This document shows positions 1 through 64,000 of a DNA stretch of 64,000 nt, in pieces. Where the stretch lies: the IMG/VR virus record IMGVR_UViG_3300011113_000805, positions 193,179 to 257,178 of that record, one strand, 5' to 3'. The translations under genes and the position numbers were made by a program. The notes under the pieces are model-generated. The model saw only the letters and a program-made list of their open reading frames with translations, was not told the DNA's origin and searched no databases. Positions within the stretch are counted from its first letter, which is position 1. Every line of letters starts with the position of its first letter.

Positions 1-114
1 ATATTACGAATCTCGGACTTAAGTTTTGCAATCTCAGGATCAACAGTTGATGATCTTCGAATGTCATCACTGGCAGATTTTATGCTACGCAGTGCTCGAG
101 TTAGCCAGATTTTC

Positions 115-471
115 TCATTCTCTTCCACGAATCTCCTCCTCGGCTTTAATCTTTCTTGTAGCTCTCAGCAATCCTATAGGATCTTCGGTGTCTGGTAAAA
201 ATTCCTCACCTGGATCTTCGTAAGGATTTCGAAAGTAAGTAGAGCGGAGTGAGTATGATGCCTCTGTTAACTCGCGAATTATCTCACGAACTGTGAGTCT
301 TATGATCGACTCCTTAGGACCTTCGATGGCGGCAATCTGGCCTTGCGCCTTCTTCCTCGATGTATGACAATTCGAATGTCTTTTTCCCTTCTTGTCCGTG
401 TAAGAGAGAACGTAGTTGCCACTGTCACCATCTGACTGCTTGCACTTTTGTTTTTTGATCTTGTAGGGCAT
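115..471 (-). CDS. Hypothetical virion-associated protein; basic N-terminus plus internal leader-like motif (IIRLTVREIIRELTE)
   Basis: ORF track; ATACTTA motif just upstream on the minus strand. Confidence 0.6.
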   Translation of the reverse strand: MPYKIKKQKCKQSDGDSGNYVLSYTDKKGKRHSNCHTSRKKAQGQIAAIEGPKESIIRLTVREIIRELTEASYSLRSTYFRNPYEDPGEEFLPDTEDPIGLLRATRKIKAEEEIRGRE

Positions 472-568
472 GAATTTAAGTATGCCTTACGTGGAAGCTT
501 ATTGGTGACTCTTATAGACAAGGAATAGGAAGAAAAGAAGTCAAAACATCGCAGGAATAATTATGCAT

Positions 569-925
569 TTACATCCGCCCCTTGTGATTAGGATTTCCAC
601 CCCATTCGCCAACTTTCTGAGCACCATAAGTGTCCATAGAGATTGTGGTGGTATTACCAATTTGGCATGACTTGCCTTTATTATGTCCTGTGCTGTGTCG
701 CCAAGCTTGCATGTATGCATCTGCTCGCTGTCGATCAGGAAATCGAAGGACTGTGACACCAGCCATCTTGCCTTCACCGGCAGTGACGCCAATGAGGACA
801 GGAGCATGCTCAGTACCAAGTTCCTCTACGCAATCAGGGCACTCGTTAATGCGTCCTCCTACACGCCGCTTATGCGCAGAATCAAGAGAAAACTCAGAGC
901 CGCAGTGCTTACATTCACGAAGCAT
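569..925 (-). CDS. Zn-ribbon hypothetical protein
   Basis: CKHC...CPDC pairs. Confidence 0.6.
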   Translation of the reverse strand: MLRECKHCGSEFSLDSAHKRRVGGRINECPDCVEELGTEHAPVLIGVTAGEGKMAGVTVLRFPDRQRADAYMQAWRHSTGHNKGKSCQIGNTTTISMDTYGAQKVGEWGGNPNHKGRM

Positions 926-928
926 AAA

Positions 929-1141
929 TCACTCATCCCAGTCATAGAGTTCATCGTCAATTTCATTGCGACAGATGAGACGATTCGCCTCTTTTACTCT
1001 GTCCAATTGGACACTTCGAATTCCGCGCCAATCAGAAAGTGACCCACCGGTGGCAAAGTGAAGTTTACGATCATAGCCGCGTTGACGCTTGCTATGCTCA
1101 ATTAGATCGGTAGCATGATTATTTTGATATCGTTTTGACAT
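929..1141 (-). CDS. Hypothetical protein
   Basis: Packed in the minus-strand gene run. Confidence 0.55.
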   Translation of the reverse strand: MSKRYQNNHATDLIEHSKRQRGYDRKLHFATGGSLSDWRGIRSVQLDRVKEANRLICRNEIDDELYDWDE

Positions 1142-1144
1142 GTC

Positions 1145-1375
1145 TCACACCGGAAGTTCGAAGAAATCTTCATACCCGCCGGCAAGAAGACCCTGCTCGA
1201 CCATTTCGGCAAGAAATTCCTGAGTTAGCGTATATGAGTTAGGACCACCAAAGAACGTGGGGAAAATCTCTGCTAGGCGGGACTCTGCATCTTCAACAGT
1301 GAATTCACCACCAAGCTCCTCGGCCATAAGGAGAATTTCATCTTGCATCTGGACATGAATATCAGACATTGACAT
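1145..1375 (-). CDS. Acidic hypothetical protein
   Basis: Packed ORF with GAGG RBS. Confidence 0.6.
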   Translation of the reverse strand: MSMSDIHVQMQDEILLMAEELGGEFTVEDAESRLAEIFPTFFGGPNSYTLTQEFLAEMVEQGLLAGGYEDFFELPV

Positions 1376-1376
1376 G

Positions 1377-1577
1377 TTACACCTCTTTTTCAGTAGGAAC
1401 TAGAATATCGACGTCGACCTGCAATCGACCTTCCTTAAATAGGACTGTCGCCTCTGTCCAATGATCCCTAAAGTCCTCGAAGGCGTCGATGAGGCCTACT
1501 ACCTTTCCAAGGGATCCACTAAGTGGATGACCTGGTAATGAAATGGTGACAGTATCACCAATAGAGATTGCCATCAA
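1377..1577 (-). CDS. Small KOW/SH3-like hypothetical protein
   Basis: IGDTV motif; ATGA overlap with the upstream gene. Confidence 0.55.
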   Translation of the reverse strand: MMAISIGDTVTISLPGHPLSGSLGKVVGLIDAFEDFRDHWTEATVLFKEGRLQVDVDILVPTEKEV

Positions 1578-1801
1578 TTGCTCCGAAGATCAAGGCTTAA
1601 CCAAGTGTCAATCACATTTTCTGAGGCTCGACCATTGATAGCGGCCTGGGCGATAGGAATGTGTTTACAGTTTCGACCAAAAGATCGAAATCCATCACAC
1701 TCGCACTCCCACTCTCGCCGTTGACCACGCCAGTAGCCTACATGATAAACACCGGTGCTACCACGAACAATAACAAGTGCAGTAGGCTCAGATGGAAACA
1801 T
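1574..1801 (-). CDS. SWIM zinc-finger protein
   Basis: WECECDGF...CKHI (CxC-xn-CxH); GGAG RBS; type A promoter upstream. Confidence 0.7.
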   Translation of the reverse strand: MFPSEPTALVIVRGSTGVYHVGYWRGQRREWECECDGFRSFGRNCKHIPIAQAAINGRASENVIDTWLSLDLRSN

Positions 1802-1818
1802 CGTATTCTCCTAATAGG

Positions 1819-1849
1819 AATATAATCCCTTCATAGGAATTTGAACAGG
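1819..1849 (-). promoter_or_regulatory. Type A sigma70-like early promoter (TGTTCA...TATATT)
   Basis: Same motif recurs at about 10711, 20482, 21897, 23352, 28350 and 47653, always just upstream of a minus-strand start. Confidence 0.65.
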
Positions 1850-1873
1850 TCTATGATTAACAAAATTGCAAAA

Positions 1874-2197
1874 TTATACTAGTGGCAGCAGATCACCATC
1901 TTTAATTTCTGCTGTTAGCAACATTCCGTCAATCAAAAGAACGACATAAATCGATTTTCCTGGACGGTACCATCCTGTTGTAGCAGAAACTTTAGGTCTA
2001 TCAAAGATGTCAAACTGATTCGAATTAGTATCTATCAGTAGCACAGGATAACCAATTGGCCATTGACTGCTGCTATCCGTGGTGACCATAGGGCGATTTA
2101 GTGTCACCAATTTTCCTACTAATCGCTTAGTCAGGTGGTCATTATCGCCAAATAGTCTTTCCAAGCAGCTTTTTAGTAGCCCTATTAGTCTTCCCAT
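1874..2197 (-). CDS. Hypothetical protein (SH3-like beta family)
   Basis: Ends VVLLIDG..., as in the 11.3-13.1 kb family. Confidence 0.5.
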   Translation of the reverse strand: MGRLIGLLKSCLERLFGDNDHLTKRLVGKLVTLNRPMVTTDSSSQWPIGYPVLLIDTNSNQFDIFDRPKVSATTGWYRPGKSIYVVLLIDGMLLTAEIKDGDLLPLV

Positions 2198-2334
2198 TCG
2201 GAATGCTCATGCTGAGTGACAGGCGGCCACAGCACAATTCGATCTCCTTCCTGACGTGCAAGTGGCTCATAAAGCCAAGCCTGTTCTGCAACCGCAATAA
2301 GAATTTCAGGATCTAGGTGAGACATTTTTACCTC

Positions 2335-2949
2335 TTAGATGTCATCATCGTTTTTGCTTTCGTGCTGTTCTAGCATCTCCAACATGGAGATCGAGTGCTC
2401 AACAGTTTCAATTGCCCAAGTTTTTTTGGCAATGTTCGTACGATATGATTTTAGGAGTTTTTCAAATTTCTCCATATGCCGCTTATTGAACGCAATCGCC
2501 TTAGGCCATCCACCAACTCCAACACGAGCAAGATGAATCGTGTCATGTGCCCGAGAGCCTAACATTGTTTGTGCGAACATCGTTGCCGTTACAATGTTAG
2601 GTGCAGATACCCAACCAAGCGTCTCAAATAGAGAGACATTTTCAGTCGTATCTACTGGATACGAATTGCCGGCAATGTGCGGATACTTTTCGTTACGGGA
2701 AGCTACGTACATATCCCATGTAACCTTCCACACTGAATTAGGAATATAGTCATGGGGGTCAGGCTTAAGTGTATTACAAACCTGTTTCCAAATAACGTTA
2801 ACCCGACGTGTAATGCCAGTTGGCTGCAATGTTGGCCAACATTTTTCAGCCTGAGCTTTTACAATATCTTTGCTGATTAGGTTATTCTCGTGCAACTCAG
2901 CATAGCTGACTGGTCGCTTCTTCAGGATTTTTTCAAGAATGTTTTCCAT
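2335..2949 (-). CDS. Hypothetical protein
   Basis: 204-aa ORF with AGG RBS. Confidence 0.6.
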   Translation of the reverse strand: MENILEKILKKRPVSYAELHENNLISKDIVKAQAEKCWPTLQPTGITRRVNVIWKQVCNTLKPDPHDYIPNSVWKVTWDMYVASRNEKYPHIAGNSYPVDTTENVSLFETLGWVSAPNIVTATMFAQTMLGSRAHDTIHLARVGVGGWPKAIAFNKRHMEKFEKLLKSYRTNIAKKTWAIETVEHSISMLEMLEQHESKNDDDI

Positions 2950-3145
2950 TATTACACCTATTTACTACCAAAGAAAGCTGTTATCGGCAAAACTAGAAAC
3001 AATCCTACCATCCACCAAAAAATCATACTAGTTTCATTAACAGGGCTATTCAACATATCGATGATATGTTTCATCATCATGATGATCTCCATAATGATCT
3101 ATTATTATGGTTTTTGACAGCTGAACACTAGTTTTTGTCAAATAC

Positions 3146-3421
3146 TTACAAAATTTTTAGACCATCAGGTTTCATACGAAAGTTACGAACATATCCACCT
3201 GATAAAACTTCGAAACTTAGTAAGTCATCATGCGGGCTACATATTTGAGTCCCTGCCGCTAAACCACCAGCTCTCCAATCGCAGCATTTTAGAACTATGA
3301 CAGTAGTTCCTGCAGAAATGACTATTTCTGCAGAGCCATATAGGTGTACATCATACAGAATACTAAATACTTCACCCCTCTTAGAGTTGAAGTATTGAAT
3401 CCATTCCGTGTTTGTTCTCAT
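3146..3421 (-). CDS. Hypothetical protein
   Basis: ORF track. Confidence 0.5.
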   Translation of the reverse strand: MRTNTEWIQYFNSKRGEVFSILYDVHLYGSAEIVISAGTTVIVLKCCDWRAGGLAAGTQICSPHDDLLSFEVLSGGYVRNFRMKPDGLKIL

Positions 3422-3458
3422 AATTCATTATACATGAGAAACCAGAGATTGATAAGTG

Positions 3459-4844
3459 TTAGTGGCCCATTAAGTGACGCAAAAGTGTTTGCGTCTCTAT
3501 GGCGAGATTTTTGCGAAGTTGTTTTGATTCATTAACGACTATAACTTTTGAAAAGTTCTTTCCTTTATGCCACTGAACATACTTGTTGTCTGTGAATCGA
3601 AGCTCGACCCTTAGCACGTCTTCAAAAAGACCATTAGAATTTTGCAGATCTACAAAATAAGCTATACCAAAATTTTTCCCTTCACGTAAAATGACTTTTG
3701 AAGAGTCATTTCCATCAGGAAGGGTTACATTTGGAATATTCTTTCTGTTAAATTGCACAATTGCATACGAAGCAGCACCATCGATAATTCCAAGCCATTC
3801 ACGTGCCTCAAAAAGGAGTGAATTTTCCCAATCCGGATTTTGAGCCATCTTTTCATGCACGGTCACCAATGAAGGTTCAATAGGTGCTCTTCCTTTGATT
3901 GGGTTCTTGTCTCTTCTCCAAGTAATACCGGTATCAGGTTCACGTGAGACAGATTTGAAAATTTCACTCGAGGACTTCAGGCCATTGTTGATTTTCAATC
4001 GAGAACCACCCAATCTTTTTGTGTCACCCCACTTGACAGAAATGTCAACCTTTTCTCCATTTGAAAGAATTGCAATCATGTCAACAACACCACTTCCACC
4101 AGCAGGTGGATTTCCTGTGACATTTGCACCCTCAAGTGCACCTAAATTGCTGGTTAAATTACTTGTCATGACTCTAATTGCATTAATGAAAATTTCACGA
4201 TCATTAATTCTAGAGTTTGCCCATGCATCGGAAATACGTGTATCTTTAACAAAAAGTTTCTCATCTTCCAAAGATGATGAAACAAATTCATCAAATCCTT
4301 CATTACGACCTGTGGGGGTTTGCTCACCACCTAAAGAAAACCAAACCGCCCACTCAGCGGCATATCCCATCATTTTGTCGCTGGTTAGTGTGCTTTTCCC
4401 ACCTTTTCCTAAGATTGGAATAAATGGTACAACATACATTCCTGATGTCAAATCAGGATGTTGTGTGATCGTGATAAGAAGAGACTCATATTTTCCAGAT
4501 CCTACACCAGATTTTGGCGCAGGATTAGTTCCATCCCATTTTTGAATCTCGATTCCTGGGTTTTTTGCAGCATCTTTAAGGCCGGAAAAAGTCTCTTCGA
4601 ATGTATCCCATGCTGAGACTTTTCCTATTTGAACCGGTGATCCAGGACTAAGGTCTGTCTGTAGTCTTCCTCTATTTGCTGTAACAGGAACGACAATGCC
4701 ACCTGAAAGTTCTGATAGTTTTAATACCACCTCTCTGTGTTGCTTGGTTCCTTCAGCATAAACTTTAAAGCCCTGACTATTGGGGTTTATTGAAGACTCA
4801 TTAAGCTGCTTTAAAAGGATCCGGCAAAGCTCGATTTCTTTCAT
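3459..4844 (-). CDS. Putative PD-(D/E)XK nuclease-like protein with leader motif
   Basis: VDMIA...VDISVKWG; N-terminal LCRILLKQLNE. Confidence 0.4.
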   Translation of the reverse strand: MKEIELCRILLKQLNESSINPNSQGFKVYAEGTKQHREVVLKLSELSGGIVVPVTANRGRLQTDLSPGSPVQIGKVSAWDTFEETFSGLKDAAKNPGIEIQKWDGTNPAPKSGVGSGKYESLLITITQHPDLTSGMYVVPFIPILGKGGKSTLTSDKMMGYAAEWAVWFSLGGEQTPTGRNEGFDEFVSSSLEDEKLFVKDTRISDAWANSRINDREIFINAIRVMTSNLTSNLGALEGANVTGNPPAGGSGVVDMIAILSNGEKVDISVKWGDTKRLGGSRLKINNGLKSSSEIFKSVSREPDTGITWRRDKNPIKGRAPIEPSLVTVHEKMAQNPDWENSLLFEAREWLGIIDGAASYAIVQFNRKNIPNVTLPDGNDSSKVILREGKNFGIAYFVDLQNSNGLFEDVLRVELRFTDNKYVQWHKGKNFSKVIVVNESKQLRKNLAIETQTLLRHLMGH

Positions 4845-4915
4845 CTTGTTATCCTAACATATTTGCTAATTATGCATTACCGTAACATACAACAAGCGTG
4901 CACCTTAAAATGATC

Positions 4916-5019
4916 TTCCTGTTGTTCCTGATTAAATCATGTGATATCAGGAACAACAGGAAATAGGTATATCCATTGCTTTGCCACAATTCCCTGATAA
5001 CAACGTTGTTATCAGGGAA
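4916..5019. repeat. 17-bp inverted repeat followed by a 30-bp perfect palindrome
   Basis: 4916-4932 pairs with 4946-4962; ttccctgataacaac|gttgttatcagggaa at 4990-5019. Confidence 0.85.
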
Positions 5020-5021
5020 CC

Positions 5022-5399
5022 TTATCTGTCGTTTCGTCTTGCTGCCTTATATGCTTGACGTGCAGCAGTCTGCAATGATTCTGCATAACCATCATCAGAT
5101 CCGCCATAAACATCGTCAATTAGAACCCACCCAAACTTCCATGGCTTGCTGGCAGAATCCATTCTTGCTTCATCTGCATATGCATTGTCACCATTAATGT
5201 CAAACACAACTGCAGTTGAGTCCAATCCAATTTGATTAAAATCTATTCTCCACACTTTGTCATCAGTGCTATCATATTCCAGGGTTACTTCACCGATGTT
5301 TGGAATATGAACCCTTGTATCTGCGCTCTCTAATACTAATCTCTTTATTTCATTACGCACAATTTCACGAATCTTTGACTCACTAATGAGAACAGACAT
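5022..5399 (-). CDS. Leader-bearing hypothetical protein
   Basis: ISESKIREIVRNEIKRLVLE. Confidence 0.7.
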   Translation of the reverse strand: MSVLISESKIREIVRNEIKRLVLESADTRVHIPNIGEVTLEYDSTDDKVWRIDFNQIGLDSTAVVFDINGDNAYADEARMDSASKPWKFGWVLIDDVYGGSDDGYAESLQTAARQAYKAARRNDR

Positions 5400-5427
5400 T
5401 TTATGTCTCCTTTCATGCTATATAGAC

Positions 5428-6714
5428 TTAACAAGCCTTAATTTCTTCACGAATAAGCAACCGAAGAAGATTCACGGCATTTCGACCCTCAGCAACAGGA
5501 GGCGGTTTTGAGCTTCCTTTACCGTACTTAAAGATCCCTAGGATCATGTTTGCTGCCGCAAAGCTTCCTGTGAATTTATAAGCATTTCCCTTATAAATAA
5601 AGACAACTCCCTCCACAGGTGTTGTCACGTTATCAACAGATCCTAACTTTTCAAGTTGAGACTGAAGAAAACTCATCGATCCAGCATCACCGGCTGCTCT
5701 AATATTTGCGATTGCATTACTGACTTCCTGCCGAAGACGAACAACCTCAGCGTCATTGTCATTGATAAGAGTAGACTTAAGTCCTCTTAGAAGTTCAACA
5801 GCAAATTCATTGATTGCTAATTCAATAGGCCTAACACAGGCCTTAAGAATCTTTGGTGACTCCTTGACAAAATTATTGACTCTTGTATAAACCTCAGGTG
5901 TCAAATTTTTCTTGATATCCGCCAAAGAAGGAGCACCTGGCATCTTTACACAACGTGCAATCACCATTTCTTCCATTCGTGGTTGCAGTGCCAATTGACC
6001 AATCTCGCGCTTAATGCAAGCAGCTAAATATTGTGCCATGGTTGCTGAGTCATCTAATCCTGTAGAAGACAGTGATTGATCAATTACCGATGTTACCCTA
6101 TCTAGGATCCTACCATCAGAGATGGCACGAAGCCTGGCAATTGCAGGTCCCTTTACCTGCCAAGATTTATCAGATACTGTGTCCTGCATCTGATTTACAT
6201 AGCCATCAAGAATATCAACACTTCCATCAGCATCCGGGCCTGCCTCTACTTCACCACCGGAAACATTAAAAACAGGCCAACCGTGAAAGACCAAGGTGTT
6301 CTTGTCATAGTTAATGACATTAGGATTTTTCGTGTAAATGACTTCCATAGAGAACCATCGATCTCCGGATGGGCCAAAAATTCTCGTCCGTTTCTCAGGT
6401 GGGATTACACGAAGTGCCTTGGAAAGAATGCTGAATGCTGAGTCGAAAGCATCCTTAATATTGCCACGACCTTCAAATTTTGCTGCCAATTCCTCAGCAT
6501 TCATTCCGCCACGTTTAATGTCACCACCCGCTCGAGCAACTTTCACATTGCCTTGCTGCTCATCCCAGGTGAAAACAAGGTTCATGCCATCAAGCTTTTC
6601 TGTTGCAGATGTCAGTTTTCCTGACGCAGCGGCAGACAGAATGTCTTTCATCTCCCAAAAGTGAAGATCAGGATTATCATACAAATGCATCAAGTGACCA
6701 ACTGCACCGCCCAT
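5428..6714 (-). CDS. ATP-dependent ligase-superfamily (RNA ligase-like) nucleotidyltransferase
   Basis: Motif I TEKLDG, motif IV EGVVF, motif V YKFTG; C-terminal LLRLLIREE. Confidence 0.6.
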   Translation of the reverse strand: MGGAVGHLMHLYDNPDLHFWEMKDILSAAASGKLTSATEKLDGMNLVFTWDEQQGNVKVARAGGDIKRGGMNAEELAAKFEGRGNIKDAFDSAFSILSKALRVIPPEKRTRIFGPSGDRWFSMEVIYTKNPNVINYDKNTLVFHGWPVFNVSGGEVEAGPDADGSVDILDGYVNQMQDTVSDKSWQVKGPAIARLRAISDGRILDRVTSVIDQSLSSTGLDDSATMAQYLAACIKREIGQLALQPRMEEMVIARCVKMPGAPSLADIKKNLTPEVYTRVNNFVKESPKILKACVRPIELAINEFAVELLRGLKSTLINDNDAEVVRLRQEVSNAIANIRAAGDAGSMSFLQSQLEKLGSVDNVTTPVEGVVFIYKGNAYKFTGSFAAANMILGIFKYGKGSSKPPPVAEGRNAVNLLRLLIREEIKAC

Positions 6715-6763
6715 TTACCTTTACCCTCCAAAATTATATCACGTGATTTACAAATTTCAATAC

Positions 6764-7264
6764 TTAATTTTTCTGCTTAACCAACTGAGTTCCACCATAA
6801 TTTTTCTTGAGCCAATTATTTAACTGCACATCAGCGTCAGGTAAAGTGGCATCATCAGGAAGTGATTCAATATCTTTGCCAAGGTCAATGAGAAACTTGT
6901 CCTCAACACCGTTGTCTAAGATATCAGAAACATCTGGATCAATTGTAAGAAAGTCCCAAAGCGGACTAGATTCTTTCTCTTTTGGTTTTAGATTTTTTAC
7001 AATATCAAGGAGATCCTTAATTTCTGCACCGGCTTCAATTGCATCACTTACAAATGAGGCACCTGGGATAAGAGATAGGGCACCTTTAAGACCTAGAACA
7101 CCTAACTTTTTTGCCGCATGGGCACCGGTATCTTTAAGTTTCTTACCTCTAGCGGCACGAAGCTGATTGCGAAGTTCTCCCACTTGGATGTCTTCCTGCA
7201 TTATTCGCAAAGCTTCATCACGAATTACCTTACGTAGAGCTGCCTCTGTGATTCTCATAGTCAT
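6764..7264 (-). CDS. Leader-bearing hypothetical protein
   Basis: MRITEAALRKVIRDE. Confidence 0.7.
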   Translation of the reverse strand: MTMRITEAALRKVIRDEALRIMQEDIQVGELRNQLRAARGKKLKDTGAHAAKKLGVLGLKGALSLIPGASFVSDAIEAGAEIKDLLDIVKNLKPKEKESSPLWDFLTIDPDVSDILDNGVEDKFLIDLGKDIESLPDDATLPDADVQLNNWLKKNYGGTQLVKQKN

Positions 7265-7881
7265 AACCCCTTTGGCATGTCGCTGCCGGCCTTAATCATT
7301 CCAAGATCCCTTAGCTTAATTATGACCGAGGGATTGTTTTTTAAGTATCGTTTGGAGAGAGGCGAATCTTCCCAGGCAACATCAGCATCGTATTCAGCTG
7401 AATCTTGCTGACAGTTATCTTCATCGGTATCAGGTGTCAGCTCATTTTGTAAGTTGTCAAGCTGACGCTTTTCGATATCACTCCTGCCGGCATATTTTTG
7501 CCAGACATGACGAGCTCTTTGTGACACTTCAGCCCGGTCTGACATGAGACCACCACCCTCAAGTGTCGCAATCTCCATTGCAATGTCGTAGAGGAGAGGA
7601 CCAAGTTTAGGAATCTCCGAGAGTGACCAAGTGACTTCCCAGGCATCATTGCACACACCCTGCTTCTTAGTAGTTTTAGCAATGTTTATGATGGCTTGGC
7701 TGTATGTGCCATGAGTTTTCATGTTGGCTATGATTGACCATTGTGGACGGGAACTAGTGCCAGATGATTTCATTATTCTAAACTCGATACCCATTTCCTG
7801 AGCTAGCTCAGGTGTCACAGCGGTCTCTCGAAGGAGCTCACGTCTTACCATGCGGCGAAGTCTTGTCTCTGTGATTCTCAT
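7261..7881 (-). CDS. Leader-bearing GNAT-like protein (paralog family G)
   Basis: Start moved to MRITETRLRR; KLGPLLYDIAME and LMSDR..VS..A..VW motifs. Confidence 0.6.
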   Translation of the reverse strand: MRITETRLRRMVRRELLRETAVTPELAQEMGIEFRIMKSSGTSSRPQWSIIANMKTHGTYSQAIINIAKTTKKQGVCNDAWEVTWSLSEIPKLGPLLYDIAMEIATLEGGGLMSDRAEVSQRARHVWQKYAGRSDIEKRQLDNLQNELTPDTDEDNCQQDSAEYDADVAWEDSPLSKRYLKNNPSVIIKLRDLGMIKAGSDMPKGL

Positions 7882-8027
7882 ATGACGAAATCTTCCCCTG
7901 CAGCTTGTATGTATGCCAGGTGAGATAAAACGTGTAATGAAAATTGACAATGGGGGATTATAATCCCCCACGTCATAAATCAGAGACTTAGGCTTGTATG
8001 CTTTGTCCCGTTATGAGCTCTTGTGCC

Positions 8028-8282
8028 TCAAAGATATTCCGGGCCGGCGACATCATTGAGGTAACCCTCACACCATCCACGGACTTCATCCTGCATCATG
8101 GCACAAGCATCTTCAGGATCGATCCCTGCCATTGTCATCTGATCCATGTATTCTTCCATTGCATTGGACAGTGCCTCAGTCGCGGCTGCCTGGGATTCAT
8201 TGAGCCGACGTCCTCTCCGGAACTTTCCTGCTTCTTCACGAACAATACGACGAAGTGTCGCCTCAGTAAGCTTAACGGCCAT
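8028..8282 (-). CDS. Leader-bearing hypothetical protein
   Basis: VKLTEATLRRIVREE; GGAG RBS. Confidence 0.7.
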   Translation of the reverse strand: MAVKLTEATLRRIVREEAGKFRRGRRLNESQAAATEALSNAMEEYMDQMTMAGIDPEDACAMMQDEVRGWCEGYLNDVAGPEYL

Positions 8283-8442
8283 TGTATCTCCTTTGGGGGT
8301 CTATATGTTGCCCCAGTTTCTATCTATGCAGCACCCGTAGGAAAGGGCTCAAAAGACCCAAAACTATCCGAGCGCTTGTTGCAAGTGGTGCTTAACAGCT
8401 ACAGCACCTACTCACGTCTGCTCGGATAGTTGATCCCTATCG

Positions 8443-9042
8443 TCAAATCCCGGGTGGCATATCACTGTCGGCAGTGAGCTGACCAGAATTTTTGAGCTGG
8501 ATTAATGCAGAGGGACTCCTTATTATGTATCGGTACCGGTATATACTATCCTTCTCCCAAGGATTGTTCTTGAGCGTGATCTTTTGGGCACCACTTTCAC
8601 CACTCATAAACAGACGCCAAAGATCCTCATCATAGACATCATCGGCATATAAGCCGTGTTCCGCAACGGCTCCTTTACCTACAAGCGATGCAATTTCGAT
8701 TCCAAGCGTCCAGAGGAAGACCCTTAGAGAATGTGGTGCATCGTCATATCCCATGCTCCTAATCTCCCAGGCACCATCAAGGCCCGCAGTATCTGCACTA
8801 CTGTTATCGATAATGATACCGGCTACCATATGAGCACCTAGATGATCGGCGCGCGGGGTCCCGTTGTATACCCTCACGTCATAGTATCCCGGCCACTTTG
8901 TAAAATATTTGATTCGGAATATGTAATTACCCGGCACACCCGCCCCGGTTGTGCTGCCACCTGGCAGCTGCTCGCCTGCCTCTCGAAGGATTTCGCTTCT
9001 TACCATACGACGAAGTACTGCCTCAGTAAGTTTAACTGTCAT
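8443..9042 (-). CDS. Leader-bearing divergent family G (GNAT-like) protein
   Basis: KLTEAVLRRMVRSEILRE; AWEI and C-terminal SDMP shared with 7261..7881. Confidence 0.55.
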   Translation of the reverse strand: MTVKLTEAVLRRMVRSEILREAGEQLPGGSTTGAGVPGNYIFRIKYFTKWPGYYDVRVYNGTPRADHLGAHMVAGIIIDNSSADTAGLDGAWEIRSMGYDDAPHSLRVFLWTLGIEIASLVGKGAVAEHGLYADDVYDEDLWRLFMSGESGAQKITLKNNPWEKDSIYRYRYIIRSPSALIQLKNSGQLTADSDMPPGI

Positions 9043-9133
9043 TTTGCCTCCCTTAAGGGCCCATATGTTGGCCTAGTCTTATATCTATGCAGTCACCGGC
9101 TGTGGTGATCCCAAAAGACCCAAAACTACATTG

Positions 9134-9451
9134 TCACCACGTGCCTTGCCTGGGCATCCACTGATCAATGAATCCGTGCTCGTCGATATCAAGACTAGGA
9201 TGATTTTGTACGGCTTTGATTACGTCATGTGGAGAAACTTTCTTTCCGATTTTCGGAGTCAGAAAATCTGCCATACTTTCAGGAGTCCATGGACCAGGAT
9301 CCCCTTCCATTAATTCGTCTAGAATCATTCCACCAATTTCACCGGTGAATGTGTCATATCCTTCATTACCATATGATGGATCAGCATATGCCTCCTTTAG
9401 AATTTCCTGCCTAACAATCTTTCTTAGATGTGACTCTGTGATTCTCGTCAT
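9134..9451 (-). CDS. Leader-bearing hypothetical protein
   Basis: RITESHLRKIVRQEILKE. Confidence 0.7.
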   Translation of the reverse strand: MTRITESHLRKIVRQEILKEAYADPSYGNEGYDTFTGEIGGMILDELMEGDPGPWTPESMADFLTPKIGKKVSPHDVIKAVQNHPSLDIDEHGFIDQWMPRQGTW

Positions 9452-9783
9452 GCCTCCTTTACTACTAGTGGATCAGCAGAAGTGCCCCAGCAAAAGAGCC
9501 CCTTATGGTAATAAGCTTCCCATTGTTCCCCATTCTCGCTGTCGCGGAACAATAGAACTGTCTGCTGGGCTGGAACGCCTATCCTGGCTTCCTCACCAGA
9601 TTCAGTGAACCAGCCAACAAATTCGTTAACTCCCGTCATTCCTGAGACATGGTATTTGTTTCCAATCTCCAGGTGCACAAAATTCCGTGTGTTGACTTCT
9701 TCTTCCACTTCACCTGTTGATTCATGCAGCTTTCGAATCTCGTTGCGTACGATTCTACGAAGTTGTGACTCTGTGATTCTCAT
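9448..9783 (-). CDS. Leader-bearing hypothetical protein
   Basis: MRITESQLRRIVRNEI. Confidence 0.7.
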   Translation of the reverse strand: MRITESQLRRIVRNEIRKLHESTGEVEEEVNTRNFVHLEIGNKYHVSGMTGVNEFVGWFTESGEEARIGVPAQQTVLLFRDSENGEQWEAYYHKGLFCWGTSADPLVVKEA

Positions 9784-10163
9784 TTAGCTCTCCTATGCAA
9801 GCTTGCAATGTGTCCTAGTCTCTATCTATACTCTTCGCGTGATTCTGTCGGTATCATGGAGAAATATGACTAAAAAAGCCCGGGTTTTATTTTTCAGCAT
9901 GACCCTCCCCACCCAGGCGCGCGCGGAGGAAAATTGGGTTGCGGCAAGGAGAGAGGGCACTTTCGGATTTGGAGTGTACACTGGTAACACGGGTAAACGG
10001 TTTTGGGTCGGCGGGAAGGTACTCGGGAAAAAATTTTACTTGCCTTAGGCCCAGAAGACCCACCCGGGAGCCACTGAATATAGCCCCCAGAGATAGCCCT
10101 CAGAAGGGCCCTCGGAAGGGCCCCCAAAATGGGCCCCTTAGACCGGCCCCGGGGAGAGCCCTG

Positions 10164-10406
10164 TCAGCCGGTCCTGCCAGAACCGCCGGCCCCATTTATC
10201 CTTCGGGCGACAGTATCCGTTGCAACGGCCATTGTGACGGCTAGCCAAACTAGCAATACAAATCCTAGCATCCCCAGCAAGGCACCCAACACCGGAAGAA
10301 ACCCCTTCACCACCCCAGGCGAAATGAGATAAATGAGGGTCTCCCAAAACTGGGCAACAAAATCATTCCAAGAAGCAGCAAGAATCATCACTTTCCGTTC
10401 CTCCAA
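10164..10406 (-). CDS. Small membrane protein
   Basis: Long hydrophobic stretch. Confidence 0.45.
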   Translation of the reverse strand: MEERKVMILAASWNDFVAQFWETLIYLISPGVVKGFLPVLGALLGMLGFVLLVWLAVTMAVATDTVARRINGAGGSGRTG

Positions 10407-10666
10407 CCGCTCACCAGATTCTTCAGTCCCTCTTGCAGGTCGGAGGCGTTCTCCATAACCTGAGACTTTGCTTTCAGGTCAAGAAGTTCGGTCTCCTGAT
10501 CGGCACTCAGAACTTTGCACGCCTGCAAAAAGTTCTGCACGAGACGGAAGGCCTCCCGATTCTTCTTTTTGAGTGCGGAAAGCTCCTTGGAAACCCTCTC
10601 AGGGGGATATTCGTTATAATCGATTCCGTCGAAACCTTGCCAATCGTACGATTCGAAATCCGTCAT
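10388..10666 (-). CDS. Hypothetical coiled-coil protein
   Basis: Start MTDFES after GGAG; type A promoter at about 10711-10743. Confidence 0.6.
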   Translation of the reverse strand: MTDFESYDWQGFDGIDYNEYPPERVSKELSALKKKNREAFRLVQNFLQACKVLSADQETELLDLKAKSQVMENASDLQEGLKNLVSGWRNGK

Positions 10667-10775
10667 CGTCACTCCATCTTGGTTCCCTAGGGAATGTCTC
10701 CCCAACATGAAGAACATAATCACTTTTGGGTCAACCGGACAGGTACCGGGAGCACATTTTGAACTTATTTTCTGA

Positions 10776-11291
10776 TCAAGAACCAGATCGAATGTGACTC
10801 AGAAACCATGTCGACAAGGCTTCCTTGGCATCTAAATATTCTGGAAGGTACACTAAATTGTCGACCAATTGACTAGCTGTGATCTTGGCATTCTCCGGCT
10901 TCATTGTCCCAATGAGCAAATTGCGGATTTTCACCTGGAGCCTGGAGCCTGTAATAGAGCATGCTCCCCGTTCGGGCATGTCCAGGATCCACGCGGCAGA
11001 GATGCTCCCGGGATCTTCTACCCATTGATCGATGAGGGCCAAGTCGTTGCGAGCCTCAGCATCCAACGGAATGCCTGCGCAGCCGGTGTGGGTACATACA
11101 CATTCAGTCATGATCTTATCAATGCACCAGCGTCCAATGAGCACAATGTCACGATGTGTGACGATGCCGACATGGGCTCCCTCGGGGTCGAAGAGCACAT
11201 GACCCGGCCGAGCAAGTCCACCCAAGGCGAGCCTCGTCGATGGAAACTTATCGCCCGTTTCCAGGTTGATGAAATAGTAATCGGTGTGCAT
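10776..11291 (-). CDS. Divergent member of the Ala-rich Imm5-like family (Ala tract replaced)
   Basis: HVGIVTHRDIV..RWC, LIDQWVEDP and WFLSHIRSG match the family core. Confidence 0.7.
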   Translation of the reverse strand: MHTDYYFINLETGDKFPSTRLALGGLARPGHVLFDPEGAHVGIVTHRDIVLIGRWCIDKIMTECVCTHTGCAGIPLDAEARNDLALIDQWVEDPGSISAAWILDMPERGACSITGSRLQVKIRNLLIGTMKPENAKITASQLVDNLVYLPEYLDAKEALSTWFLSHIRSGS

Positions 11292-11296
11292 CTGTC

Positions 11297-11340
11297 CTCC
11301 GTATATGATCTGTTATTATGCCGGCAGTGCTTTGTACAGG
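11297..11340 (-). promoter_or_regulatory. Type B repeated promoter/RBS element
   Basis: Minus strand CCTGTACAAAG-N10-TAATAACAGATC...CGGAG. Other copies at about 12224, 12567, 13733, 14454, 16376 (partial), 16921, 17473, 18025, 18573, 19182, 22448, 23677, 24082, 24665, 25204, 30023, 30581, 31159, 31776, 32334, 33534, 52670. Confidence 0.75.
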
Positions 11341-11359
11341 TCACCGTTGCAAATAGTTG

Positions 11360-11653
11360 CTAATTTTTTGATGTGTCTCGTTCAATGAAAGTAACGTCTT
11401 CCTCAACGATGCATATCCACTGAGGAGTTCCGTTGATGAGAAGATGAGCGTAACGCCGCGACATCGTACGGATGTGGGCCATTCTGGTCCAGGCATTCCA
11501 GAAGATATCTCGGCCTCGGCCAGTATATGCGGCATCCAACAGAAGACAGATACGATCTGTCTCATTGTCCCAGCCTCGATCACGCCAATAAAGCATGCCC
11601 CTGAGCAGGATGAGCTCACCAATATGGTCGTTGAGGCGACTAATGAAAGTCAT
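11360..11653 (-). CDS. SH3-like paralog family H protein
   Basis: H.G.LI.L...LYW...RGWD.ETDRIC.LLD...LLI.G.P.W. Confidence 0.7.
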   Translation of the reverse strand: MTFISRLNDHIGELILLRGMLYWRDRGWDNETDRICLLLDAAYTGRGRDIFWNAWTRMAHIRTMSRRYAHLLINGTPQWICIVEEDVTFIERDTSKN

Positions 11654-11934
11654 TCAGCGTCTCCATCGATGAGTTCTATGTTATCAAGCTTCAAGCATAC
11701 CCACCGAGGGATTCCATCAATGAGAAGATGAGCGTAATAATTGTTGTCTCCACCCGGGGTACTCGCGTCAAAGTCGAAATCGTAACTCGTTTGATCCATA
11801 TGAAGAACATCCAGCAGCACACAGATACGATCTGTCTCATCGTCCCAGCCTCGACCTCCCCACCAGTAAAGCTCGGTATTGAGACGGATGAGGCCGCCGG
11901 CGTGGGCCTTGAACCGGTCAAACCTGTGGGTCAT
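11650..11934 (-). CDS. Paralog family H protein
   Basis: Same motifs; ATGA overlap. Confidence 0.7.
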   Translation of the reverse strand: MTHRFDRFKAHAGGLIRLNTELYWWGGRGWDDETDRICVLLDVLHMDQTSYDFDFDASTPGGDNNYYAHLLIDGIPRWVCLKLDNIELIDGDAE

Positions 11935-12218
11935 TCAGCACCTTCATGGAGGAGCTCGATGTCATCCATGTCATGAATCTGGATCCACCGCGGTGCGTCA
12001 TAGATGAAGATCTTTGCGTACGTAAAGGTACGACTGTTCCCGGCTGCGGTCACAGCCTCGACCAGGCCGGGCATGTTGGAGGTCTCCAACAGGAGACAGA
12101 TCGTATCTGTCTCATTGTCCCAGCCTCGACCTCCCCACCAGAAGATCTTGACGTTGAGGCGAATAAGACCACCGGCGTGCGCCTTCAGATCTGAAAGGCA
12201 GACCGTATTCCGTGCCAT
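11931..12218 (-). CDS. Paralog family H protein
   Basis: Same motifs; degenerate type B element upstream. Confidence 0.7.
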   Translation of the reverse strand: MARNTVCLSDLKAHAGGLIRLNVKIFWWGGRGWDNETDTICLLLETSNMPGLVEAVTAAGNSRTFTYAKIFIYDAPRWIQIHDMDDIELLHEGAE

Positions 12219-12269
12219 GAAATCTCCGTGATGTGATCTGTTATGGCGCGGCGACGTTAACGTACATGT

Positions 12270-12560
12270 TCAAGCCTTCTCCTTCCCCTCCACAGTCTTG
12301 CCAGTGACGGGATTGACATAGGACACGTTGAAGTACACCGTGTCCTCATGGGACCATTCGGCGCCAATGATCGTGGCCCGAATGTTGTGACGGCTCCGGA
12401 TTCCATTGATAGGGTCGATGAGGTTTCTTTCAATCATCATCGTCTTGCCCAGCAATGGGGCAATCTGCTTCCGAAGGATCTTGTTCCGGGCGTTCTCGAG
12501 GTCGACCAGCACCGCGTTGCTGAATTCGTCGATATCAGTATCAGTGATCAAACTGGACAT
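12270..12560 (-). CDS. Hypothetical protein
   Basis: Start MSSLITD after the type B GGAG. Confidence 0.65.
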   Translation of the reverse strand: MSSLITDTDIDEFSNAVLVDLENARNKILRKQIAPLLGKTMMIERNLIDPINGIRSRHNIRATIIGAEWSHEDTVYFNVSYVNPVTGKTVEGKEKA

Positions 12561-12654
12561 GTTTCTCTCCGTGATGTGATCTGTTATTATAGTGCCGGCA
12601 CTTTGTACAGGCACTTTGTGCAAAAAGTGCAAAATTTAGGTCACATCACGTGTC

Positions 12655-12739
12655 ACCAGAATGATCCAGGATGTATCATGCCGGCAACCAATGGTAACAT
12701 ATGGATATCTAGCTATGATACATCCTGGATCATTCTGGT
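12655..12739. repeat. 25-bp perfect inverted repeat (hairpin copy 1)
   Basis: accagaatgatccaggatgtatcat / atgatacatcctggatcattctggt. Confidence 0.85.
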
Positions 12740-12788
12740 ACAACAGTGTGATATTCGTGTATGCCATGAGACATGCGCCTTGAACCGG

Positions 12789-13112
12789 TCAAGACCGAAG
12801 GTCATCAGCACCTTCATGGAGGAGTTCAACATCGCAAAAACGGATCTGGACCCACTTAGGTGCACCATCGATGAGAAGGTGCAAGCAATGGCGTGCGTAG
12901 AAGTCACCATGCTGCGCCGCCCACAGGCAATATCGACCCTCGGCATCGACCAAGACGTCTTGGTCGATGCCGGCGGTGTTCAACAGAACACAGATACGAC
13001 CGTGTTTTCGATCAAAGAAGGAGCCTCCTCGCCAGAAGAGATCGGTGCTGAGCCGGACGAGACCGCCGATATGGGACTTGAGCTGCTCACGATTAGGCGC
13101 ATGATCAGTCAT
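12789..13112 (-). CDS. Paralog family H protein
   Basis: SHIGGLVRL...RICVLL...LLIDGAPKW. Confidence 0.7.
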   Translation of the reverse strand: MTDHAPNREQLKSHIGGLVRLSTDLFWRGGSFFDRKHGRICVLLNTAGIDQDVLVDAEGRYCLWAAQHGDFYARHCLHLLIDGAPKWVQIRFCDVELLHEGADDLRS

Positions 13113-13245
13113 TCAAGGTCTCCTTGAATGAGTTCAGCATCATCTTCATGAAGACGCACCCTTCGAGGCTGCATGACGATCGACCACCAGGAAAGGCGCC
13201 TTGTTGCTCGATATCGAGTCGCTCCAAATACGGAGCTGGCCAGGT

Positions 13246-13524
13246 TCAATCCTCATTGAGGTTATACGATCTGCCAGCATCCGGATCGACCCATGGCACG
13301 TCACAACGCGCCTTGGAGGCGTCGCCGTCCATCTCGGGCGTCCAGTCCTGATGGAGCTGGTGCTGATGCTTCAGAGAGTAGATGATGCTATCCACAACAG
13401 CATCAAACTCCGGCGTGTTGAGCGGAACAGGGATCAGCCGCCGGTTGATGAGATCCCAAGCAATGCGGAGTGCAAGGGTTTCGAAGTGATCCACATGGAC
13501 CACCAGGGTATCGATGTTCTGCAT
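13246..13524 (-). CDS. Hypothetical protein
   Basis: Packed ORF with GGAGG RBS. Confidence 0.55.
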   Translation of the reverse strand: MQNIDTLVVHVDHFETLALRIAWDLINRRLIPVPLNTPEFDAVVDSIIYSLKHQHQLHQDWTPEMDGDASKARCDVPWVDPDAGRSYNLNED

Positions 13525-13725
13525 TTACCACCTCCGCCGAGCTGCACCGCCGGCACGTGCGATGTCGTCGAGAGTACAGGCGATCCCGCCCTCCGCGGAG
13601 GTGGTCCATTCCCGGATCTCTTTATTGAGATCACCCTCGTCGAGGATGATGTTGAGCCGCTCCTTGAGGTCAGTGAGGGCGGCATGGATAGCGGTGAGTT
13701 CGGCTTCGAGCTGGGAGTTCGTCAT
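13525..13725 (-). CDS. Hypothetical protein
   Basis: Start MTNSQLE after a type B element. Confidence 0.6.
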   Translation of the reverse strand: MTNSQLEAELTAIHAALTDLKERLNIILDEGDLNKEIREWTTSAEGGIACTLDDIARAGGAARRRW

Positions 13726-13819
13726 ATTCCTCTCCGTGATGTTATCTGTTATTATGGTGACGTCACTTTGTACAGGCACTTTGTGCAAAAAGCACAAATT
13801 TTTGATCACATCACAGTTA

Positions 13820-13904
13820 ACCAGAATGACCCAGGATAGGTTGCAAATTGCGGCCATGGTAACCTATGGATAGGTGCCTGCAATACATCCTGGGTCATTC
13901 AGGT
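13820..13904. repeat. Hairpin copy 2 (covarying homolog of 12655..12739)
   Basis: gaatgacccaggat / atcctgggtcattc; conserved loop ATGGTAAC.TATGGATA. Confidence 0.8.
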
Positions 13905-14189
13905 GCAACAGCGTTGACTTACATGGCCGACTCAAAGCTTCGGATTATCTATCCCTTCTGGCCCCGGAACAGCACCTCCATGAGGGATCAGGTGATGTTC
14001 GAGTTCTCAGCAGCTCGAGCGGCAGAAAGAAAGCTGAGCAGCCCCAGCGGAATCCAGGCAACATGCCAAGGTGCCGGGGCACCAATGGCGAAAAGGATCG
14101 CTCCGGAGGCGAAGAAGGCGCACATCACAGCATTGATATTCATGAGATTCCACAGAGTGATGAATGTTGTTATCGAGATATGCACGTCA

Positions 14190-14447
14190 TCAATCTGTGA
14201 TGATTGCACGGGCCTCGGCGATCGCCCCGATGACGGGCCAGGGGATGGTGACGGCCGAAGTAGGCGGTCCTTCCCAACCCTTCACCCAGATTCCCGTCTC
14301 CCAGACTTCAACCTCCACACCGTAGTACGAGTACGGTGAGAAGACCTGGATCCGGTTCCACTTACACTCAGGGGACCGGATTCGGACTTCCCATCCCTCG
14401 TGGGTGAAGATCTGAGCGCCATACTCATTGGTGATCCAGTTGGTCAT
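14190..14447 (-). CDS. Hypothetical protein
   Basis: Start MTNWITNE after a type B element. Confidence 0.6.
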   Translation of the reverse strand: MTNWITNEYGAQIFTHEGWEVRIRSPECKWNRIQVFSPYSYYGVEVEVWETGIWVKGWEGPPTSAVTIPWPVIGAIAEARAIITD

Positions 14448-14547
14448 ATTCCTCTCCGTGATGAGATCTGTTATTACGGTGCCGGTCATTTGTACAGGCA
14501 CCGCGAGCAAATAGTCGAAAGTTTTTGTCTCACCACGGGACGAGGTA

Positions 14548-15894
14548 TCAATTGCCAGGAAGGGGCTTCTTCATGTAGATGGCGGTCTCACGAGCATCCG
14601 GCTCACCCCAGGCAAGCTTCTGCCCAGGAACCAGAACCCAGGCCCGCCGGATCCGGGAGGCCGCCGGCTTCGAAGCGCCACCGTCGGTGAGGATGATGTA
14701 CCCCTCACACTTCGTCTTGTGGGCGTGCTTCGTCGGTGCATCGAAGTCGGTGCCTCCACAGCGGGTACGGAGGGTCTTCGGCACCGTGCCACGCTTCCAG
14801 GCCAGGGCGTTCTTCTCGTCCACCTCGGTGTCGAAGTAGTAGAGCATGAAGTTCACCCGATGGGAGAGGTGGGCAAGCTCACCGAAGAGGAGGGCGATGT
14901 CATCGTCGGACATGGAACCCGACTGGTCCAGGTAGACGTTGATGGTCGGGACATAGTCCCGGGTGGTGCCCGGGTGAATGCCCGGGTACTTCTTGTTGAG
15001 GCGGAAGACCGACGTCATCCGGTCGGCCCGCTGGGTGCAACCGACGAACTGCCGGAGGACTGCACGCCAGTCGATCTCCCCGATGACCTTCTTCCGGATC
15101 TCCTCCCGCATGGAGACAGGCACCGACCCCCAGGAGTTCTTGGCATCGGCACGCTCGGTCGCCGACTTCACGATCTGGCGCATCTTCCCGGCGACGAACT
15201 CACGATCCTCGTCACTGAGCTCATCCCATCCCTCATGAGAGTCCATCTCGCCGAGGCCGCCTTCACTCTCGCCGGCGCCAGAAGCCTGAGTGTACTCCTT
15301 GAAGTCGGGGTCCTGCATGAGACGAGCGAAGTACTCCTCGCTGGAGAGGTCACGAGGGAGACTCTGCACCAGAGTGCTTACCCGCTTGAGGAGGTCCTGT
15401 CGCTCCTGGGGGAGGGAGGCCATGTCCTTGGGCATCTTCAGCGCACGACCCGGAAGAAGACCACAGGCCGGCATCTCGTCTGCCGAGAGGGTGCAGTTGA
15501 TGGCGAGATCGGTGGCCCAGTTCCAGGCCAGGTGGGGCTGGTACCGGCGGGTCGTGGTGTGCTCGAGCGCGAGGTGCAACGCCTCGTGCTTCAGGATGCC
15601 TCGAACACCAGCCTCCGAGTAGGCCGCCAGGAAGAGCGGGTTCCACCAGAACCGCATGATGCCCTCCTTGAAGAGGACGCCGGCAGTGGGGATGCCTTCG
15701 GTCGCCTCCTTGTGGAGGCTCCGGACGATGTCGGCGTAGAAGGGCTCACGGAAGAGCAAGGCAACGAGATGGGCATCGATGTCGAACCCCGCCGCATCGG
15801 CCTTGAGGCGCTCGATGCTGCGCTCGGGGAAGTCAGGATGCTCAAAGTTGCCCTTGCGGACGAGGGTTTCAGCGGTGCCGGTGTCGTTGGCCAT
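14548..15894 (-). CDS. DUF2201-type putative metallopeptidase + VWA domain protein
   Basis: HEALH (HExxH), WNWATDLAIN, DQSGS (MIDAS), GGTDF, IILTDG. Confidence 0.85.
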   Translation of the reverse strand: MANDTGTAETLVRKGNFEHPDFPERSIERLKADAAGFDIDAHLVALLFREPFYADIVRSLHKEATEGIPTAGVLFKEGIMRFWWNPLFLAAYSEAGVRGILKHEALHLALEHTTTRRYQPHLAWNWATDLAINCTLSADEMPACGLLPGRALKMPKDMASLPQERQDLLKRVSTLVQSLPRDLSSEEYFARLMQDPDFKEYTQASGAGESEGGLGEMDSHEGWDELSDEDREFVAGKMRQIVKSATERADAKNSWGSVPVSMREEIRKKVIGEIDWRAVLRQFVGCTQRADRMTSVFRLNKKYPGIHPGTTRDYVPTINVYLDQSGSMSDDDIALLFGELAHLSHRVNFMLYYFDTEVDEKNALAWKRGTVPKTLRTRCGGTDFDAPTKHAHKTKCEGYIILTDGGASKPAASRIRRAWVLVPGQKLAWGEPDARETAIYMKKPLPGN

Positions 15895-15986
15895 GTTGCT
15901 TTCCTCTCGGTGATGATATCTATTATTCACTTTTGAGCCCGGAGGACACCCCTCGGCACACCTTTTTTGCAACTATTTTTAGAGGA

Positions 15987-16310
15987 TCAATCACCCAATT
16001 GATGGCCGGGCGGGACAATGCAGGTGTTGCCATTGGCGATGGCTGTGAGCTGCCCACTGTGGTAGAGGGCAATCCGACGGGCCGCGACCAGGTGCTTCCC
16101 GCTGAGCCGGCGGCCGGAACGGACCCACTCGGCATAGTAGGAACCAGACCGGCTGCTCCACCCAGCAAACCCACGACCATTGTGATGGCTGGCCGTCTGG
16201 GCAATCTGCTCATCGGCCGTTTGACGTTCCCAAAGAGCCACCATCGCACGCTCGACCCATCGATCCTGAGTTGAAAGCTTTTCTTCGATAGCTTCGCGGG
16301 TCCACTTCAT
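15987..16310 (-). CDS. Hypothetical phage protein
   Basis: Start MKWTRE after GGAG; RQTADEQ...NGRGF. Confidence 0.65.
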   Translation of the reverse strand: MKWTREAIEEKLSTQDRWVERAMVALWERQTADEQIAQTASHHNGRGFAGWSSRSGSYYAEWVRSGRRLSGKHLVAARRIALYHSGQLTAIANGNTCIVPPGHQLGD

Positions 16311-16421
16311 GTGATGTCTCCTGTGAAGTTGGTTAGATGCGAAAGTCGACCAGGCTTGGTCCTTCATGGAGGCGTCATTAGTATCGGCACTTTGTACAGG
16401 CGCCGAGAGAAAATAGCTGAA

Positions 16422-16913
16422 CTATTTTCCGGACTGGAGGTGTTCAACCAGCCACTTAGCTTGGACTTCGTACGAAGTAGCCTCGGCAGCCCGAGCAGCC
16501 CGAGCAGCAGCTCCAGCAGCACGAGCAGCCTCAGCAGCAGCCCAAGTAGCCCCAGCATCAGCAGCAGCAGCAGCCCAAGCAGCACGAGCAGCCCAAGCAG
16601 CAGCCCGAGCAACACGAGCAGCCCAAGCAGCAGCTTCCAGCTCCTCAGAAGTGATGCTCTTCTCATCCTCCAGCCACCGGTCCACCAAGGACAGGGCATG
16701 TGTCACACTCTGATCCGGCTCACGTCCTGATCGAGCCAGTGCCTCACCGGCACACCATCGGGAAAATGACACCAGGTCCCGATGGGTGATGATACCAATG
16801 TGCTCCCGGCCTTGCAGGAGGATGCAGTTGAGCTGGAGGTTTCGTGTCAGCTCTGCCTCAGACAGAGTCGTCTGCTCACCGGTGACGGGATCAACCAGGA
16901 CGTACTGGGTCAT
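16422..16913 (-). CDS. Ala-rich Imm5-like paralog
   Basis: GIITHRDLV.F.RWCA / VDRWLED / AAW-AAR tract / QA.WLVEHLQSGK. Confidence 0.8.
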   Translation of the reverse strand: MTQYVLVDPVTGEQTTLSEAELTRNLQLNCILLQGREHIGIITHRDLVSFSRWCAGEALARSGREPDQSVTHALSLVDRWLEDEKSITSEELEAAAWAARVARAAAWAARAAWAAAAADAGATWAAAEAARAAGAAARAARAAEATSYEVQAKWLVEHLQSGK

Positions 16914-16920
16914 GAGATAT

Positions 16921-16994
16921 CTCCGTGATGAGATCTGTTATTACGGTGCCGGCACTTTGTACAGGCACCGAGAGAAAATAGCTGAACTATTTTC
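16921..16994 (-). promoter_or_regulatory. Type B element with UP-region inverted repeat GAAAATAG-N5-CTATTTTC containing the upstream stop codon
   Basis: Representative full-length copy; palindromic spacer gtgccggcac. Confidence 0.75.
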
Positions 16995-17466
16995 CGGACT
17001 GGAGGTGCTCCACAAGCCACTTGGCTTGGGTTTCATATGAAGCAGCCTCAACAGCCCAAGCAGCCCGAGCAGCAGACCGAGCAGCCCAAGCAGCATCAGC
17101 AGCCCAAGTAGCATCAGCTGCAGCCCAAGCAGCCCAAGCAACATCAGCAGCATCAGCAGCAGCAGCCTCAGCAGCCCCAGCAGCAGCTTCCAGCTCCTCA
17201 GGAGTAACACTCTGCTGGTCCTCCAGCCATCGATCGACCATGGTCAGAGCATGGATCGACCTCTGATCAGGCTCATCCACCAGCAGCGTCAGCATCTCAC
17301 CGGCACACCACCGAGCAAATGCGACCAAGTCTCGGTGGGTGATGATGCCAATGTGCTCCCGGCCTTGCAGGAGCACGCAATTCTGTCTGAGGTTTCGTAT
17401 CAGTTCGACCTCAGGCAGAATCGACTGCTCACCGGTGACGGGATCGATCAAAGTGTACTGGTGCAT
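16987..17466 (-). CDS. Ala-rich Imm5-like paralog
   Basis: Family motifs; start MHQYTL. Confidence 0.8.
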   Translation of the reverse strand: MHQYTLIDPVTGEQSILPEVELIRNLRQNCVLLQGREHIGIITHRDLVAFARWCAGEMLTLLVDEPDQRSIHALTMVDRWLEDQQSVTPEELEAAAGAAEAAAADAADVAWAAWAAADATWAADAAWAARSAARAAWAVEAASYETQAKWLVEHLQSGK

Positions 17467-17538
17467 GTCGAGCTCCGTGATGAGATCTGTTATTATGGCT
17501 AAGCCACTTTGTACAGGTCCTGGGAGCAAATAGTTGAA

Positions 17539-18018
17539 CTATTTTCCGGACTGGAGGTGTTCAACCAGCCACTGAGTTTGAACTTCATATGAAGTAGCCC
17601 TGGCAGCAGTCTGAGCAGTCCGAGCAGCCCAAACAGCAGCCTCAGCAGCCCGATCAGCAGCCATGGTAGTAGTCCAAGAAGCAGCCTCAGCAGCCCGATC
17701 AGCAGCCATGGTAGCAGTCCGAGCATCATAAGCAGCAGCTACCAGCTCCTCAGAAGTGACGCTCTTCTCGTTCTCCAGCCACCGGTCCACCAAGGACAGG
17801 GCATGTGTCACCTTCAGGTCAGGCTCATCCACCAGCAGCGTCAACGTCTCACCGGCACACCATCGAGCAAAGGCGACCAGGTCCCGGTGGGTGATGATGC
17901 CCAGATGCTCATTCCCTCGAAGAAGGATGCAGCTGAGCTGGAGGTTTCGGGTGAGCTCAAGCTCCGACAGAGTCGTCTGCTCACCGGTGACGGGATCGAT
18001 CAAAGTGTACTGGTGCAT
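17539..18018 (-). CDS. Ala-rich Imm5-like paralog
   Basis: Family motifs; start MHQYTL. Confidence 0.8.
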   Translation of the reverse strand: MHQYTLIDPVTGEQTTLSELELTRNLQLSCILLRGNEHLGIITHRDLVAFARWCAGETLTLLVDEPDLKVTHALSLVDRWLENEKSVTSEELVAAAYDARTATMAADRAAEAASWTTTMAADRAAEAAVWAARTAQTAARATSYEVQTQWLVEHLQSGK

Positions 18019-18090
18019 GTCAAGCTCCGTGATGAGATCTGTTATTATGGCTGAGCCACTTTGTACAGGTCCTGGGAGCAAATAGTTGAA

Positions 18091-18567
18091 CTATTTTCCG
18101 GACTGGAGGTGCTCCACAAGCCACTGAGCTTGAGACTCGTACAAAAGCCCACGACTCCCAGCATCCCAAGCAGCCCCGGCAGCAGCCCAAGCAGCAGCCC
18201 CAGCAGTCCGAGCAGCCTCAGCAGCCTCAGCAGCAGCCCGAGCAGCCCGAGCAGCCTGAGCAGCCCGAGCAGCAGCCCCAGCAGCAGCTTCCAGCTCCTC
18301 AGGTGTAACACTCTGCTGATCCTCAAGCCACTGGTCCACCAAGGACAGGGCATGTGTCACCTTCAGGTCAGGCTCATCCACCAGCAGCGTCAGCGTCTCA
18401 CCGGCACACCATCGAGCAAAGGCGACCAGGTCCCGGTGGGTGATGATGCCCAGATGCTCATTCCCTCGAAGAAGGATGCAGCTGAGCTGGAGGTTTCGGG
18501 TGAGGTCGATCTCAGACAGAAAAGTTTGCTTACCGGTGACAGAATCAACCAAGGTGTACCGGGACAT
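18091..18567 (-). CDS. Ala-rich Imm5-like paralog
   Basis: Family motifs. Confidence 0.8.
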   Translation of the reverse strand: MSRYTLVDSVTGKQTFLSEIDLTRNLQLSCILLRGNEHLGIITHRDLVAFARWCAGETLTLLVDEPDLKVTHALSLVDQWLEDQQSVTPEELEAAAGAAARAAQAARAARAAAEAAEAARTAGAAAWAAAGAAWDAGSRGLLYESQAQWLVEHLQSGK

Positions 18568-18638
18568 GAGAACTCCGTGATGAGATCTGTTATTTCGGCT
18601 GAGTCGCTTTGTACAGGCGCCGACGGAAAATAGCTGAA

Positions 18639-19172
18639 CTATTTTCCGGACTGGAGGTGCTGCTCAAACCACTGAGCTTGGACTTCGTATGAAGTAGCTC
18701 CGGCAGCAGCTCCAGCAGCCCGAGCAGCCCAAACAGCAGCCTCAGCAGCCCGATCAGCAGCCATGGTAGCAGCCCAAGAAGCAGTCTGAGCAGCAGCATG
18801 AGCAGCCCAAGCAGCAGTCTGAGCAGCAATATGAGCAGCCCAAGAAGCCCGAGCAGCAGCCCAAGCAGCCTGAGCAGCTGCTTCAGCAGCGTCTTTCAGC
18901 TCCTCATTGCTGAGGCTCCTCTCATCCTCCAGCCACCGGTCCACCAAGGACAGGGCATGTGTCACCTTCAGGTCAGGCTCATCCACCAGCAGCTTCAGCA
19001 TCTCACCGGCACACCATCGAATGAAGATGACCAGGTCCCGGTGGGTGATGATGCCCAGATGCTCATTCCCTCGAAGAAGGAGGTAGCCAATCTGGAGGTT
19101 TCGGGTGAGCTTAAGCTCCGACAGAGTCCACTGCCGGCCGGTGGCAGGATCAATCAAAGTGTATTTAGGCAT
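18639..19172 (-). CDS. Ala-rich Imm5-like paralog
   Basis: Family motifs. Confidence 0.8.
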   Translation of the reverse strand: MPKYTLIDPATGRQWTLSELKLTRNLQIGYLLLRGNEHLGIITHRDLVIFIRWCAGEMLKLLVDEPDLKVTHALSLVDRWLEDERSLSNEELKDAAEAAAQAAWAAARASWAAHIAAQTAAWAAHAAAQTASWAATMAADRAAEAAVWAARAAGAAAGATSYEVQAQWFEQHLQSGK

Positions 19173-19260
19173 TTCCGAAGCTCCGTGATGAGATCTGTTA
19201 TTATGGCTGAGCCACTTTGTACAGGTCCCGGGAGCACTTTTCTAAAAATGTTTACTCCTT

Positions 19261-19425
19261 CGCTAGTACCGTACGAAGTTTCAACTGTGCATAAAAACCT
19301 CAGTGATGTCTGGATCGCGGTACGAGGTTAGCCTTACCGGTGGTTACCCTCACCGGTGAAAACATTTTCCAGTCAATGTTTTCAATTAAGGTGTCAATCG
19401 GAAACCCGATGACTGGTAACACGAA
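19261..19425 (-). ncRNA. Candidate structured non-coding RNA
   Basis: ORF-free 165 nt with four stems and two loop-bulge pairings; strand inferred from context. Confidence 0.35.
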
Positions 19426-19427
19426 GC

Positions 19428-19613
19428 TCAGCTAGCTGATACTCCGGAGGCCTTGATCTTCAGAAGGAGGGCAGCGTTGGCTGCAATGATGCCACCAACA
19501 ATCGGCAGCAGTACCGGTGCTGAAGGGAGAAGAAGTTGGATGAAACACCACCAACCAAAACCTGCGCCGGTGCCAATGAGGGTGCCAAGAATATGCGACT
19601 TCAGCGTTTCCAT
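19428..19613 (-). CDS. Small two-TM membrane protein
   Basis: Start METLKSH after GGAG; two hydrophobic segments. Confidence 0.55.
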   Translation of the reverse strand: METLKSHILGTLIGTGAGFGWWCFIQLLLPSAPVLLPIVGGIIAANAALLLKIKASGVSAS

Positions 19614-19628
19614 GCTCTCTCCTTTGAA

Positions 19629-19713
19629 TGGTAGCCCCAGCCGGACTCGAACCGGCACGCTCAATGAACAAGAGATTTTGAGTCTCTCGCGTCTTCCGTT
19701 CCGCCATGGGGCC
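19629..19713 (-). tRNA. trnL: tRNA-Leu(CAA)
   Basis: Cloverleaf, long variable arm, CT-CAA-AA loop, GTTCGA, CCA. Confidence 0.92.
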
Positions 19714-19720
19714 AATGAAG

Positions 19721-19795
19721 TGGTGGGTCATCCGAGACTCGAACTCGGAACTAACGGATTAAGAGTCCGCTACTCTACCATTGAGTTAATGACCC
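19721..19795 (-). tRNA. trnK: tRNA-Lys(CTT)
   Basis: CT-CTT-AA loop, T arm, CCA. Confidence 0.95.
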
Positions 19796-19800
19796 GAAGA

Positions 19801-19876
19801 TGGTGGGTTGTCTGGGGCTTGAACCCAGGGCCTACGGATTAAAAGTCCGCTGCTCTACCGACTGAGCTAACAACCC
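19801..19876 (-). tRNA. trnK: tRNA-Lys(TTT)
   Basis: CT-TTT-AA loop, CCA. Confidence 0.95.
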
Positions 19877-19880
19877 ATAA

Positions 19881-19968
19881 TGGAGGAAGCGGTGGGATTC
19901 GAACCCACGATCCCTTTCAGGATGCCGGTTTTCAAGACCGGAGCCTTAAACCGCTCGGCCACGCTTCC
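19881..19968 (-). tRNA. trnS: tRNA-Ser(TGA)
   Basis: CT-TGA-AA loop, long variable arm, CCA. Confidence 0.95.
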
Positions 19969-19972
19969 AAGA

Positions 19973-20047
19973 TGGTACTCCCAACGGGAATCGAACCCGT
20001 GTTACCGGAGTGAAAATCCGGTGTCCTGACCGTTAGACGATGGGAGC
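19973..20047 (-). tRNA. trnE: tRNA-Glu(TTC)
   Basis: TT-TTC-AC loop, CCA. Confidence 0.95.
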
Positions 20048-20050
20048 GAA

Positions 20051-20124
20051 TGGTTGGGGTGGTAGGATTCGAACCCACATAGCCTGATCCAAAGTCAGGC
20101 GTCCTGCCGTTGGACGACACCCCA
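20051..20124 (-). tRNA. trnQ: tRNA-Gln(TTG)
   Basis: CT-TTG-GA loop, U1-A72, CCA. Confidence 0.95.
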
Positions 20125-20141
20125 GTAATGAAAGAATGAAG

Positions 20142-20218
20142 TGGTGCTGAAGGTGGGAATCGAACCCACGGCCTGCGGTTTACAAGACCGCTGCTCTGGC
20201 CAACTGAGCTACTTCAGC
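20142..20218 (-). tRNA. trnT: tRNA-Thr(TGT)
   Basis: CT-TGT-AA loop, CCA. Confidence 0.95.
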
Positions 20219-20460
20219 ATTTTCTCGGCCGTCGCCAGCGACTCATTCACATGAACCCAGCTGCCCTCCCGCAGGAGGATGACACAACCTCCGATAGGCC
20301 AATCCAACAGGGTCGGCGGCAACATGTTCCAGCTGCTCACCCCTGGAGGAAGAGGGTAAGGAATGCAGGTGAGGATCTCATCCCGAGTAAAGACCCGTTC
20401 GGGATAAGTCCACCCGCCGCCGGGGCCAGGGGTAACAATGCTGAAGGTGAGCTCTTCCAC
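20209..20460 (-). CDS. Hypothetical protein inside the tRNA cluster
   Basis: GTG start after GAGG; type A promoter at about 20482-20510; stop lies within tRNA-Thr. Confidence 0.5.
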   Translation of the reverse strand: MEELTFSIVTPGPGGGWTYPERVFTRDEILTCIPYPLPPGVSSWNMLPPTLLDWPIGGCVILLREGSWVHVNESLATAEKMLK

Positions 20461-20542
20461 GTCGACGTCCTCAGGATTAGAATATAATCACTTTGGTGAT
20501 TTTGAACAGGCGGTGCCTGCACTTTCTTCAACTTTTCTTGAG

Positions 20543-20618
20543 TGGCTCCGGCAACAGGACTCGAACCTGTGACCCGCGGATTAACAGTCCGCTGCTCTAC
20601 CGACTGAGCTATGCCGGA
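20543..20618 (-). tRNA. trnN: tRNA-Asn(GTT)
   Basis: CT-GTT-AA loop, CCA. Confidence 0.95.
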
Positions 20619-20623
20619 ATAAG

Positions 20624-20700
20624 TGGTCTCCTCGACAGGACTTGAACCTGTGACCCCCGCGTTAGGAATGCGGTGCTCTATCCAACTGAGCTACGAGGAG
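20624..20700 (-). tRNA. trnR: tRNA-Arg(CCT)
   Basis: TT-CCT-AA loop, A31-C39 mismatch, CCA. Confidence 0.9.
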
Positions 20701-20740
20701 GGGTCGACCACCACCAGGCCCGGTGGTCATGGGCCACGAC

Positions 20741-21835
20741 TCACTTCTTCTTGTCGTTGATGGCCTGGGCGGCCTGGATGACGCTCATGATCTGGTCCTT
20801 CACCAGACCGTGAAACATCTTGATGTTGTTGCTGTTGCCGCTGCTCATGACACCGCTGTGCAGCGCCATCTTGCACTCACCGGTGAGGATGTCGAAGAAC
20901 TTCTTGAGGTTCCCCGCCTGGGCCAGGGTCCACTTGTTCTCCTTCGAGTGGTCCTTGATCTTTTCGATGATCGCCATCTTGCGCTCGGTGCTGAGCTCAC
21001 CGATACGGGCCTCCACCTTGGACCACCGGTTGAGGACGTCCTCCGCCGTGATGACGCTGCTGTAGTTCTTGACAAAGTCGACCAGGGCCGCGGAGGCCTC
21101 GACACCAACGAACCCCAGGGAGAGGGGGTAGAGGATGGCAGGAGGATTGCCACCGCATTCGGTGAGCTCGATGGCGGCCGCCTTCAGAGCACGGTCGAGC
21201 ATCGCCCAGGAGCGCTGGCTGGGAGCCACCTTGCCGGGCTCCACGGCCTTGGTGGGGCGGAGGTGAGCAGGCTGCAGCCGAATGAAGTCGATCAGCAGTT
21301 CATTGATGTCGCCCTCGGTCTTCGCCCAAACGAGCCAGTCCTCCACCGAGGGCTTGAACTCGACCACCCAGAACCGGCTCAGGAGGGCCGGGTCCATCTC
21401 GGAGACGGTGTAGTCACCGCCCCAGTTCACTGCCGCAACCACCTGGGTGCCCGGGTGCAGGCGCTTGGGCTTGCCGTCGGGACCGGACCCGAGCTCACGA
21501 TCCAGGACGATCTGGAACATGCTGTTCAGCACGCCGGGCAGGCCGCGGTTGAGCTCATCGAGGAAGAGGACGCAGGGCTCGTTGCAGGCCCGAACGTACC
21601 ACGACGGCAGCGCGAAGGAGGCGACACCGGTTTCCTTCGTACGCTCGAGGTCGGGGTAGCCGACGACATCACCTTCGGACATCGTGGAGGCACGCACGTC
21701 GATGAGCTCGAGGCCGCGGCGGTGGGCGAGCTGGTGAACGAGCTGGGACTTGCCAACACCGTGGTCGCCGCGGATGAGCACAGCCTGTGCGGCCGGGAGT
21801 GCATTGAGGCAGGTGACGAGGGTCTTCGCGTCCAT
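20741..21835 (-). CDS. MoxR-like AAA+ ATPase
   Basis: Walker A GDHGVGKS, Walker B LFLDELNR, MDPALLSRF. Confidence 0.88.
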   Translation of the reverse strand: MDAKTLVTCLNALPAAQAVLIRGDHGVGKSQLVHQLAHRRGLELIDVRASTMSEGDVVGYPDLERTKETGVASFALPSWYVRACNEPCVLFLDELNRGLPGVLNSMFQIVLDRELGSGPDGKPKRLHPGTQVVAAVNWGGDYTVSEMDPALLSRFWVVEFKPSVEDWLVWAKTEGDINELLIDFIRLQPAHLRPTKAVEPGKVAPSQRSWAMLDRALKAAAIELTECGGNPPAILYPLSLGFVGVEASAALVDFVKNYSSVITAEDVLNRWSKVEARIGELSTERKMAIIEKIKDHSKENKWTLAQAGNLKKFFDILTGECKMALHSGVMSSGNSNNIKMFHGLVKDQIMSVIQAAQAINDKKK

Positions 21836-21947
21836 GATGACGTCCTTTTCCTGAGGGTTTGTGGGGTTTCGGAACCATTCCGCCCCAACAAGATGAATAT
21901 AATCACTTTCGGTCAAGTTGAACAGGTACCGGAGCACCTTTTTGCAA

Positions 21948-22250
21948 CTATTTTCCGATCAACTTGAAATGCCTGATGTGCAACTCGAGGATCTCGCCCT
22001 CGTACATGACCTTCACATACACGTTGCGGAGGGCAAGGTTATCGGTGGCCACCATCCCCAGCCCGAAGATCCAGACCGTCGGCCCTTCGACAATGACGCC
22101 AATGGCGCCGCGACCCATGTGGGGAATCGAAACCAACGCGCCGGGAACCCAGGCTTTGTTGGTGATCGTCCGGTTCTGTCCAGGACCCTTCTGGTGAACC
22201 ACCCGTTTCTTGGGCTGAATGGGCTTTTCACTCAGTGTGCGACGCTTCAT
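21948..22250 (-). CDS. Hypothetical protein
   Basis: ORF whose TAG lies in the UP element of the next promoter. Confidence 0.55.
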   Translation of the reverse strand: MKRRTLSEKPIQPKKRVVHQKGPGQNRTITNKAWVPGALVSIPHMGRGAIGVIVEGPTVWIFGLGMVATDNLALRNVYVKVMYEGEILELHIRHFKLIGK

Positions 22251-22441
22251 CAGGGGCTCCTCGAATAGAAACGTATGCGATTTTTCGTCAGAGAGCAGGA
22301 CATCTTGTGTCCACCGCGCGGATATTGTTCAGATGCTCCCTCGCGCCGACCAGGACATCCTGGGCAGTCTTCGTGCTCAGGCCAGTCCTTGCCATCCGCC
22401 TGCCGGGTGGCCTTGTTGTCGAAGTCATCTTCGTCGTTCAT
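22250..22441 (-). CDS. Small hypothetical protein
   Basis: Type B element upstream. Confidence 0.5.
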   Translation of the reverse strand: MNDEDDFDNKATRQADGKDWPEHEDCPGCPGRREGASEQYPRGGHKMSCSLTKNRIRFYSRSP

Positions 22442-22538
22442 ATTCCTCTCCGCGATGATATCTGTTATTATGGTCGGAGGGTTTTGTACAGGTCCGGGGA
22501 CACCTTTTTTGAAGGAATTTTCCCCGGACCTGCACCGG

Positions 22539-23288
22539 TCAGGACTCCTCGGAAGCCGCCACCTCGAAGCCGTGACGGCCCAGGCTCAGCCAGCTGGTCC
22601 GACCGGTACCGCCGAAGCGGTTCTTGGTCACCTCGAACTTGCGATGACCGATGAGGGTCTTGTCCTTCTTCTCCCAGCCGAGGTGGATGTGGCAGTCGAT
22701 CATGTGCTTCATCTTGTTGCTGCCGGCGAAGGTGCCGCCCTTCGTCACCTGGCCGATGGTGATGACGTTGGTGAAGTTCTCCTTCGCCCAGGTGGTGAGC
22801 TTCTCCAGGGAGCGCTCGGCGGTCCAGCAGGTGATCCGGCCGGTGTCGAACTTGCCATCATCCAGGCACTGGAGGGAGTCGACCATGAGGAAGAAGGGCT
22901 TGCCCTTGTTCTCGGGACGATTGCGGATGGCGTCCGCCGCCTCGATGAGCTTGTCGACGTGGGTCTCACCGCCGACGAGGAAGTTGGGGTCGATGCCGAG
23001 GCGGTCCACGGTGCGCTTCACCTGGAAGAGGCTCTCCTCCGCCGTGTTGAAGAGGACCACGCTGCCGTTCTCGGTGAGGCCGGAGGCCATCGTCAGGAGG
23101 GCCGTGGTCTTGCCGGCGCCGGGCTCGCCGGTGAACATCGTCACCATCGACGGGGTGAACCCCTCGCCACCGAGGCCCTCATCGATCCACTCGATGCCGG
23201 AGAGGTGACGCTTCAGGAGCTCCATCGGCACGCGAACGTCGTTGATGTTGGTACCAACCGCGAAGGTGTCGGAGAACGAGATACGCAT
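22539..23288 (-). CDS. radA: RadA/Sms-like RecA-fold ATPase (no Zn finger, no Lon-like domain)
   Basis: GEPGAGKT, AEES, VDSLQ, GQVTKGG.FAG, KNRFG signature. Confidence 0.8.
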   Translation of the reverse strand: MRISFSDTFAVGTNINDVRVPMELLKRHLSGIEWIDEGLGGEGFTPSMVTMFTGEPGAGKTTALLTMASGLTENGSVVLFNTAEESLFQVKRTVDRLGIDPNFLVGGETHVDKLIEAADAIRNRPENKGKPFFLMVDSLQCLDDGKFDTGRITCWTAERSLEKLTTWAKENFTNVITIGQVTKGGTFAGSNKMKHMIDCHIHLGWEKKDKTLIGHRKFEVTKNRFGGTGRTSWLSLGRHGFEVAASEES

Positions 23289-23434
23289 GTGTATGATGTC
23301 CTTTTCCTGAGGGTTTGTGGGGTTCCGGAACCATTCCGCCCCAACAAGATGAATATAATCACTTTCGGGTCAGTGGGACAGGTCTCCGGAGCACCTTTTT
23401 GCACATTTTTGTGCAGTGCTCCGGAGATAGCGTG

Positions 23435-23638
23435 TCACCGCCGGCGCCCGACAGAACCGGCAGAGGCATTGAGAATGGACTCGTACTCCCGATCATCATC
23501 GTCCTGGAGCGCTCGAAGCGCGGAGATAATGCGATCGAGGTCCCCGCTTTCGAGGTGGCCATCAGTCGACAGACTGACATAGCCTTCCTTGTCACGATCG
23601 ATGTACACAATCACAGAACCAATGGGCATGTTCTTCAT
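23435..23638 (-). CDS. Hypothetical protein
   Basis: Start MKNMPIG after GGAG. Confidence 0.55.
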   Translation of the reverse strand: MKNMPIGSVIVYIDRDKEGYVSLSTDGHLESGDLDRIISALRALQDDDDREYESILNASAGSVGRRR

Positions 23639-23784
23639 GAGACGCTCCGGCGCAGGGAGGAACCATTCCGCCCCAACATGTACTGTTATTTCGGTGGGTG
23701 CACTTTGTACAGGTCTCCGGAGCACCTTTTTGCACATTTTTGTGCAATGCTCCGGAGATAGCATGTCACCGACGACGCCCTATG

Positions 23785-24045
23785 TTAGTAGAGCTGCTTG
23801 ACCGTGCCGTCGTCATCGAGCTTGAGGAGGATCGACATGGTGCCATCCATGCACCAGTCCGATCCGAAGGCGAGACCCCGCCCGACGAGGAGGGCGGTCA
23901 TGGGATGAACAGCCTCGTCCAGTTCGAACTTGAAGGTGCTCGCATTGTGGTGCTCCAGCGCGCCGGTCTGGAAGGCTTCGTAGAGGTCGTCATTATGATC
24001 GAGGCTGCCGTCGAGGGCGGCGATAACGAAGATGTACTTCTGCAT
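23785..24045 (-). CDS. Hypothetical protein
   Basis: Start MQKYIF after GGAG; type B element upstream. Confidence 0.6.
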   Translation of the reverse strand: MQKYIFVIAALDGSLDHNDDLYEAFQTGALEHHNASTFKFELDEAVHPMTALLVGRGLAFGSDWCMDGTMSILLKLDDDGTVKQLY

Positions 24046-24140
24046 TGCTGACTCCGTATGTGAGAGGAAACCATCAACCAACATGATCTGTTATTATGGT
24101 GTCGGCACTTTGTACAGGCACCGTGAGCAAATAGTTGAAA

Positions 24141-24659
24141 CTATTTTCCGGACTGGAGATGCTCGACCCACCACTGGGCCTGGGCTTCATATGAAGTGTA
24201 ATCCCGAGAAACCTGAGAAGTAGCCATGGCTGCATTTGAAGCCCCGTCACCATACACAGCTGCACGCTGCGCGGCAGCCTGGGCAGTCCAAGTGGCAGTT
24301 CGGGCAGCAACAAAAGCAACCAGTGGCGCAGCATCAGTAATAGCAGGAGCAGCAGCCCAAGCAGCAGCACGAGCAGCCGCTTCCAGCTCCTCAGAAGTGA
24401 CGCTCTTCTCATCTTCAAGCCACCGGTCCACCAAGGACAATGCATGGGCCACCCTCTGATTAGGCTCGCCTTTCAATCGAGCCAGCGTCTCATTGGTGCA
24501 CCATCGAGCGAAGAGAACTAAGTCTCGGTGAGTGACGATACCGAGGTGCTCCTGGTCTCGGAAGAGAATACAGTTGAGCCTGATATTTTGGGTAAGCTCA
24601 AGCTCCGACAGCGTGTGCTGCTCGCCGGTGACAGGATCGATCAGGGTGTACCGGGCCAT
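24141..24659 (-). CDS. Ala-rich Imm5-like paralog
   Basis: Family motifs; start MARYTL. Confidence 0.8.
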   Translation of the reverse strand: MARYTLIDPVTGEQHTLSELELTQNIRLNCILFRDQEHLGIVTHRDLVLFARWCTNETLARLKGEPNQRVAHALSLVDRWLEDEKSVTSEELEAAARAAAWAAAPAITDAAPLVAFVAARTATWTAQAAAQRAAVYGDGASNAAMATSQVSRDYTSYEAQAQWWVEHLQSGK

Positions 24660-24733
24660 GAGAACTCCGTGATGAGATCTGTTATTATGGTGCCCGCACT
24701 TTGTACAGGCTCCGGAGCACCTTTTTGCAAAAA

Positions 24734-25198
24734 TTATTGAGCCGACCTCAGGTGCTCCACCAGCCATTGGGCTTGGGCTTCGAAGGAAACACCGGCAGAG
24801 TTATTAGCAGCCCATGCAGCAGACCCAGCAACATCAGCAGCGCCGGCAGCACTAGAAGCAGCCCAAGCAGCCCGCGCAGCAACAGCACCAGGGCAAGCAA
24901 CATCAGCAGCGGCAGCAGCCTGTTTCAGCTCCTCACTGGAGGCAGAACCCGGGTCGATCAGCCACTTGTCGACCAGGCCCAGCGCAGTATAGACTTCAGG
25001 GGGAACCGTGTGACACTGAGCAAGAGTCTTCTCAACACACCACCGACAGAAGGAGACAACATCGCGATGTGTGATGACGCCGATGTGTTCATCCCCACGA
25101 AGGAGGATATGATTGACCCGCATATGATGTGTCAGTTCCGACGCAGCTACCGTCGACGTGCCACCGGTGAATGGATTCAGGAGGGTATACCGGGTCAT
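24734..25198 (-). CDS. Ala-rich Imm5-like paralog
   Basis: Family motifs; start MTRYTL; TAA stop. Confidence 0.8.
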   Translation of the reverse strand: MTRYTLLNPFTGGTSTVAASELTHHMRVNHILLRGDEHIGVITHRDVVSFCRWCVEKTLAQCHTVPPEVYTALGLVDKWLIDPGSASSEELKQAAAAADVACPGAVAARAAWAASSAAGAADVAGSAAWAANNSAGVSFEAQAQWLVEHLRSAQ

Positions 25199-25316
25199 GA
25201 GGGCTCCGTGATGAGATCTGTTATTACGGTGCCGGCACTTTGCACAGGTCCCTGTGCAACTTTTTTGTGAAAATAGTTGCAGGCCTCCCGTGCGCGCGTA
25301 ATAGGAGATTGCCGTC

Positions 25317-25682
25317 CTAGGGCCCTGCCGGCTCATGGACTAGCTGGTCACGACGAATCCACATGTGAATGGGCCGGTCCCACATGAAGAGGCACACCCC
25401 GACGCTAGGGCCGGCCCATCCACCCAGACTGACGACATAGTTGTCAGCAACAACTACAGGCAGAGACTGTGTTTCAGGATGAAAGACCTCCAGAAGAATG
25501 CATGCGATCTGTGACTCCGGAGCTAGTAAGAGGCCGCCGGCGCCAGCAGAGGTCAGGGGCCCCTTAACGAATATGACATCACCCCTCTTTCTTATCAGCT
25601 CTGAATAAAATGATTCCCTCTTCTGAAGACTCACAGCTCGTCCCTTGCCCTGGACATGATGGGGCCCTTTATTTTGTTCCAT
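25317..25682 (-). CDS. Hypothetical protein (distant family H)
   Basis: G.VI.V.GPL...ACILL pattern. Confidence 0.5.
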   Translation of the reverse strand: MEQNKGPHHVQGKGRAVSLQKRESFYSELIRKRGDVIFVKGPLTSAGAGGLLLAPESQIACILLEVFHPETQSLPVVVADNYVVSLGGWAGPSVGVCLFMWDRPIHMWIRRDQLVHEPAGP

Positions 25683-25995
25683 TTTTGAGCTCCAAAATGT
25701 CGCGATGTGTGACCCTAGCTAGCATCACAGAGCCATCTAATACTATGTTAATGTAAAAGGAGCGTATCCACGCAGAGACACAGCTATTGCTCAAGACATG
25801 CACGTCTCCGACGTCTTTGAGATCACGATCATTTTGATGGTAAGACACAAGGATGACATGTGTATGCGCATCTCGATGACCAAGCCACTTTCTCTGCTTA
25901 ACGAGATATAGGGGCCCTACCAATGTGATGACATTCCCCAACATTGACGTCAATGTCAGCAAATGTTTGTCTTTGTTATCCGTCCTATCCGTCAT
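25669..25995 (-). CDS. Hypothetical protein (distant family H)
   Basis: LGNVITL.GPLY...IVLDG. Confidence 0.5.
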   Translation of the reverse strand: MTDRTDNKDKHLLTLTSMLGNVITLVGPLYLVKQRKWLGHRDAHTHVILVSYHQNDRDLKDVGDVHVLSNSCVSAWIRSFYINIVLDGSVMLARVTHRDILELKNGTK

Positions 25996-26043
25996 CGAAT
26001 GCTTCCTATCGACTCTTTATGCCCCCGTGTGTACGCATGCACA

Positions 26044-26185
26044 CGGGCCCCCTATGCATAGTGTCACATACACCCGGGCCCCCTGGTCATATGCACGGGC
26101 CCCCTGGTCATATGCACGGGCCCCCTGACTGTACGCGGGCCCCCTAGGGGCACACGGCCCCCTGTATATGCTTGGGCGCCCTAGG
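26044..26185. repeat. GGGCCCCCT-cored direct repeats (21-bp period at 26075, 26096, 26117)
   Basis: cgggccccctggtcatatgca twice, plus degenerate copies. Confidence 0.85.
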
Positions 26186-26242
26186 TGCATGTGAAGGTCA
26201 AAGAAGATGCATGGGGGCCCGGAAATAATCATCTTGCAAGGG

Positions 26243-26542
26243 TTAATCAAAGAATATGACGCTGCTAGCGTATACCTCAGCTGAATGAATCTTTCCGTCA
26301 TGCATGAACTGGATTATGCATGCCTCTTCTGAGGACTTATCGATCGACAAGATGAAATCAATCGGTGAGCACTCATGGGCATGCTTAGCAACACCGGTGA
26401 GGACGCATGTAAAATCCGGTATACATTTCAAAGTATGCCAACTCACCAACTCACGAAGTGTGATCACGTTTCCAATATTCTCTCGGAGACGATCAGCAAA
26501 TGGGCCGTCAAATTGAATATTCGGTACCGGGAATTTCGACAT
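26243..26542 (-). CDS. Hypothetical protein (distant family H)
   Basis: IGNVITL...FMHDG. Confidence 0.55.
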   Translation of the reverse strand: MSKFPVPNIQFDGPFADRLRENIGNVITLRELVSWHTLKCIPDFTCVLTGVAKHAHECSPIDFILSIDKSSEEACIIQFMHDGKIHSAEVYASSVIFFD

Positions 26543-26551
26543 ATGCCTTGC

Positions 26552-26872
26552 TCACAGGGGGCTCAGGTTACCGGATGATGTATAGAATCTGTATAGCCTA
26601 TCACGCAAGAAGCCAATCAGCATAATATAGCGATCGCGTAGGTTTGCGTAAGAATTCTTAGTGTACAACAGGGGAATATGACGCTCCTCTTCACTGCTGC
26701 ATAGGGGAGATATTCCAACCACGTGGGTGGAATTTCCACCCACACCTACGACAAGAATGATGTGCTGCTCTTCATTTGTGAATTCTTCAAAATTGGCAAT
26801 GCTAGGCCTGTCGGCACAAAGACCACCGGTGTGCACAACCATGTCTCCAACCTTGATGTCATATGCATGCAT
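26552..26872 (-). CDS. Hypothetical protein
   Basis: IKVGDMV motif. Confidence 0.5.
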   Translation of the reverse strand: MHAYDIKVGDMVVHTGGLCADRPSIANFEEFTNEEQHIILVVGVGGNSTHVVGISPLCSSEEERHIPLLYTKNSYANLRDRYIMLIGFLRDRLYRFYTSSGNLSPL

Positions 26873-26895
26873 GTGTGGATTAGACCTCTAGAGCG

Positions 26896-27366
26896 TTATG
26901 CGATATTTTCAGCACTTTCGATGTACGACTCGCGAGTGAAGATGCGATAGACACCAGACCCAATAAGCGCAGTCACAATGATCTCCCGGTCGGCTGGTTC
27001 ATAAGGCTCATATGAGTCATAGGAATCGTCACTGTATGAATTCGTGCTTGAGACGAGTGAGTCATCGATAATGTAGGTAAAGGCGTCATAACATTCATTG
27101 ATGTCGGTATGTTTAACAGCATCCAAGATGACAATGAGATGAGGGCTGAAATCCTCGGTGTCGACGATTGGGATGTTCCGGCGAGGGTTTCTAGTGCCAG
27201 GCTCAAGCCAGAGAAGGGCGCCCTTAAGGAAGAAAAGGCCACCGGGGTTCTGTTTAATGGCTTCAAGCATCATTTGGGTATCGCATCCTTTAAAGGATCT
27301 ATCCAGAGCGGGGGTCGAAGTCAATGATTTTTCTATCCCGCCGAGTAGGTTATCATCAGTGATCAC
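26896..27366 (-). CDS. Hypothetical protein (start uncertain)
   Basis: ORF track; 5' end overlaps the tandem repeat. Confidence 0.5.
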   Translation of the reverse strand: MITDDNLLGGIEKSLTSTPALDRSFKGCDTQMMLEAIKQNPGGLFFLKGALLWLEPGTRNPRRNIPIVDTEDFSPHLIVILDAVKHTDINECYDAFTYIIDDSLVSSTNSYSDDSYDSYEPYEPADREIIVTALIGSGVYRIFTRESYIESAENIA

Positions 27367-27530
27367 TGTGTCACATTGTGCCGGATCGAATGAAAGTATC
27401 TATCCAGAGCGGGGGTCGGAGTCAATGATTTTTCTATCCCGGGGGCCCTAGGATTCTGGTGGATCGCTGTGTCACATTGTGCCGGATCGAATGAAAGTAT
27501 CTATCCGGAGCGGGGGTCGGAGTCAATCAT
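27297..27530. repeat. 101-bp-period tandem repeat (about 2.3 copies)
   Basis: atctatccRgagcgggggtcgRagtcaat at 27297, 27398, 27499. Confidence 0.85.
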
Positions 27531-27873
27531 CCTCTGAAGGGAGCTCCCGGATATCATTGGCATCGATAAGAAGGTATCGGGGCGCGCCATCAACCATTAC
27601 CCATGCTTTAATTCCTGGCATGGGAGTACTCCCGGGTGGCATGCCCATTGCTGATGTGAATGTTTCTCCATGGGCCTGAGATCTCAATGGTGGATGATTC
27701 TGTCTTTCAGGTGTATCTTCACCTAGCCATATGGCATACCGGCTCACAGTATCATCAAATCCGCCATTGGGCCAGAACCAGAAGATCTGACCTCGAATCT
27801 CGAAAACGTCACCGGTCTTAAGATTTGCAAGGGGGCTCGGGCTCTTGTTCTTGTGCATGATCTTATCGGCCAT
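27523..27873 (-). CDS. Hypothetical protein (distant family H)
   Basis: FWFWP.GGFD...VMVDGAPRY. Confidence 0.55.
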   Translation of the reverse strand: MADKIMHKNKSPSPLANLKTGDVFEIRGQIFWFWPNGGFDDTVSRYAIWLGEDTPERQNHPPLRSQAHGETFTSAMGMPPGSTPMPGIKAWVMVDGAPRYLLIDANDIRELPSEDD

Positions 27874-27907
27874 TGTTCATCCTTGCACATCATTGAACAT
27901 TTTTAGC

Positions 27908-28087
27908 GTTCCCTATAGCTATCCACAACCACCTTGTCAATTTGTCAGTTGTGTAATATCAAATTACACATTTGCTTTTAATACTGACATAATTTCGGAC
28001 GTTGACAGAGTGCCAAAATAGGCGGTTCCCTATAGCTATCCACAACCACCTTGCTGGTTTGTCAGTTGTGTAATATCAAATTACACA
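27908..28087. repeat. 63-bp direct repeat pair with DnaA-box-like CTATCCACA and an 8-bp inverted repeat
   Basis: 27908-27970 and 28025-28087. Confidence 0.85.
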
Positions 28088-28323
28088 GTTCCTGGAGAAA
28101 CCCATGCACTTGGAAGATTCGTGATGATGAGCTCGGCATGAACCGGGATAACAGGCTCGAGCCATGAGATATCACGAACCTCACCGGAGGCGAGATCGAG
28201 CACTTCGAGATTATTGATCTTCATGCAAACGGCGCCTCCGAAGTCAGGCACCAGGAAAATGTCACCGATGACGAAGTCCTCGAACTTGTGGGTGTTGAAA
28301 ACGGTACGATTTGTGATCTTCAT
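28081..28323 (-). CDS. Hypothetical protein (paralog of 44504..44701)
   Basis: MKI...F.D...G..F...MKI..V.L.SG; GGAGG RBS; type A promoter. Confidence 0.65.
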   Translation of the reverse strand: MKITNRTVFNTHKFEDFVIGDIFLVPDFGGAVCMKINNLEVLDLASGEVRDISWLEPVIPVHAELIITNLPSAWVSPGTV

Positions 28324-28863
28324 GGGTCATTTCCTCCATTGTTGTCTGTAATATAATCACTCTGTGACAGGATGAACAGGTGACGGGAGCACTTTTGTGA
28401 AAGATTTTTAGGGGGCCCTAGGGGACTTGGGCGCCCGCCAACTATAGTCAACTTCCGCCAACTTTATTCTCACACACGCCGCGGCAAAATGTTCAAAAAG
28501 AAACCCCTAAATCTCCCATCCCATGGGAAAAATGTTTCACCTGATTCAACCAGTACCCATTTAAAAGTTCTCCGGAGAGACATGGTGGAATGCCGCCTGG
28601 ACCCCGGGCATGCCCACAGAATGAGCGGCCCTATGCCTAAAGAGAGTCTCCTGAAGCCTCGTCACATGTACAAAGATACATGCAAGTGGCAAGAAAATGT
28701 GTCACAGGAGTCAACTAATGACGAGACATAGCAAGAATTTGCATGGCCAGGAAGGGTCTTTCCCGGGGGCCCTAGGGTCTTCCTCGGGGGCCCTATGCGC
28801 TGCCGGCGCCGGTGACAGGGTTCCTTTAAAGGGTGGAATCTATTGGGACAGATGGAGTCTTAT

Positions 28864-29259
28864 TTAATCCACTCCAGTCCTGATGTATTTTCCGACAAAC
28901 TCTTTTAAAGCTTCTTCCATTTCATCTTCATTAATGATATCATCCCATGGGACACCATCAGGACCAAGATAGCCATAGCGACTAGTGAATTCTTCTTCGC
29001 CCAGGTTTTGATTGATCAAGACTGAAGAGTGAGCACGGTTAATCACAATCTTAAGGCTATTAATTAGTTCTGCTGTAATCATAGACGGCCAATTAGATCG
29101 CACAATCTCATGGATTTCTGAAAGTGCATCAAAACCAAAGTAATGAAGAATCGCCAGATGGCCTACACCAATATTTTCGATTAGATTGGTCGTCTCTCCG
29201 TCTTCGTATATCGAAAAATAAACATTGCTTGTCACAGACACTTTGCCTCGCTTTTCCAA
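28864..29259 (-). CDS. Acidic hypothetical protein
   Basis: ORF track. Confidence 0.55.
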   Translation of the reverse strand: MEKRGKVSVTSNVYFSIYEDGETTNLIENIGVGHLAILHYFGFDALSEIHEIVRSNWPSMITAELINSLKIVINRAHSSVLINQNLGEEEFTSRYGYLGPDGVPWDDIINEDEMEEALKEFVGKYIRTGVD

Positions 29260-29529
29260 GCAGCATATTCTTCTTCATTCAGATAAATAGAGCTTTCTTC
29301 TTCTAGCATAAGACTCTTTATAAAGTCTGGCACTTCTGCATAAGTCCAGTTTTGTGCTTCGATTCTGCTCTGGAGCGGTGCATTTTCTAAGAAATAATGG
29401 AGTCTTGAGGAGTGGCTGAGACATTCAATGCATTCTTCATTTAGTTTTGCGCCACACTCATTGCAAGGACAAAAGCATTGACTGGATTATTCAGCATCAA
29501 TCCTGCTCCGGAGAGTACATTTTGCATCT
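29232..29529 (-). pseudogene. 5'-disrupted Cys-rich (Zn-finger-like) gene remnant
   Basis: Open frame CPCNECGAKLNEEC...WKSEAKCL preceded by an in-frame TAA and no start. Confidence 0.4.
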
Positions 29530-30015
29530 TTATTGACCGGACTGGAGGTGTTCAACCAGCCACTGAGCTTGGGCTTCATATGAAACAGCCCAAGTAGCAC
29601 GAGCAGCCCAAGTAGCATGAACAGTAGCCCGAGCAACATCAGAAGCAGCCCAAGCAGCCCGAGCAGCAGCCCAAGCAGTAGCCCGAGCAGCAGCCCGAGC
29701 AGTAGCCCCAGCATCCCAAGCATCAAAAGCAGCAGCTACCAGCTCCTCAGAAGTGATGCTCTTCTCATTCTCCAGCCACCGGTCCACCAAGGACAGGGCA
29801 TGTGTCACAGTGTGATCCGGTTCACATTTCAGTCGAGCCAAAATCTTACCAGCGCACCACCGAGTGAAGATGACTAGGTCCCGGTGGGTGATGATTCCCA
29901 AATGCTCCCGGCCTTGAAGAAGAACGCAATTGAGCTGAAGGTTTTGGGTGAGCTCTGCCTCAAACAGAGTCGTCTGCCGGCCGGTGACCGGATCAATCAA
30001 TGTGTATTGGGCCAC
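29530..30015 (-). CDS. Ala-rich Imm5-like paralog
   Basis: Family motifs; GTG start. Confidence 0.8.
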   Translation of the reverse strand: MAQYTLIDPVTGRQTTLFEAELTQNLQLNCVLLQGREHLGIITHRDLVIFTRWCAGKILARLKCEPDHTVTHALSLVDRWLENEKSITSEELVAAAFDAWDAGATARAAARATAWAAARAAWAASDVARATVHATWAARATWAVSYEAQAQWLVEHLQSGQ

Positions 30016-30088
30016 GTCAAATCTCCGTGATGAGATCTGTTATTTCAGCACCGGCACTTTGTACAAGCGCCGAGAGAAAATAGCTGAA

Positions 30089-30574
30089 CTATTTTCCGGA
30101 CTGAAGGTGTTCAACCAGCCACTGAGCCTGAGACTTGTAAGAAAGCCCACGATCCTCAGCAGACCGAGCAACATCAGCAGCAACCCAAATAGCCCGAGCA
30201 GCCCGAGCAGCAGCCCAAGCAGCATCAGCAGCAGCCCAAATAGCCCGAGCAGCGTCAGCAGCATCAACAGCAGCCCAAGCAACCTCAGCGACGGCTTCCA
30301 GCTCCTCAGGAGTAACTCTCTTTTCATCCTCCAGCCACCGATCGACCAGGGTCAAGGCATACTGTGCCTCAGGAGTCGATGTGCCCTTCGCTCGAGCAAT
30401 TGCCTCCATGGCACACCACCGAGCAAAGGCGACCAAGTCTCGGTGGGTGATGATACCAATGTGCTCCCGGCCTTGCAGGAGGATGTAGTTAGGAGCGAGG
30501 TTTTGTGTCAGCTCGACCTCAGACAGAGTCGTCTGCTGGCCGGTAATAGGATCGATCAGTGTGTACAGGTGCAT
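30089..30574 (-). CDS. Ala-rich Imm5-like paralog
   Basis: Family motifs; start MHLYTL. Confidence 0.8.
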   Translation of the reverse strand: MHLYTLIDPITGQQTTLSEVELTQNLAPNYILLQGREHIGIITHRDLVAFARWCAMEAIARAKGTSTPEAQYALTLVDRWLEDEKRVTPEELEAVAEVAWAAVDAADAARAIWAAADAAWAAARAARAIWVAADVARSAEDRGLSYKSQAQWLVEHLQSGK

Positions 30575-30647
30575 GTCGAGCTCCGTAATGAGATCTGTTA
30601 TTACAGTGCCGGCACTTTGTACAGGCACCGCGAGCAAATAGTCGAAA

Positions 30648-31151
30648 CTATTTTTCGGACCGCAGATGCTCCACCAGCCACTGAGCTTGGACTTCGTACG
30701 AAGCAGTCTGAGTAGCCCGAGTAACCCAAGCAGTCCGAGCAGCAGCCCGAGTAGCCCAAGCAACAGCCTCAGCAGCAGCCCAAGCAGCCCCAGCAACAGC
30801 CTCAGTAGTAGCTCCAGCAGCCCAAGCAACAGCCTCAGCAGCCTGAGCAGCCCCAGCAGCCCGAGCAGCAGCTTCCAGCTCCTCAGGAGTAACACTCTGC
30901 TGGTCCTCCAGCCACCGGTCCACCAAGGACAGGGCATGTGTCACCTTCAGGTCAGGCTCATCCACCAGTCGAGCCAGCATCTTACCAGCGCACCACCGAG
31001 CAAAGGCGACCAAGTCTCGGCGGGTGATGATGCCAATGTGCTTCCTATCTTGAAGAAGAATGCAATTGAGCTGAAGGTTTCGTGTCAGCTCTGCCTCAGA
31101 CAGAGTCGTCTGCTGGCCGGTGGCAGGATCGATCAGTGTGTATTGGGCCAT
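30648..31151 (-). CDS. Ala-rich Imm5-like paralog
   Basis: Family motifs. Confidence 0.8.
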   Translation of the reverse strand: MAQYTLIDPATGQQTTLSEAELTRNLQLNCILLQDRKHIGIITRRDLVAFARWCAGKMLARLVDEPDLKVTHALSLVDRWLEDQQSVTPEELEAAARAAGAAQAAEAVAWAAGATTEAVAGAAWAAAEAVAWATRAAARTAWVTRATQTASYEVQAQWLVEHLRSEK

Positions 31152-31225
31152 GTCAAATCTCCGTGATGAGACCTGTTATTTCAGTACCGGCACTTTGTAC
31201 AGGTCCTGGGAGCAAATAGTCGAAA

Positions 31226-31768
31226 CTATTTTCCGGACTGGAGGTGTTCAACCAGCCAACATGCTTGGGCTTCATATGAAGCAATCTCAGTAGCCTCAGC
31301 AGCCCAAGCAGCCCGAGCAGCAGCCCAAGCAGCCTGAGCAGCAAACCGAGCAGCCTCAGCAGCAGCCCAAGCAGCCTCAACAGCCCAAGCAGCCCGAGCA
31401 GCAGCCCAAGCAGCCCCAGCAACAGCCTGAGCGGCAGTCCAAGCAGCAGCCTCAGCAGTCCGAGCAGCCCAAGCAGCATCAGCAGCAGCTTTCAGCTCCT
31501 CAGGAGTAACACTCTGCTGATCCTCCAGCCACTGGTCGACCATGGTCAGAGTATGTGTCACCTTCAGGTCAGGCTCATCCACCAGTCGAGCCAGCATCTT
31601 ACCAGCGCACCACCGAGCAAAGGCGACCAAGTCTCGATGGGTGATGATGCCAATGTGCTCCCCATCTCGAAGGAGGATGCAGCCAATCTGGAGGTTTCGG
31701 GTGAGCTCTACCTCAGACAGAGTCGTCTGCCGGCCGGTGGCAGGATCGATCAGTGTGTATTGGGCCAT
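31226..31768 (-). CDS. Ala-rich Imm5-like paralog
   Basis: Family motifs. Confidence 0.8.
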   Translation of the reverse strand: MAQYTLIDPATGRQTTLSEVELTRNLQIGCILLRDGEHIGIITHRDLVAFARWCAGKMLARLVDEPDLKVTHTLTMVDQWLEDQQSVTPEELKAAADAAWAARTAEAAAWTAAQAVAGAAWAAARAAWAVEAAWAAAEAARFAAQAAWAAARAAWAAEATEIASYEAQACWLVEHLQSGK

Positions 31769-31841
31769 GTCAAATCTCCGTGATGAGACCTGTTATTTCA
31801 GTACCGGCACTTTGTACAGGTCCCGGGAGCAAATAGCTGAA

Positions 31842-32327
31842 CTATTTTCCGGACTGGAGGTGCTCAACAAACGTTTGTGCTTGAGCTTCATAAGTGATGA
31901 TAGCATGATAATCAAGTGACCAGGCTATTTCAGCAATAATCTCCAAGGCCCAATTAGCATTGGCAATAACCCGCACCGGAGAAGCAATAATCCAATCCGG
32001 TGACCATATAGAAGTCTCACCATTGGTGATCACATATCCTGCAATGAAGTCAAGTTGTTCACAGGACAGGCTATTTGGATCCTCTAACCATTGATCGGCT
32101 AGCTGTATAGCATACAAAGAATCTGGTTCCGGTAGTTCGATCATCCGATTCTTTATCACATCTGCACACCGTCGAGCGAAGACGACCAAGTCTCTATATG
32201 TAACGACACCAATATGGTTATTCCCTTGAAGAAGAATGCAATTAAGCATAAGATTTTGCAATAGCTCGGTTTTAGGTACAGTTTTGCTAAAGCCTGTGAA
32301 AGGATTGATTAGAGTGTAATGGATCAT
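31842..32327 (-). CDS. Divergent Imm5-like paralog (non-repetitive middle)
   Basis: Family N- and C-termini; Ala tract replaced by AT-rich sequence. Confidence 0.75.
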   Translation of the reverse strand: MIHYTLINPFTGFSKTVPKTELLQNLMLNCILLQGNNHIGVVTYRDLVVFARRCADVIKNRMIELPEPDSLYAIQLADQWLEDPNSLSCEQLDFIAGYVITNGETSIWSPDWIIASPVRVIANANWALEIIAEIAWSLDYHAIITYEAQAQTFVEHLQSGK

Positions 32328-32399
32328 AGGAATTCCATGATGAGATCTGTTATTACAGTGCCGGCACTTTGTACAGGCACCGCGAGCAAATAGTCGAAA

Positions 32400-32525
32400 C
32401 TATTTTTCGGACCGCAGATGCTCCACCAGCCACTGAGCTTGAGACTTGTTGTGCTCCTCATCTCGAAGGAGGATGCAATCCTGCCTGAGGTTTCGTGTCA
32501 GCTCGACCTTGGACAGGTCGCCCAC
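32400..32525 (-). pseudogene. In-frame deletion remnant of an Imm5-like paralog
   Basis: LSKVELTRNLRQDCILLRDEEH fused to KSQAQWLVEHLRSEK*. Confidence 0.7.
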
Positions 32526-32533
32526 CGGCCGGG

Positions 32534-32959
32534 TCAGGCCACCCTCTTCGATCCGCCCTTCTTGGGGGCAACCGGGCCGCGGAAGACCAGGGTGTTGACC
32601 ACTCCCAAGTACCCGATCGGCTCCCCCTCAGCAGCCTTCTGCATCGCCTCGGAGGCTACCTCGTCGAGGCCTTCGGACCCTGGCACGGAGAATGCCACGT
32701 CCACGTCAGAGTCGTCACGGAACCTGTTCCTCTCAAGAACGGAGCCGATGATCCACACGGACACCTCCTCCGCTGGGAGGTCGAGGACCTCCGCGGCCAG
32801 TTCCTTGAGGGAGGGTGCGGCGCCGGCCACGGCGCGGATGGCATCCTTTCTGTACGCGTCGAGGTCGGGGTCTTGGGAGGCAAGGACCTCGTTGAGGGAA
32901 TGTGTCACTTCTTCACGGATGATAGACTTGAGCTTGGATAACTTTATCTTCATGGGCAA
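32534..32959 (-). CDS. Leader-bearing minimal nucleotidyltransferase (Pol-beta/MNT fold)
   Basis: IIGSVL...DSDVDV; leader LSKLKSIIREEV...LNE. Confidence 0.75.
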   Translation of the reverse strand: MPMKIKLSKLKSIIREEVTHSLNEVLASQDPDLDAYRKDAIRAVAGAAPSLKELAAEVLDLPAEEVSVWIIGSVLERNRFRDDSDVDVAFSVPGSEGLDEVASEAMQKAAEGEPIGYLGVVNTLVFRGPVAPKKGGSKRVA

Positions 32960-33042
32960 TAAGTATGTCTGCCGCCGAGAAACCCATTAAAGAATAAAAG
33001 CGGGTCAAGTCGTGCGGGCTGTTTGGAGCAACTTTTGTATCT

Positions 33043-33525
33043 TTATTGACCAGACTTCAGGTGTTCCACAAACCACTGTGCCTGAGACTTGTAAGAAAGC
33101 CCACGATCCTCAGCAGACCGAGCAACATCAGCAGCAGCCTCAGCAGCGTCAGCAGCATCAACAGCAGCCCAAATAGCCTCAGCAGCAGCCCAAGCAGCCC
33201 GAGCAGCAGCCTCAGCACCAGCCCGAGCAGCAGCCTTAGCAGCGTCTTTCAACTCCTCAGAAGTGATGCTTAGCTCATCATCCAGCCACTGGTCGACCAT
33301 GGTCAGAGCATGCGTCACCTTCAGGTCAGGCTCATCCACCAGTCGAGCCAGCATCTTACCAGCGCACCACCTAGCAAAGGCGACCAAGTCTCGGTGGGTG
33401 ATGATGCCAATGTGCTCCCCATCTCGAAGAAGGATGCAGTTGAGCTGGAGGTTTCGTGTCAGCTCGACCTCAGACAGAGTCGTCTGCCAGCCGGTGGCAG
33501 GATCAATCAAAACATAGTCAGGCAT
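33043..33525 (-). CDS. Ala-rich Imm5-like paralog
   Basis: Family motifs. Confidence 0.8.
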   Translation of the reverse strand: MPDYVLIDPATGWQTTLSEVELTRNLQLNCILLRDGEHIGIITHRDLVAFARWCAGKMLARLVDEPDLKVTHALTMVDQWLDDELSITSEELKDAAKAAARAGAEAAARAAWAAAEAIWAAVDAADAAEAAADVARSAEDRGLSYKSQAQWFVEHLKSGQ

Positions 33526-33600
33526 GTCCAGGACTCCGTGATGAGATCTGTTATTTCGGCTGAGTCGCTTTGTACAGGCACCGCGAGCAAATAGTCGAAA

Positions 33601-34092
33601 CTATTTTTCGGACCGCAGATGCTCCACCAGCCAACGTGCTTGGGCTTCATATGAAGCAATCTCAGCAGCAATCTCGACAGCAGCCCAAGTAGCATGAGCA
33701 GCGGCCTGAGCAGCCGTGGTAGCAGCCCAAGCAGCCCGAGCAGCAGCCCAAGCAGTAGCCCGAGCAGCAGCCCGAGCAGCAGCCCCAGCATCCCAAGCAT
33801 CAAAAGCAGCAGCTTCCAGCTCCTCATTGCTGACGCTCTGTTGGTCCTCCAACCACCGGTCGACCAGGATCAAGGCATACTGCGTCTCAGGAGCAGGTGT
33901 GCCCTTCACTCGAGCCAGTGTCTCAACTGCTAGCCATCGAACAAAGACAACCAGATCCCTATGGGTAACAATGCCAATATGCTCATTCTCTCGAGCAAGA
34001 ATGTCATTGCTGGCTATTTTTCGTGTTAGATCATGCTCTTGTACAATTTTGTTCATTCCCGTAATGGGATTAATTAGTGTATACTCTGTCAT
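33601..34092 (-). CDS. Ala-rich Imm5-like paralog
   Basis: Family motifs. Confidence 0.8.
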   Translation of the reverse strand: MTEYTLINPITGMNKIVQEHDLTRKIASNDILARENEHIGIVTHRDLVVFVRWLAVETLARVKGTPAPETQYALILVDRWLEDQQSVSNEELEAAAFDAWDAGAAARAAARATAWAAARAAWAATTAAQAAAHATWAAVEIAAEIASYEAQARWLVEHLRSEK

Positions 34093-34158
34093 GGCATTTT
34101 CCTTAAAGGATTATACCAATCAAGGTCTCACATTTACAAATTTGAACACCTAACGCTT

Positions 34159-34755
34159 TCACTCGAACTTAATCAATCCCAAACCGGTGAGAGCATCGAT
34201 GGTTGGTGTTCCTTTCTTTCTATAAACTTTGGAAAGTGGTGATCCCTGCCACGTTTCGCCAGGCTGTAGTTTCGCATTAGATGACCTTTGAATACAGTCA
34301 TCCTCTTCTATGTCAGGTGTGATTGTGCCTGGCTTTGAATCAAGCTGTTGATAATGAACATCCGAACGATTGTCATAGTAATACTGCCATACCCTTTTTG
34401 CATCAGGTGAAATAATTTTTCTGTCAGACATCAAGCCAGCAGGACCGGCCAGCTCCATAGCTATATCATAGAGGAGTGGACCCAGCCCGCGGATTCTTGT
34501 GTCAGAAGTGTTAACTTCGTATGCACCTAAGCAATTCCCGTAGTCTGGCATAGGACGAGCCATTGACAAGGTTCCAACTGAATTGTAGGCATCTTCGAAT
34601 TTCTCAGCTATAATACGATACCCGCCTAGTCCAAATTTTGTTTTTGTTACTTTAAAATGTATTCCAAGTTCTGCAGCTTTCTTCGGGGTTAGTGCTGCCT
34701 CGACAAGAAGGGTCTCACGGATGAGCTGTCGAAGCCTATGCTCAGTGATTCTCAT
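34159..34755 (-). CDS. Leader-bearing GNAT-like protein (family G)
   Basis: MRITEHRLRQLIRE; RGLGPLLYDIAME. Confidence 0.6.
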   Translation of the reverse strand: MRITEHRLRQLIRETLLVEAALTPKKAAELGIHFKVTKTKFGLGGYRIIAEKFEDAYNSVGTLSMARPMPDYGNCLGAYEVNTSDTRIRGLGPLLYDIAMELAGPAGLMSDRKIISPDAKRVWQYYYDNRSDVHYQQLDSKPGTITPDIEEDDCIQRSSNAKLQPGETWQGSPLSKVYRKKGTPTIDALTGLGLIKFE

Positions 34756-35849
34756 GATACACTCACAATTTCCATCCAGTCGGCCCAAATTGTTCCAAGA
34801 CCGATGACTTCCTTTTCACTTGAGAAGTCTTCAAATTCATCAAGGTCCACACCGTAGAAACCCTCAGCATCGAGGAATTTACCAGGATTATTCGCTTTGC
34901 TGGCAGCAAAGACTACGGCATACAAATTCTTTCCTCTCCTATGCCTATTACGTAATGAGAATTCCTTGGCAATCTCATATGAGGATGACCATGAGGAGGA
35001 AAATCTGTCTTCAAGTGGCTTAATCTCGAATTTCCCCTTCATCTCCTGCGTCTTGATGCTTGAATCAATTTTCGTGATATCAATCCCCATTCTTTCAAGA
35101 TCATCGATGTTGAGCAACATTCCTCGATAGTAGGTACCAGAAGGAGGTTCCATGAAGATGTCTGGGTAGAGGTTGTCCTTTATAAAGCTCATGGCAAGTT
35201 GTGATTGCTGGCGAGAAAGGGAACGTTTTCCTAAGAAGTGATTACGGATTGAACGAAGAAGGGCGTTCTCAATACTAGTGTTCTTCTCCATTGGAGGAGG
35301 ACGGGCATTCATCATCTGTCTTTGCGGTGAGAATGCATACTTGCCAAGTGGGGATTCAGGTGGTGCCTTGGGCTCATATGCAGCCTCATACTCGGCAGCT
35401 CTACGACTCTCATCATCAGCTTCGCGACTTCTCTTCTCCTTTGTGATGGAGTCCGCATCCTTCCGGAGACGGTTTCCCACCCTCTTGATTCCCCTGGAAG
35501 CTCTCAGGTTCTTCCTATCATCGTTGTTGATGAACCTGACAAGCTGTCGGTAGATCCTAGCTAGGAATTTCCCGCCCGGTGTCTCTTTAAGAACGCTGTC
35601 GATGACATCATCAGGAGACTCATTGGCACCGTAGTCGAACCTGAAACCGGGTACAGACTCCTCGATGATACCAGCAAACTCACCATATGTCGGCCATCGA
35701 CCGTTGATCACCTCGAAGCTGGATCGAATCGTGAACTTCCAATAGTCAAAGACGCCATGGATGGAGTCACCGTCAGAATAGTTGATCCTCGCCTCCGTTA
35801 GTAACGTCTCGCGGACGAGCTGTCGAAGCCTAGACTCAGTGATTCTCAT
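34752..35849 (-). CDS. Leader-bearing R-S-E ADP-ribosyltransferase
   Basis: YYRG / SSSWS / EKEV. Confidence 0.7.
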   Translation of the reverse strand: MRITESRLRQLVRETLLTEARINYSDGDSIHGVFDYWKFTIRSSFEVINGRWPTYGEFAGIIEESVPGFRFDYGANESPDDVIDSVLKETPGGKFLARIYRQLVRFINNDDRKNLRASRGIKRVGNRLRKDADSITKEKRSREADDESRRAAEYEAAYEPKAPPESPLGKYAFSPQRQMMNARPPPMEKNTSIENALLRSIRNHFLGKRSLSRQQSQLAMSFIKDNLYPDIFMEPPSGTYYRGMLLNIDDLERMGIDITKIDSSIKTQEMKGKFEIKPLEDRFSSSWSSSYEIAKEFSLRNRHRRGKNLYAVVFAASKANNPGKFLDAEGFYGVDLDEFEDFSSEKEVIGLGTIWADWMEIVSVS

Positions 35850-36325
35850 GGCAGCTCTCCCTTGTAATAATGACTTCCTTTATCTTCCGGAAGTTCACTG
35901 AGATCTCGTCTCTCACCCTCTCGGAAGCCAGCAGCAATAAAGGCTCTTTGCGACTCTTTGTTTATATCTGCAATCCAAACCCTTGCTGGTAAATGCGAAG
36001 GATCGTTAAAGAACTCACTGATTGCCTTTCTTGCATAGCCTTTGCCTCTTGCCGATGGATCGACGTAAATTGCCCCAGCACGCCAATAGCCTCTATCAAA
36101 TCTAGGAGTCATAAATCCTACAGGGTTACCGGAATCATCAAGTATTACGAAACGCGCTGCATCCTTTTCAGGCCCCTTTACGAGGTTCAATCCGGCAAAC
36201 TCAGGATGCCTGTCTGCATCATTAAGGAGACTGTTGAGACGTTCTATGCCTTGATTACCAAGTGATGCTGGTTTAGTCAGTTCCTCCCTAATAAGCTGTC
36301 GAAGGAGCGTTTCTATGATGTGCAT
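35846..36325 (-). CDS. Leader-bearing GNAT acetyltransferase
   Basis: IYVDPSARGKGYA (motif A), N..S..AF..AGF. Confidence 0.8.
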   Translation of the reverse strand: MHIIETLLRQLIREELTKPASLGNQGIERLNSLLNDADRHPEFAGLNLVKGPEKDAARFVILDDSGNPVGFMTPRFDRGYWRAGAIYVDPSARGKGYARKAISEFFNDPSHLPARVWIADINKESQRAFIAAGFREGERRDLSELPEDKGSHYYKGELP

Positions 36326-36326
36326 T

Positions 36327-36851
36327 CTAATCATTGTCCTTAAATGATAGACTCCTGGTAACACTTGGCATTGTACTTGTCGCTTTCCTGAAAGCATTCA
36401 TGTATTCTTTTGATGTTACATTGTGCCGTCTATTTTTGTAATCAGGGAAGCCTTCATCTGCCATCACCCGTTCCATATGAGACTCATCCTCACCGGCCTC
36501 CAAGCGAACCTTGTTAAGATGCTCAATTGTTCCAGTGTATGGACTATATCGACTACTAAATCCAACAAGACTCTTTGTTAGTGTTTGTGCAGGTTCCTGA
36601 ATCCACTCATCATCACGTTTAATGTATTGTTCATAAACTACCCGACCACCGTCATCAGCATTGTCATCCCGTTGCATCTCAATTACACGCGCAATCTGAC
36701 CTGCATCACCCGAGAATATGAATAAGTCTGAAAAGTGCGGTGTGAGAGTCTTTCGAGAACGCTTTAACTTAAAGTCGACTGGAACAACATCACCTTCATG
36801 GATGAGCTCTTCCCTAACAATGCGTCTTAAGATTTTTTCTGAAATTATCAT
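36327..36851 (-). CDS. Leader-bearing hypothetical protein
   Basis: ISEKILRRIVREELIHE. Confidence 0.65.
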   Translation of the reverse strand: MIISEKILRRIVREELIHEGDVVPVDFKLKRSRKTLTPHFSDLFIFSGDAGQIARVIEMQRDDNADDGGRVVYEQYIKRDDEWIQEPAQTLTKSLVGFSSRYSPYTGTIEHLNKVRLEAGEDESHMERVMADEGFPDYKNRRHNVTSKEYMNAFRKATSTMPSVTRSLSFKDND

Positions 36852-36884
36852 AGCTACCCTCCTCGAAAATTTATGTCACTATAT

Positions 36885-37514
36885 CTATGCATAAACGATT
36901 AGATCAAGCTCGAGCAACGCATCAAGGGTAGATGTTTGTCCATCAGCACGTTTGTAAGCTTTAGACAAAGACGACTCAGGCCACATTTCTTCGGTACCAT
37001 ACATGTCATCTGACCATATTCTTGCGCTGGATTGCACACAGTCGTCTTCTGGGTCTTTTGTCCGAGGTGCCTCTATATCATCGAGTTGTTGTGACCTGAT
37101 ATCAGGCCTTTTGGCATGATAATAATCCCAGACACGATGTGCGTTATGAGATACATTTACACGGTCCGAGGTAAGTGGGTCAGGATTGACAAGGTCAATC
37201 ATAAGGTCATACATAAGTGGACCAAGACCATCAATGTATACATAAGATCCATCAATTGACCAAGCACCTAAACATGGATCATTTTCCTTGTGACAAGATA
37301 AAAATCCGGCTGTGGTATTATCATTTCGATAATATGCTCGGATTTCAATATACTCTGCCTGACGTCTATCTTTGATCTTAAATTTTATGCCTTTTCTTTG
37401 TGCATCACTTGGACTTAAAGCAGCCTCGGTTAGAAGATAAAACTCACGAATGAGTTGACGCAGTTTACGCTCTGCTAGTTTGATGTTGCATCTCAAGTTA
37501 GGGATATTTCTCAT
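36885..37514 (-). CDS. Leader-bearing GNAT-like protein (family G)
   Basis: ERKLRQLIRE..LLTE; GLGPLMYDLM. Confidence 0.6.
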   Translation of the reverse strand: MRNIPNLRCNIKLAERKLRQLIREFYLLTEAALSPSDAQRKGIKFKIKDRRQAEYIEIRAYYRNDNTTAGFLSCHKENDPCLGAWSIDGSYVYIDGLGPLMYDLMIDLVNPDPLTSDRVNVSHNAHRVWDYYHAKRPDIRSQQLDDIEAPRTKDPEDDCVQSSARIWSDDMYGTEEMWPESSLSKAYKRADGQTSTLDALLELDLIVYA

Positions 37515-37664
37515 GACTATTTTCCCTTGCCTGTAGTTTGAATAGCTTTTGTTTCTCAAACGTGGGATCTGTCGCATCTGAAGTGTACTGAAGCTCTTGT
37601 GTTCTTTTCGCAAATCCCGCAAAGTCCTCAAGTAGAATTTCATGAATCAGATTTCTAATAGTGT

Positions 37665-38444
37665 TCATGTGATTCTCACAATATACATGTGATCTAGCTT
37701 GATAGATCCAATGCTAATAACTTCTTGCTCACGTGTATAAATGCCTCCTATGCCACCAATGCCATACAATGACTTAGCATCTAAAAACTTATAACGGTTA
37801 TCAGCAGGTGATGCACAAAGAATTACGTTATACAAATGCTTTGAACCTGCAGGCATAGACCAATATCCTCTATTTGCAAATTCGGTGGCAATTTTAGCGC
37901 TGATTGTCCATGAAGACACAGGGCGATTATCCTTATTTGTGATCACGGTATTGGTGTCATATCGTTCAGCAATTTTTCTCAAATCTTCTGTGGTCTCGAT
38001 TTCAAATGAATCTTTTGCTTCAAGAGTCTCGACATCAGAAAACAGATTAGGTGGAAGCATTTTTCTTAATGTGTCGATTGATAGCAAAACACCTCTATAG
38101 ACAACGTCTTCCTCAGGTTCCTTAAAAACGTCTGAGTATTTTCCTTTTTTCAAGAAATCAGAAACGATGTTGGCATATTCAGAATTTTTTGTAAATGATT
38201 GGCTGCTTTCCGGATCGGAGAAGTGCATATACAAAGACCAAAAGAGTTTTTGTTCGAAATCCGTATTTGGTTCTTGCGGAGGACGTGGTAGAGGTGCCGG
38301 GGGCCCTTGACGCTGTGGAGAAAAAGCGTACCTCCCTAGTGGCTCATCAGCTGTCATATTGGCAAGAGCCTTTTCGTCTGATTCACTCTCAGCCAATAGG
38401 ATCTGACGTATAATATGACGAATGTTTTTCTCACTCATCATCAT
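37665..38444 (-). CDS. Leader-bearing R-S-E ADP-ribosyltransferase
   Basis: VYRG / SSWT / EQEV. Confidence 0.7.
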   Translation of the reverse strand: MMMSEKNIRHIIRQILLAESESDEKALANMTADEPLGRYAFSPQRQGPPAPLPRPPQEPNTDFEQKLFWSLYMHFSDPESSQSFTKNSEYANIVSDFLKKGKYSDVFKEPEEDVVYRGVLLSIDTLRKMLPPNLFSDVETLEAKDSFEIETTEDLRKIAERYDTNTVITNKDNRPVSSWTISAKIATEFANRGYWSMPAGSKHLYNVILCASPADNRYKFLDAKSLYGIGGIGGIYTREQEVISIGSIKLDHMYIVRIT

Positions 38445-39198
38445 AAGACTCCTCCTTTATTCTGCAGGCCAAAACACTATTGACCTGAATTGTTCCTGTC
38501 CCAATGACTTCTTCTTCATAATCATAGGAACTAATCTCTCTAAGACGATAAAGTCCTTCACAGTCTATAAATTTTCCTGGATTGTTTTCGATTTTGGCAC
38601 AGAAAACAATGCAAATATCATCTTCAACTGCATTCTTTAGGGAAAATTTGACTGCTGTAGAAAGCGCTTTAGTCCAAGATGTTGTATATTTCCCACCCCT
38701 GTTTGTGATATCAATTTTCATGTTAAGCTTTTTCATTCTCTTGCCAATGGCATCAAAATCACCATCGTAATTCATGCCACCAATTGTATTGGGTATGTTG
38801 ACAAAAGGAATTTTTTCAATGTCAATATTTGGCAAAACGCTCTTTATGCTTGAAGAACCTTCGAAATGAATTCCACGGTAAATTGTAGCTGCAGGTGGCT
38901 CCGCAAAGATATCAGAATAGAGGCCGACTCTAATGAATTCCTTGATTTGATTAACAGTTTCCTGAGGTATTGGCAAATTATTTCGAAAATGAGAAACTAA
39001 CTGTAAACGTAAGCCCTCTTCATCTGTCGTGTTTTGCTCATAGGGAGGTAATGGTGATCGTGCCCAATGACGATTCGATGCATCGGCAAATGCATACTTT
39101 CCAAGTGGGGCATCAATAGGTGCCTCTGGTTTGTAAGAGTCAACAGCTTCGGTCAAAAGAATATGACGTATAAGCTGTAGGATTGTGGAATCATTCAT
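38431..39198 (-). CDS. Leader-bearing R-S-E ADP-ribosyltransferase
   Basis: IYRG / TSWT / EEEV. Confidence 0.7.
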   Translation of the reverse strand: MNDSTILQLIRHILLTEAVDSYKPEAPIDAPLGKYAFADASNRHWARSPLPPYEQNTTDEEGLRLQLVSHFRNNLPIPQETVNQIKEFIRVGLYSDIFAEPPAATIYRGIHFEGSSSIKSVLPNIDIEKIPFVNIPNTIGGMNYDGDFDAIGKRMKKLNMKIDITNRGGKYTTSWTKALSTAVKFSLKNAVEDDICIVFCAKIENNPGKFIDCEGLYRLREISSYDYEEEVIGTGTIQVNSVLACRIKEESYDDE

Positions 39199-39223
39199 CG
39201 CATGTTTCCTTTTAATGGCTTGT

Positions 39224-39964
39224 TCATGAACTAATAATTTTCTTCGTGACAAATATCTTGTTCACTCGAATCGTATCTACGCCAATAATTTCCCGTTCAT
39301 CCTTAAATGGTTCGAAATCTCGAAGCCAATACAGGGGTGACATGTCAATAAACTTTAAAGGGTTCTCTTCCACATCAGCACACAAAATAACCGCATAACC
39401 ACTTTCACCTTGCGCCAAATTTAGTTTGTCTAAGTTTCGAATGGCAAATTTCTCAGCTATCTGCTTGCTTTTTGACCATGAGGACGAATATCTGGCTTCT
39501 GTATTTGTAATGTCAATATTGACATCAATTTCTATTTCTTTGTGAGGTGGCATGTTAAGTATTTGAGATGACTCTACATCAGCCGGCATCCATTTCATCA
39601 ATGAATTGCTGCTCACGGCTATACCTCGATGTGCTATGACAAATATTGAAGGTTCCGCAAAAATATCAGAATAGAGCCCATTACGAATGAACTCCATAAT
39701 TTGATTAGCGTATTGATAAGGAAGTGCATGTTTTCCAACTTCTGTGTGCAATTGCAATGCCCCCAATAGCTTCAATTCTGCGGCATTGTTTCTTTCCCAT
39801 GGTGGTTTAGGTCTTTGCAGTCTTTGGTGTAATCCACTGGGCAGATGTGTACCAGCAAATGCATATTTCCCAAGAGGTGCATCAGCAGATTCCTCAGGAT
39901 CATAAGGCGTAGCAGATTCAGCCAAAAGGATTTGATGCACAAGAGAACGGAGGTACGTCTTCAT
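39224..39964 (-). CDS. Leader-bearing R-S-E ADP-ribosyltransferase
   Basis: MKTYLRSLVHQILLAE; HRG / SSWS / EREI. Confidence 0.7.
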   Translation of the reverse strand: MKTYLRSLVHQILLAESATPYDPEESADAPLGKYAFAGTHLPSGLHQRLQRPKPPWERNNAAELKLLGALQLHTEVGKHALPYQYANQIMEFIRNGLYSDIFAEPSIFVIAHRGIAVSSNSLMKWMPADVESSQILNMPPHKEIEIDVNIDITNTEARYSSSWSKSKQIAEKFAIRNLDKLNLAQGESGYAVILCADVEENPLKFIDMSPLYWLRDFEPFKDEREIIGVDTIRVNKIFVTKKIISS

Positions 39965-40669
39965 TTAGACGACCCTTCTTACCGTAACAGCACTTGCTCG
40001 AATAGGTCCCAGACCGATCACTTCACTCTCAGATCGAAATTCTTCTTCAAAGTCAGCATCGAAATTGAGAATATAAAGTGGTTCTGCATCAATAAATCTG
40101 CCAGGGTTATCTACCGATTGCGCCTCAAAAACGACTGAATACATAGGGCCCCATCGGGATTTATGCTTCTCGGAAAACACGGATGCATCAATGGATGAGA
40201 ATCTATCAGTCACACTTCTTATCTGCGACCAAGACGATGCAAACCTATCCTTAAGCGGGGCAATGAGATAATTGCCGGTTCCTTTCCATGTCTCACCAAC
40301 ATCTAATGATGGCAGGTCAGGAACCATGCTCAATAGTTCGGGTGTGATTAGGCGCATTCCACGATAACAAGTTCCTTCAAAAGGATGAAAGACATCTTTG
40401 TAGATGCCTTTCTTAACAAAGTCAACGATTGCTTCACCATAAGCTTTCGTAAGAGGTCTCATTCCAAAAAAATGATCACGAATTGCACGTAAAAATGCAC
40501 TTTCCTTAGGATTGTTTTTCTCTAAAGGAGGTGGTTTCTGAATGCCTTGTCTCTGGGGTGAGAATGCATATTTGTCAAGAAGGGATCCCGCAGGAGCAGC
40601 TTCAATGTCACTCTCTAGAGACTCACATAAGATCTCCTTTATCAAAAGCCTTAAATCTCTTTCATTCAT
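39965..40669 (-). CDS. Leader-bearing R-S-E ADP-ribosyltransferase
   Basis: CYRG / SSWS / ESEV. Confidence 0.7.
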   Translation of the reverse strand: MNERDLRLLIKEILCESLESDIEAAPAGSLLDKYAFSPQRQGIQKPPPLEKNNPKESAFLRAIRDHFFGMRPLTKAYGEAIVDFVKKGIYKDVFHPFEGTCYRGMRLITPELLSMVPDLPSLDVGETWKGTGNYLIAPLKDRFASSWSQIRSVTDRFSSIDASVFSEKHKSRWGPMYSVVFEAQSVDNPGRFIDAEPLYILNFDADFEEEFRSESEVIGLGPIRASAVTVRRVV

Positions 40670-40756
40670 TATTGAACTATGCATATGCAACAACCCTTAG
40701 GCTTTACTATTTAGGTGGTGGCATGCAAAGCATTTAAAGATTGTGCCGAATGTAAA

Positions 40757-40915
40757 TTATCCGGAAATTCTACTACAAATGGCACATGAGTATTCGGTGG
40801 AACCAATCACAGGAATGATAGCATTCCACCCGCACTTATCACAATATTCCAAAGAACGCTGTTGCAAAAGAAGGTACTGCTTAAGCAATTGCTTGTACTT
40901 TTTCTTCCACTTCAT
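40757..40915 (-). CDS. Small Zn-ribbon protein (52 aa, below track cutoff)
   Basis: Hand translation: CDKCG...CAIC; ATGA overlap. Confidence 0.5.
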   Translation of the reverse strand: MKWKKKYKQLLKQYLLLQQRSLEYCDKCGWNAIIPVIGSTEYSCAICSRISG

Positions 40916-41370
40916 TCAAGATCACCATCATTTGAGGTATATGTTTCCATGCTCCATGGACCATTCCAATCTGGACCCATTTCAAAAATGGAATTAAATC
41001 GTGCCTTTTCGTCAAGAAATGATGGAGACTTGTACTTGTCGTTCATAGTATTGCACCACCACAAGTCGATATCATAGAAACAATATCCATCGGCGGTATT
41101 AATGATCGGCAAAGACAAGTACCTTCCAATAAAACGACCTTTTCTACCAGAATTAATGTTTGTCCATCGGTGCTTGAATGAGGAAATTGTGGTCCACGTA
41201 TCACGATAAACATTGTAGAATGGATCACCAATATTCAACATTCGAATATGCTTCATAAGCATATCATATGTCCTGTTGCTATAGGTGCATCCATCAACAT
41301 GATGGAATTTTACATACTTGTTAAGTTTATGAAGAGGTTGATCAGACCACCAAGCTTTACTAGTAGGCAT
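40912..41370 (-). CDS. Hypothetical protein
   Basis: ORF track. Confidence 0.55.
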   Translation of the reverse strand: MPTSKAWWSDQPLHKLNKYVKFHHVDGCTYSNRTYDMLMKHIRMLNIGDPFYNVYRDTWTTISSFKHRWTNINSGRKGRFIGRYLSLPIINTADGYCFYDIDLWWCNTMNDKYKSPSFLDEKARFNSIFEMGPDWNGPWSMETYTSNDGDLE

Positions 41371-41419
41371 TTATTCGTCCTGCCATATGTTCGTGGTTTC
41401 TCCTTAATTGTGCGAGTTC

Positions 41420-41689
41420 CTAAATGTTCTTTAGCAATTTCCTTGCTTCAGCGGAAGTTTGAAAACTTCCAACTGGTGTATCGACATATCCATAAACTGC
41501 CAGGATTTCCCCTCGCTTAGCGTAATGTGTAAGAGTCTTATTCTTTACACGATAAATAACACCATCTATCGAGTAGATCCCATCAGCTTTGGTTTTTGCC
41601 TTTTCGGCAAGTTTATCACGAATTTTATCTTCCTTAAGAAGATTCTCAACTTCTTCCTTAACTAAAGTTCTTAGTACAGATTCATTCAT
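41420..41689 (-). CDS. Leader-bearing hypothetical protein
   Basis: MNESVLRTLVKEEV..LLKE. Confidence 0.65.
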   Translation of the reverse strand: MNESVLRTLVKEEVENLLKEDKIRDKLAEKAKTKADGIYSIDGVIYRVKNKTLTHYAKRGEILAVYGYVDTPVGSFQTSAEARKLLKNI

Positions 41690-41730
41690 GTGCTTACCTC
41701 TCTCTGCATTATACTTATCATCATCAGGAT

Positions 41731-41904
41731 TTATAAGGGGCGAAGCTCGTGAAGTGGAATGTATAGGATCTTCCCGTCGACGAGAGTCGGGAATCGTGTG
41801 GTCGACCATGATGGGATGGGTCCCACGATCATGCCGATCTGTGGTGGTCCGGAAGAGTAGTATCCGCCGTGATCGATGATCTCGGCGAGGTCACCGGGCT
41901 TCAC
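41731..41904 (-). CDS. KPGDL-family small protein (57 aa)
   Basis: Hand translation: VKPGDLAEII...LVDG. Confidence 0.55.
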   Translation of the reverse strand: MKPGDLAEIIDHGGYYSSGPPQIGMIVGPIPSWSTTRFPTLVDGKILYIPLHELRPL

Positions 41905-42100
41905 TGATCACCTCCAACCGGTCCTCAGGCATGCGCCAGTGGGGACTCCCATTGACCATCAACCAGAAGTACCTCACATTTAGGTCGTTGAAGTCGTACG
42001 GTTCACGCGCCTCTCTGAGGATCAGGCCCACAAGTCCATCATAGCGATCGGGCTCATCATCCTCATCGGGAATCAGGCGGACGAGATCACCCGGCTTCAT
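41891..42100 (-). CDS. KPGDLV (KOW/SH3-like) small protein
   Basis: MKPGDLVRL. Confidence 0.65.
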   Translation of the reverse strand: MKPGDLVRLIPDEDDEPDRYDGLVGLILREAREPYDFNDLNVRYFWLMVNGSPHWRMPEDRLEVISEAR

Positions 42101-42371
42101 CGATCACCTCCACATTAGCCTCGTCCACCCAGACCCAGCGAGGTAAACCGTCGATCAGGAGGAGGGCAGCGTCCACGGACGGCTCGTTGGCGGCGGGAAG
42201 GGCGGAGGCGGTGGCTCGTAGACGGGCACTGGGGAAGTCGGCGGCGGAGTCCAAGATGAGGCAGATCCGACCTGGGCTCTTGTCCCAGCCTCTGCCATCA
42301 TACCAGAAGAGCTGGGATTTGATTTGAAGCAGGCCGCCCTTGTGGGCTTGAAGGGTCTCAAGAAGGGTCAT
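42087..42371 (-). CDS. Paralog family H protein
   Basis: AHKGGLL...RGWD...RICLILD...LLIDGLPRW. Confidence 0.7.
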   Translation of the reverse strand: MTLLETLQAHKGGLLQIKSQLFWYDGRGWDKSPGRICLILDSAADFPSARLRATASALPAANEPSVDAALLLIDGLPRWVWVDEANVEVIDEAG

Positions 42372-42762
42372 GTCCCATCCCTGCGAGGCACCCCTTCAAC
42401 CAAGAAAGCCATTCCGTTTCGCACCCGATGTGATCCGCTGGATTGATGATCGATGGGAATCCGGCCGACTGAAGGGTGGCCAGCATCTCCTCACGGACAC
42501 CCTCGAGGCCTGTGGTGGAGGTGATGATGACAGGAGTCCCGGAATACCACTCTTCAGCGACCCAGCGTGCCCACATCCTTCCGTCCTGATGAGGCATATC
42601 GTGATCGAGAAGGATCCCATCGAACTGTGTGCGGCCTTCGAGGATGAATGTTTCAGCAAACTCCGGGTCGCAGGTGATGATCCACCGGTGCTTCTCCCGG
42701 TCCAGCATTTGGGTGAACTCGTCATAGCGGGATGGACAATCATCGATGATAAGAAAACGCAT
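42358..42762 (-). CDS. Stand-alone receiver-like domain protein
   Basis: FLIIDD...ILLDHDMP..DG...PVIITS. Confidence 0.7.
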   Translation of the reverse strand: MRFLIIDDCPSRYDEFTQMLDREKHRWIITCDPEFAETFILEGRTQFDGILLDHDMPHQDGRMWARWVAEEWYSGTPVIITSTTGLEGVREEMLATLQSAGFPSIINPADHIGCETEWLSWLKGCLAGMGHDPS

Positions 42763-42814
42763 GTTAGGTCCTTTGTGTTTTACTATACCACATGGGCGGA
42801 TGGGTTGCATAGGT

Positions 42815-43048
42815 TCACGAGATCACCTCCGAGAAATCCTCGAGCTCTGCGTCGGTTCGCTCATCAATCAACCCATCCCGAAGGATCGACCAGAGGCGAA
42901 CATGTGATCCTCCATGAAGTCCCAACTGGATCGGCGTGACCATCCTGTGATCGAGGATGAGAAACACCTTTCCGTCCAACGATGAAAGACGCTTGTTCCA
43001 TCGGCGAAGCTGGCCCTTCTCGATCACTTTCCCTCCATCATTACACAC
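42815..43048 (-). CDS. Hypothetical protein
   Basis: IEKGQLRRW. Confidence 0.55.
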   Translation of the reverse strand: MCNDGGKVIEKGQLRRWNKRLSSLDGKVFLILDHRMVTPIQLGLHGGSHVRLWSILRDGLIDERTDAELEDFSEVIS

Positions 43049-43481
43049 AACTTGGGCAGTAATGCCACTCGAGCTAATCAGCTCCGTGTTCGCAGTGCGT
43101 TCCTTTCTTTATCCATCCCGACTGGGAGATCTAGGGGTGGTTTGATGCGGGCATCGCAAGAGTTGCATTGGATCTCGACCAAGATTCGCTTTTTGTTGTC
43201 TTCACGAACCGCATAGATTTTCACTTTCCCTCCATCTCAGCCTTCCGCTCCAGGATCCTCTCCCGCTTCTTCTTGAGTGACCGGATGTTGGAGCGGCACT
43301 CCTTCACATTGAGGAGGGCGCACCTCAGTCGGGATTCCTCCTCCCTCAAGTCGGCCTCGCAGACCTTCAGCATCGTGTTGATCTGCCAGGCATCGAGCGG
43401 GACCTTCCTCGAGGGAATTGTGGAATCGGAGGCTTGTTCCTAACGCCAGTTCTCGATGGTCTCCTGGTCAAAGTTGGGCAT
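43041..43481 (-). pseudogene. Two adjacent decayed genes (coiled-coil gene with in-frame TAG; Zn-ribbon gene with frameshift and TAG)
   Basis: Hand translation of 43221..43481 and 43041..43224. Confidence 0.5.
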
Positions 43482-43795
43482 TACTCCTCCAACCCGAGTA
43501 CCCGCATTGCCCGGCGCTTTCCACGAAGCCAGAACTCATTCGTCTCCTCCCAGTCGCCGCCCTCGTTGGTGTCATCGTTCTCGACGTACCAGCGGAGGCA
43601 CTCATTGATCTTCTTGAGCTCCTTGTCCCGCTCGTTCAGGAGGACATTGAGTCGACCGATCTCGGCGTAAAGTGAGGCCCATGCGGATTGTTCGGGCATC
43701 GGGATCGAATCGGGCAGGGGATTGATGCCCCAGTAAGTGTGATTCGGGCAGCTGACATTGTTTCCGGCGATTCCGCAACTGGGACAGGTGGTCAT
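43481..43795 (-). CDS. Hypothetical protein with Cys motif and coiled coil
   Basis: GGAG RBS; CPSC. Confidence 0.6.
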   Translation of the reverse strand: MTTCPSCGIAGNNVSCPNHTYWGINPLPDSIPMPEQSAWASLYAEIGRLNVLLNERDKELKKINECLRWYVENDDTNEGGDWEETNEFWLRGKRRAMRVLGLEE

Positions 43796-43804
43796 GGGTT
43801 CTCC

Positions 43805-44092
43805 TTAGTATCCAAAGATTCCAAAGATCAGATTCAATTGGCCAATCGAGCAGTCCTTATCGTGACCCTGATTGGTGTACCCCGAACAGCAGAAGTATGG
43901 ATCGTAGATTCGACCGTAACCCCCATCACGATTGTACTCGATGAAGGAAGGCATGTCACCAACGAGGACCTCGATCCTCTTAAGGAGTTCACGACACTGG
44001 GAATCGGTGAGGTCATCAATCTTCACGTTGTAGAACTCGGTGGTCATTCTTCCTCCTTTCCGTTGTCCAGGATTTCCAGGTCCTTCTCCCAT
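43805..44092 (-). CDS. Hypothetical protein
   Basis: ORF track; likely start MTTEF. Confidence 0.55.
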   Translation of the reverse strand: MGEGPGNPGQRKGGRMTTEFYNVKIDDLTDSQCRELLKRIEVLVGDMPSFIEYNRDGGYGRIYDPYFCCSGYTNQGHDKDCSIGQLNLIFGIFGY

Positions 44093-44304
44093 CCCCAGAA
44101 CGTGAAGTGCTCAAGCTCACCAGGTTCGAGGTAGTACTTTTCTACAGTGAGAAGCTCAATCTCGATCGATCCATGATTTTCCGGTGAAAGTGGACCGTCA
44201 TCCTCCCAGAGGCTGATGTCTCGAACGATGCCGGTCCAGCGGTCTCCCCTCTTGTAGAAGTAAGAACCCTTCTTCGGGGCGACAGTGTCTCCGACCTTGA
44301 TCAT
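44044..44304 (-). CDS. KOW/SH3-like small protein
   Basis: MIKVGDTV. Confidence 0.6.
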   Translation of the reverse strand: MIKVGDTVAPKKGSYFYKRGDRWTGIVRDISLWEDDGPLSPENHGSIEIELLTVEKYYLEPGELEHFTFWGWEKDLEILDNGKEEE

Positions 44305-44507
44305 TCCTCCTCCTTTACGACCTTGATCTCATTCTTGGGAACATTCAGGACCAGGCGCATGTACTTCTGTGCATCCTCGAGGTCGTAGAACATGGCGCGG
44401 GCGGTCGGTCCGTCCTCATCCTCGGTGATGATCCAGTAGACATCGGAGTCATCGCAGTTGTACACATCGACCGGGGCGCACTCGATGTAGGGATTCGTCA
44501 TCCTCAC
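44301..44507 (-). CDS. Hypothetical protein
   Basis: Coupled ORF. Confidence 0.55.
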   Translation of the reverse strand: MRMTNPYIECAPVDVYNCDDSDVYWIITEDEDGPTARAMFYDLEDAQKYMRLVLNVPKNEIKVVKEEE

Positions 44508-44701
44508 TCCAATTTCAGGGAGGCGTTAGGAAGGTGATGGACAAGGGTGTCCTTGGGGAAATGATGTAGGTTGCCGGACTGGAGGTTCACGGCGGTGTCC
44601 TCGGCATCGACCTTCATGAATGGGCCACCAAAGTTGAACACCTCACCAACCTCCAGGTCCACGAAACGGGTCTCACCGGTTTCCTTGCGATTGATCTTCA
44701 T
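44504..44701 (-). CDS. Hypothetical protein (paralog of 28081..28323)
   Basis: Motif similarity. Confidence 0.6.
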   Translation of the reverse strand: MKINRKETGETRFVDLEVGEVFNFGGPFMKVDAEDTAVNLQSGNLHHFPKDTLVHHLPNASLKLE

Positions 44702-47034
44702 TCATTCTCCTTTGTGTTATCATACCCACCGTCATCGGGATTTACAACCTGCAGGTTCTCCTTCGCCCAGGGCTGGAGTTCCCCGTCGATCAGGACCCAC
44801 CAGTCGCACCAGGAGTTGATGGGATGGCCATCCTCAAGGGAAACAGGTTCCATGATAATGCCATAGAGGCCTAGAATGCCTGCGTCGATCTCATAGCCTT
44901 CCTTAGCATTTACCGTGACAACAAGATCACCTGGTTTCATCAAAGACATTGATCACATCAATTAAGGTTATTGGAAAATAGGGATGACTTAAGACATAAT
45001 TCGGAAACTTGATTTTGATATCAAAGAATTCTATTGTGCCGCCGCGCTGATTACAAGAGATAACAATTCCAAATTGACCTTGAACATCATATGCTCTATC
45101 TGGACCGGGTACAAGACGAACAAGATCTCCAACATTTACCTTCATAGGGTTTCACCTTTAGCAAGGAGAGTAATAATCAGATACCGGTTTTCCTTGAACA
45201 TCTAACAACCAATCTGTTGGTGTCCACATGAGTTTGTCATGCATAAAAATTTGGGACCATTTGACCATTTGAAGACCGGATCCAGTAAAATATCGCTGTA
45301 CTTCAATGACCAGCATGGATTCTTGAGCATTACATGAATGCATCATTATTGAACCATCTTCAATGTCCAATTCATCATAGAGTGGTGTGCCCTTAACTAG
45401 AGTTACTAGGTCACATAGCTCCATCAATAATCTCCAAATGACGGTCATAAATGTCATATGACACACCATTAAACATTACAGTTGATCCCATTACATCTAT
45501 GCCTGGCGATATAAATGACTTCCAGCCACCGATAACGATTCCAATGGTATCTCGTTCTGGACTATCTGTTAGTAGTCGAAACTTATGCGGTCTATACCAG
45601 AATTTGTAATCCTCATTGGGGGCTGGCCTGAACCTAACAAGAGTCCCAACGGGAAGATGGCCTTTGATGAACCTATAGAGCCAATAATAGATTTCATGAA
45701 AAATTTTCATTGATAGTCGCTAAGTATTCCTCATCAACCCAGCCAATTTGCCCATTATGCAGGACTTGCACCATTTCATTGACCGCGTCCCACCCTTTAA
45801 GTAGAATACCAATCTCGCCGCGCTCCCAGCTCTTCTTTTGCTTAGCATACAATCCTGTCGGGATTCGATCATAAATGTAGACAGAAGTGATAGGAACCCT
45901 ATAGGTGATGTTCCACTTGCGGATTGTAACAAGATCGCCGGGTTTCATGTGATTGCCTTCGAATCTTTGCAAAAAGGCATAGACAAAATTCAATTTTCAT
46001 TGGCACGCTATGAAAGCGTAAGGCTCCATTCACATTTTATGCAATCACTTCGAAATTTTCATAAACTAATAGCACACCTAAACAACCATTAACACTAAGC
46101 CTTCCATGTCTTGTTAACTCAGGCTTGGCTGGGAAATAGAAAAATCCACGACCTGTGATACGCATACCATTGGGCATCACAATTCCATCCGGATAATCAT
46201 GATGATCCCAATCAATATCCATAAGAATTGCGAAATCATCTTTGACTATTCCCATATGTTCTAAATCATCAACAATAACTCTGACAAGATCGCCGGGTTT
46301 CATAGTGGTTCATGCTCGTCACTGTATACCCAATGAATAGCACCATTCACAAGAATTTGAGACCGGTCTCTCTTCGTAAATCCGCCAGATATTGAGCCCA
46401 TGAAAACTGCGACAGTTCCGATTGGAACCCAATTCTTGTGAAAGGAAGGTTCGAATTGACCCAATAAAACCTTGTCTTGGTTTTTGTAGGATACTAATTT
46501 GATAAGATCACCAGGTTTCATGAAACCACTCTAGAGCTGATGGGCTGATATCAAAAATTTCTCCGTTAATAACACAAGAAATAAGACCAAGTTCGGAATT
46601 AAACATATCACTTGAACGGCCTAATACAAGACAGATTGTTCCTGATTTTGTGCCTCGCACACCTAATGGATAACGAAGTGTAACCAGGTCACCAGCTCTT
46701 ACAGGCTGTGTGCAACCATATTGGGATTCAGTGGTCCAAAAGATAATCGGCGCATCGCTCATGTGATCACCTTAACACGACAATCAAATTTCCTAACTTT
46801 CCACCTGGGAATGCAATCAATCAAATTATTGTCAACTAGAACTGTGTAATAACGTCTTAACGACGAACCAGTGATTTTGATTATAAGTCCTGGAAACCAA
46901 TCTTGTTCTTCTGTAACCCAAACCCAGCAAATATCACCAGGGCTGATGTCTGTTTCATGATTGATTACATTCAAACTAAATGTGCTCGAGATGGTATTCA
47001 GATACCCAGATAATCTCACCTGTAGTAAAATCAA
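44698..47034 (-). other. Run of overlapping small KPGDLV/KOW-SH3-like genes (44698, 44927, 45158, 45411, 45694, 46037, 46300, 46508, 46759)
   Basis: Repeated (K/V/S)(P/V)GDL(V/I) motifs and a C-terminal hydrophobic-NG/DG turn. Confidence 0.6.
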
Positions 47035-47326
47035 AAATCTCTACAGCGGATGATGTGGAAAAACCATGAGGAGCACGAATTCGACCCTTCATAACACAAT
47101 AGACACGGTCGCGGAACACTTCAACTGATTTTGTCCTGGGAGGTAGATGAGTCTCACCGGCATCATCATGTGGAAGGATTTTGCCTGTCAGAATGTCTTT
47201 GCGTAGTTTCTCGCGCCAATATTCAATCTCACTATCGGTAAGGGCTTTCCAACCAATAAATCCCGAATGAAAGTTTGGGATGGGCCTAACAAGATCATTC
47301 TTATGAAATTTGAACCGTTTCCCCAT
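46976..47326 (-). CDS. Hypothetical protein
   Basis: ORF track; GAGG RBS. Confidence 0.55.
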   Translation of the reverse strand: MGKRFKFHKNDLVRPIPNFHSGFIGWKALTDSEIEYWREKLRKDILTGKILPHDDAGETHLPPRTKSVEVFRDRVYCVMKGRIRAPHGFSTSSAVEIFDFTTGEIIWVSEYHLEHI

Positions 47327-47362
47327 TGTATAAATCCTCAGGAGTTAATTCATATAGCGAAA

Positions 47363-47638
47363 CTATAGTTCTTCAAGATTTTCAATCTTTGCAAGGAAGA
47401 TCTTCCCATTGCAAATGACAGCAATTGGATCACTGCGTTCCCTTGACTTCCATGGAATGATCATGCAAATGTCATTTTCCCTTGGAAATGTTGCTGAGTC
47501 GATTGATTGCTGAATCTGCTCAATAAGAGTTCCGGAATAGAAGTACTTGACGAGTGTTCCAGGCGGATATGTTCCATACACAAGAAGGTATGCATGCCTC
47601 TGCACTTGGACAACAAGTCTATGAAAGAATTCTTTCAT
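47363..47638 (-). CDS. Hypothetical protein
   Basis: GGAGG RBS; type A promoter at about 47653-47682. Confidence 0.6.
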   Translation of the reverse strand: MKEFFHRLVVQVQRHAYLLVYGTYPPGTLVKYFYSGTLIEQIQQSIDSATFPRENDICMIIPWKSRERSDPIAVICNGKIFLAKIENLEEL

Positions 47639-47696
47639 AACTGCCTCCTAAATAATATAATCACCTCAGAACAGGTTGAACACTATTTTGAAGCAA

Positions 47697-47966
47697 TTAA
47701 GATACCACCCTCAGCATATCGGATGTCAGGTAGTGTTTTCCTAAGATATGGGTTTCGCGATAATAATGCAACAATGTGAATATGGCAACAAGATCATTCT
47801 TTTCATTGCAATATTGGTCTGGAGCTTGCTTGACATTCAACACCATGGAAAGGCAACTTCCAGAGGAAACAAACTTTCCTCCAATACTGATGCTGACCAA
47901 TACCTCGCAAATTTGTCCCAAGAATTGTTCCCTGATTTCTTCAAATTTAAGCATGGTAATTACCAT
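47697..47966 (-). CDS. Hypothetical protein
   Basis: ORF track. Confidence 0.45.
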   Translation of the reverse strand: MVITMLKFEEIREQFLGQICEVLVSISIGGKFVSSGSCLSMVLNVKQAPDQYCNEKNDLVAIFTLLHYYRETHILGKHYLTSDMLRVVS

Positions 47967-48026
47967 TTATACGCAAATGAAGTATCATCTAGATCATTCT
48001 GGTGTTCTGGCAGACTACACGGTGCC

Positions 48027-48347
48027 TTAGTCTAGGTCATCACTGTCAGATGTAGGAGTTGGATTTCGATTGGGACCTGACTTTACCTTTTGAATGCATT
48101 TTGCTGGTAGAAAATACCACTCGAGACCGTTCTTGCCAACAACATGAACCCAAAACCATGGTTGATTTGGGAATTTCGCGGCTGAAATTGGAAAGCTATC
48201 AGGCATTCTGGCTTCATGAGGTGGCATGGCTCCTTGAGCCTTAACGTCAATCAATATAACATGGCCTAACGTTGGGATCTTGACAAGCTCACCGATAAAA
48301 TTAAGAAGCCGCTTTCTTGCAGCATCCCTCTCATTTTGAGTAGGCAT
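48027..48347 (-). CDS. Hypothetical protein
   Basis: ORF track. Confidence 0.55.
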   Translation of the reverse strand: MPTQNERDAARKRLLNFIGELVKIPTLGHVILIDVKAQGAMPPHEARMPDSFPISAAKFPNQPWFWVHVVGKNGLEWYFLPAKCIQKVKSGPNRNPTPTSDSDDLD

Positions 48348-48352
48348 AGCGC

Positions 48353-48622
48353 TTACCTGGGCATACTTCGAAGTTTTCCCATCGATGGCGGCTTCAGTGC
48401 AAAACTTTCCAAGTTTTCATTTGTGAGATACGGAAGATAAGCCTTTAGCATCATGTTGAAGCTTGATTCCGGAACTTGTCTATGTGAGAGACTATTGCTC
48501 TGTTGGTAAGATGCCAAGGCCTGATTAATCGTGTAAAGTCCATTCCCTTGCAACACCATTTTGTAAATGATGAGACGCTCGGCAGGAGACCAATTTCTTC
48601 CACGAGGTAGGCGTTTACTCAT
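48353..48622 (-). CDS. Possible helix-turn-helix protein
   Basis: RNWSPAER...G...INQAL. Confidence 0.4.
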   Translation of the reverse strand: MSKRLPRGRNWSPAERLIIYKMVLQGNGLYTINQALASYQQSNSLSHRQVPESSFNMMLKAYLPYLTNENLESFALKPPSMGKLRSMPR

Positions 48623-48820
48623 TGTTCTTCTTCCTCAGGTGGTCCTAAAACCAATTCAAGTCCTTGATAAACAGCATCGAGAATATCCTCCTCAGGAATT
48701 CCCTCGGCTGCAGCCTGAATAACTAGCTCATTGATCTTGTTAAGTAAGTCATTTGAGAATGTCATCAATTTGGCTCCTCCTGATTATAGGACACTGTGCA
48801 CAGTGTACAACTATTTACCA

Positions 48821-49555
48821 TCAACGTTGATATACTTCATCAAAGATACACGCCAACTGTTTTCCCATCAATCTAGGCATTCTATCAATAGGAAATCCCA
48901 TTTTGCTTAATGCGACGCGGGCTTCATTGTGCCTTGCTTCAAGTTGGGACAAACCGTTAGGTTCAGTCTTAATTTTGTATTTGTAATTAAGCCATTGTCG
49001 ATCTTGCAATTTGCAGTCATCTTCGATTGGAGGGGTTTGAGGATCCTCATAATTGTCAAACTCTAGTGCCTCTATTTCACCACTCTTTGCGCGATTATTA
49101 TAGTTCTTCCAAATTTTGGCAGCTGAGTCACTCGTTTCGCTTCTATCTGATGTGAGTCCGCCATAGTACCACATTGCAGCTTCATATGCAGCAGGTCCCA
49201 TTCCTGTTCCTGGCCACGCAGCTGAGAACTCAACATAGTAAGAACCTAAACACTCAGCATTCCAACTCAATTTATTCACTTTTCTAACAAAAACACCTGA
49301 TTTGACAATGGGATTACCTAATTCTAAAGACTCCTCAATAGCAAAAGGTATTGCCTCTGTGGCCCTGGCATATCTCACACTTTCGATTAGCAGATTTGGA
49401 TCATAGATTGCAACCCCCTCCAGCTCGTTTTTATGGCCGCGATGCATGATATCGCAAATTGCATATCCCATACTAACAGCACGTGAAATCGGCGATGTTG
49501 ATTCAGTCAGCATCATGTGAAGTATTGTTTCTCGAATAAATTCCCTTAGGATCAT
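48821..49555 (-). CDS. Leader-bearing GNAT-like protein (family G)
   Basis: MILREFIRE..LTE; GTGMGPAAYE, LTSDR..TS..A.KIW. Confidence 0.6.
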   Translation of the reverse strand: MILREFIRETILHMMLTESTSPISRAVSMGYAICDIMHRGHKNELEGVAIYDPNLLIESVRYARATEAIPFAIEESLELGNPIVKSGVFVRKVNKLSWNAECLGSYYVEFSAAWPGTGMGPAAYEAAMWYYGGLTSDRSETSDSAAKIWKNYNNRAKSGEIEALEFDNYEDPQTPPIEDDCKLQDRQWLNYKYKIKTEPNGLSQLEARHNEARVALSKMGFPIDRMPRLMGKQLACIFDEVYQR

Positions 49556-50265
49556 GTGATTTTTACACCTCTAACTGTGATGGGAAGCACCAATGACCAA
49601 TTGCCGCTAGCGGCTAGTTGCAGCATTGCATCAGGCCTATAGACCGTCTTTCGAACCAAGCTATTTTTGCTTCTTAAAAGCCAGTCTTTGCGAGCCCTAA
49701 GATAAGCAGTCACCCAGGCTTTTTCATCACCTCCATTTCTTGGGGAAGCTTCTGGAAACGCTGCTCGATGTGTTGCTACCCTACCAGGACCACTGTGAAT
49801 GCAGGTATCGTAGATCGCTAAAACACCTAGCGCAGTCGATATACCAGCGCTCGCTGCATGATTAAGAGCCGGCTGGAAGTAGTCCTCATCAAAGACTTCA
49901 TCCTGGGCACGCCACATAATGGGATCAGGCCCTGCTTCACGAAGAAGCCTGATCAACTGTATCACTTCATCTCCCCAAGGACCCTTAGGTGGGACACGCG
50001 TTGAGGTATTCGAGCCAAGAGCAGGAAGAAAAGCTGCCAGTTCATTTGAAAGTTTTCCACCCAATCGGATGTAAGTTCGAACCACTCTATCTAAAGATCC
50101 AGATCGATCTGTAGACTGATGCTTTCCATATGAGATACCGGCTCCATCTGCAAGTATTGTGCAAGTCGAATACGAGCTAGGGCTCGGGATTCTGCCTGTT
50201 TCGAAAATAGAAAGAACGGAGTCAATAACACGCTTTTGTTCTGTGGTAAGCACTGGTAATGTCAT
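49552..50265 (-). CDS. Chitosanase (GH46)/lysozyme-fold hydrolase, putative endolysin
   Basis: SIFETG, DGAGISYG.HQ.T, YDTCIHSG. Confidence 0.65.
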   Translation of the reverse strand: MTLPVLTTEQKRVIDSVLSIFETGRIPSPSSYSTCTILADGAGISYGKHQSTDRSGSLDRVVRTYIRLGGKLSNELAAFLPALGSNTSTRVPPKGPWGDEVIQLIRLLREAGPDPIMWRAQDEVFDEDYFQPALNHAASAGISTALGVLAIYDTCIHSGPGRVATHRAAFPEASPRNGGDEKAWVTAYLRARKDWLLRSKNSLVRKTVYRPDAMLQLAASGNWSLVLPITVRGVKIT

Positions 50266-50927
50266 GCAGTCATTCCTGCAGCTTCTGCAAGAGCTATTAC
50301 GTGATCTTCACGAACTTTAAACACAACCTGATGATTGACACGTTCAACCCATCCTACATTAAAAAATCTGGGAATTCCGTTCTCTTTTGTGATCCAATGC
50401 TCATTTGAAAGTTTCTGATCGGGAACACAATTTTCTATTGCGGTCCATCGATCGCTATCCGACCACCCAATTTCATCACCATATTCATCAAATTCTGTGT
50501 TGTGTTCCTCATATGCCTTCCAGCTGAAGTCTGGGCCGTAAGGATTGCGAGGGGAGTTTGGGCACCACCACCCAATTGGCTTGAATAATTTCGCATCCTT
50601 TGCGGCATAAACATAATGTCTCGAATACACATCTTCTTCATTTAACCCTTTAAGGCAACCTTGAATTGTTGGGGCGACAGACATTCTGGGAGTTGTTTCA
50701 TCCTCAATCACATTTCCATGCATGTCCTCGTATGGAGAACTTGGCACTTGTAGTCGTGGCATAAATGAATCACCAAGCCATTTAGTGGTTAGGTGAAATG
50801 CATTAAACCTCTTCTCAAATTTTGCAATCTTCCTAGGTTGACGCATGCGTCTCTTTGTGTACAGAGGAATTTCAGTCTCTTCAAGATTGAGGGTTTCAAC
50901 TAATGACAATATTCTTGAATTTCTCAT
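50262..50927 (-). CDS. Hypothetical protein, possible ART-like fold
   Basis: FHLT...ED.TTPR..VAPTI.GCL...VPD....EHW. Confidence 0.4.
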   Translation of the reverse strand: MRNSRILSLVETLNLEETEIPLYTKRRMRQPRKIAKFEKRFNAFHLTTKWLGDSFMPRLQVPSSPYEDMHGNVIEDETTPRMSVAPTIQGCLKGLNEEDVYSRHYVYAAKDAKLFKPIGWWCPNSPRNPYGPDFSWKAYEEHNTEFDEYGDEIGWSDSDRWTAIENCVPDQKLSNEHWITKENGIPRFFNVGWVERVNHQVVFKVREDHVIALAEAAGMTA

Positions 50928-51733
50928 GTATCCCCCGTCCATTTATGAACAAGTTGCTTCCATTCATTCTGCGCCATTGTTTGCATTGTGCTGTTGAAAA
51001 CTGGTAATCCTGTTTTTTCAATTAATTCGATTATGTGCAGAGGGTCATGTCTATGCAAGCTTGTATCGCGTCTATTCCAATCTTCAATAATAATTCCTAT
51101 AGGACTCCAGTTATCTACAATGAGTTCATTCGATCCATGCATGTTTTCATCGAACGTTTCCTTGCCAAGGATATAGTAATCGGCTGTCTCATCAAATCCT
51201 CCTGCAGGATCAGATAAAAAAATGTTTGGTCGTTTTGGCAAGCCAGATGAAGCATACTTTGCAAAGTTTAAAGGCTTGACATGCTTATGATACCCAGAAA
51301 CAACTGCGTCCATATCATTGGCGGCCAGCGTTGTTCTTCCTTGAATGACAATTCCAATGGGACCCCACCCACTCATGCGGGTAAGAATCTTTTTTCCAGG
51401 AAGATAAGCCATAGTTGACACCTCGTTCTTCCTGCTCATGGAGAGAAATCTTCCTATATCAGCAGGCTTAACCCAGTGAACTTTAACAAGGGACTTCATA
51501 AATTCATGGTCAGCCTCAGCATTCCAAGCTCTCTTCACATCTTTGGCACCCTTTTTCAACCAAGAGGGACTTGTATCAAAAAAAGGATCATTTATCCAAT
51601 AATCAGGTTCTGATTCCTGATCTATGAATGAGCTTGCATAGACTCTATTATAATTGATGTTACTAGTTCTAGATTTGAAGCCCTGACGATCTTCAGCTAA
51701 GAACTCACGTATAAGTGTAAGCACAGTCTTCAT
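50924..51733 (-). CDS. Leader-bearing hypothetical protein
   Basis: MKTVLTLIREFLAE. Confidence 0.6.
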   Translation of the reverse strand: MKTVLTLIREFLAEDRQGFKSRTSNINYNRVYASSFIDQESEPDYWINDPFFDTSPSWLKKGAKDVKRAWNAEADHEFMKSLVKVHWVKPADIGRFLSMSRKNEVSTMAYLPGKKILTRMSGWGPIGIVIQGRTTLAANDMDAVVSGYHKHVKPLNFAKYASSGLPKRPNIFLSDPAGGFDETADYYILGKETFDENMHGSNELIVDNWSPIGIIIEDWNRRDTSLHRHDPLHIIELIEKTGLPVFNSTMQTMAQNEWKQLVHKWTGDT

Positions 51734-51776
51734 TCTTGGCAGCACCTTGCTATGTACTACATAGGCATTACATGTG

Positions 51777-52367
51777 TCAGTCTTCATCAAGCAAGGTGTA
51801 TGTAAATGACTTGAAGCCGTTCACGGCAACTTGTCGCTTGCAAAGCTTCATGAACTCTTCGAAGTCCTTGTCCATTGCCCAAACCTGACATCCTGCGCTC
51901 CATTTATCGACATTTGTAGAGTTACGACCGGCACGATGCAAATTGATGCCGTAAAGACCCTCTGTAATAGTTTTAGGATCTAGATTAAGGACATCATCCT
52001 TGTTGTTGTCACGATAAGTCTTTACTGGCTTTACCTGCCTAAGGGCTTCCTTTCCGCTATGAAGACCAATTTCCCAGCCACCACGATACTGACCAGGAAC
52101 CAACGCAGCGCACCCTTTGGAGTTCATGGTTGTCTTCATCCAATAAAGACCTGGGTCGGTAGTCGCTACCCAGCTCCAGAGCCTCATTGCACCGGTATCA
52201 TCCTTGCATGCAACAAAGATGCGATCATCGAACTTGTTAACGGTGCCAGTTTTCCTTCGAACACCAACAATATTCAGGTCCCAACTCTTTGTTTCAAAGG
52301 TGACATAACCCTTTGACTTTACCCAATCAAGTAGCTGTTGTGGTGTTTTTATGTCTTCAATTTTCAT
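51777..52367 (-). CDS. L,D-transpeptidase-like cell-wall enzyme
   Basis: GINLHRAG...WSAGCQV (His/Cys dyad motif). Confidence 0.6.
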   Translation of the reverse strand: MKIEDIKTPQQLLDWVKSKGYVTFETKSWDLNIVGVRRKTGTVNKFDDRIFVACKDDTGAMRLWSWVATTDPGLYWMKTTMNSKGCAALVPGQYRGGWEIGLHSGKEALRQVKPVKTYRDNNKDDVLNLDPKTITEGLYGINLHRAGRNSTNVDKWSAGCQVWAMDKDFEEFMKLCKRQVAVNGFKSFTYTLLDED

Positions 52368-52385
52368 CTTTATGAATCCTTAGTG

Positions 52386-52658
52386 CTATGTATCACTTTC
52401 GTAAGGAAATGGCATCAAATATTTCTCTGAAGCCCACGTGAAAGTATGATCTTCAATGCCGTACACAAGGTATTCGTTGGCAAGTTGATACTTTTCAATA
52501 AAGATAGAATTGTTATCCCTTGCACTGCAAATGTGTGATCCACCACAATGATCAAGCCTGACATTCAAAATCATAACTACTGGCGGATTACGAACAAGGT
52601 CAGAGATTGAATATCGACAAGAAAACACTGCCAGATCACCTTTAGAGAACCTGGACAC
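52386..52658 (-). CDS. Hypothetical protein
   Basis: FSKGDL; degenerate type B element upstream. Confidence 0.55.
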   Translation of the reverse strand: MSRFSKGDLAVFSCRYSISDLVRNPPVVMILNVRLDHCGGSHICSARDNNSIFIEKYQLANEYLVYGIEDHTFTWASEKYLMPFPYESDT

Positions 52659-52732
52659 TGCGTCCTCCCTATGATATGATCTGTTACTATAGCACTAGCA
52701 TTTAGTACAGGACAAAGATAAACTTTTGCTAA

Positions 52733-53497
52733 TTATTTATTTCCAGAAAGTTTTCTAATTCTTCTTATAGATTGCCCCTGTTTTCGAAGTTCACGAGCAC
52801 GATTTACTCTATCCTTTGCATCTGATGACTCATCACCGGTGATGCTATTGATCACAGTAATTTTTGTGATAGGTGTTACGACTCGTTTCACTTCATCAAG
52901 ATTTCTAATGTCATCATCATAGAAGTAAATTTCATCGTACACATGCGCTGGAATTCCGCCATTGATAAAGGCTTTTCCTTTGCTTCGATGTGTTGAATCA
53001 CCCCAGCCTCCAACGCAAATAATTCTGGCAATTGGAACTTTGACACCGGCATGCTGAAGAATAAAACTGGCAATTCCACTTTCGTCCCCTGACTTTCTCC
53101 CTGTGAGAACCCAAATGTCACTGCCGGTCTGACTGGCATCCTGCAAGTGTCGAATACCATTAGCAATGGGCTTTGCAGACGTGTGATCAACATGCACGAT
53201 GTCGCTGAAGTCTAGGGCAACAACATGTCCATCGATGAGATCACCGCCATGCTGGATTGATTTGACACCATGCGAGTCCATTGCCTGCGAGAGATCTGCA
53301 AACTCTCGGCTAGTGAGAGAATATCGAAGAGCATTTGGCAAATATTCCAGGCGAGAATGACGAGTTTTCTCAAGGCCTGGAATACGATGAATCTCTACGG
53401 GATCTCCCTGAAAGTAGGGGTGTGCATAAATCATCGCATCCGAGTGCGACAGGGTGTCATCAAAGTCAAAGACATGTGCAGTTTTCATTGCCGGCAT
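52733..53497 (-). CDS. HAD-superfamily phosphatase (RNA-repair type)
   Basis: FDFDDTL, LTGR, K, FYDDD..N. Confidence 0.75.
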   Translation of the reverse strand: MPAMKTAHVFDFDDTLSHSDAMIYAHPYFQGDPVEIHRIPGLEKTRHSRLEYLPNALRYSLTSREFADLSQAMDSHGVKSIQHGGDLIDGHVVALDFSDIVHVDHTSAKPIANGIRHLQDASQTGSDIWVLTGRKSGDESGIASFILQHAGVKVPIARIICVGGWGDSTHRSKGKAFINGGIPAHVYDEIYFYDDDIRNLDEVKRVVTPITKITVINSITGDESSDAKDRVNRARELRKQGQSIRRIRKLSGNK

Positions 53498-53516
53498 CGC
53501 TCATTGCATTAAGTAT

Positions 53517-53732
53517 TCACTCACATCGCATGGTCTCATCTGCCGGAACTTGAATTAGGGATCCATCCCTGTCAAGCCGAATGGTTGCCCACATTCTTTG
53601 CTGCGCTGCTCCACCAACGAGATGCATATCTGTCTGATGAAATGTGAGCTCCACAACTGTTCCAACTTGGTTCATGTTGAAAACTGGGTGAACCCTATCA
53701 TTGATTTTTACCATCTTTCTTCTCCGAAACAA
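53517..53732 (-). CDS. KOW/SH3-like small protein
   Basis: KINDRV...GTVV. Confidence 0.5.
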   Translation of the reverse strand: MFRRRKMVKINDRVHPVFNMNQVGTVVELTFHQTDMHLVGGAAQQRMWATIRLDRDGSLIQVPADETMRCE

Positions 53733-53827
53733 TATTTTACTTTTGCTATTTAATAGGATATGGCGATTTTTAACAATGTTTAGCTTAAACTCTCACAAAT
53801 GATACATAGACTTATAGGAGTTTTGTC

Positions 53828-54166
53828 ATGTTGGACTACACCGAAGTCATTGTTGGTGCACTAACTACCGCAGGAACAGTTCTTGGAAGCTCAGCTGCCT
53901 GGAAGTTCTGGGAGAAGAGAGCTGGTGAGAAGGCAAAACAAGCTGAGATGGATCGAAAGGATGATAACCTCTTCAGAGATGATCTTCGTGAAAGGGTCGC
54001 AGCTCTAGAGGCAAAGCTTGAGAAGTCAGACAAAGAGAAGCAAAGTCTCCAGAAAGAAGTCATCAAGCTTGTGGAGAAAATCGCAATGCTATCTGTTGAA
54101 GTAGATTTCCTAAGAAAGGAAAACACAGAGTTGCGTGAAAAATTAGGCTATGCAGGAAATGATTAA
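53828..54166 (+). CDS. N-terminal TM + coiled-coil protein (holin-like candidate)
   Basis: Hydrophobic N-terminus, heptad tail; AGGAG RBS; ATACATA upstream. Confidence 0.55.
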   Translation: MLDYTEVIVGALTTAGTVLGSSAAWKFWEKRAGEKAKQAEMDRKDDNLFRDDLRERVAALEAKLEKSDKEKQSLQKEVIKLVEKIAMLSVEVDFLRKENTELREKLGYAGND

Positions 54167-54196
54167 CCATTTCATTCCTTGCAAGATTAAGATCAT

Positions 54197-55321
54197 TCAC
54201 CTTGTTAGGTAACCGGTACCAACCAGCTTATAGCTAATTTTTTCGTTTAGCTGTAGGCCTGGAGAAATTTCAATTGGATAATCACCTCGAATTACAATTC
54301 CTTCCCTCACGTGATTTGCGCCTGGGATATGGGTGGATCCTTCACTAAGGCTAATAATTTCAGAAGGAATTCCCTTCTCGGTGTTCCATGTTGTTTCAGA
54401 CAAAATCGGCACCATGGGAATGTCAAGTTCATTGCAAAAATTTACAAGCTCGGCAAAGGTTAGCCATGTTTTGCTATTTGAATTCCAGCAATCGAAAGCC
54501 CTAAATTCGGCGCCCTCTTCAACACCATATTTTAGGTCTTGCACTTGCCCATACACTTCACCATATAGAAGGTAGCCGGGCTTTGACTTAAGCTTTTCTT
54601 TAAGATTAAACTTTTCTGCCACATCCCACCACAAACCACCAGAGCTTCCTTCTTCAGGCTCCTTCTTAAACAAGGTTCGAGATCGGACCCAAAACTTCAA
54701 ATCACCATGATGGCTAAGCCAGCCATATGATGAATTTGCTCCATGGATCTTCTCGGTTACCCATACCTGAGTTCCATTTGGAATGTTTTTCCAATTTTTG
54801 CTAAGAGAGTCAACATCATATTTTTCACAAGGCAATAGACCGACTGGACCGGAAACGGCTAGTCCTGGCTTAAATTTGCCACCTGCCTTGCCGGCATGCA
54901 TGTTTAGTTCATGCTTTTTGATTTGGAGTGCATCTGAAATTTCTTTATTTGTTTTTCCGATGTACGCAGAATCAAACGGAACAATAAGCCCCCTGCTCAT
55001 AATTCCACGAAGCTTCATTGCTTTAATTTTTGCATAACCATCGGACTTTGCATTTTTTGCAAGAAATGCAAATAGTGGATTAGAAACAGGCACCATAGGC
55101 TCGTTGACAGAATCCAGCCACAGTGCAATGTCACCCTTTTTGAAGGTACCACTCTTCACAATGGCAAAATTAACATTCGAACCATCAGGAGACACCAAAT
55201 CCAGTGCATCAGCGTTTGGATGCTTAAAGACATCTTCAATTGAAATAATCTCTACCAAAGGATTTGCTTCAGAAAAGGAGGGGATTTCATCAACAGGTTC
55301 ATCATTTACATGCGGATTCAT
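54197..55321 (-). CDS. RNA ligase, DRB0094 family
   Basis: HPNADAL OB-fold N-terminus, LRGIMSRGL, TEKIHG, YGE, FRAFD, REGIVI. Confidence 0.85.
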   Translation of the reverse strand: MNPHVNDEPVDEIPSFSEANPLVEIISIEDVFKHPNADALDLVSPDGSNVNFAIVKSGTFKKGDIALWLDSVNEPMVPVSNPLFAFLAKNAKSDGYAKIKAMKLRGIMSRGLIVPFDSAYIGKTNKEISDALQIKKHELNMHAGKAGGKFKPGLAVSGPVGLLPCEKYDVDSLSKNWKNIPNGTQVWVTEKIHGANSSYGWLSHHGDLKFWVRSRTLFKKEPEEGSSGGLWWDVAEKFNLKEKLKSKPGYLLYGEVYGQVQDLKYGVEEGAEFRAFDCWNSNSKTWLTFAELVNFCNELDIPMVPILSETTWNTEKGIPSEIISLSEGSTHIPGANHVREGIVIRGDYPIEISPGLQLNEKISYKLVGTGYLTR

Positions 55322-55425
55322 TTTAACTTATCCTCTTGATTAATTGGTGTGTATTCTAATGATAACCTGGCAACTGCAAATTTAATACGAAATTCCTAAC
55401 CAACATCTTCAAGCTGAAAATGCAA

Positions 55426-55992
55426 TCATAATGAAGCCGGCTTCCACCATGATGGTTCAGGTCCGTGTCGCCACTTCGCAAATCTCACCTTAGATCCCAG
55501 GTAGTAATTACGATAACTTTGGACAGGATCACCTGGCACTTTGTATTCTTCAGGCATTGCCAAGGCAAATGATGTAAGACCACTACCTGTTGATGCCCAT
55601 GCCGGTGGCTGTGTGTCAATCGCCCATTGAGTGACAGATTCAGATTTGATAATCTTTCCATATCGTGCAGTATATTCGTGACAAAGTCCTAATCCGTGCT
55701 TTGCTAACCAAGCATAATTCTCAGGTGTTTGTCGGGCCCAAACAGAGCAAGGATGATTTACATGTGTCATACTATAGGGTGGAACAAGATCAGGATCTGG
55801 AATATTGATAGCTAGCCACTCCTTTAGCTTCTTGCCGCGAAGCTCAACAGGCGGTGACAGCATCTTTTGCCAGCCTACCCAATGAACTGAGCATAAAACT
55901 TGGCAAGTTTCAAGTGACATTTTGCAAATATGCTTATCACATAGATCTTTTGCAGCTAGAATCGGATCCAGGTTGGTCACAAAGATATTCAT
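55426..55992 (-). CDS. Pyrimidine-dimer DNA glycosylase-like (DenV superfamily) protein
   Basis: MNIF..DP..AA..LCDKH..KM.LE..Q.L; NHPCSVW; EYT.RYGK. Confidence 0.75.
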   Translation of the reverse strand: MNIFVTNLDPILAAKDLCDKHICKMSLETCQVLCSVHWVGWQKMLSPPVELRGKKLKEWLAINIPDPDLVPPYSMTHVNHPCSVWARQTPENYAWLAKHGLGLCHEYTARYGKIIKSESVTQWAIDTQPPAWASTGSGLTSFALAMPEEYKVPGDPVQSYRNYYLGSKVRFAKWRHGPEPSWWKPASL

Positions 55993-56049
55993 TCATTCCT
56001 CTATGAGTATGTGATATCGAATTGTATTCATCCGATAGAATAATTTCAA

Positions 56050-56961
56050 TCAAGTGGTAGGAACAAACTTCTTGATATAATCCATCACAGCAAGCTCCTT
56101 TGCCTTTGCCTCGATGACAACATCAATATCGGCATTAAGATGCCGATAAGGACTATGAATATAGTCACTGTGAGCCGAGGGGGCAACAGATTTACCCTCA
56201 GTATTTCGGGCTGAGTTGGAGAGGTGAAAGACGGGCCGAATACCGCTAGGCCAGGTACTCATTGCAAGGCGAAATGCTTCCTCGTATGAGGTGTCACCGT
56301 GATTGTTGGCCACCTCAAAGTGATGAGAGTCGAAGACGATGGGAACCCCAAGGCGCTGATGGACAATGGCAAGATCATTGACGCTGTAGAGGGAGCCCTT
56401 GTCATCGTTTTCAAGGGTGATTCGTGCTTTCACGGATTCGGGCAAGAGATCCCAGTTCTTGCACCATCGGTCAATTGCTGATGCTTTGTCACCGAACGAG
56501 CCACCCATATGAATGTTGATCTTGGATTCACGAGACCGAGGAAGGCCCATTGCATCCATGATCTCACCATGAATGCGAAGGTCGCGAACACAATTGAGAA
56601 CAACTTTCTCACGAGGAGAGGTGAGGCAATTAAACTGCCCTGGATGAAAGGTGAGACGCTGGCCACCGCGCTTCGCAATGGCCGCGGCACGTTCCAGGTT
56701 GGAACGAATCGTTCGCCAATCAGGAAGATTCTCAAGCTCATATTCGGAAGCCCAAGGAAGGATCTCAGAACTCATTCGATAGAGCTTGATGCCATTCCGA
56801 TTATTCCAGTCAATGATCTTGCAGAGGTTCTCGGTATTTTCCACCCCAAGGCGTGAGGCCCAGGAGATACCCTCACGTTCCCAGGTTCGCTTGATCATAT
56901 GCCTGAAACCGCCCTGACGACCCAAGGTAAGATTGAGACAGGCGTAACCGAAGCGAATCAT
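56050..56961 (-). CDS. uvsE: UV DNA damage endonuclease
   Basis: FGYAC, YRMSS, HPGQF..L.S, INIH.GG, LENDD, FDSHH, AHSDYI, EAKAKE. Confidence 0.92.
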   Translation of the reverse strand: MIRFGYACLNLTLGRQGGFRHMIKRTWEREGISWASRLGVENTENLCKIIDWNNRNGIKLYRMSSEILPWASEYELENLPDWRTIRSNLERAAAIAKRGGQRLTFHPGQFNCLTSPREKVVLNCVRDLRIHGEIMDAMGLPRSRESKINIHMGGSFGDKASAIDRWCKNWDLLPESVKARITLENDDKGSLYSVNDLAIVHQRLGVPIVFDSHHFEVANNHGDTSYEEAFRLAMSTWPSGIRPVFHLSNSARNTEGKSVAPSAHSDYIHSPYRHLNADIDVVIEAKAKELAVMDYIKKFVPTT

Positions 56962-57007
56962 TTGAACCTCCTGAAAAATTATACCACAGGTGAGTGCCTA
57001 TTTACAA

Positions 57008-57763
57008 ATGAGGTGTAAATTGACGGCAAAAAGAAATCCTGCATATCATAAGGGACTCTCAAAATCGACACAGGACAAGCGTCAGCATCAATTCAACAAG
57101 CAAGCAAAAAAGCACTGGGATGATCCATCGGCTTACAAGAAGGCGCCAGGTGATTCTAAAAAGACAAAGCCCTCAAAGTGGAACGAGAAGTTCAAGAAGA
57201 TGTATGGTGAATCGGATGGTATCGATGAGATGCTTGGAAATCCTCCAGGTGGAAATTTTACAGGAGAGAGTGAAATGAGAGAAGATGATTGCTACGAGTG
57301 TGGAATGTCAGAGGCGGAATTCGAAGAGTCTGACTTCACCTGGGCTGCCGCAAATGCTGCAGTGGCTGGAAAGAAAACGTTTACATTTGGCGGTGAGGAA
57401 CATCCTGTCAAGATGTCTGTAGGAAGGGCGAAGGAGATCCTGGGTGAGCTTGATGAGCTACGTGAGGCCATCGCCCTGGTCTCTGAAATGCTGGATGAGG
57501 ATGAGGCACTCGAAGAGGCACTGTCGGCAAAGACGAGAAAGGCTCTAAAGAACAAGGCTGAGAAGGCAAGGGCTCCAATGGGTGCCTTGACAACCGTCTA
57601 TAATAAGGGCCTAGCCGCCTGGAGAACCGGACACAGGCCAGGAGCGAGTCAGCACGCCTGGGCAATGGCAAGAGTAAATAGTTTCCTTGCCGGCGGTCCA
57701 GCCCGAAAGGTGGATGCCACCCAGTGGAAGCAAGTTCAGAAGCACAGGAAAAAGAAGAAGTAG
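57008..57763 (+). CDS. DUF5824-like protein with basic ends and acidic core (start uncertain)
   Basis: VYNKGLAAWRTGHRPGASQHAWAMARVNSF. Confidence 0.6.
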   Translation: MRCKLTAKRNPAYHKGLSKSTQDKRQHQFNKQAKKHWDDPSAYKKAPGDSKKTKPSKWNEKFKKMYGESDGIDEMLGNPPGGNFTGESEMREDDCYECGMSEAEFEESDFTWAAANAAVAGKKTFTFGGEEHPVKMSVGRAKEILGELDELREAIALVSEMLDEDEALEEALSAKTRKALKNKAEKARAPMGALTTVYNKGLAAWRTGHRPGASQHAWAMARVNSFLAGGPARKVDATQWKQVQKHRKKKK

Positions 57764-57793
57764 TTCCTTGCAATTTCTGTAAACAAATCTAGC

Positions 57794-58438
57794 TTAGATC
57801 ATGTTAAAGTCACCAAATGTATACGAGCTTAGTTTAAACTTGCTATAGCGAACTAATCCAAAACTTTCAAGTTTATCGAGAGCAGGTGTGCCTCCTCCCT
57901 TTCTACGATAAGCTCTAGACAGTGAGCTTCCCCACCAATTTTCTTCATTATAGTCCATCGATGACTCTTGCCTGCAGTTATCGTCAAGTGCAGGTGTCTT
58001 TTCATTTTTCATATTATCAAGCAGCACAGATTCGACATCTGGGCGAGACCTCAGATAGAAGTCCCAGATTCGCAGGGCATCCGGCTTGACATCAAATCTG
58101 TCACATGTCAGCGGATCTGGCGACACAAGGTCCATCATCAAGTCGTACACAAGCGGTCCTAATCCTTTCAATTTTGGACTCATATTTGCCCATGTTACCG
58201 ACCAAGCAGCTGAGCATGGACCGTCACTTTCTGAATCCCTTCTTGCCGAAAATTCACCAGCTATTTCTGGAGGCATGTCTTCACTAATAGACATAACTCG
58301 TATAGCAATTTGTCCTTCTTCTTTATTGTTAACAATAAATTGCACACCTTTTTCGTCGGCCATTTCAGGTGTCCAAGCGGCCTCTCGAAGGATCTCACTG
58401 CGAACAAGGGATCTTAATCTAGATTCAGTAATTCTCAT
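57794..58438 (-). CDS. Leader-bearing GNAT-like protein (family G)
   Basis: MRITESRLRSLVRSEILRE; KGLGPLVYDLM. Confidence 0.6.
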   Translation of the reverse strand: MRITESRLRSLVRSEILREAAWTPEMADEKGVQFIVNNKEEGQIAIRVMSISEDMPPEIAGEFSARRDSESDGPCSAAWSVTWANMSPKLKGLGPLVYDLMMDLVSPDPLTCDRFDVKPDALRIWDFYLRSRPDVESVLLDNMKNEKTPALDDNCRQESSMDYNEENWWGSSLSRAYRRKGGGTPALDKLESFGLVRYSKFKLSSYTFGDFNMI

Positions 58439-58447
58439 TGCAGTGTC

Positions 58448-59293
58448 TCAAGAAAGATTGTTCATGAATTCTACGTTATTGACAATTGACTCATGCCTCT
58501 TACGAAGCTTTGATGCAATTGTCTGAAGTTCCACTGTCCACTGATTCAATAGTTTCCCCATTCTGCGATCATCTAGCTCACCAGATACCTCATCATCACA
58601 CTGATTAATGAGAGCCTCAATTTTGTTCCATGGAACACTCATGAAATTTTTAGCAGCGACCTTAAGGTCAGAATGGATAAAAACATATCCTGCGTCAGTT
58701 CCTGGCGTGAGCATTGTTCTCATCTCGCTTGGTTCATCCGAGAATCGTGATCCTTTGCGACTTCCTTGAGCGCGAAATGTCAAGGCGCCACCAGGATCGA
58801 TCCTCACAGGACGACCTGATGGATTAATGATAACATTCCCAGGACCAACAACATCCCAGTTGGCAAGAAAAATATCCACATAGACACCGGCAGACATCGC
58901 TCGAGCAAGTTCTGTAGGTTTTATTGTGAAAGATTTTCCTCCATCAACTCCTAAGGTGGCTAATCCAACTCTCTTCTTGGTCCTGTCATAGACAAGTTCA
59001 ATCTTTCCTGGCAGATCAACGTCGGGGTAGAGCGAGTAAATCTTATATGCTAGCCACTCAACGAGGATCTGAAGTGATGGGTCAATGCCAGGATCGTAGA
59101 GTTCTGTATCCGAGAACTTGAGATAGAACTTGTCACCTCCAATATAGCAGGTGTTCATCACGTGTGTTGAGCCACGTGTCATACATACACCTTGAAGATC
59201 TTCATAATCGACTTCATTTAGAAGTGACTCATAAAGTAGCTCATTTATAACATGACGAAGAAAATCTGTGGCTTTCGTCATGGATCGATTCAC
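58448..59293 (-). CDS. Leader-bearing kinase-like protein (HipA/PI3-4K-like)
   Basis: FYLKF, VEWLA, DIFLANWD...GN, RIDPG. Confidence 0.55.
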   Translation of the reverse strand: MNRSMTKATDFLRHVINELLYESLLNEVDYEDLQGVCMTRGSTHVMNTCYIGGDKFYLKFSDTELYDPGIDPSLQILVEWLAYKIYSLYPDVDLPGKIELVYDRTKKRVGLATLGVDGGKSFTIKPTELARAMSAGVYVDIFLANWDVVGPGNVIINPSGRPVRIDPGGALTFRAQGSRKGSRFSDEPSEMRTMLTPGTDAGYVFIHSDLKVAAKNFMSVPWNKIEALINQCDDEVSGELDDRRMGKLLNQWTVELQTIASKLRKRHESIVNNVEFMNNLS

Positions 59294-59814
59294 CTGATAT
59301 CAGGATGCATTTCAGCAAGTTCTGCCAGAGTTAGCCTAACAGCATGGTCAGGTGTATTGGTAGTTTCACGCTTTGCAAGGTAAAGCTCCAAAACTGTCTC
59401 AGCTCCAAGTGCTTCAATATACTTTGTGAGCTCGCCATCTTGCATGTATGATCCTGAACGATAGCCTAGTTGAGCTTCTTTAAGAACTTCTTTGCGAATC
59501 ATGTTTCTCAAGTTGCGATTCGTGATTCTCATTTTACCTTTCTCCTCTGTGATTTCTATTTTAAGTTTACCATCACCACGAATGACCCTGTGCCATTTTC
59601 GTGCAGGTATATTGTATGTATGCCCTTCAACGAGTTCTAGTGGCAATCCCACATCCATTTGCAAACACCACCCACCAGATTCAATAACTCTTACTTTACG
59701 ATATCTTAGATCTTGGTGCCAAACAAGTTCATCATTAGGAACAGTTGGTAAAAATTCCCTAATGAGTGTATTTCGATTAATTCTTATTTGTGTATAAGGT
59801 TTTGAACTTAACAT
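59290..59814 (-). CDS. Cupin-like domain plus internal leader-bearing C-terminal part
   Basis: VWHQD...IP..KWHRVI; MRITNRNLRNMIRKE at 59532. Confidence 0.6.
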   Translation of the reverse strand: MLSSKPYTQIRINRNTLIREFLPTVPNDELVWHQDLRYRKVRVIESGGWCLQMDVGLPLELVEGHTYNIPARKWHRVIRGDGKLKIEITEEKGKMRITNRNLRNMIRKEVLKEAQLGYRSGSYMQDGELTKYIEALGAETVLELYLAKRETTNTPDHAVRLTLAELAEMHPDIR

Positions 59815-59909
59815 AATCTATTGCTCACTGATAATATGTATGACAGTGATCAGCCACTGTGAGCTTTTCCAGAAGGAGTGTTTATGAACAAGAGATCGAA
59901 GAAGAGGTA

Positions 59910-60920
59910 TCACATTAGTTTATACCTAAGATGCTTAGGTACTTTGTCCCAATATTTGTGATTGAAACCGTAGATCTCATATTCCACCTGTAAATCATCT
60001 GGAAGGGAGGTGATGCCTGTGCCGGTGAGGTAGAGACTGCCACCTACCTTGAGCCCTTTAGGAAGAGAGATGATAATAGGATTGTAGGAGAGAACGAGAC
60101 TACCCTTCACGTGAAGCCCTTCAGGAAGGGAGGCAATAGAAGTCTTCTCAAGGTCTAGATCACAATCCGCTACTCTTTGGTCTTTTGGCAAATTCTTAAG
60201 TCGTTCTATTAATTCTGTGTTAAGTAAAGATGTAATATCTCTGGACAACCTAATCATAACTTCACTAACCCGAATTGTGCCGGCAGCAACAACTTCATTT
60301 TCATCCTTAAAATCATCAATGCCTTCCAATTCATAAAGTCCCTCACAGTCAATCCATTTTCCAGGACTGTCTTCTACTGCGGCACAGAGAATAATAGCAA
60401 AATCAGAAGAATCATCGCCAGCAAACCCCTTAGCCTTTTTAAGGCTCTTTGTCCAAGATGCTGTGTATCTTTCATTTATGTTTGTCAAGTCAAGCTGTGT
60501 TTTGAAACTAGCAAAATCTTCACCTGTCTCTATAATCTGTCTCCAGGCATCATTAAATGCGCTTCCCTTTGGTAGAAATTTCTTCGCAACGCTCTCAGAA
60601 GAGATGGCTAACCCCCGATAGAGGGTGCCTGGTGGCGGTGCCCTGAAGATATCGGCATAGAGCCCCTGATCGATAAAGTCTAAAACTTGATCAGTGATCT
60701 CTTTCGAGAGTGGCCTATTACCATTAAAATGAGAGAATAATGCTCTATACAGCGCATTCTCAACCTGAGTATCTTCCTCCGGAGGCGGTTTGGGTGAACC
60801 TAGCCGAACGTTAGCAAAGGCATACTTTCCCAAAGGGGCATCGGCCGGGGCTTCTGGCTTATAGGCACCATTAGACTCGAGAAGAACTTGATGAATGAGT
60901 GAGCGGAGAAGGTGAGTCAT
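59910..60920 (-). CDS. Leader-bearing R-S-E ADP-ribosyltransferase + 3 LRR-like repeats
   Basis: LYRG / ASWT / ENEV; I.SLP.GL.V.G.L.L. Confidence 0.7.
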   Translation of the reverse strand: MTHLLRSLIHQVLLESNGAYKPEAPADAPLGKYAFANVRLGSPKPPPEEDTQVENALYRALFSHFNGNRPLSKEITDQVLDFIDQGLYADIFRAPPPGTLYRGLAISSESVAKKFLPKGSAFNDAWRQIIETGEDFASFKTQLDLTNINERYTASWTKSLKKAKGFAGDDSSDFAIILCAAVEDSPGKWIDCEGLYELEGIDDFKDENEVVAAGTIRVSEVMIRLSRDITSLLNTELIERLKNLPKDQRVADCDLDLEKTSIASLPEGLHVKGSLVLSYNPIIISLPKGLKVGGSLYLTGTGITSLPDDLQVEYEIYGFNHKYWDKVPKHLRYKLM

Positions 60921-62182
60921 CTTAGTTTATCCTTGAGATGTTCTGGAACATCCTCCCAGTATTTGCGATCGAGGCCGTAGATAACACCGCGCACCTGGAG
61001 GTCTGTTGGAAGGGAGGTGATACCCGTGCTGCCGAGGACGAGATCGCCACCCACGTGGAGGCCTGTCGGGAGGGAGGTGATGGGAGTTCGAGTGAGGAAG
61101 AGATCACCGCCCACATGGAGTCCTGTTGGAAGGGAGGTGATGGGAGTGAAGGAGAGGTAGAGTCTGCCGCCCACTCGGAGGCCTGTCGGGAGGGAGGTGA
61201 TGCGTGAGAAGCTGAGGTCGAGATATCCGCCCACTCGGAGGCCTGTCGGGAGGGAGGTGACAGGAGTGCTGTCGAGGTTGAGGTCTCCGTTCACCTGGAG
61301 TCCTTCTGGGAGTTTAATGAGTCTTTTGTTGCCGCCGAGCAAGAGAGATCCATTCACGTGGAGACCTGCTGGGAGGGAGGTGATGTCCGTGCCGGTGAGG
61401 TCGAGATCCCCCTTCACGACCCTCTGGTCTTTGGGCAGACGTTCGAGACTCTTCAGAATCTTCAGATTCACTGGATTCCACTTCCCAGCCTCGAAGTCAC
61501 CCGCTGCCGATCGACGGAGGGCTGACTGCTGCATGGGTCGACCCTCTCTGTCGCTGACATCAGGACGCTCAAGAGGTGTGAGAAGCTTCGATCTGTCGAC
61601 GGGTGTCCAGGGCTCAGTGACGGGGTCCCCGTTGCGAGCGACCCGCTTCCACGCCATCGGGACCGCTGTCGTCGGGTCGTAAACAACGGCTACATGGCCA
61701 TCATTCCTGCCCGTGAAGACGATACCCTTCACTTCGCGCTGGAGAGACTCGTAGACGCTCAGCGCCGAATCTGAAGTGAACGCGTCTCCCCTCGGTGGTT
61801 TAACCCCCTCCAGCACCTTGATGACTGTCTCACTGTAGCCGACTTCCTGGGCTTGCCCAGCAGGTGTGAGCGGGTGCTTATAGACCTTCAGGGCGATCTC
61901 AGGATCAAAGATGATGTACCCGTAGAGGTTCACTTTGAGCTTGATGACGTGGTCACCGTAGTAACCTCTTTCAGTCTTCGTATCTTTAAGGTCGTAGACT
62001 GTGTAGAGGCCCTTTCCGTACATTGCACCGGCACCGGCACCTGGTGTGAACTTGTCCTGCAACAGAGCGTCGATGAGAGCTTGAGGGTTAGCTCCTGTTC
62101 CATGGTAGACGACAGCCTGAGCACCGTAGACTTCCTCCAGGAGCAGGTTTTCACGAATGAGAGAGCGAAGGAGATGTGTCAT
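60917..62182 (-). CDS. Leader-bearing H-Y-type ADP-ribosyltransferase + 7 LRR-like repeats
   Basis: VYHGT...MYGKGLY...AVVYDP; 22-aa repeats. Confidence 0.7.
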   Translation of the reverse strand: MTHLLRSLIRENLLLEEVYGAQAVVYHGTGANPQALIDALLQDKFTPGAGAGAMYGKGLYTVYDLKDTKTERGYYGDHVIKLKVNLYGYIIFDPEIALKVYKHPLTPAGQAQEVGYSETVIKVLEGVKPPRGDAFTSDSALSVYESLQREVKGIVFTGRNDGHVAVVYDPTTAVPMAWKRVARNGDPVTEPWTPVDRSKLLTPLERPDVSDREGRPMQQSALRRSAAGDFEAGKWNPVNLKILKSLERLPKDQRVVKGDLDLTGTDITSLPAGLHVNGSLLLGGNKRLIKLPEGLQVNGDLNLDSTPVTSLPTGLRVGGYLDLSFSRITSLPTGLRVGGRLYLSFTPITSLPTGLHVGGDLFLTRTPITSLPTGLHVGGDLVLGSTGITSLPTDLQVRGVIYGLDRKYWEDVPEHLKDKLR

Positions 62183-63297
62183 CTTAGTTTATCCTTGAGG
62201 TGCTGAGGGACACCTGCCCAGTACTTGCGATCGAAGCCGTAGATAGCACCGCGAACCTGGAGATCTGCTGGGAGGGAGGTGATGGGAGTGCCTGTGAGAT
62301 TGAGATATCCACCCACGTGGAGTCCTGCCGGGAGGGAGGTGATGCCTGTGCGGTTGAGGTAGAGACTGCCACCTACCTTGAGATCTGTAGGAAGGGAGGT
62401 GATGCCTGTGTCGGAGAGGTCGAGACTGCCGTCCACCTTGAGACCTGACGGGAGTTCAATGAGGCTTTTGCTGCCATTGAGGAAGAGAGCGCCGGTCACG
62501 TGAAGACCTACTGGAAGGGAGGTGATACCTGTGTTACTGAGGTCGAGATTGCCCTTCACGATCCTCTGATCTTCAGGCAGGCGCTCTAGACGTTTGATGT
62601 TCATCAACAGGCTCCACTTCCCAGCTTCAAAGTCACCCATTGCCGAACGACGAAGAGCCGATTGCTTCACAGGTCGACCCTCTCTGTCACTGACATCAGG
62701 ACGGTCAATGGGTGCGAGAAGAGCTGCTCTGTCAACGGGTGTCCAGGATTTAGAATCAACCCGCTTCCACGCCATTGGGACCGCGGTCGTTGGGTCATAA
62801 ACGACGGCGACCCTGCCGTCGCGCCTACCGGTGAAGACAATGCCCTTTACTTCGTACTGAAGGGCCTTGCTGGCCCTCAAAGCGGTGTCAGAAGTGAATC
62901 TACCTGTCGGCACTCTCATAGAGCGCAACACCTTAATGGCATCTTCATTGTACCCAACTTCCTGGGCTTGCTCAGCAGGTGTGAGCGGTTTCTTGTAGAC
63001 TTTTAGAGCAACATCAGGGTCAAAAATGATGTACCCGTAGAGATTCACTTTCAATTTGATGACGTGTTTGCCATAGTCACCCTTTTCCGTCTTCGTGCCC
63101 TTAAGATCGTAGACTGTGTAGAGGCCCTTTCCGTACATTGCGCCGGCACCGGAACCTGGTGTGAACTTGTCCTGCAGCAGAGCGTCGATGAGAGCCTGAG
63201 GGTTAGCTTCCGTTCCATGGTAGACGACAGCCTGGGCGCCGTAGACTTCCTCCAGGAGTAGGGTTTCACGAATGAGAGAGCGAAGAAGGTGAGTCAT
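62179..63297 (-). CDS. Leader-bearing H-Y-type ADP-ribosyltransferase + 5 LRR-like repeats
   Basis: Same motifs as 60917..62182. Confidence 0.7.
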   Translation of the reverse strand: MTHLLRSLIRETLLLEEVYGAQAVVYHGTEANPQALIDALLQDKFTPGSGAGAMYGKGLYTVYDLKGTKTEKGDYGKHVIKLKVNLYGYIIFDPDVALKVYKKPLTPAEQAQEVGYNEDAIKVLRSMRVPTGRFTSDTALRASKALQYEVKGIVFTGRRDGRVAVVYDPTTAVPMAWKRVDSKSWTPVDRAALLAPIDRPDVSDREGRPVKQSALRRSAMGDFEAGKWSLLMNIKRLERLPEDQRIVKGNLDLSNTGITSLPVGLHVTGALFLNGSKSLIELPSGLKVDGSLDLSDTGITSLPTDLKVGGSLYLNRTGITSLPAGLHVGGYLNLTGTPITSLPADLQVRGAIYGFDRKYWAGVPQHLKDKLR

Positions 63298-64000
63298 TCT
63301 AGCTTGTTTTTGAGGTGTTTGGGAACATTCGCCAAATACTTGCGATCAAAGCCACTGATATACCTACCTACACTGAGGTCTGCTGGAAGGGAGGTGATGC
63401 CGCGGCCGAGAAAGAGATCGATGCCCACCTTGAGATCTGTTGGGAGGGAGGTGATGCCTGTGCCGGTGAGATAGAGAATGCCATCTACCTTGAGACCTGC
63501 TGGAAGGGAGGTGATGCGTGTGAAGCTGAGGTCAAGCTTGCCGGTCACATGATGGAAACCTGCCGGGAGGGAGGTGATACCTGTGAAGCTGAGGTCGAGA
63601 TCGCCACCTACACTGAGATCTGCCGGGAGGGAGGTGATGCCTGTGCCGCCGAGAAAGAGACCGCCACCTACCTTGAGACCTGCCGGGAGGGAGGTGATGC
63701 CTGTGCTACCAAGGCTAAGATCGCCACCTACCTTGAGACCTGCCGGGAGGGAGGTGATGCCTGTTTCGGTGAGGTCGAGCCAGCCGTCCACCTTGAGACC
63801 TGATGGGAGTTTAATAAGGCTTTTGTTGCCGCCGAGCAAGAGAGATCCATTCACGTGGAGACCTGCTGGGAGGGAGGTGATGCCTGAGTAGGTGAGGTCG
63901 AGATCACCCTTCACGATCCTCTGATCTTTAGGTAAGCGCTTTAGACGTTTGAGAATCATTATCGGGTCACACTTCCCAGTTTCGAAATCGCCCATTGCCT
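63294..64000 (-). CDS. Third paralog, 5' end outside the window; 9 LRR-like repeats
   Basis: MGDFE.GK linker matches the neighbours; 66-bp DNA repeats. Confidence 0.7.
   Translation of the reverse strand, partial: AMGDFETGKCDPIMILKRLKRLPKDQRIVKGDLDLTYSGITSLPAGLHVNGSLLLGGNKSLIKLPSGLKVDGWLDLTETGITSLPAGLKVGGDLSLGSTGITSLPAGLKVGGGLFLGGTGITSLPADLSVGGDLDLSFTGITSLPAGFHHVTGKLDLSFTRITSLPAGLKVDGILYLTGTGITSLPTDLKVGIDLFLGRGITSLPADLSVGRYISGFDRKYLANVPKHLKNKLE

Follow-up and report, generated by a model that had tools for sequence, protein, structure and literature searches.

A conserved N-terminal leader on many unrelated payloads of a T4-type jumbo phage: a predicted capsid-targeting sequence

Leader genes of the window

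The window analysed here, a stretch of 64,000 nucleotides, belongs to a 257-kb contig of an uncultured T4-type jumbo phage, of which about 190 kb was read, and contains tandem arrays of minus-strand genes whose products begin with the same leader of about 20 residues (consensus M-R-I-T-E-S-x-L-R-x-(I/L)-(I/V)-R-E-E-(I/L)-L-x-E-(A/S/G)). Stop and start codons overlap in these arrays, four of which have the element GCATAGATA upstream in common. Twelve obvious copies served to build a leader HMM and 22 copies a broader core HMM, and with both we searched the six-frame translation of the window. The minus strand gave 26 matches of at least 6.5 bits; 24 minus-strand matches lie 0-15 residues from the Met that opens a real ORF, and the others comprise one C-terminal copy (5428-6714) and two cases of off-frame noise, while no match with iE < 5 was obtained on the plus strand of the window. 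Together with three weaker N-termini (at 40669, 51733 and 59281), this gives 27 leaders, in agreement with the approximately 27 ORFs counted in an earlier note that had been made from the letters of this DNA. The scan of the genome and its relatives proposed there recovered the leaders of the window and at least eight further ones in the same contig outside it.

The three AT-rich blocks described in the earlier note were confirmed by GC content (0.40-0.48 at 2-10, 34-42 and 44-60 kb of the window, 0.52-0.60 in the intervening stretches), except that the leader genes at 60-63 kb lie in DNA with a GC content of 0.52-0.55. Likewise, the span of 3459-63297 has to be shortened at one end, because the leader genes extend from 5022 to 63297 and the gene at 3459-4844 resembles the leader only vaguely.

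All genes listed in the following are located on the minus strand. In the first block, a gene for 125 residues (5022-5399; MSVLISESKIREIVRNEIKRLVLES; core HMM 12.9 bits) has a payload without Pfam match, and the adjacent 428-residue protein (5428-6714), for which no match was found in Pfam or PHROG, carries the motif as LLRLLIREEIKAC at its C-terminus, directly followed by the stop (core HMM 8.7 bits). Then follow genes for 164 residues (6764-7258; MRITEAALRKVIRDEALRIMQED; HMM 27 bits), for 206 residues (7261-7881; HMM 24 bits), assigned to the GNAT-like family A by BLAST and alignment, for 84 residues (8028-8282; MAVKLTEATLRRIVREE), with the leader nearest to the head-module protein p90 (see below), and for 199 residues (8443-9042), a distant member of family A according to the leader HMM and BLAST. 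The block also includes the top HMM match (9134-9451; 105 residues; MTRITESHLRKIVRQEILKEA; 36 bits) and a gene for 111 residues identified by the leader HMM (9448-9783). A single copy lies within a GC-rich block (32534-32953; 139 residues; MKIKLSKLKSIIREEV; core HMM 9.3 bits).

The second block contains a member of family A (34159-34755; 198 residues), which was modelled, and a 365-residue protein (34752-35849) consisting of an N-terminal domain and a family-B ART-like C-terminal half, whose residues 160-365 match family B in BLAST (1e-29 to 1e-43). These are followed by a GNAT of about 162 residues (35846-36334; Pfam Acetyltransf_1 7.5e-7, Acetyltransf_7 1e-6), a protein of 174 residues (36327-36851; MIISEKILRRIVREELIHEG; leader HMM), whose orthologue in the relative L004 has the canonical leader MKITESQLRRIVREEILREG, and a family A protein of about 209 residues (36885-37514; HMM, BLAST), in which the short extension MRPNLRCNIKLAERKLRQLIREF precedes the leader. 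The 56-residue ORF at 37498-37668 (MNTIRNLIHEILLEDF; core HMM 15.7 bits) is the N-terminal fragment of a gene resembling 50924-51733. Four family B genes, identified by the alignment invariants given below or by modelling, encode 259 (37665-38444), 255 (38431-39198), 246 (39224-39964; the modelled protein) and 234 residues (39965-40669; MNERDLRLLIKEILCES; also found by BLAST), the last with a weaker leader, and the block further holds a gene for 89 residues (41420-41689; MNESVLRTLVKEEVENLLKED; core HMM 10.3 bits).

The third block starts with a distant family A member (48821-49555; 244 residues; HMM, BLAST). Two weak leaders, both read by eye from the sequence, head proteins without Pfam match, namely 50924-51733 (269 residues; MKTVLTLIREFLAED), where the HMM score is at noise level, and 58448-59281 (277 residues; MTKATDFLRHVINELLYES). 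Another family A gene (57794-58438; 214 residues; leader HMM, BLAST) and a short gene with a strong leader (59290-59532; 80 residues; MRITNRNLRNMIRKEVLKEA; HMM 31 bits) belong here as well. The window closes with genes carrying LRR tails: 59910-60920 (336 residues), which by alignment combines a family-B ART-like domain with C-terminal 20-residue LRR repeats that match PDB 8z5u (E 5e-12); 60917-62182 (421 residues) and 62179-63297 (372 residues), both with a family C domain and LRR according to the alignment; and the LRR tail of another family B or C gene, recognised by BLAST, which runs off the window end (63294-64000). At the other end of the window, the leader HMMs detected a weak internal motif (ESIIRLTVREIIRELTEA) after an MPY...C...C domain in a 118-residue protein (115-471), and L009 has the same architecture with the canonical RITESRLREIIREE.

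Payload families

The earlier note had counted six R-S-E ARTs and seven GNAT-like proteins; both counts were reproduced, while the fold evidence is weak to moderate for the former and weak for the latter. Family B comprises six domains in which an R (YRG), an S (SSW[ST]) and an E-x-E do not vary, and in an alignment of 14 sequences R113, S162-W163 and E223-x-E225 are invariant and appear in ARTC-type order. The catalytic part has no sequence match in Pfam or PDB. In the AF2 model of 39224-39964 (pLDDT 78), chains of the ART superfamily account for 16 of the 17 top Foldseek matches (best E 9e-3, probability 0.90, TM 0.25-0.38), which weakly to moderately suggests R-S-ExE ADP-ribosyltransferase-like domains. 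Family A consists of four close and two distant members and makes up the seven together with the one Pfam GNAT; no member matches Pfam, the separate gene at 35846-36334 being the only one to pass for Pfam GNAT. GNAT acetyltransferases are Foldseek matches 1-5 of the family A model (34159-34755; AF2 pLDDT 63) and the majority of its best matches (E 0.06-0.4), a weak indication that family A may be GNAT-like. Family C, a candidate for the H-Y ARTs of the earlier note (diphtheria-toxin/PARP type), has two complete genes with the alignment motifs VVYHGT and GKGLYT and no sequence match in PDB; the catalytic domain that belonged to the truncated LRR tail would be of family B or C. All payloads outside families A, B and C are singletons. 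The payload labels of the earlier note are in this way partly confirmed, its kinase-like, MNT and PD-(D/E)XK-like proteins staying candidates.

Conservation and modularity of the leader

When families B and C were compared with hhalign, only residues 1-42 could be aligned, i.e. the two share the leader alone. The same modularity was found among 1.84 billion metagenomic representatives, in which the leader heads 277 protein clusters (E ≤ 1e-3). Among the 150 best matches, about 130 begin at residue 1, and 130 payloads from these 150 fall into 94 unrelated BLAST clusters. Taken with the 27 leaders of the window and the at least eight others of the contig, these data strongly support the earlier claim of one tag on many payloads.

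A leader devoid of any function of its own, left over from serial duplication or from recombination at a 5' gene end that is conserved (for example a translation-initiation cassette or a recombination hotspot), would also fit the tandem arrays, in which stop and start codons overlap, and the GCATAGATA element that four of them share. We regard this as very improbable. Conserved leucines are encoded by varying synonymous codons (CTT/CTC/CTG/TTG) and so are conserved arginines (CGT/CGA/CGC/AGA/AGG), from which we conclude that the leader is conserved at the protein level, and neither blastn nor tblastn returned a signal for the DNA pattern from the phage collection. In addition, the protein logo is near-invariant in 134 of the 149 other clusters whose representatives are among the best matches (R9 99%, R13 98%, threonine T4 97%), whereas residues 20-24 and the payloads vary freely, which argues for purifying selection on the leader peptide.

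In the AF2 model of 39224-39964, the leader folds into a helix (residues 2-15) that is detached and leads into a disordered linker. The description of the leader as amphipathic is weakly supported, the mean hydrophobic-moment z being 0.44 versus shuffles. A detached N-terminal segment with a linker behind it would also suit a regulatory peptide, be it a degron or a protease or chaperone tag that sets when early effectors are destroyed or activated, or an auto-inhibitory or immunity-binding segment that holds the enzymes inactive while they are in the producing cell, and a Trypsin_2 protease and an HSP20 are encoded nearby in the contig. We found no link between the leader and either of these two, and such a role, which we consider improbable, would leave unexplained both the near-invariance over at least 94 payload clusters and the specific likeness to head-module proteins described in the next section.

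The head module and its relation to the leader

The search for a gp21-like protease, proposed as a check in the earlier note, was successful: the contig encodes a Peptidase_S77 (gp21-family) prohead protease (phrog_207, 4e-47) inside a T4-type head module that also includes TerL (Terminase_6N), Portal_T4, an acidic, coiled-coil scaffold-like protein and a Gp23-type capsid protein (PF03420, PF07230 and PF07068 at contig 82.9-94 kb; phrog_138 match 2e-49). Two conserved small proteins, p150 and p90, are encoded directly after the prohead protease and before the scaffold gene. They are without a name everywhere and show no similarity to T4 gp67, gp68 or gp22; judged by gene position only, they may be prohead-core proteins.

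We compared the leader profile by hhalign with 16 terminal alignments from the head modules of about 30 relatives. The N-termini of p150 (probability 87%, E 4.2e-6) and p90 (probability 52%, E 1.5e-4) stood out, whereas 13 of the 14 control termini remained at a probability of at most 1.4% (E ≥ 0.038) and the remaining one, the p90 C-terminus, reached 12.7% (E 0.0023). The observed score was attained by only one of 60 column shuffles. An HMM of the p90 N-terminus, built from relatives only, had as its top two window matches the leaders at 8282 (iE 4.5e-4) and 9042 (iE 0.056), both in register. In the reverse search, the canonical leader HMMs gave about 3 bits for p90, which is noise level, and p150 was likewise not significant. 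The canonical leader is rare across 1.45 Mb of the relatives' structural regions.

This negative reverse search would fit a reading in which the likeness to p150 and p90 reflects a common coiled-coil-like helix type and the leader is an uncleaved docking helix for a hub other than the capsid, such as host RNA polymerase or the ribosome, the phage chaperone (GroEL) or a scaffold of takeover enzymes. The heptad-like hydrophobic pattern with Arg/Glu pairs, as read by eye from the sequence, and the proximity of leader genes to replication genes would fit as well, and so would the copies of the motif that are not N-terminal. C-terminal copies occur in 5428-6714 and in two HAD-like proteins of relatives, internal ones after a small Cys-containing domain in 115-471 and L009, and both kinds fit poorly to a simple cleavable N-terminal propeptide. 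Nevertheless, the N-termini of p150 and p90 are clearly the strongest of the 16 termini, with only the p90 C-terminus near, about 130 of the 150 best metagenomic matches begin at residue 1, and the consistent L-x-E-(A/S/G) end with its flexible linker is what a removable propeptide needs. We therefore rate docking to a non-capsid hub as rather unlikely.

The metagenomic logo ends with L17-x-E19-(A/S/G)20, the form cut by gp21-type proteases. An (L/I)-x-E whose Glu falls within residues 12-28 is present in 24 of 26 leaders compared with 21 of 71 control N-termini, but L-x-E is part of the motif that defines the set and hence is not independent evidence of cleavage. Several leaders end in L-T-E-A, the tetrapeptide of the T4 gp23 maturation site (T4 record residues 62-66). 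The T4 gp23 propeptide has 65 residues, the cleavage rule is L/I-X-E, and T4 Alt is processed at both ends (PMC9026906), which tempers the objection raised by the motif copies that are not N-terminal.

The genomic surroundings of the leader genes were also considered. The contig further encodes a PolIII alpha replicase, a sigma-70-like factor and GroEL, and the neighbours of leader genes include a topoisomerase and others that do not look late; a link between late promoters and leader genes was sought and none could be demonstrated. Throughout the roughly 190 kb of contig that were read, genes for replication, nucleotide metabolism, tail, baseplate and sugars lack the leader at their N-termini; an equal frequency of the motif in early and replication genes had been named in the earlier note as grounds for abandoning its proposal. 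The same 190 kb contain no multisubunit RNAP, and no chimallivirus features were found. A search for a cultured close relative of the phage returned none.

A predicted capsid-targeting sequence

We propose that the leader is probably a capsid (prohead-core) targeting sequence that loads varied enzymes for injection, as predicted here from sequence. The earlier note had suggested the same; the prohead protease, the similarity to p150 and p90, the L-x-E end and the absence from replication genes speak for it, and overall the proposal is partly supported. The leader helix would attach the protein that carries it to the scaffolding core while the prohead assembles, just as p150 and p90 would be docked, and cleavage by the Peptidase_S77 protease behind the Glu of the final L-x-E would then leave the mature enzyme free inside the head. 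Packaged in this manner, the enzyme could be ejected into the host together with the DNA. The cargo would be a varied collection of enzymes that modify proteins or act on nucleotides (R-S-ExE ART-like, GNAT-like and a putative nucleotidyltransferase), for some of which the LRR tails might serve in target recognition. We infer docking, cleavage, packaging and injection of the leader proteins alike; if this is true, the phage possesses the T-even capsid-targeting-sequence system in a far larger variant.

Comparison with known systems

The internal proteins of T-even phages are a diverse set that shares only the capsid targeting sequence (CTS), and Alt, an ART, is packaged as well (PMC3012670, PMC9026906). 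As in the T4 system (IPI-III, Alt; gp21), a short N-terminal tag is common to unrelated proteins, its end is (L/I)-x-E with a small residue next to it, a gp20/gp21/gp23-type head module is present, and the predicted cargo includes putative ARTs. In contrast to the 10 residues in T4, the tag has about 20 residues here, with a different consensus (R-I-T-E-S-x-L-R-x-I-I-R-E-E-x-L-x-E), and at least 35 genes are tagged per genome compared with a handful in T4. The predicted cargo also differs in consisting mostly of enzymes of up to 440 residues, some of them LRR-tailed, and C-terminal and internal tag copies set the two apart as well. The phage itself is only distantly T4-like: it has a PolIII alpha replicase and a sigma-70-like factor, and homology to gp67, gp68 or gp22 could not be detected. 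The MKTY...(I/L)-A-E at 39964 is suggestive of the T4 IPIII leader, a 10-residue peptide being too short for homology.

The jumbo phages phiKZ, 201phi2-1 and SPN3US contain dozens of head-internal proteins in paralogous families, and inner-body or ejection proteins of the phiKZ type are cut after the Glu of a three-residue motif by a diverged S77-type protease (PMC9026906). Their motif is S/A/G-x-E, and their propeptides are long and have no single tag in common. Encapsulin cargo-loading peptides are short and N- or C-terminal on diverse enzymes destined for an HK97-fold shell; they bind the shell protein directly and stay uncleaved. To our knowledge, encapsulins use no scaffold, portal or protease, and we know of no sequence relation between their peptides and the leader. 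Finally, polymorphic toxins, phage polyvalent proteins and MuF-fused effectors likewise combine a constant delivery module with variable enzymes, among which ARTs and GNATs are prominent, and are predicted to be delivered together with phage DNA (PMC3482391, PMC5512222, PMC9503650). In those systems a large domain (MuF, portal, Rhs and others) or a many-domain polypeptide makes up the constant part, whereas in this phage that part is a tag of 20 residues carried by small genes that are separate from each other.

Conservation of the leader in the window

The leader, or tag, is an N-terminal motif of about 20 residues common to unrelated payloads (M-R-I-T-E-S-x-L-R-x-(I/L)-(I/V)-R-E-E-(I/L)-L-x-E-(A/S/G)), and was represented by two HMMs, one of 19 columns built from 12 obvious leaders and one of a 15-column core built from 22, both of which were run against the six-frame translation of the window. 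On the minus strand, which carries nearly all window genes, 26 hits reached at least 6.5 bits, and the plus strand gave no comparable leader hit in this search. Leader hits sit 0-15 residues past the Met opening a real ORF in 24 cases; the remaining ones are a C-terminal copy, which ends a 428-aa protein (5428-6714), and two off-frame noise hits. Together with three weaker N-termini, these 24 ORF starts make 27, which is the approximate number of leader ORFs given in the earlier note. Two HAD-like proteins in relatives also carry the motif at their C-terminus.

Since codons vary freely at the conserved Leu and Arg positions, we conclude that the leader is conserved as a peptide. This synonymous variation contradicts the idea that the tag is a functionless relic of duplication or of a 5' cassette, as does the fact that the peptide stays invariant over about a hundred families of payloads, and we consider such a relic highly improbable. 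In the AlphaFold model, residues 2-15 of the leader form a detached helix at low confidence, after which the chain is disordered, and the hydrophobic moment weakly supports its proposed amphipathic character. A detached terminal peptide might also serve as a regulatory or degron-like signal, a reading to which we assign a small probability. In family B, the payloads resembling R-S-ExE ADP-ribosyltransferases (ARTs), a variable, acidic and Pro-rich linker of 10-18 residues lies between the leader and the first conserved payload block, PLGKYAF.

A small family whose members begin MPY(K/Y) and contain two Cys as well as basic residues (window 115-471; L009:1091-2059, where L009 is one of the labelled sequence stretches) has a leader-like helix after about 50 residues and not at the N-terminus; in L009 its gene lies between a primase-like gene and a fused Mre11-Rad50 gene, which adjoin each other in the present contig. 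A 56-aa ORF on the minus strand (37498-37668) has a good leader, MNTIRNLIHEILLEDF, and looks like an N-terminal remnant of a paralogue of gene 50924-51733.

Payload families

The payloads comprise family A (GNAT-like; four close and two distant members), family B (six domains), family C (a domain with VVYHGT and GKGLYT motifs plus leucine-rich repeats, LRRs; two complete genes) and about a dozen singletons, and an LRR tail cut by the window end comes from one more gene of family B or C. In a profile-profile comparison, families B and C aligned only over residues 1-42, i.e. the leader. An alignment of 14 family B sequences revealed an invariant Arg (YRG), Ser (SSW[S/T]) and Glu-x-Glu, and 16 of the 17 top PDB structure matches of the family B model (pLDDT 78) were chains of the ADP-ribosyltransferase superfamily. 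The six R-S-E ARTs of the earlier note are thus a reasonable assignment, not a proven one, because the structure-match scores are weak (best E 9e-3, probability 0.90, TM 0.25-0.38). The seven GNAT-like proteins proposed there agree in number with the six members of family A plus a separate gene at 35846-36334; the latter passes Pfam GNAT, and for family A the fold is suggested by weak matches of a poor model (pLDDT 63), most of the best of which, including the first five, were GNAT acetyltransferases with E 0.06-0.4. Searching the family A and family C profiles against PDB sequences gave nothing, and Pfam and PHROGs returned almost nothing on nearly all payloads. The leader region of family A matched a helix in ribosomal protein eS1 at a chance-level E of 0.4, and this match was dismissed. 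The H-Y ARTs of the earlier note, which would correspond to family C, are a putative assignment, as are its kinase, MNT and PD-(D/E)XK calls.

Family C and some family B genes end in 20-residue LRRs, which match the PDB entry 8z5u ('LRR') with E 5e-12; their architecture is therefore leader, enzyme, then target-recognition repeats. The repeats (ITSLPxGLxVxGxLxLxxT) are shuffled between ART-like family B and family C (window 59910-64000; L015:7984-13769), and all LRR genes at these two loci end in a conserved YGxDRKYWxxVPxHLKDKL tail.

Spread of the leader

Elsewhere in the contig, the canonical leader heads a block made up of genes of families B and C, located between the two topoisomerase genes, as well as a nucleotidyltransferase (CTP_transf_like, domain from residue 44), a 104-aa protein and a family C gene at contig position 812. 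In the roughly 190 kb of contig read, canonical leaders are limited to 177-257 kb and the first kilobase, and none was found at the N-termini of replication, nucleotide-metabolism, tail, baseplate, sugar or PrkA-region genes. The motif being absent from replication-type N-termini over this span, the equal frequency in such genes that would have spoken against a packaging role was not observed.

Other viral contigs contain clusters of five to seven leader genes, which are in part orthologous to window genes and in part not. The short and full leader variants are tied together by a family B ART in another viral contig, since it bears the full RITESQLRRIIRETLLTEA leader and the window copies are shorter (MKTYLRSL... 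/ MTHLLRSL...).

A 30-position leader profile was then searched against 1.84 billion representative proteins, which yielded 277 proteins at E <= 1e-3. Among the best 150 of these 277, the leader starts at residue 1 in about 130, and lengths range from 34 to 643 aa. A logo of the 134 sequences beginning M-x-(I/L/V/M)-(T/S/K/R) showed T4 at 97%, E5 at 94%, L8 at 92%, R9 at 99%, R13 at 98%, E15 at 91% and E19 at 78%, followed by A/S/G after E19 and by variable, G/P/D/E-rich residues 21-24. The 130 payloads of at least 60 aa among the best 150 matches fell into 94 BLAST clusters, and only 12 had a window-like payload; Pfam recognised four of the 35 longest, namely a PolyA_pol-type nucleotidyltransferase, PG_binding_1, DUF6973 and a 2H phosphodiesterase. 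Some metagenomic proteins (P0079 and others) carry a tandem double leader, e.g. ...RLTESKLRQIICEV...RLTESKLRQI....

Genomic context

The window corresponds to 193,114-257,113 of the 257,178-bp contig (IMGVR_UViG_3300011113_000805) in the same orientation; the contig is also available as JGI Ga0151517_1003. Because its last 165 nt are a copy of its first 165 nt at 98.8% identity, within a tandem gene family, the contig probably represents a genome that is complete and circularly permuted. The surrounding genes of the window are those usual in a large phage: RNA ligase, UvdE, pyrimidine-dimer glycosylase, a MoxR-type AAA ATPase with a VWA/DUF2201 partner, a KaiC-like ATPase and a GH46 glycoside hydrolase. 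By topoisomerase II, the closest relatives are the uncultured huge phages LR756502 and LR745206 (52-54% identity) and the jumbo phages RsoM2USA and XacN1. Searches by blastn and tblastn with window pieces, one leader protein and the bare leader gave no match in 50,697 phage records, among which the window thus has no relative at the DNA level, and a word-indexed homologue search with residues 1-40 only returned the query alone.

The rest of the contig was walked by 12 exact-protein look-ups and eight collection scans, covering 1-36 kb and the part beyond 73 kb. Replication, nucleotide-metabolism, chaperone, sigma-factor and glycosylation genes occupy 1-36 kb and 128-193 kb, and a gp25-like baseplate wedge protein and very large tail proteins lie at 101-123 kb. 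The stretches outside the window (L021, L023, L024, L025, L060) encode GroEL, a sigma-70-like factor and a separate region-4 protein, PolIII alpha, ThyX, a PrkA/SpoVR/DUF444 trio, PIN-PhoH and a sugar-nucleotide/glycosyltransferase cluster of about 12 kb. In the tail region, a 423-aa protein (L146:1177-2448, contig ~102-103 kb) has 282 IMG/VR relatives, the best 80 of which are 50-83% identical; neither Pfam nor PHROGs recognised it, and it probably forms a major component of the tail.

The GC-rich blocks of the window (10000-34000, minus strand) contain tandem paralogue families, and neither of the following two carries the leader. One, in about 15 copies of 160-180 aa, starts M(A/S)QYTLIDPxTGxQTTLSE and ends in a low-complexity tail, whose shadows in other frames are LLGLL-rich ORFs; a conserved non-coding element precedes many copies. 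Another comprises about eight copies of a protein of about 95 aa with a GRGWDxETDRIC(V/L)LLD motif.

Resemblance of the leader to two head-module proteins

A T4-type head module is located at contig 83-94 kb. It consists, in order, of TerL (Terminase_6N), Portal_T4, a 281-aa protein, a Peptidase_S77 prohead protease, four small proteins of 150, 90, 173 and 185 aa, a 611-aa acidic coiled-coil scaffold-like protein and a Gp23-type major capsid protein. A gp21-like protease, which the earlier note had suggested looking for, is therefore present (phrog_207, 4e-47). Its gene (L146:14416-16107, contig ~88.4-90.1 kb) encodes 563 aa, compared with the usual ~200, and is interrupted by an intein-like LAGLIDADG insert (LAGLIDADG_3; start region C-V-P-P-G-T-E-I-L, end V-W-T-G-N-C); the proteases of the relatives L194 and L207 are about 556 aa as well. 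The gene order of the module is kept in 32 related contigs with capsid proteins of 61-83% identity, and hundreds of capsid-protein relatives represent the clade in IMG/VR.

The first two small proteins after the protease, p150 and p90, have conserved N-termini (M-x-K-(L/M)-(S/T)-(R/K)-x-x-L-K-x-(I/L)-V-K-E-C-L-(V/I)-E-I-L-x-E-G and M-x-x-x-K-L-T-P-x-L-L-(R/K)-(R/K)-(I/L)-V-L-(E/Q)-E-K-K-K, respectively), both of which display the hydrophobic register of the leader, and two leaders of the window, MAVKLTEATLRRIVREE and MTVKLTEAVLRRMVRSE, closely resemble the p90 form. An HMM built exclusively from the p90 N-termini of 31 relatives, run against the six-frame translation of the window, ranked the leaders at 8282 (iE 4.5e-4) and 9042 (0.056) as its top two hits, in register, with two further leaders among the next four hits at noise-level E (1.1 and 4).

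With hhalign, we compared an alignment of 23 leaders with 16 others, each spanning 30 residues of an N- or C-terminus, from eight classes of head-module protein, the capsid-protein pair being a single sequence. The leader matched the p150 N-terminus over all 30 columns (probability 87%, E 4.2e-6), the p90 N-terminus (52%, E 1.5e-4) and the p90 C-terminus (E 2.3e-3); the other 13 termini, serving as controls, all stayed at probability <= 1.4% and E >= 0.038, and when the columns of the leader alignment were shuffled, only one of 60 shuffles scored as high as observed. The resemblance to these two proteins is thus specific. The reverse search of canonical leader HMMs against the head module gave noise-level scores, a p150 HMM had no significant hit in the window, and the p190 C-terminal motif did not match the leader significantly.

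Neither p150 nor p90 has a name or family in the databases searched, p150 homologues being all unnamed, and no similarity was detectable between T4 gp67, gp68 or gp22 and p150, p90 or the scaffold. From gene position alone, we infer that p150 and p90 are putative prohead-core proteins. Alternatively, the tag may be a docking helix for another hub, a reading that we regard as unlikely.

Upstream of four leader operon starts on the minus strand, the element GCATAGATA, or (G/T)(C/T)ATAGATA, occurs at a distance of 38-47 nt (8321-8328, 9082-9089, 9823-9830, 36882-36889), and a second element, ATACATAG(A/T)A, precedes the p90 and scaffold genes by 22-36 nt (L146, upstream of 16586 and 17995). The two types of element could be a shared promoter; neither was enriched versus shuffles or versus the opposite strand. 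The T4 late promoter TATAAATA was looked for and was absent.

A possible protease site at the leader end

The T4 protease gp21 cuts after the Glu of L/I-x-E, and T4 head proteins lose propeptides of 7-65 residues (PMC9026906). In the T4 record, gp23 residues 56-75 read AQAFGSFLTEAEIGGDHGYN, so that the 65-residue propeptide ends L-T-E and is followed by A; several leaders end L-T-E-A, the same as the gp23 site. An (L/I)-x-E with its Glu at residue 12-28 is found in 24 of 26 leaders and in 21 of 71 other N-termini, a difference that is not independent evidence because the site is part of the motif itself. The p150 helix ends I-L-x-E-G, and the capsid protein of the clade starts MARLLENQxAQ(I/L)L(K/R)E(A/S)N, which is kept in 30 of 30 distinct N-termini inspected, of 54 found. 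The ends of the leader, p150 and capsid-protein segments fit a common protease site.

The tag as a candidate capsid targeting sequence

The tag is modular, N-terminal and widespread, and occurs in a phage with T4-type head machinery. We consider it fairly probable that it is a capsid targeting sequence, a reading that is plausible, better supported than when it was proposed, and unproven. A carrier protein would be docked on the prohead core via the tag, the S77 protease would cut the tag off, and a diversified enzyme cargo would thereby be loaded in the head and then injected; docking, cleavage, packaging and ejection are all inferred steps. At about even chances, the same holds for an entire, abundant clade of aquatic, uncultured phages of the T4 superfamily. 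With a single 20-residue cargo-loading tag, nearly invariant and either derived from their prohead-core proteins or shared with them, these phages would fill the capsid from an open-ended, fast-turning-over repertoire of effectors (at least 277 clusters, mostly of unknown fold). This would be a natural, programmable system of protein delivery, on a scale well beyond that of the T-even internal proteins.

Should the tag prove to be a capsid address, it would provide a sequence rule for finding injected proteins, a phage's first weapons against host defences, straight from metagenomes, and this for an abundant uncultured aquatic phage group so far without such a rule. Several hundred protein families, mostly of unknown fold, would become candidate host-takeover or anti-defence effectors, the T4 internal-protein principle would scale to dozens of enzymes per virion, including LRR-guided ART-like ones, and the tag would also be a candidate means of equipping large capsids with foreign proteins.

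Effectors packaged in the head, ARTs and GNATs among them, have been predicted widely, either fused to MuF/portal domains or in polyvalent proteins, and the two surveys concerned make no mention of a short shared leader of this kind (PMC9503650, PMC7824862). T-even phages package and inject the ART Alt, and their internal proteins are highly diverse, with only the capsid targeting sequence in common (PMC3012670, PMC9026906). In contrast to the T-even system, the tag described here is different and longer, and is found on at least 35 genes in one genome and in at least 277 clusters worldwide; its cargo is enzyme-rich and LRR-bearing, and the clade is abundant, uncultured, aquatic and only distantly T4-like. 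A further new point is that the tag appears to derive from head-module proteins of the phage itself.

What the first reader, a model, noticed from the sequence alone, without database searches (positions are those of the whole stretch)
11297..52711. About 23 copies of one promoter/RBS element turn early genes into shufflable cassettes
Seen: AAAATAG..CTATTT..CCTGTACAAAG-N10-TAATAACAGATCTCATCACGGAG-N6-8-ATG precedes the Ala-rich paralogs and also unrelated genes (12560, 13725, 14447, 22441, 23638, 24045, 52658). Known: repeated early-promoter elements (PeSLs) mediate modular shuffling in T4-type phages. Inference: the element is both a promoter and a recombination handle, giving an integron-like array. 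No recombinase is visible except the RadA-like gene.
Basis: partly seen in the sequence, partly recalled or inferred. Interest (0 to 1): 0.8.

Follow-up and report, generated by a model that had tools for sequence, protein, structure and literature searches.

The report
Repeated promoter-like element bounding phage gene cassettes
An uncultured 257-kb freshwater phage carries about two dozen copies of one short upstream control element, and close relatives gain, lose and swap small genes exactly at these copies. It works like the PeSL regulatory cassettes of T4-type phages, not like an integron.

Summary
All copies are on the minus strand: 22 carry CCTGTACAAAG, and 20 of these have (T/A)AATAACAG exactly 11 nt further on. 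There are two more partial copies; chance predicts fewer than one. Thirteen copies precede Ala-rich paralogs and one a divergent paralog.

Related genomes (a 252.7-kb scaffold, contig L015, several shorter contigs) have a collinear backbone with 90-100% identical proteins. They differ in cassette number and identity at intervals holding the element (9 of 10, against 6 of 24 without; p = 0.0015). The copy before g22441 is a chimera of the two copies that flank an extra cassette in both relatives. Independent assemblies and contigs of other runs support each arrangement.

Crossover points vary and no integrase was found, so this is homologous recombination on a short conserved patch, as with PeSLs.

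Promoter function is likely but unproven. The core is bipartite with fixed spacing, sits behind a stem-loop and an A-rich tract, and stays intact where neighbouring proteins are only 40% identical. In relatives a second core with a good -10 replaces it. It fails a sigma-70 consensus scan, and no transcription start data exist.

The parts
29530..34141 (-). Array 1. The first paralog (34092-33601) sits behind a canonical TTGTAA-N18-TATAAT promoter and has no element. Six element copies follow (box A 5' ends 33578, 32377, 31820, 31203, 30625, 30067), each before an Ala-rich paralog.
   Evidence: the canonical promoter is conserved in the related scaffold
24141..25248 (-). Array 2. Element copies at 25248 and 24709 precede the paralogs that start at 25198 and 24659.
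   Evidence: contigs of runs X5 and X14 skip 24101 to 25263, so both cassettes are absent in a relative
24046..24118 (-). Type-1 core joined to the second, longer leader type, before the unrelated gene g24045 (86 aa).
23639..23713 (-). Type-1 core with the long leader before g23638 (67 aa). In two relatives the same gene and leader sit behind a T2 core instead.
22442..22492 (-). Copy before g22441. It is a chimera: its left half equals the copy after the RecA-like gene in the relatives, and its right half equals the copy after their extra paralog.
   Evidence: an X3 contig is identical to the window over 22373-22693
22493..22537 (-). Stem-loop directly upstream of box A and downstream of the RecA-like gene. 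Its 10-bp stem is kept through two compensatory changes between the window and L015.
   Evidence: (z = -6.2)
16422..19225 (-). Array 3. Five element copies (19225, 18617, 18069, 17517, 16965) each precede a paralog. L015 has none here and the related scaffold has two.
16311..16400 (-). Box A only, then an unrelated leader before g16310 (107 aa).
   Evidence: in L015 a full copy stands before the ortholog
15895..15928 (-). Degenerate box B before the DUF2201 metallopeptidase/VWA gene.
14448..14498 (-). Copy before g14447 (85 aa). Both relatives have at least two paralog cassettes at this point.
13726..13776 (-). Copy before g13725 (66 aa). This cassette is absent from the related scaffold.
12561..12611 (-). 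Copy before g12560 (96 aa). It is present at the same place in the related scaffold.
12219..12246 (-). Box B only before g12218 (95 aa). It shares the ATCACATC variant with the 12611 copy.
   Evidence: L017 has a full copy before its g12218 relative
11292..11340 (-). Copy before g11291 (171 aa), a divergent paralog without the Ala-rich half.
52659..52711 (-). Diverged outlying copy before a GTG-started 90-aa gene.
   Evidence: (family D10)
23352..23382 (-). T2 core (CCTGTCC, 13 nt, GTGATTATATT) before the RecA-like gene. This is the second promoter-like class, and it can stand in place of the type-1 core.
21896..21926 (-). T2 core before the MoxR AAA+ ATPase gene, with the same 60-nt leader as the copy at 23352.
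22539..23288 (-). It is 100% identical in the related scaffold. It is a candidate general recombination protein, not a site-specific recombinase.

Best explanation
The element is a composite upstream regulatory cassette. In transcription order it holds:
- a stem-loop, usually with an A-rich loop or tract;
- a bipartite promoter-like core, CCTGTACAAAG, 11 nt, (T/A)AATAACAG;
- a short conserved leader ending in a GGAG ribosome-binding site, 5-8 nt before the start codon.

Each small gene behind a copy is thus a self-contained expression unit. Because the 45-70 nt patch is nearly identical at about two dozen places in a 23-kb region, the phage's general homologous recombination machinery can cross over or gene-convert between copies, within one genome or between co-infecting relatives. 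The results are deletion, duplication, insertion, relocation and promoter swapping of whole cassettes without damage to neighbouring genes. The main cargo is a hypervariable family of about 15 Ala-rich, possibly Imm5-like proteins.

Shown: the repeat, its anatomy, its restriction to this region, and cassette differences between relatives with junctions inside the element.
Inferred: promoter activity, the polymerase or factor that reads it, any terminator role of the stem-loop, and the recombination enzymes.
For: Real and non-random.

Anatomy:
- In 56 distinct copies from several genomes, both boxes are near 2 bits per position, the spacer varies in sequence but not in length, and an A-rich tract lies upstream.
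- Most copies have an upstream stem-loop. The one after the RecA-like gene keeps its stem through two compensatory changes.

Restriction to this region: all 16 exact bipartite matches in the 257-kb contig lie in the window.

Selection on the element:
- Core identity is 87% against 71% for the adjacent coding sequence.
- The core is intact in L019, where neighbouring proteins are about 40% identical.

Promoter equivalence: g23638 has the type-1 core in the window, but a T2 core with a TATATT -10 in two relatives, at the same distance from the same leader.

Shuffling:
- 35 backbone orthologs are collinear. Nine of 10 intervals with the element differ in content, against 6 of 24 without (Fisher p = 0.0015).
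- Paralog counts at three of the hot spots (window, related scaffold, L015) are 0/1/1, 5/2/0 and 0/2/at least 2.
- The junction at 22492 is chimeric. At 14498 the upstream flank matches the relative's first copy and the start region its last, but box A and the spacer match neither.
- All combinations of left-flank type and first base of box B occur (copies 16965, 33578, 17517, 31203).

Independent support:
- Four assemblies from different samples give the same scaffold arrangement.
- Contigs of runs X5 and X14 carry joints at element copies that match the relatives' arrangements.
- Contigs of X2 and X3 are identical to the window across two junctions.
Against: Promoter function:
- The core does not meet a sigma-70 consensus; only the 11340 copy is picked up.
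- No start-site data exist. The RNA runs are kept as contigs only and cover the region evenly, so they may hold DNA.
- The stem-loops have no U-tail, so terminator function is doubtful.

Shuffling statistics:
- Thirteen of 22 copies could owe their spread to tandem amplification of one gene family. That makes the interval statistic partly circular.
- Six content differences between the genomes lie where no element exists, so the element is not the only route to change.
- Metagenome assemblies can be chimeric at repeats; L024 may be an example.
Confidence: 0.65

Rival explanations
1. The element is not a promoter. The arrays are transcribed from upstream promoters such as the canonical one before the first paralog. 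The element is then the conserved intergenic unit of a tandemly amplified gene family: a stem-loop for RNA processing, stability or attenuation, plus a ribosome-binding site. Copies before unrelated genes are scars left where arrays were deleted. Recombination at the element is a passive consequence of the repetition.
For: - Thirteen of 22 copies follow and precede paralogs, and the common hairpin contains the paralog stop codon.
- The first paralog has a canonical promoter and no element.
- g22441, g14447 and g16310 lie directly behind paralogs in at least one relative.
- The core fails the sigma-70 scan.
Against: - Two conserved boxes at a fixed distance with a free spacer are typical of a polymerase or factor site, not of an RNA structure. 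Pairing around box A shows little covariation: 96 of 2000 permutations reach the observed value.
- The core is joined to two unrelated leaders, so conservation ends where a transcript would begin.
- A core with a good -10 replaces it at the same distance from a shared leader.
- g12560 keeps its copy in both genomes with no paralog nearby.
Confidence: 0.2
2. The element is the site of a dedicated site-specific recombinase, integron-like or otherwise, which is encoded outside the window or is of an unknown type. This enzyme excises and inserts cassettes as circles.
For: - There are many cassettes of one size class, each bounded by the same short motif.
- The spacer is often palindromic.
- Most ORFs in the region have no known family.
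Against: - No integrase, transposase or serine recombinase domain was found in any window ORF tested.
- Crossover intervals differ between events: within TAATAACAG, in the spacer, and in or after box B.
- The spacer palindrome is no more frequent than in shuffled spacers: 595 of 2000 shuffles reach the observed value.
- Paralogs are themselves mosaic and only 55-70% identical between genomes, as expected from general recombination.
Confidence: 0.05
3. The apparent shuffling is an artefact of metagenome assembly across a short repeat.
For: - All relatives are metagenome contigs.
- One contig of the 252.7-kb scaffold ends inside an array.
- L024 joins two distant blocks through paralogs.
Against: - The same arrangement was recovered from four samples. 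The overlaps between loci are identical or differ at 2 of 4106 positions.
- The L015-type and scaffold-type joints reappear in contigs of unrelated runs, and window-type junctions are identical in X2 and X3.
- The exact repeat is shorter than typical assembly words (own knowledge).
Confidence: 0.05

Closest known systems
PeSLs (promoter-early stem-loops) of T4-type phages (PMC2839356, PMC4122927)
   Same: - Short composite intergenic motif: stem-loop, AT-rich tract, bipartite promoter, ribosome-binding site.
- Many copies concentrated in a hyperplastic region of small ORFan genes.
- Insertions, deletions and replacements between close relatives end in the motif.
- Crossovers lie between the promoter boxes and the start codon.
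- No dedicated recombinase is known.
   Different: - The core is not a sigma-70 consensus promoter.
- The stem-loops have no U-tail, and their terminator activity is untested.
- More than half of the copies serve one amplified, hypervariable gene family.
- A second promoter-like core (T2) can take the place of the first.
- Mini-circles are untested.
- Whether the phage is T4-like is unknown; none of the window's genes I tested places it among T4-like phages.
Integron cassette arrays (attC sites, IntI integrase)
   Same: A tandem array of small single-gene cassettes, each bounded by a repeated short site, with copy number and order varying between relatives.
   Different: - No integrase was found.
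- The site is 5' of the gene and carries promoter-like and ribosome-binding signals, whereas integron cassettes are mostly promoterless.
- It is not an attC-type imperfect inverted repeat.
- Crossover points vary.
Phage promoter classes that need a phage factor: T4 MotA-dependent middle promoters (own knowledge), and early promoters of RNAP-encoding jumbo phages (PMC7598289)
   Same: - A conserved box replaces a canonical -35.
- A roughly 10-nt AT-rich conserved block lies near -10.
- The motif is specific to one phage lineage and is repeated before many small genes.
   Different: The sequences differ, no factor or phage polymerase gene was seen in the window, and the match to the AR9 late motif AACA-N6 fails at the start position. 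This is a lead only.

Membership tests
PeSL | Repeated composite intergenic motif concentrated in a variable (hyperplastic) region | tested here: met
   There are 22 copies plus 2 partial copies between 11.3 and 33.6 kb, and one at 52.7 kb. All 16 exact matches in the 257-kb contig lie in the window.
PeSL | Contains a sigma-70 consensus early promoter (-35 and -10) | tested here: not met
   The consensus scan finds only the 11340 copy. The best hexamers are CTGTAC and TAATAA or TAACAG.
PeSL | AT-rich tract upstream of the promoter | tested here: met
   An A-rich block 20-30 nt upstream of box A is conserved in 56 distinct copies.
PeSL | Adjacent stem-loop that terminates transcription | tested here: inconclusive
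   Stem-loops are present in most copies (z between -2 and -6), and one shows compensatory changes. There is no U-tail, and terminator activity cannot be tested here.
PeSL | Indels and replacements between close relatives end in the motif | tested here: met
   Chimeric junction at 22492; at 14498 the flanks correspond but box A and the spacer match neither relative copy. Nine of 10 element-bearing intervals differ. Joints lie at copies in contigs of other runs.
PeSL | Mini-circles formed by recombination between flanking copies | not testable with these tools
   This needs outward PCR or raw long reads. The 'goes back' joints are explained by the relatives' gene order.
Integron | IntI-type tyrosine recombinase next to the array | tested here: not met
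   No recombinase domain was found in the window ORFs scanned with Pfam or PHROGs. The rest of the genome was not seen.
Integron | attC site: imperfect inverted repeat at the 3' end of each cassette, with crossover at one fixed position | tested here: not met
   The conserved boxes are not inverted repeats of each other, pairing around box A shows little covariation, and crossover intervals differ between events.
Integron | Promoterless cassettes read from a common promoter | tested here: inconclusive
   Every cassette has its own promoter-like core and GGAG, but transcription was not measured.
Imm5-like proteins (PF21805), for the Ala-rich paralogs | Significant match to the family profile or fold | tested here: inconclusive
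   Pfam gives no hit even at E = 10. The atlas neighbours carry PF21805. The best BFVD match is an Imm-5-like protein at E = 0.06, TM 0.41, with a model of pLDDT 83.

The most novel reading that the evidence does not exclude
The type-1 core would be a new promoter class, read only with a phage-encoded factor or polymerase. Together with the RecA-like protein encoded among the cassettes, it would form a dedicated system. That system would co-express and continually reshuffle a hypervariable pool of Imm5-like proteins, acting as a diversity generator for host takeover or counter-defence rather than arising as a passive by-product of repetition.
Probability: 0.12. Interest if true: 0.8.

Novelty: new variant of a known kind. 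Interest (0 to 1): 0.55.

Why it matters
PeSL-mediated modular shuffling has been documented only in T4-type phages with sigma-70 early promoters. Here the same logic appears in an uncultured freshwater jumbo phage lineage with a different, unassigned promoter type. Natural variants show crossovers inside the element and even exchange of one promoter core for another.

This suggests that conserved promoter and leader patches are a general route by which large phages turn over accessory genes. It also gives a simple sequence handle for finding hyperplastic regions and their cargo in metagenomes. The cargo, a fast-changing array of about 15 Ala-rich, possibly Imm5-like proteins, is a candidate arms-race gene family worth testing.

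Tried and rejected
- Sigma-70 consensus scan: the element is not picked up.
- Rfam: only the nine tRNAs.
- Hairpin enclosing box A and palindromic spacer: the consensus can pair, but covariation is weak and palindromes are no more common than in shuffled spacers. I do not claim these structures.
- AR9-type late promoter AACA-N6-T(A/G): the AACA is present but the start dinucleotide does not fit.
- T7-like 23-nt promoter: rejected, because the core is shared with a second, unrelated leader, so conservation ends near CAGATC.
- Deposited phage genomes: no nucleotide match to the region or to the element. Protein matches are only distant, for example Microcystis phage Mel-JY01 and two huge uncultured phages at about 30%.
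- Bacterial and archaeal genomes: no exact match to the 22-mer of box B, so there is no host clue.
- PDB sequence and fold searches with the paralog model: nothing significant.
- L006 from IMG/VR carries the exact bipartite core, but its proteins are unrelated. I treat it as a possible chance match.
- RNA runs X5 and X14 could not show transcription or start sites, because only contigs are kept.
- An automatic collinear chain of nucleotide matches missed the RecA-like gene. I used gene-level orthologs instead.
Full report
**Observation**

The window is part of IMG/VR contig 3300011113_000805 (257,178 bp). The repeat is real and lies entirely on the minus strand.
- The 23-mer of box B has 18 matches at up to 3 mismatches, against 0 expected.
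- The 11-mer of box A has 23 matches at up to 1 mismatch, against 0.78 expected. Two of these (28665 on the plus strand, and 55517) have no second box.
- Aligning the copies gives 19 full copies, 2 with the same core but a second leader type (23713, 24118), 1 with box A only (16400), and 2 partial copies with box B only (12246, and a degenerate one at 15924).
- All 16 exact matches to the bipartite core in the whole 257-kb contig fall inside the window, so the element marks one region.

**Anatomy, in the direction of transcription**

The profile comes from 56 distinct copies in several genomes.
- First comes a stem-loop. Behind a paralog it is the AAAATAG/CTATTTT hairpin that contains the paralog's stop codon. 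Elsewhere it is a different, often GC-rich stem with an A-rich loop.
- Box A (CCTGTACAAAG) follows at nearly 2 bits per position.
- An 11-nt spacer follows, free in sequence but fixed in length.
- Then comes (T/A)AATAACAGATC, again at nearly 2 bits per position.
- A leader follows, usually TCATCACGGAG, and the start codon lies 5-8 nt after GGAG.
- The hairpin after the RecA-like gene keeps its 10-bp stem through two compensatory changes between the window and L015, with a G-U intermediate in the third genome.
- A second stem that could enclose box A, and the palindromic look of the spacer, do not stand up to permutation.

**What follows the copies**

- Thirteen copies precede Ala-rich paralogs of 154-180 aa. 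One precedes g11291, a divergent paralog.
- The others precede small genes that match neither the paralogs nor each other: g12560, g13725, g14447, g22441, g52658, g24045, g23638, g16310 and g12218.
- The degenerate copy at 15924 precedes the much larger DUF2201 gene (448 aa).
- The first paralog of the largest array has no element. It has a canonical TTGTAA-N18-TATAAT promoter, conserved in the related genome.

**Relatives**

- Exact searches with box B found 11 metagenome contigs.
- A homology search with one paralog led to a 252,691-bp scaffold and other contigs. I joined three overlapping loci of that genome; the overlaps were identical or differed at 2 of 4106 positions.
- Between the window and this genome, 35 backbone orthologs are collinear, and most are 85-100% identical. 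The RecA-like protein is 100% identical, MoxR 96% and DUF2201 97%.
- Cassette content differs in 9 of the 10 intervals that hold the element, and in 6 of the 24 that do not (Fisher p = 0.0015).
- That statistic is partly circular, because paralogs carry the element. The junction sequences therefore matter more.

**Junctions**

- Both relatives have an extra paralog between the RecA-like gene and g22441. The single window copy at 22492 has the left half of their first copy and the right half of their second. Against L015, the crossover lies within TAATAACAG.
- After the DUF2201 gene, the upstream flank of the 14498 copy equals that of the relative's first copy, and its start region resembles the relative's last copy. 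Two paralogs lie between those copies in the relative. Box A and the spacer of the window copy match neither, so this is not a simple recombinant of the two.
- The five paralogs at 19172-16422 are absent from L015, and only two stand there in the other genome.
- g23638 has a type-1 core in the window but a T2 core in both relatives, joined at the same leader.
- Within the window, all four combinations of left-flank type and first base of box B occur.

**Independent support for the arrangements**

- Four samples give the same arrangement of the related genome.
- Contigs of two metatranscriptome runs carry joints at 24101/25263, 23388/24125, 24651/22460, 24660/23784 and 25229/23701. All lie at element copies, and several match the relatives' gene order.
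- Contigs of two other runs are identical to the window across the junctions at 22373-22693 and 24095-24621.

**Is it a promoter?**

For:
- It has bipartite conservation at a fixed distance and sits directly before ribosome-binding sites.
- An A-rich tract lies upstream of it.
- Conservation ends near CAGATC, where two different leaders are joined.
- The T2 class (CCTGTYC, 13 nt, GTGATTATATT; 8 copies) has a good TATATT -10 and replaces the type-1 core at the same geometry.
- The core is intact in L019, where neighbouring proteins are about 40% identical.
- Its identity is higher than that of the adjacent coding sequence, 87% against 71%.

Against:
- It fails a sigma-70 consensus scan.
- No polymerase or sigma gene was seen in the window.
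- The RNA data cannot show start sites.

I put promoter function at about 0.65 and leave the polymerase open. 'Early' is unverified.

**Recombination mechanism**

Crossover intervals differ between events. No integrase or transposase domain was found. The paralogs themselves are only 55-70% identical between genomes, apart from one pair at 95%. This fits general homologous recombination and gene conversion on short patches, as proposed for PeSLs (PMC2839356), and not integron-type site-specific exchange.

**Cargo**

The paralog model (pLDDT 83) has a small N-terminal beta/alpha domain and a helical Ala-rich half. Atlas neighbours and the best viral fold match point to Imm5-like proteins, but Pfam gives no hit. 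This is a lead only.

**Verdict**

The recombination-handle idea is supported by natural variants. Promoter function is likely but untested. The integron analogy is rejected in favour of a PeSL-like cassette with a non-canonical promoter core.

Noticed in passing
window 23289-23351 and 21836-21895 (-): Nearly identical 60-nt leaders follow the T2 cores before the RecA-like and MoxR genes. Their hairpin (core GGAA-TGG-TTCC) has different but complementary outer arms in the window, the related scaffold and L015. This may be a cis-regulatory RNA.
   Followed up: partly
window 32400-32959 (-): A GC-rich ORF with a weak nucleotidyltransferase match sits inside a truncated paralog. It replaces that paralog's 5' half and its element.
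   Followed up: partly
window 10000-34000: The cassette region is a GC-rich island (0.52-0.60) in a genome of about 0.40-0.45 GC. The first paralog (34092-33601) has the AT-rich composition of the flanks.
   Followed up: no
window 19629-20700 (-): A cluster of nine tRNA genes (Leu, Lys x2, Ser, Glu, Gln, Thr, Asn, Arg) lies between two cassette arrays, behind a T2 core.
   Followed up: partly
window 11360-12218 (-) and 42250-42350: Three tandem small genes with a 275-nt period overlap at their start and stop codons. They have a more distant relative near 42.3 kb, and their copy number differs between relatives without involving the element.
   Followed up: partly
window 34100-34141, 56975-57009, 6720-6755 (-): A third upstream motif class, ATTTGTAAAT followed by TATAAT, occurs three times (18-nt hexamer spacer in two copies, 9 nt in the third). 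This is the canonical-looking promoter type of this phage.
   Followed up: partly
window 26000-26240, 28400-28450, 10130-10165 (-): GGGGGCCC-type short repeats lie in intergenic regions.
   Followed up: no
L006:2882-2912 (IMGVR_UViG_3300037400_002378): An unrelated AT-rich viral contig carries the exact bipartite core directly before a ribosome-binding site and ATG. About one chance match is expected for 19 fixed bases (my rough estimate), so this is either chance or a shared promoter type.
   Followed up: partly
L024 (whole locus): This contig joins the w25682 block to the w14143 block through three paralogs. It would be a 12-kb deletion that removes the RecA-like, MoxR, tRNA and DUF2201 genes, or it is an assembly chimera.
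   Followed up: no
window 49552-56961 (-): A group of DNA repair and RNA repair genes lies here: UvdE, a pyrimidine-dimer glycosylase and an RNA ligase. A GH46 chitosanase-like gene is also present.
   Followed up: no

What the first reader, a model, noticed from the sequence alone, without database searches (positions are those of the whole stretch)
12655..13904. Two copies of a long hairpin with compensatory changes and a conserved loop
Copy 1 has a 25-bp perfect stem. Copy 2 keeps pairing through double changes (gatcc/ggatc to gaccc/gggtc; atcat/atgat to ttgca/tgcaa) and conserves CCA(A)TGGTAAC.TATGGATA in the loop. Each lies about 45 nt upstream of a type B promoter. Selection appears to act on structure, so it may be a small RNA, a processing site, or a folded-ssDNA recombination site (inference).
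Basis: partly seen in the sequence, partly recalled or inferred. Interest (0 to 1): 0.65.

Follow-up and report, generated by a model that had tools for sequence, protein, structure and literature searches.

The report
Portable hairpin of phage promoter cassettes
The two long hairpins are real, conserved copies of a palindromic element that sits in front of a repeated promoter in the fast-changing small-gene region of a giant T4-like phage; it is an unusually large version of the known stem-loop-plus-promoter cassettes (PeSLs), and its exact role is still untested.

Summary
Hairpin 1 (12655-12739) has a perfect 25-bp stem and is the longest perfect hairpin in the 257-kb genome. Hairpin 2 (13820-13904) pairs at 22 of 26 positions. 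The genes run on the minus strand. Each hairpin follows a transcription unit and lies 43 nt upstream of a promoter-like block that occurs 19 times in a GC-rich island of small ORFan genes.

The genome is a T4-type jumbo phage: it has a Gp23 capsid protein and a T4 portal. Hairpin 1 orthologs occur in four other lineages from lake metagenomes. A diverged form ('group B') and a third, flipped copy elsewhere in this genome also exist. Close orthologs keep 24-25 of 25 pairs, including one T-A/C-G double change. Distant copies keep the loop core but only part of the stem.

The hairpin-plus-promoter unit stands in front of at least five different genes. Hairpin 2 with its promoter and gene is a 443-nt indel relative to a close relative.

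Best reading: a PeSL-like composite stem-loop/promoter cassette, with the hairpin insulating transcription units at the RNA level. Function is inferred, not shown. A DNA-level protein-binding site and palindrome upkeep by template switching remain serious rivals.

The parts
12655..12739 (-). Hairpin 1: 25-bp perfect stem (12655-12679 / 12715-12739) with a 35-nt loop
   Evidence: Orthologs in L012-L021, L024, L027-L030, L032/L033. Covariance model score 166 bits.
12688..12705 (-). Loop core of hairpin 1 (sense strand TCCATATGTTACCATTGG). It is a quasi-palindrome that can form a small apical hairpin.
   Evidence: 1 of 20 core columns varies among the 5 orthologs. Present in hp2 and group B. Unique to the hairpins in the genome.
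12740..12771 (-). Conserved 5' flank of the module. It includes the outer stem strands (ATATCAC.., TGTT) that pair with 12643-12654.
   Evidence: Homology with L024 and L027 starts 29-32 nt upstream of the hairpin although the upstream genes differ. Outer helix counted.
12612..12654 (-). 43-nt spacer with phased T tracts (TTTTGCAC twice) and the motif GTGATGTGA
   Evidence: Spacer length is 43-45 nt in all family members next to a promoter.
12561..12611 (-). Promoter-like block with 5' UTR and Shine-Dalgarno (CCTGTACAAAG..TATAAT..AACAGATCACATCACGGAG), in front of the 96-aa gene 12273-12560
   Evidence: 19 copies at window 12226-33536 and none elsewhere in the genome
13820..13904 (-). Hairpin 2: diverged paralogous copy, 22 of 26 positions paired, 33-nt loop, loop core at 13854-13870
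   Evidence: Covariance model score 115 bits.
13726..13819 (-). Spacer (13777-13819) and promoter-like block (13726-13776) in front of the 66-aa gene 13528-13725
   Evidence: (repeat D2, 86%)
13526..13968 (-). 443-nt cassette (5' flank, hairpin 2, promoter, 66-aa gene). It is absent from the close relative L012 and is bounded by GGAGGTG(C/G)T repeats.
   Evidence: In L032/L033 the same gene has the other promoter subtype.
12223..12244 (-). 22-nt copy of the promoter 5' UTR, identical to 12566-12587. The two copies bound the 96-aa gene cassette that L027 lacks.
   Evidence: (repeat D3)

Best explanation
The hairpins are the stem-loop half of a portable regulatory module of about 205-215 nt. The module reads: 30-nt flank, 85-nt hairpin, AT-rich spacer with phased T tracts, phage promoter, 5' UTR with Shine-Dalgarno. 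It lies in the hyperplastic small-gene region of a T4-type jumbo phage. It is a large variant of the PeSL (promoter-early stem-loop) cassettes described for T4-like phages.

Shown:
- The module is conserved as a unit.
- It sits between the end of one transcription unit and the next promoter.
- It stands in front of different genes in different lineages.
- It marks cassette indels between close relatives.

Inferred:
- Transcripts reading through from the upstream unit fold the 25-bp (up to about 37-bp) stem.
- That stem attenuates or stops read-through, or is cut by host RNase III. The remaining stem protects the upstream mRNA's 3' end.
- The downstream gene is then expressed mainly from its own promoter.
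- The invariant apical motif is probably recognised by a protein, which is unidentified.
- As a repeated sequence, the module also provides homology for cassette shuffling.
For: - Phage type: T4 Gp23 capsid (1.6e-63) and T4 portal (1e-78). No phage RNA polymerase was found in the held 257 kb, which CheckV rates about 76% complete.
- Setting: 19 promoter-like blocks, confined to a 52-60% GC island of ORFan genes.
- Position: each hairpin lies 37-83 nt after an upstream stop codon and 43-45 nt before the promoter block, in all promoter-linked copies.
- Different downstream genes: a 96-aa gene (window, L012), a 95-aa gene (L027), an array paralog (L024, L023/L026), a 66-aa gene (hp2) and a 442-aa gene (L022/L025).
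- Indels: hp2 with its promoter and gene is a 443-nt indel relative to L012. The 96-aa gene is an indel relative to L027, bounded by identical 22-nt UTR repeats.
- Conservation: arms and loop core vary far less than the flanks. One T-A/C-G double change separates the window from L012.
- Other promoters of the island also have stem-loops, overlapping or just upstream of the promoter (22489-22532, 23383-23427, and the small AAATAG..CTATTT palindromes). This matches the PeSL subclasses (PMC2839356).
- PeSL stem-loops were shown to terminate transcription in a reporter assay (PMC2839356).
- Established knowledge: a perfect stem of 20 bp or more is an RNase III substrate, and a 35-nt spacer disfavours cruciform extrusion in duplex DNA.
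Against: - No U tract within 0-2 nt of the stem. The first T run starts 8-17 nt later, so this is not a canonical intrinsic terminator, and the terminator scan does not call either hairpin.
- Only 2 of 19 promoters carry this hairpin.
- An invariant loop core, and arms built of two CAGRATG repeats 10-11 nt apart, are not needed for termination.
- The third copy, hp3, lies just after a canonical terminator, has no island-type promoter, and carries the loop core on the opposite strand.
- Group B does not keep a stable long stem.
- The promoter block lacks a TTGACA-like -35 element, so 'early sigma-70 promoter' is not shown.
- No transcript data could be obtained.
Confidence: 0.45

Rival explanations
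1. A duplex-DNA protein-binding array. A phage or host protein would bind the quasi-palindromic centre and the four CAGRATG repeats (two direct on the left, two inverted on the right). It would regulate the adjacent promoter or organise recombination or replication. The hairpin potential would then be a by-product of site symmetry.
For: - Each arm is two direct repeats 10-11 nt apart, about one helical turn. This is kept in 7 of 8 arms, including hp3, where the positions between the repeats have changed.
- The loop core is the most conserved part. It matches beyond the positions forced by my search pattern (6 extra nt in group B), and it lies within 1 nt of the centre of the arms.
- hp3 carries the core on the other strand, which is equivalent for duplex DNA but not for RNA.
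- The distance to the promoter is fixed at 43-45 nt, and the one length variant (L026) is a 10-nt duplication.
- Group B keeps the motifs but not a stable stem.
Against: - Double changes that keep complementarity occur at positions outside the CAGRATG cores: position 11 within hp1 orthologs, positions 2, 3 and 13 in hp3, and positions 14, 20 and 25 in group B. These copies coexist in one genome, so a changed protein specificity cannot explain them.
- Perfect symmetry over all 25 positions is more than a binding site needs.
- In group B the inner repeat of the right arm is lost.
- No candidate binding protein was identified. The motif is not enriched elsewhere in the genome.
Confidence: 0.25
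2. A palindrome kept perfect by mutation rather than by selection. Template switching within quasi-palindromes and recombination between the arms would homogenise the arms and can flip the loop. The element would persist as a passenger of the promoter cassette with little or no function of its own.
For: - The palindrome at 12941-12972 lies inside the 107-aa gene and is a perfect 16+16 in the window. L012 differs from it by 5 substitutions within 9 nt on one arm and 1 on the other, all at positions that decide complementarity, and they change the protein (DVLVD against DIIID).
- One-sided intermediates exist in the hairpin family (L024, L032).
- The flipped loop in hp3 is what recombination between inverted arms produces.
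Against: - Arms and loop core are much more conserved than the flanks across lineages whose neighbouring 92-aa gene is only 81-84% identical.
- The loop core cannot be maintained by arm-to-arm templating.
- The element is kept at the same place in five lineages while the genes on both sides change.
Confidence: 0.12
3. A miniature inverted-repeat mobile element (85 bp with 25-bp terminal inverted repeats) or a folded single-strand recombination site of the integron attC type, which would move or capture gene cassettes.
For: - The terminal inverted repeats contain internal direct repeats.
- The element is associated with cassette indels.
- The hp2 cassette is flanked by a GGAGGTG repeat of 8-10 nt.
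- MITEs are known in phage genomes (PMC11602168).
Against: - There is no target-site duplication at the hairpin ends: TA..TG, CA..TG and CA..TT.
- No hairpin-only presence/absence was seen.
- Breakpoints lie at the module edges or inside the promoter, not in the hairpin.
- There are only 3 copies in the genome.
- Bacterial genomes give one unrelated palindrome and IMG/VR gives none.
- Here the centre is conserved and the arms vary, the reverse of attC. No RYYYAAC / GTTRRRY boxes are present.
- The GGAGGTG repeat is the Shine-Dalgarno of the next gene.
Confidence: 0.06
4. An independently transcribed small RNA, or a 43-aa micro-protein gene, overlapping the hairpin.
For: - A 43-codon frame (12767 to 12636, minus strand) is open in the window, L024 and L027, and gene callers call ORFs there.
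- The 30-nt 5' flank is conserved.
Against: - The start codon is lost in L012. A TAG falls in the loop in hp2 and group B.
- Substitutions show no third-position bias.
- There is no conserved -35/-10 pair in front of the hairpin and no terminator after it.
- No Rfam family matches above threshold; only generic miRNA-precursor hairpin matches at 22-29 bits against cut-offs of 54-100.
Confidence: 0.05

Closest known systems
PeSL / PmSL cassettes (promoter-early or promoter-middle stem-loops) of T4-like phages (Arbiol et al. 2010, PMC2839356; Comeau et al. 2014, PMC4122927)
   Same: - T4-type phage.
- A repeated intergenic motif confined to a plastic region of small ORFan genes.
- The same order of parts: stem-loop, AT-rich stretch, promoter, Shine-Dalgarno, start codon.
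- The motif stands in front of unrelated genes.
- Indels and replacements between close relatives are bounded by the motifs.
- Several subclasses differ in where the stem-loop sits relative to the promoter.
   Different: - Published PeSL stems are short (G-run/loop/C-run or A3-4G3/loop/C3T3-4) and sit close to or overlap the promoter. Here the stem is 25 bp (up to about 37 bp with the outer helix), has a 35-nt loop with an invariant 18-nt core, and lies 43 nt upstream of the promoter block.
- Only 2 of 19 promoters carry it, and a third copy stands without the promoter.
- The promoter block has a conserved box near -30 and a YRTAAT -10, not a sigma-70 -35. It therefore looks more like the middle-type PmSL, but no MotA/AsiA was found. 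That search is uninformative, because its controls also gave nothing.
Intrinsic (Rho-independent) terminators
   Same: A stable hairpin at the 3' end of a transcription unit on the sense strand, with T-rich sequence downstream.
   Different: The stem is AT-balanced and far longer than usual, the loop is 35 nt, and the T tract starts 8-17 nt after the stem instead of 0-2 nt. The scan did not call either hairpin.
RNase III processing hairpins of phage polycistronic mRNAs (T7 R1.1-type sites, lambda sib)
   Same: An intercistronic double-stranded RNA stem of 20 bp or more. hp2, with its internal mismatches, resembles the bulged T7 sites.
   Different: No cleavage data exist. The phage record holds no RNase III gene, so the host enzyme would be needed. 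A conserved loop sequence is not a feature of these sites.
Integron attC sites / MITEs
   Same: An imperfect palindrome of about 60-140 bp at cassette boundaries.
   Different: There are no R/L core boxes. The centre is conserved and the arms vary, the reverse of attC. There is no target-site duplication and the copy number is low.

Membership tests
PeSL / PmSL cassette | Lies in a hyperplastic region of a T4-type phage, intergenic, next to small ORFan genes | tested here: met
   Gp23 and T4 portal hits. Neighbouring genes have no Pfam or PHROG match, except the DUF2201 protein. The GC-rich island spans 10-34 kb.
PeSL / PmSL cassette | Motif repeated many times, with sequence conservation over about 100 bp, ending in a Shine-Dalgarno and a start codon | tested here: met
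   19 copies of the promoter / 5' UTR / GGAG / ATG block. The long hairpin itself has only 2 copies in the island plus 1 elsewhere.
PeSL / PmSL cassette | Sigma-70-like early promoter (-35, 17 nt, -10), or a Mot-box middle promoter | tested here: inconclusive
   A -10-like YRTAAT is present. The hexamer 17 nt upstream is GKRCCT, not TTGACA-like. A conserved CCTGTACAAAG box lies near -30. The sigma-70 scan does not call the blocks. No MotA/AsiA hit was found, but the controls also gave nothing. Promoter activity was not tested.
PeSL / PmSL cassette | AT-rich stretch upstream of the promoter | tested here: met
   Phased T tracts (TTTTGCAC twice) at 12612-12640 and 13777-13805
PeSL / PmSL cassette | Stable stem-loop within or just upstream of the promoter that terminates or attenuates upstream transcription | tested here: inconclusive
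   The structure is present and very stable. Termination cannot be tested with these tools. The stem-loop is much larger and lies further upstream than in published PeSLs.
PeSL / PmSL cassette | Indels and gene replacements between close relatives are bounded by the motifs | tested here: met
   The hp2 cassette (13526-13968) is absent from L012. The 96-aa gene is absent from L027 and is bounded by identical 22-nt repeats. The same 66-aa gene stands behind a different promoter subtype in L032/L033.
PeSL / PmSL cassette | Formation of cassette mini-circles | not testable with these tools
   Needs inverse PCR on phage DNA
Intrinsic terminator | G+C-rich stem, short loop, U tract directly after the stem | tested here: not met
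   The loop is 35 nt and there is no T run within 2 nt of the stem. The scan did not report either hairpin.
MITE | Terminal inverted repeats plus target-site duplication, many copies, filled and empty sites | tested here: not met
   Terminal inverted repeats are present. There is no duplication at the ends. The genome has 3 copies. No hairpin-only indel was seen. One unrelated hit in 185,579 bacterial genomes.
Integron attC | R''/L'' and L'/R' boxes (RYYYAAC .. GTTRRRY), a variable centre, and an integrase nearby | tested here: not met
   The boxes are absent from both copies by inspection. The centre is the conserved part. An integrase was not searched for.
Any Rfam family | Score at or above the family's gathering threshold | tested here: not met
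   Only tRNAs pass the threshold in the window. In the hairpin region the best matches are 22-29 bits to miRNA-precursor models with cut-offs of 54-100.

The most novel reading that the evidence does not exclude
The element would be a new class of protein-recognised nested palindrome. Its invariant 18-nt centre, flanked by arms of phased CAGRATG repeats, would be the cis site of a dedicated phage system. That system would direct capture, exchange or inversion of promoter-gene cassettes (an integron-like function in a T4-type phage), or would switch a subset of promoters. It would not be a passive terminator.
Probability: 0.12. Interest if true: 0.75.

Novelty: new variant of a known kind. Interest (0 to 1): 0.4.

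Why it matters
PeSL cassettes are the only proposed mechanism for how T4-type phages shuffle their accessory genes, and they have been described in only a few cultured phage pairs. This window shows the same architecture in uncultured freshwater jumbo phages, with natural examples of cassette gain, loss and promoter swapping.

It also shows a much larger stem-loop whose centre is conserved in sequence. That gives a concrete, testable element for a specific question: are the stem-loops of such cassettes only terminators, or are they also recognition sites?

The nearby coding palindrome is a caution for covariation-based RNA discovery in phage genomes. Template-switch correction can produce 'compensatory' changes without any selection on structure.

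Tried and rejected
- DNA similarity search of the locus against 50,697 phage records: no match.
- IMG/VR pattern scans gave nothing useful. The promoter pattern had 0 hits. The arm pattern had 2 chance hits in coding sequence. The three-part pattern had 0 hits. The loop-only pattern had 3 chance hits.
- The only IMG/VR relative found through the DUF2201 protein (L011, 44% identity) has a different repeated promoter and no such hairpin.
- Exact-protein look-ups for the two genes next to hp2: not on record.
- Homologs of the 442-aa gene behind group B (L037-L039) come from much more distant phages with unrelated upstream sequence.
- The bacterial genome scan gave one Acidobacteriaceae palindrome that shares only a 14-nt arm word and lacks the loop core. 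I treat it as unrelated.
- No Pfam hit in the held 257 kb, which CheckV rates about 76% complete, for RNase III, the RNA polymerase beta subunit, T7-type RNA polymerase, MotA or AsiA. The last three searches had no positive control.
- Coding potential of the 43-codon frame over hairpin 1: rejected. The start codon is lost in L012, there are stops in hp2 and group B, and there is no third-position bias.
- Canonical terminators are not enriched in the window: 14 found against 6.5 expected, 15 against 10.4, and 9 against 14.7. The phage's usual terminator type could therefore not be defined.
- Group B was first aligned by its inner repeat. Its span (83 nt) and the loop offset show it is collinear with hairpin 1 through the outer repeat. 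The A-T to G-C change at position 6 was forced by my search pattern and is not counted as evidence.

Full report
**Observation**

The window is the last 64 kb of a 257,178-bp IMG/VR virus record. Arms 12655-12679 and 12715-12739 are 25 nt long, perfectly complementary, and separated by 35 nt. Arms 13820-13845 and 13879-13904 are 26 nt long, 85% complementary, and separated by 33 nt. Both fold far better than shuffled sequence on either strand: z is about -9.8 for copy 1 and -5 for copy 2. The arm word occurs only in these two elements, 4 matches against 0.14 expected. Hairpin 1 has the longest perfect stem in the whole genome. The second claimed compensation, at the top of copy 2, is only a 5-bp pairing behind three mismatches.

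**Setting**

All genes here are on the minus strand. Read in the gene sense, each hairpin follows the end of a transcription unit. Next comes a 43-nt spacer with two phased TTTTGCAC tracts. Then comes a block of about 50 nt (CCTGTACAAAG .. YRTAAT .. AACAGATCNCATCACGGAG .. ATG). That block occurs 19 times between 12226 and 33536 and nowhere else in the genome.

This stretch is a 52-60% GC island in a 40-48% GC genome. It is full of small genes without family matches. It also holds a nine-tRNA cluster.

The genome encodes a T4 Gp23 capsid protein and a T4 portal. No RNA polymerase was found. It is therefore a T4-type jumbo phage that presumably uses the host polymerase.

**Relatives**

The 107-aa gene upstream of hairpin 1 has an 86%-identical homolog on 20-odd metagenome contigs. 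All ten loci fetched carry hairpin 1 at the same place, 96.7% identical over 120 nt. Two of the four differences are the two sides of stem pair 11: T-A in the window and C-G in the relative. By my arithmetic the chance of that is under 1%.

A three-part pattern scan of metagenome contigs found two further hairpin 1 lineages (L024, L027) and a GC-rich diverged form, group B (L022, L023, L025, L026). Each is followed by the same kind of promoter. The 92-aa gene gave one more lineage, L032/L033. L024 has a C.A mismatch at pair 11, and L032 has a G.U at pair 23.

A covariance model built from six sequences recovers all of these. Group B scores 25-27 bits. In the window's own genome the model also finds a third copy, hp3, at G000:166855-166993, scoring 30 bits.

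**Structure or sequence?**

| Region (5 hairpin 1 lineages) | Variable columns |
|---|---|
| Arms | 4 of 50 |
| Loop core | 1 of 20 |
| Loop edges | 6 of 15 |
| Flanks | 8 of 31 and 13 of 25 |

Over the six-sequence alignment that adds hp2, 91.7% of cells pair and 5 pairs change on both sides. 14 of 500 shuffles reach that, and every slid control is far lower. The close copies therefore clearly keep pairing, but most pairs never vary.

Group B is collinear with hairpin 1 over all 85 nt. By position it has 15 Watson-Crick pairs, 3 G.U pairs and 7 mismatches. Positions 14, 20 and 25 show double changes. Position 6 was forced by my search pattern. Its fold is no better than shuffles (z -0.4).

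hp3 keeps a 12-bp outer stem, with double changes at positions 2, 3 and 13, but has lost the inner stem. In every copy the loop core (TCCATAKGTTACCAT(T)GG) is kept. In hp3 it lies on the opposite strand. Each arm consists of two CAGRATG repeats 10-11 nt apart.

Structure is therefore conserved among near relatives and decays with distance. The centre is conserved throughout.

**A caution on compensatory change**

A palindrome lies inside the 107-aa gene at 12941-12972, a perfect 16+16 in the window. The close relative differs there by five substitutions within nine nt on one arm and one on the other. All of them decide complementarity, and they change the protein. This is the signature of template-switch correction of quasi-palindromes. 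The same process could create the paired change in hairpin 1 without any selection.

**Modularity**

- Homology between lineages begins 29-32 nt upstream of the hairpin, just after the upstream stop codon, even where the upstream genes differ.
- The unit stands in front of a 96-aa gene (window, L012), a 95-aa gene (L027), an array paralog (L024; L023/L026), a 66-aa gene (hp2) and a 442-aa gene (L022/L025).
- Window 13526-13968 (flank, hp2, promoter, 66-aa gene) is missing from L012. The junctions lie at GGAGGTG repeats.
- In L032/L033 the same 66-aa gene sits behind the other promoter subtype.
- L027 lacks the 96-aa gene, which in the window is bounded by identical 22-nt UTR repeats.
- Other promoters of the island have their own stem-loops overlapping or abutting the promoter.

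**Interpretation**

These features match the PeSL cassettes of T4-like phages: stem-loop, AT-rich stretch, promoter and Shine-Dalgarno, repeated in hyperplastic regions, mediating cassette indels, with stem-loops that terminate transcription in reporter assays (PMC2839356, PMC4122927). I file the hairpins as an unusually large variant of that kind.

The most likely action is at the RNA level: attenuation of read-through, or RNase III cleavage followed by 3'-end protection. Several features are not explained by that model:
- the missing U tract;
- the invariant centre;
- the phased repeats in the arms;
- the flipped core in hp3, and its position just after a canonical terminator.

They keep a duplex-DNA binding-site model alive. 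No transcript data could be obtained.

**Rejected readings**

- A micro-protein or a stand-alone small RNA (no conserved frame, no promoter or terminator, no Rfam match).
- A MITE or an attC-like site (no target duplication, no hairpin-only indel, no copies in bacterial genomes or IMG/VR).

Noticed in passing
G000:C1:166855-166993 (= L047:1501-1639), outside the window: A third, diverged copy of the hairpin family (covariance model 30 bits on the + strand, 23 on the - strand). It has a 12-bp outer stem and carries the loop core TATATGTTACC on the strand opposite to hp1 and hp2. It lies between a 166-aa and a 256-aa gene, just after a canonical terminator (AAAGGCC-ATAT-GGCCTTT plus a T run), and has no island-type promoter.
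   Followed up: partly
window 12941-12972: A perfect 32-bp palindrome inside the 107-aa gene. The close relative L012 differs by 5 substitutions within 9 nt on one arm and 1 on the other, which changes DVLVD to DIIID. This looks like template-switch correction of a quasi-palindrome.
   Followed up: partly
window 12226-33536: 19 copies of a promoter-like block of about 50 nt (CCTGTACAAAG..YRTAAT..AACAGATCTCATCACGGAG), confined to a 52-60% GC island in a 40-48% GC genome. It has no sigma-70-type -35; a conserved box lies near -30.
   Followed up: partly
window 16385-19190, 24086-25215, 29531-33545: At least 13 tandem paralogs of about 155-180 aa, each with its own promoter copy. The N-terminal part is conserved (..QYTLIDP..GIITHRDLV..RWC..). 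The middle is variable, rich in Ala/Trp repeats (AAWAA, AARAA). The C-terminus is conserved (SYE.QAQWLVEHLQSGK). Function unknown.
   Followed up: no
window 11360-13112: Four paralogs of 94-107 aa (..KAH.GGL.RLN...WWGGRGWD.ETDRIC.LL..HLLIDG.P.W..). One of them lies directly upstream of hairpin 1. No family match.
   Followed up: no
window 12570-12582 / 12638-12650 and the matching sites beside hp2: A 13-nt inverted repeat (CGTGATGTGAYCT / AGATCACATCACG) brackets the type B promoter. The upstream copy can instead pair with the 5' flank of the hairpin (ATATCAC), so alternative structures are possible in read-through RNA.
   Followed up: no
window 22489-22532 and 23383-23427: Perfect 12-bp hairpins whose 3' arm is the upstream box of a promoter copy and whose loop is the AT-rich stretch. 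They are a different stem-loop/promoter arrangement from hp1 and hp2.
   Followed up: no
window 4916-4962 and 4990-5019: A 17-bp perfect hairpin and a 30-bp perfect palindrome, side by side, in the gap between two large genes. About a dozen other intergenic perfect hairpins of 12-18 bp occur across the genome, and most lack a U tract.
   Followed up: no
window 19632-20700: A cluster of nine tRNA genes on the minus strand inside the island.
   Followed up: no
L026 (group B), spacer between hairpin and promoter: A 10-nt duplication (GTGCATAAAA) relative to L022/L023/L025. It lengthens the hairpin-to-promoter spacer by one helical turn.
   Followed up: no
L049:6543-6623 (Acidobacteriaceae MAG contig): A bacterial palindromic element whose arms share a 14-nt word (AATGACCCAGGATG) with the phage hairpin arms but which lacks the loop core. 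Probably chance.
   Followed up: partly
window 14551-15894 (minus strand): A 448-aa protein with DUF2201 metallopeptidase and VWA-like domains. PHROGs labels this family 'HNH endonuclease'. It is conserved at 96% DNA identity in L012 and is the only neighbouring gene with a family match.
   Followed up: no
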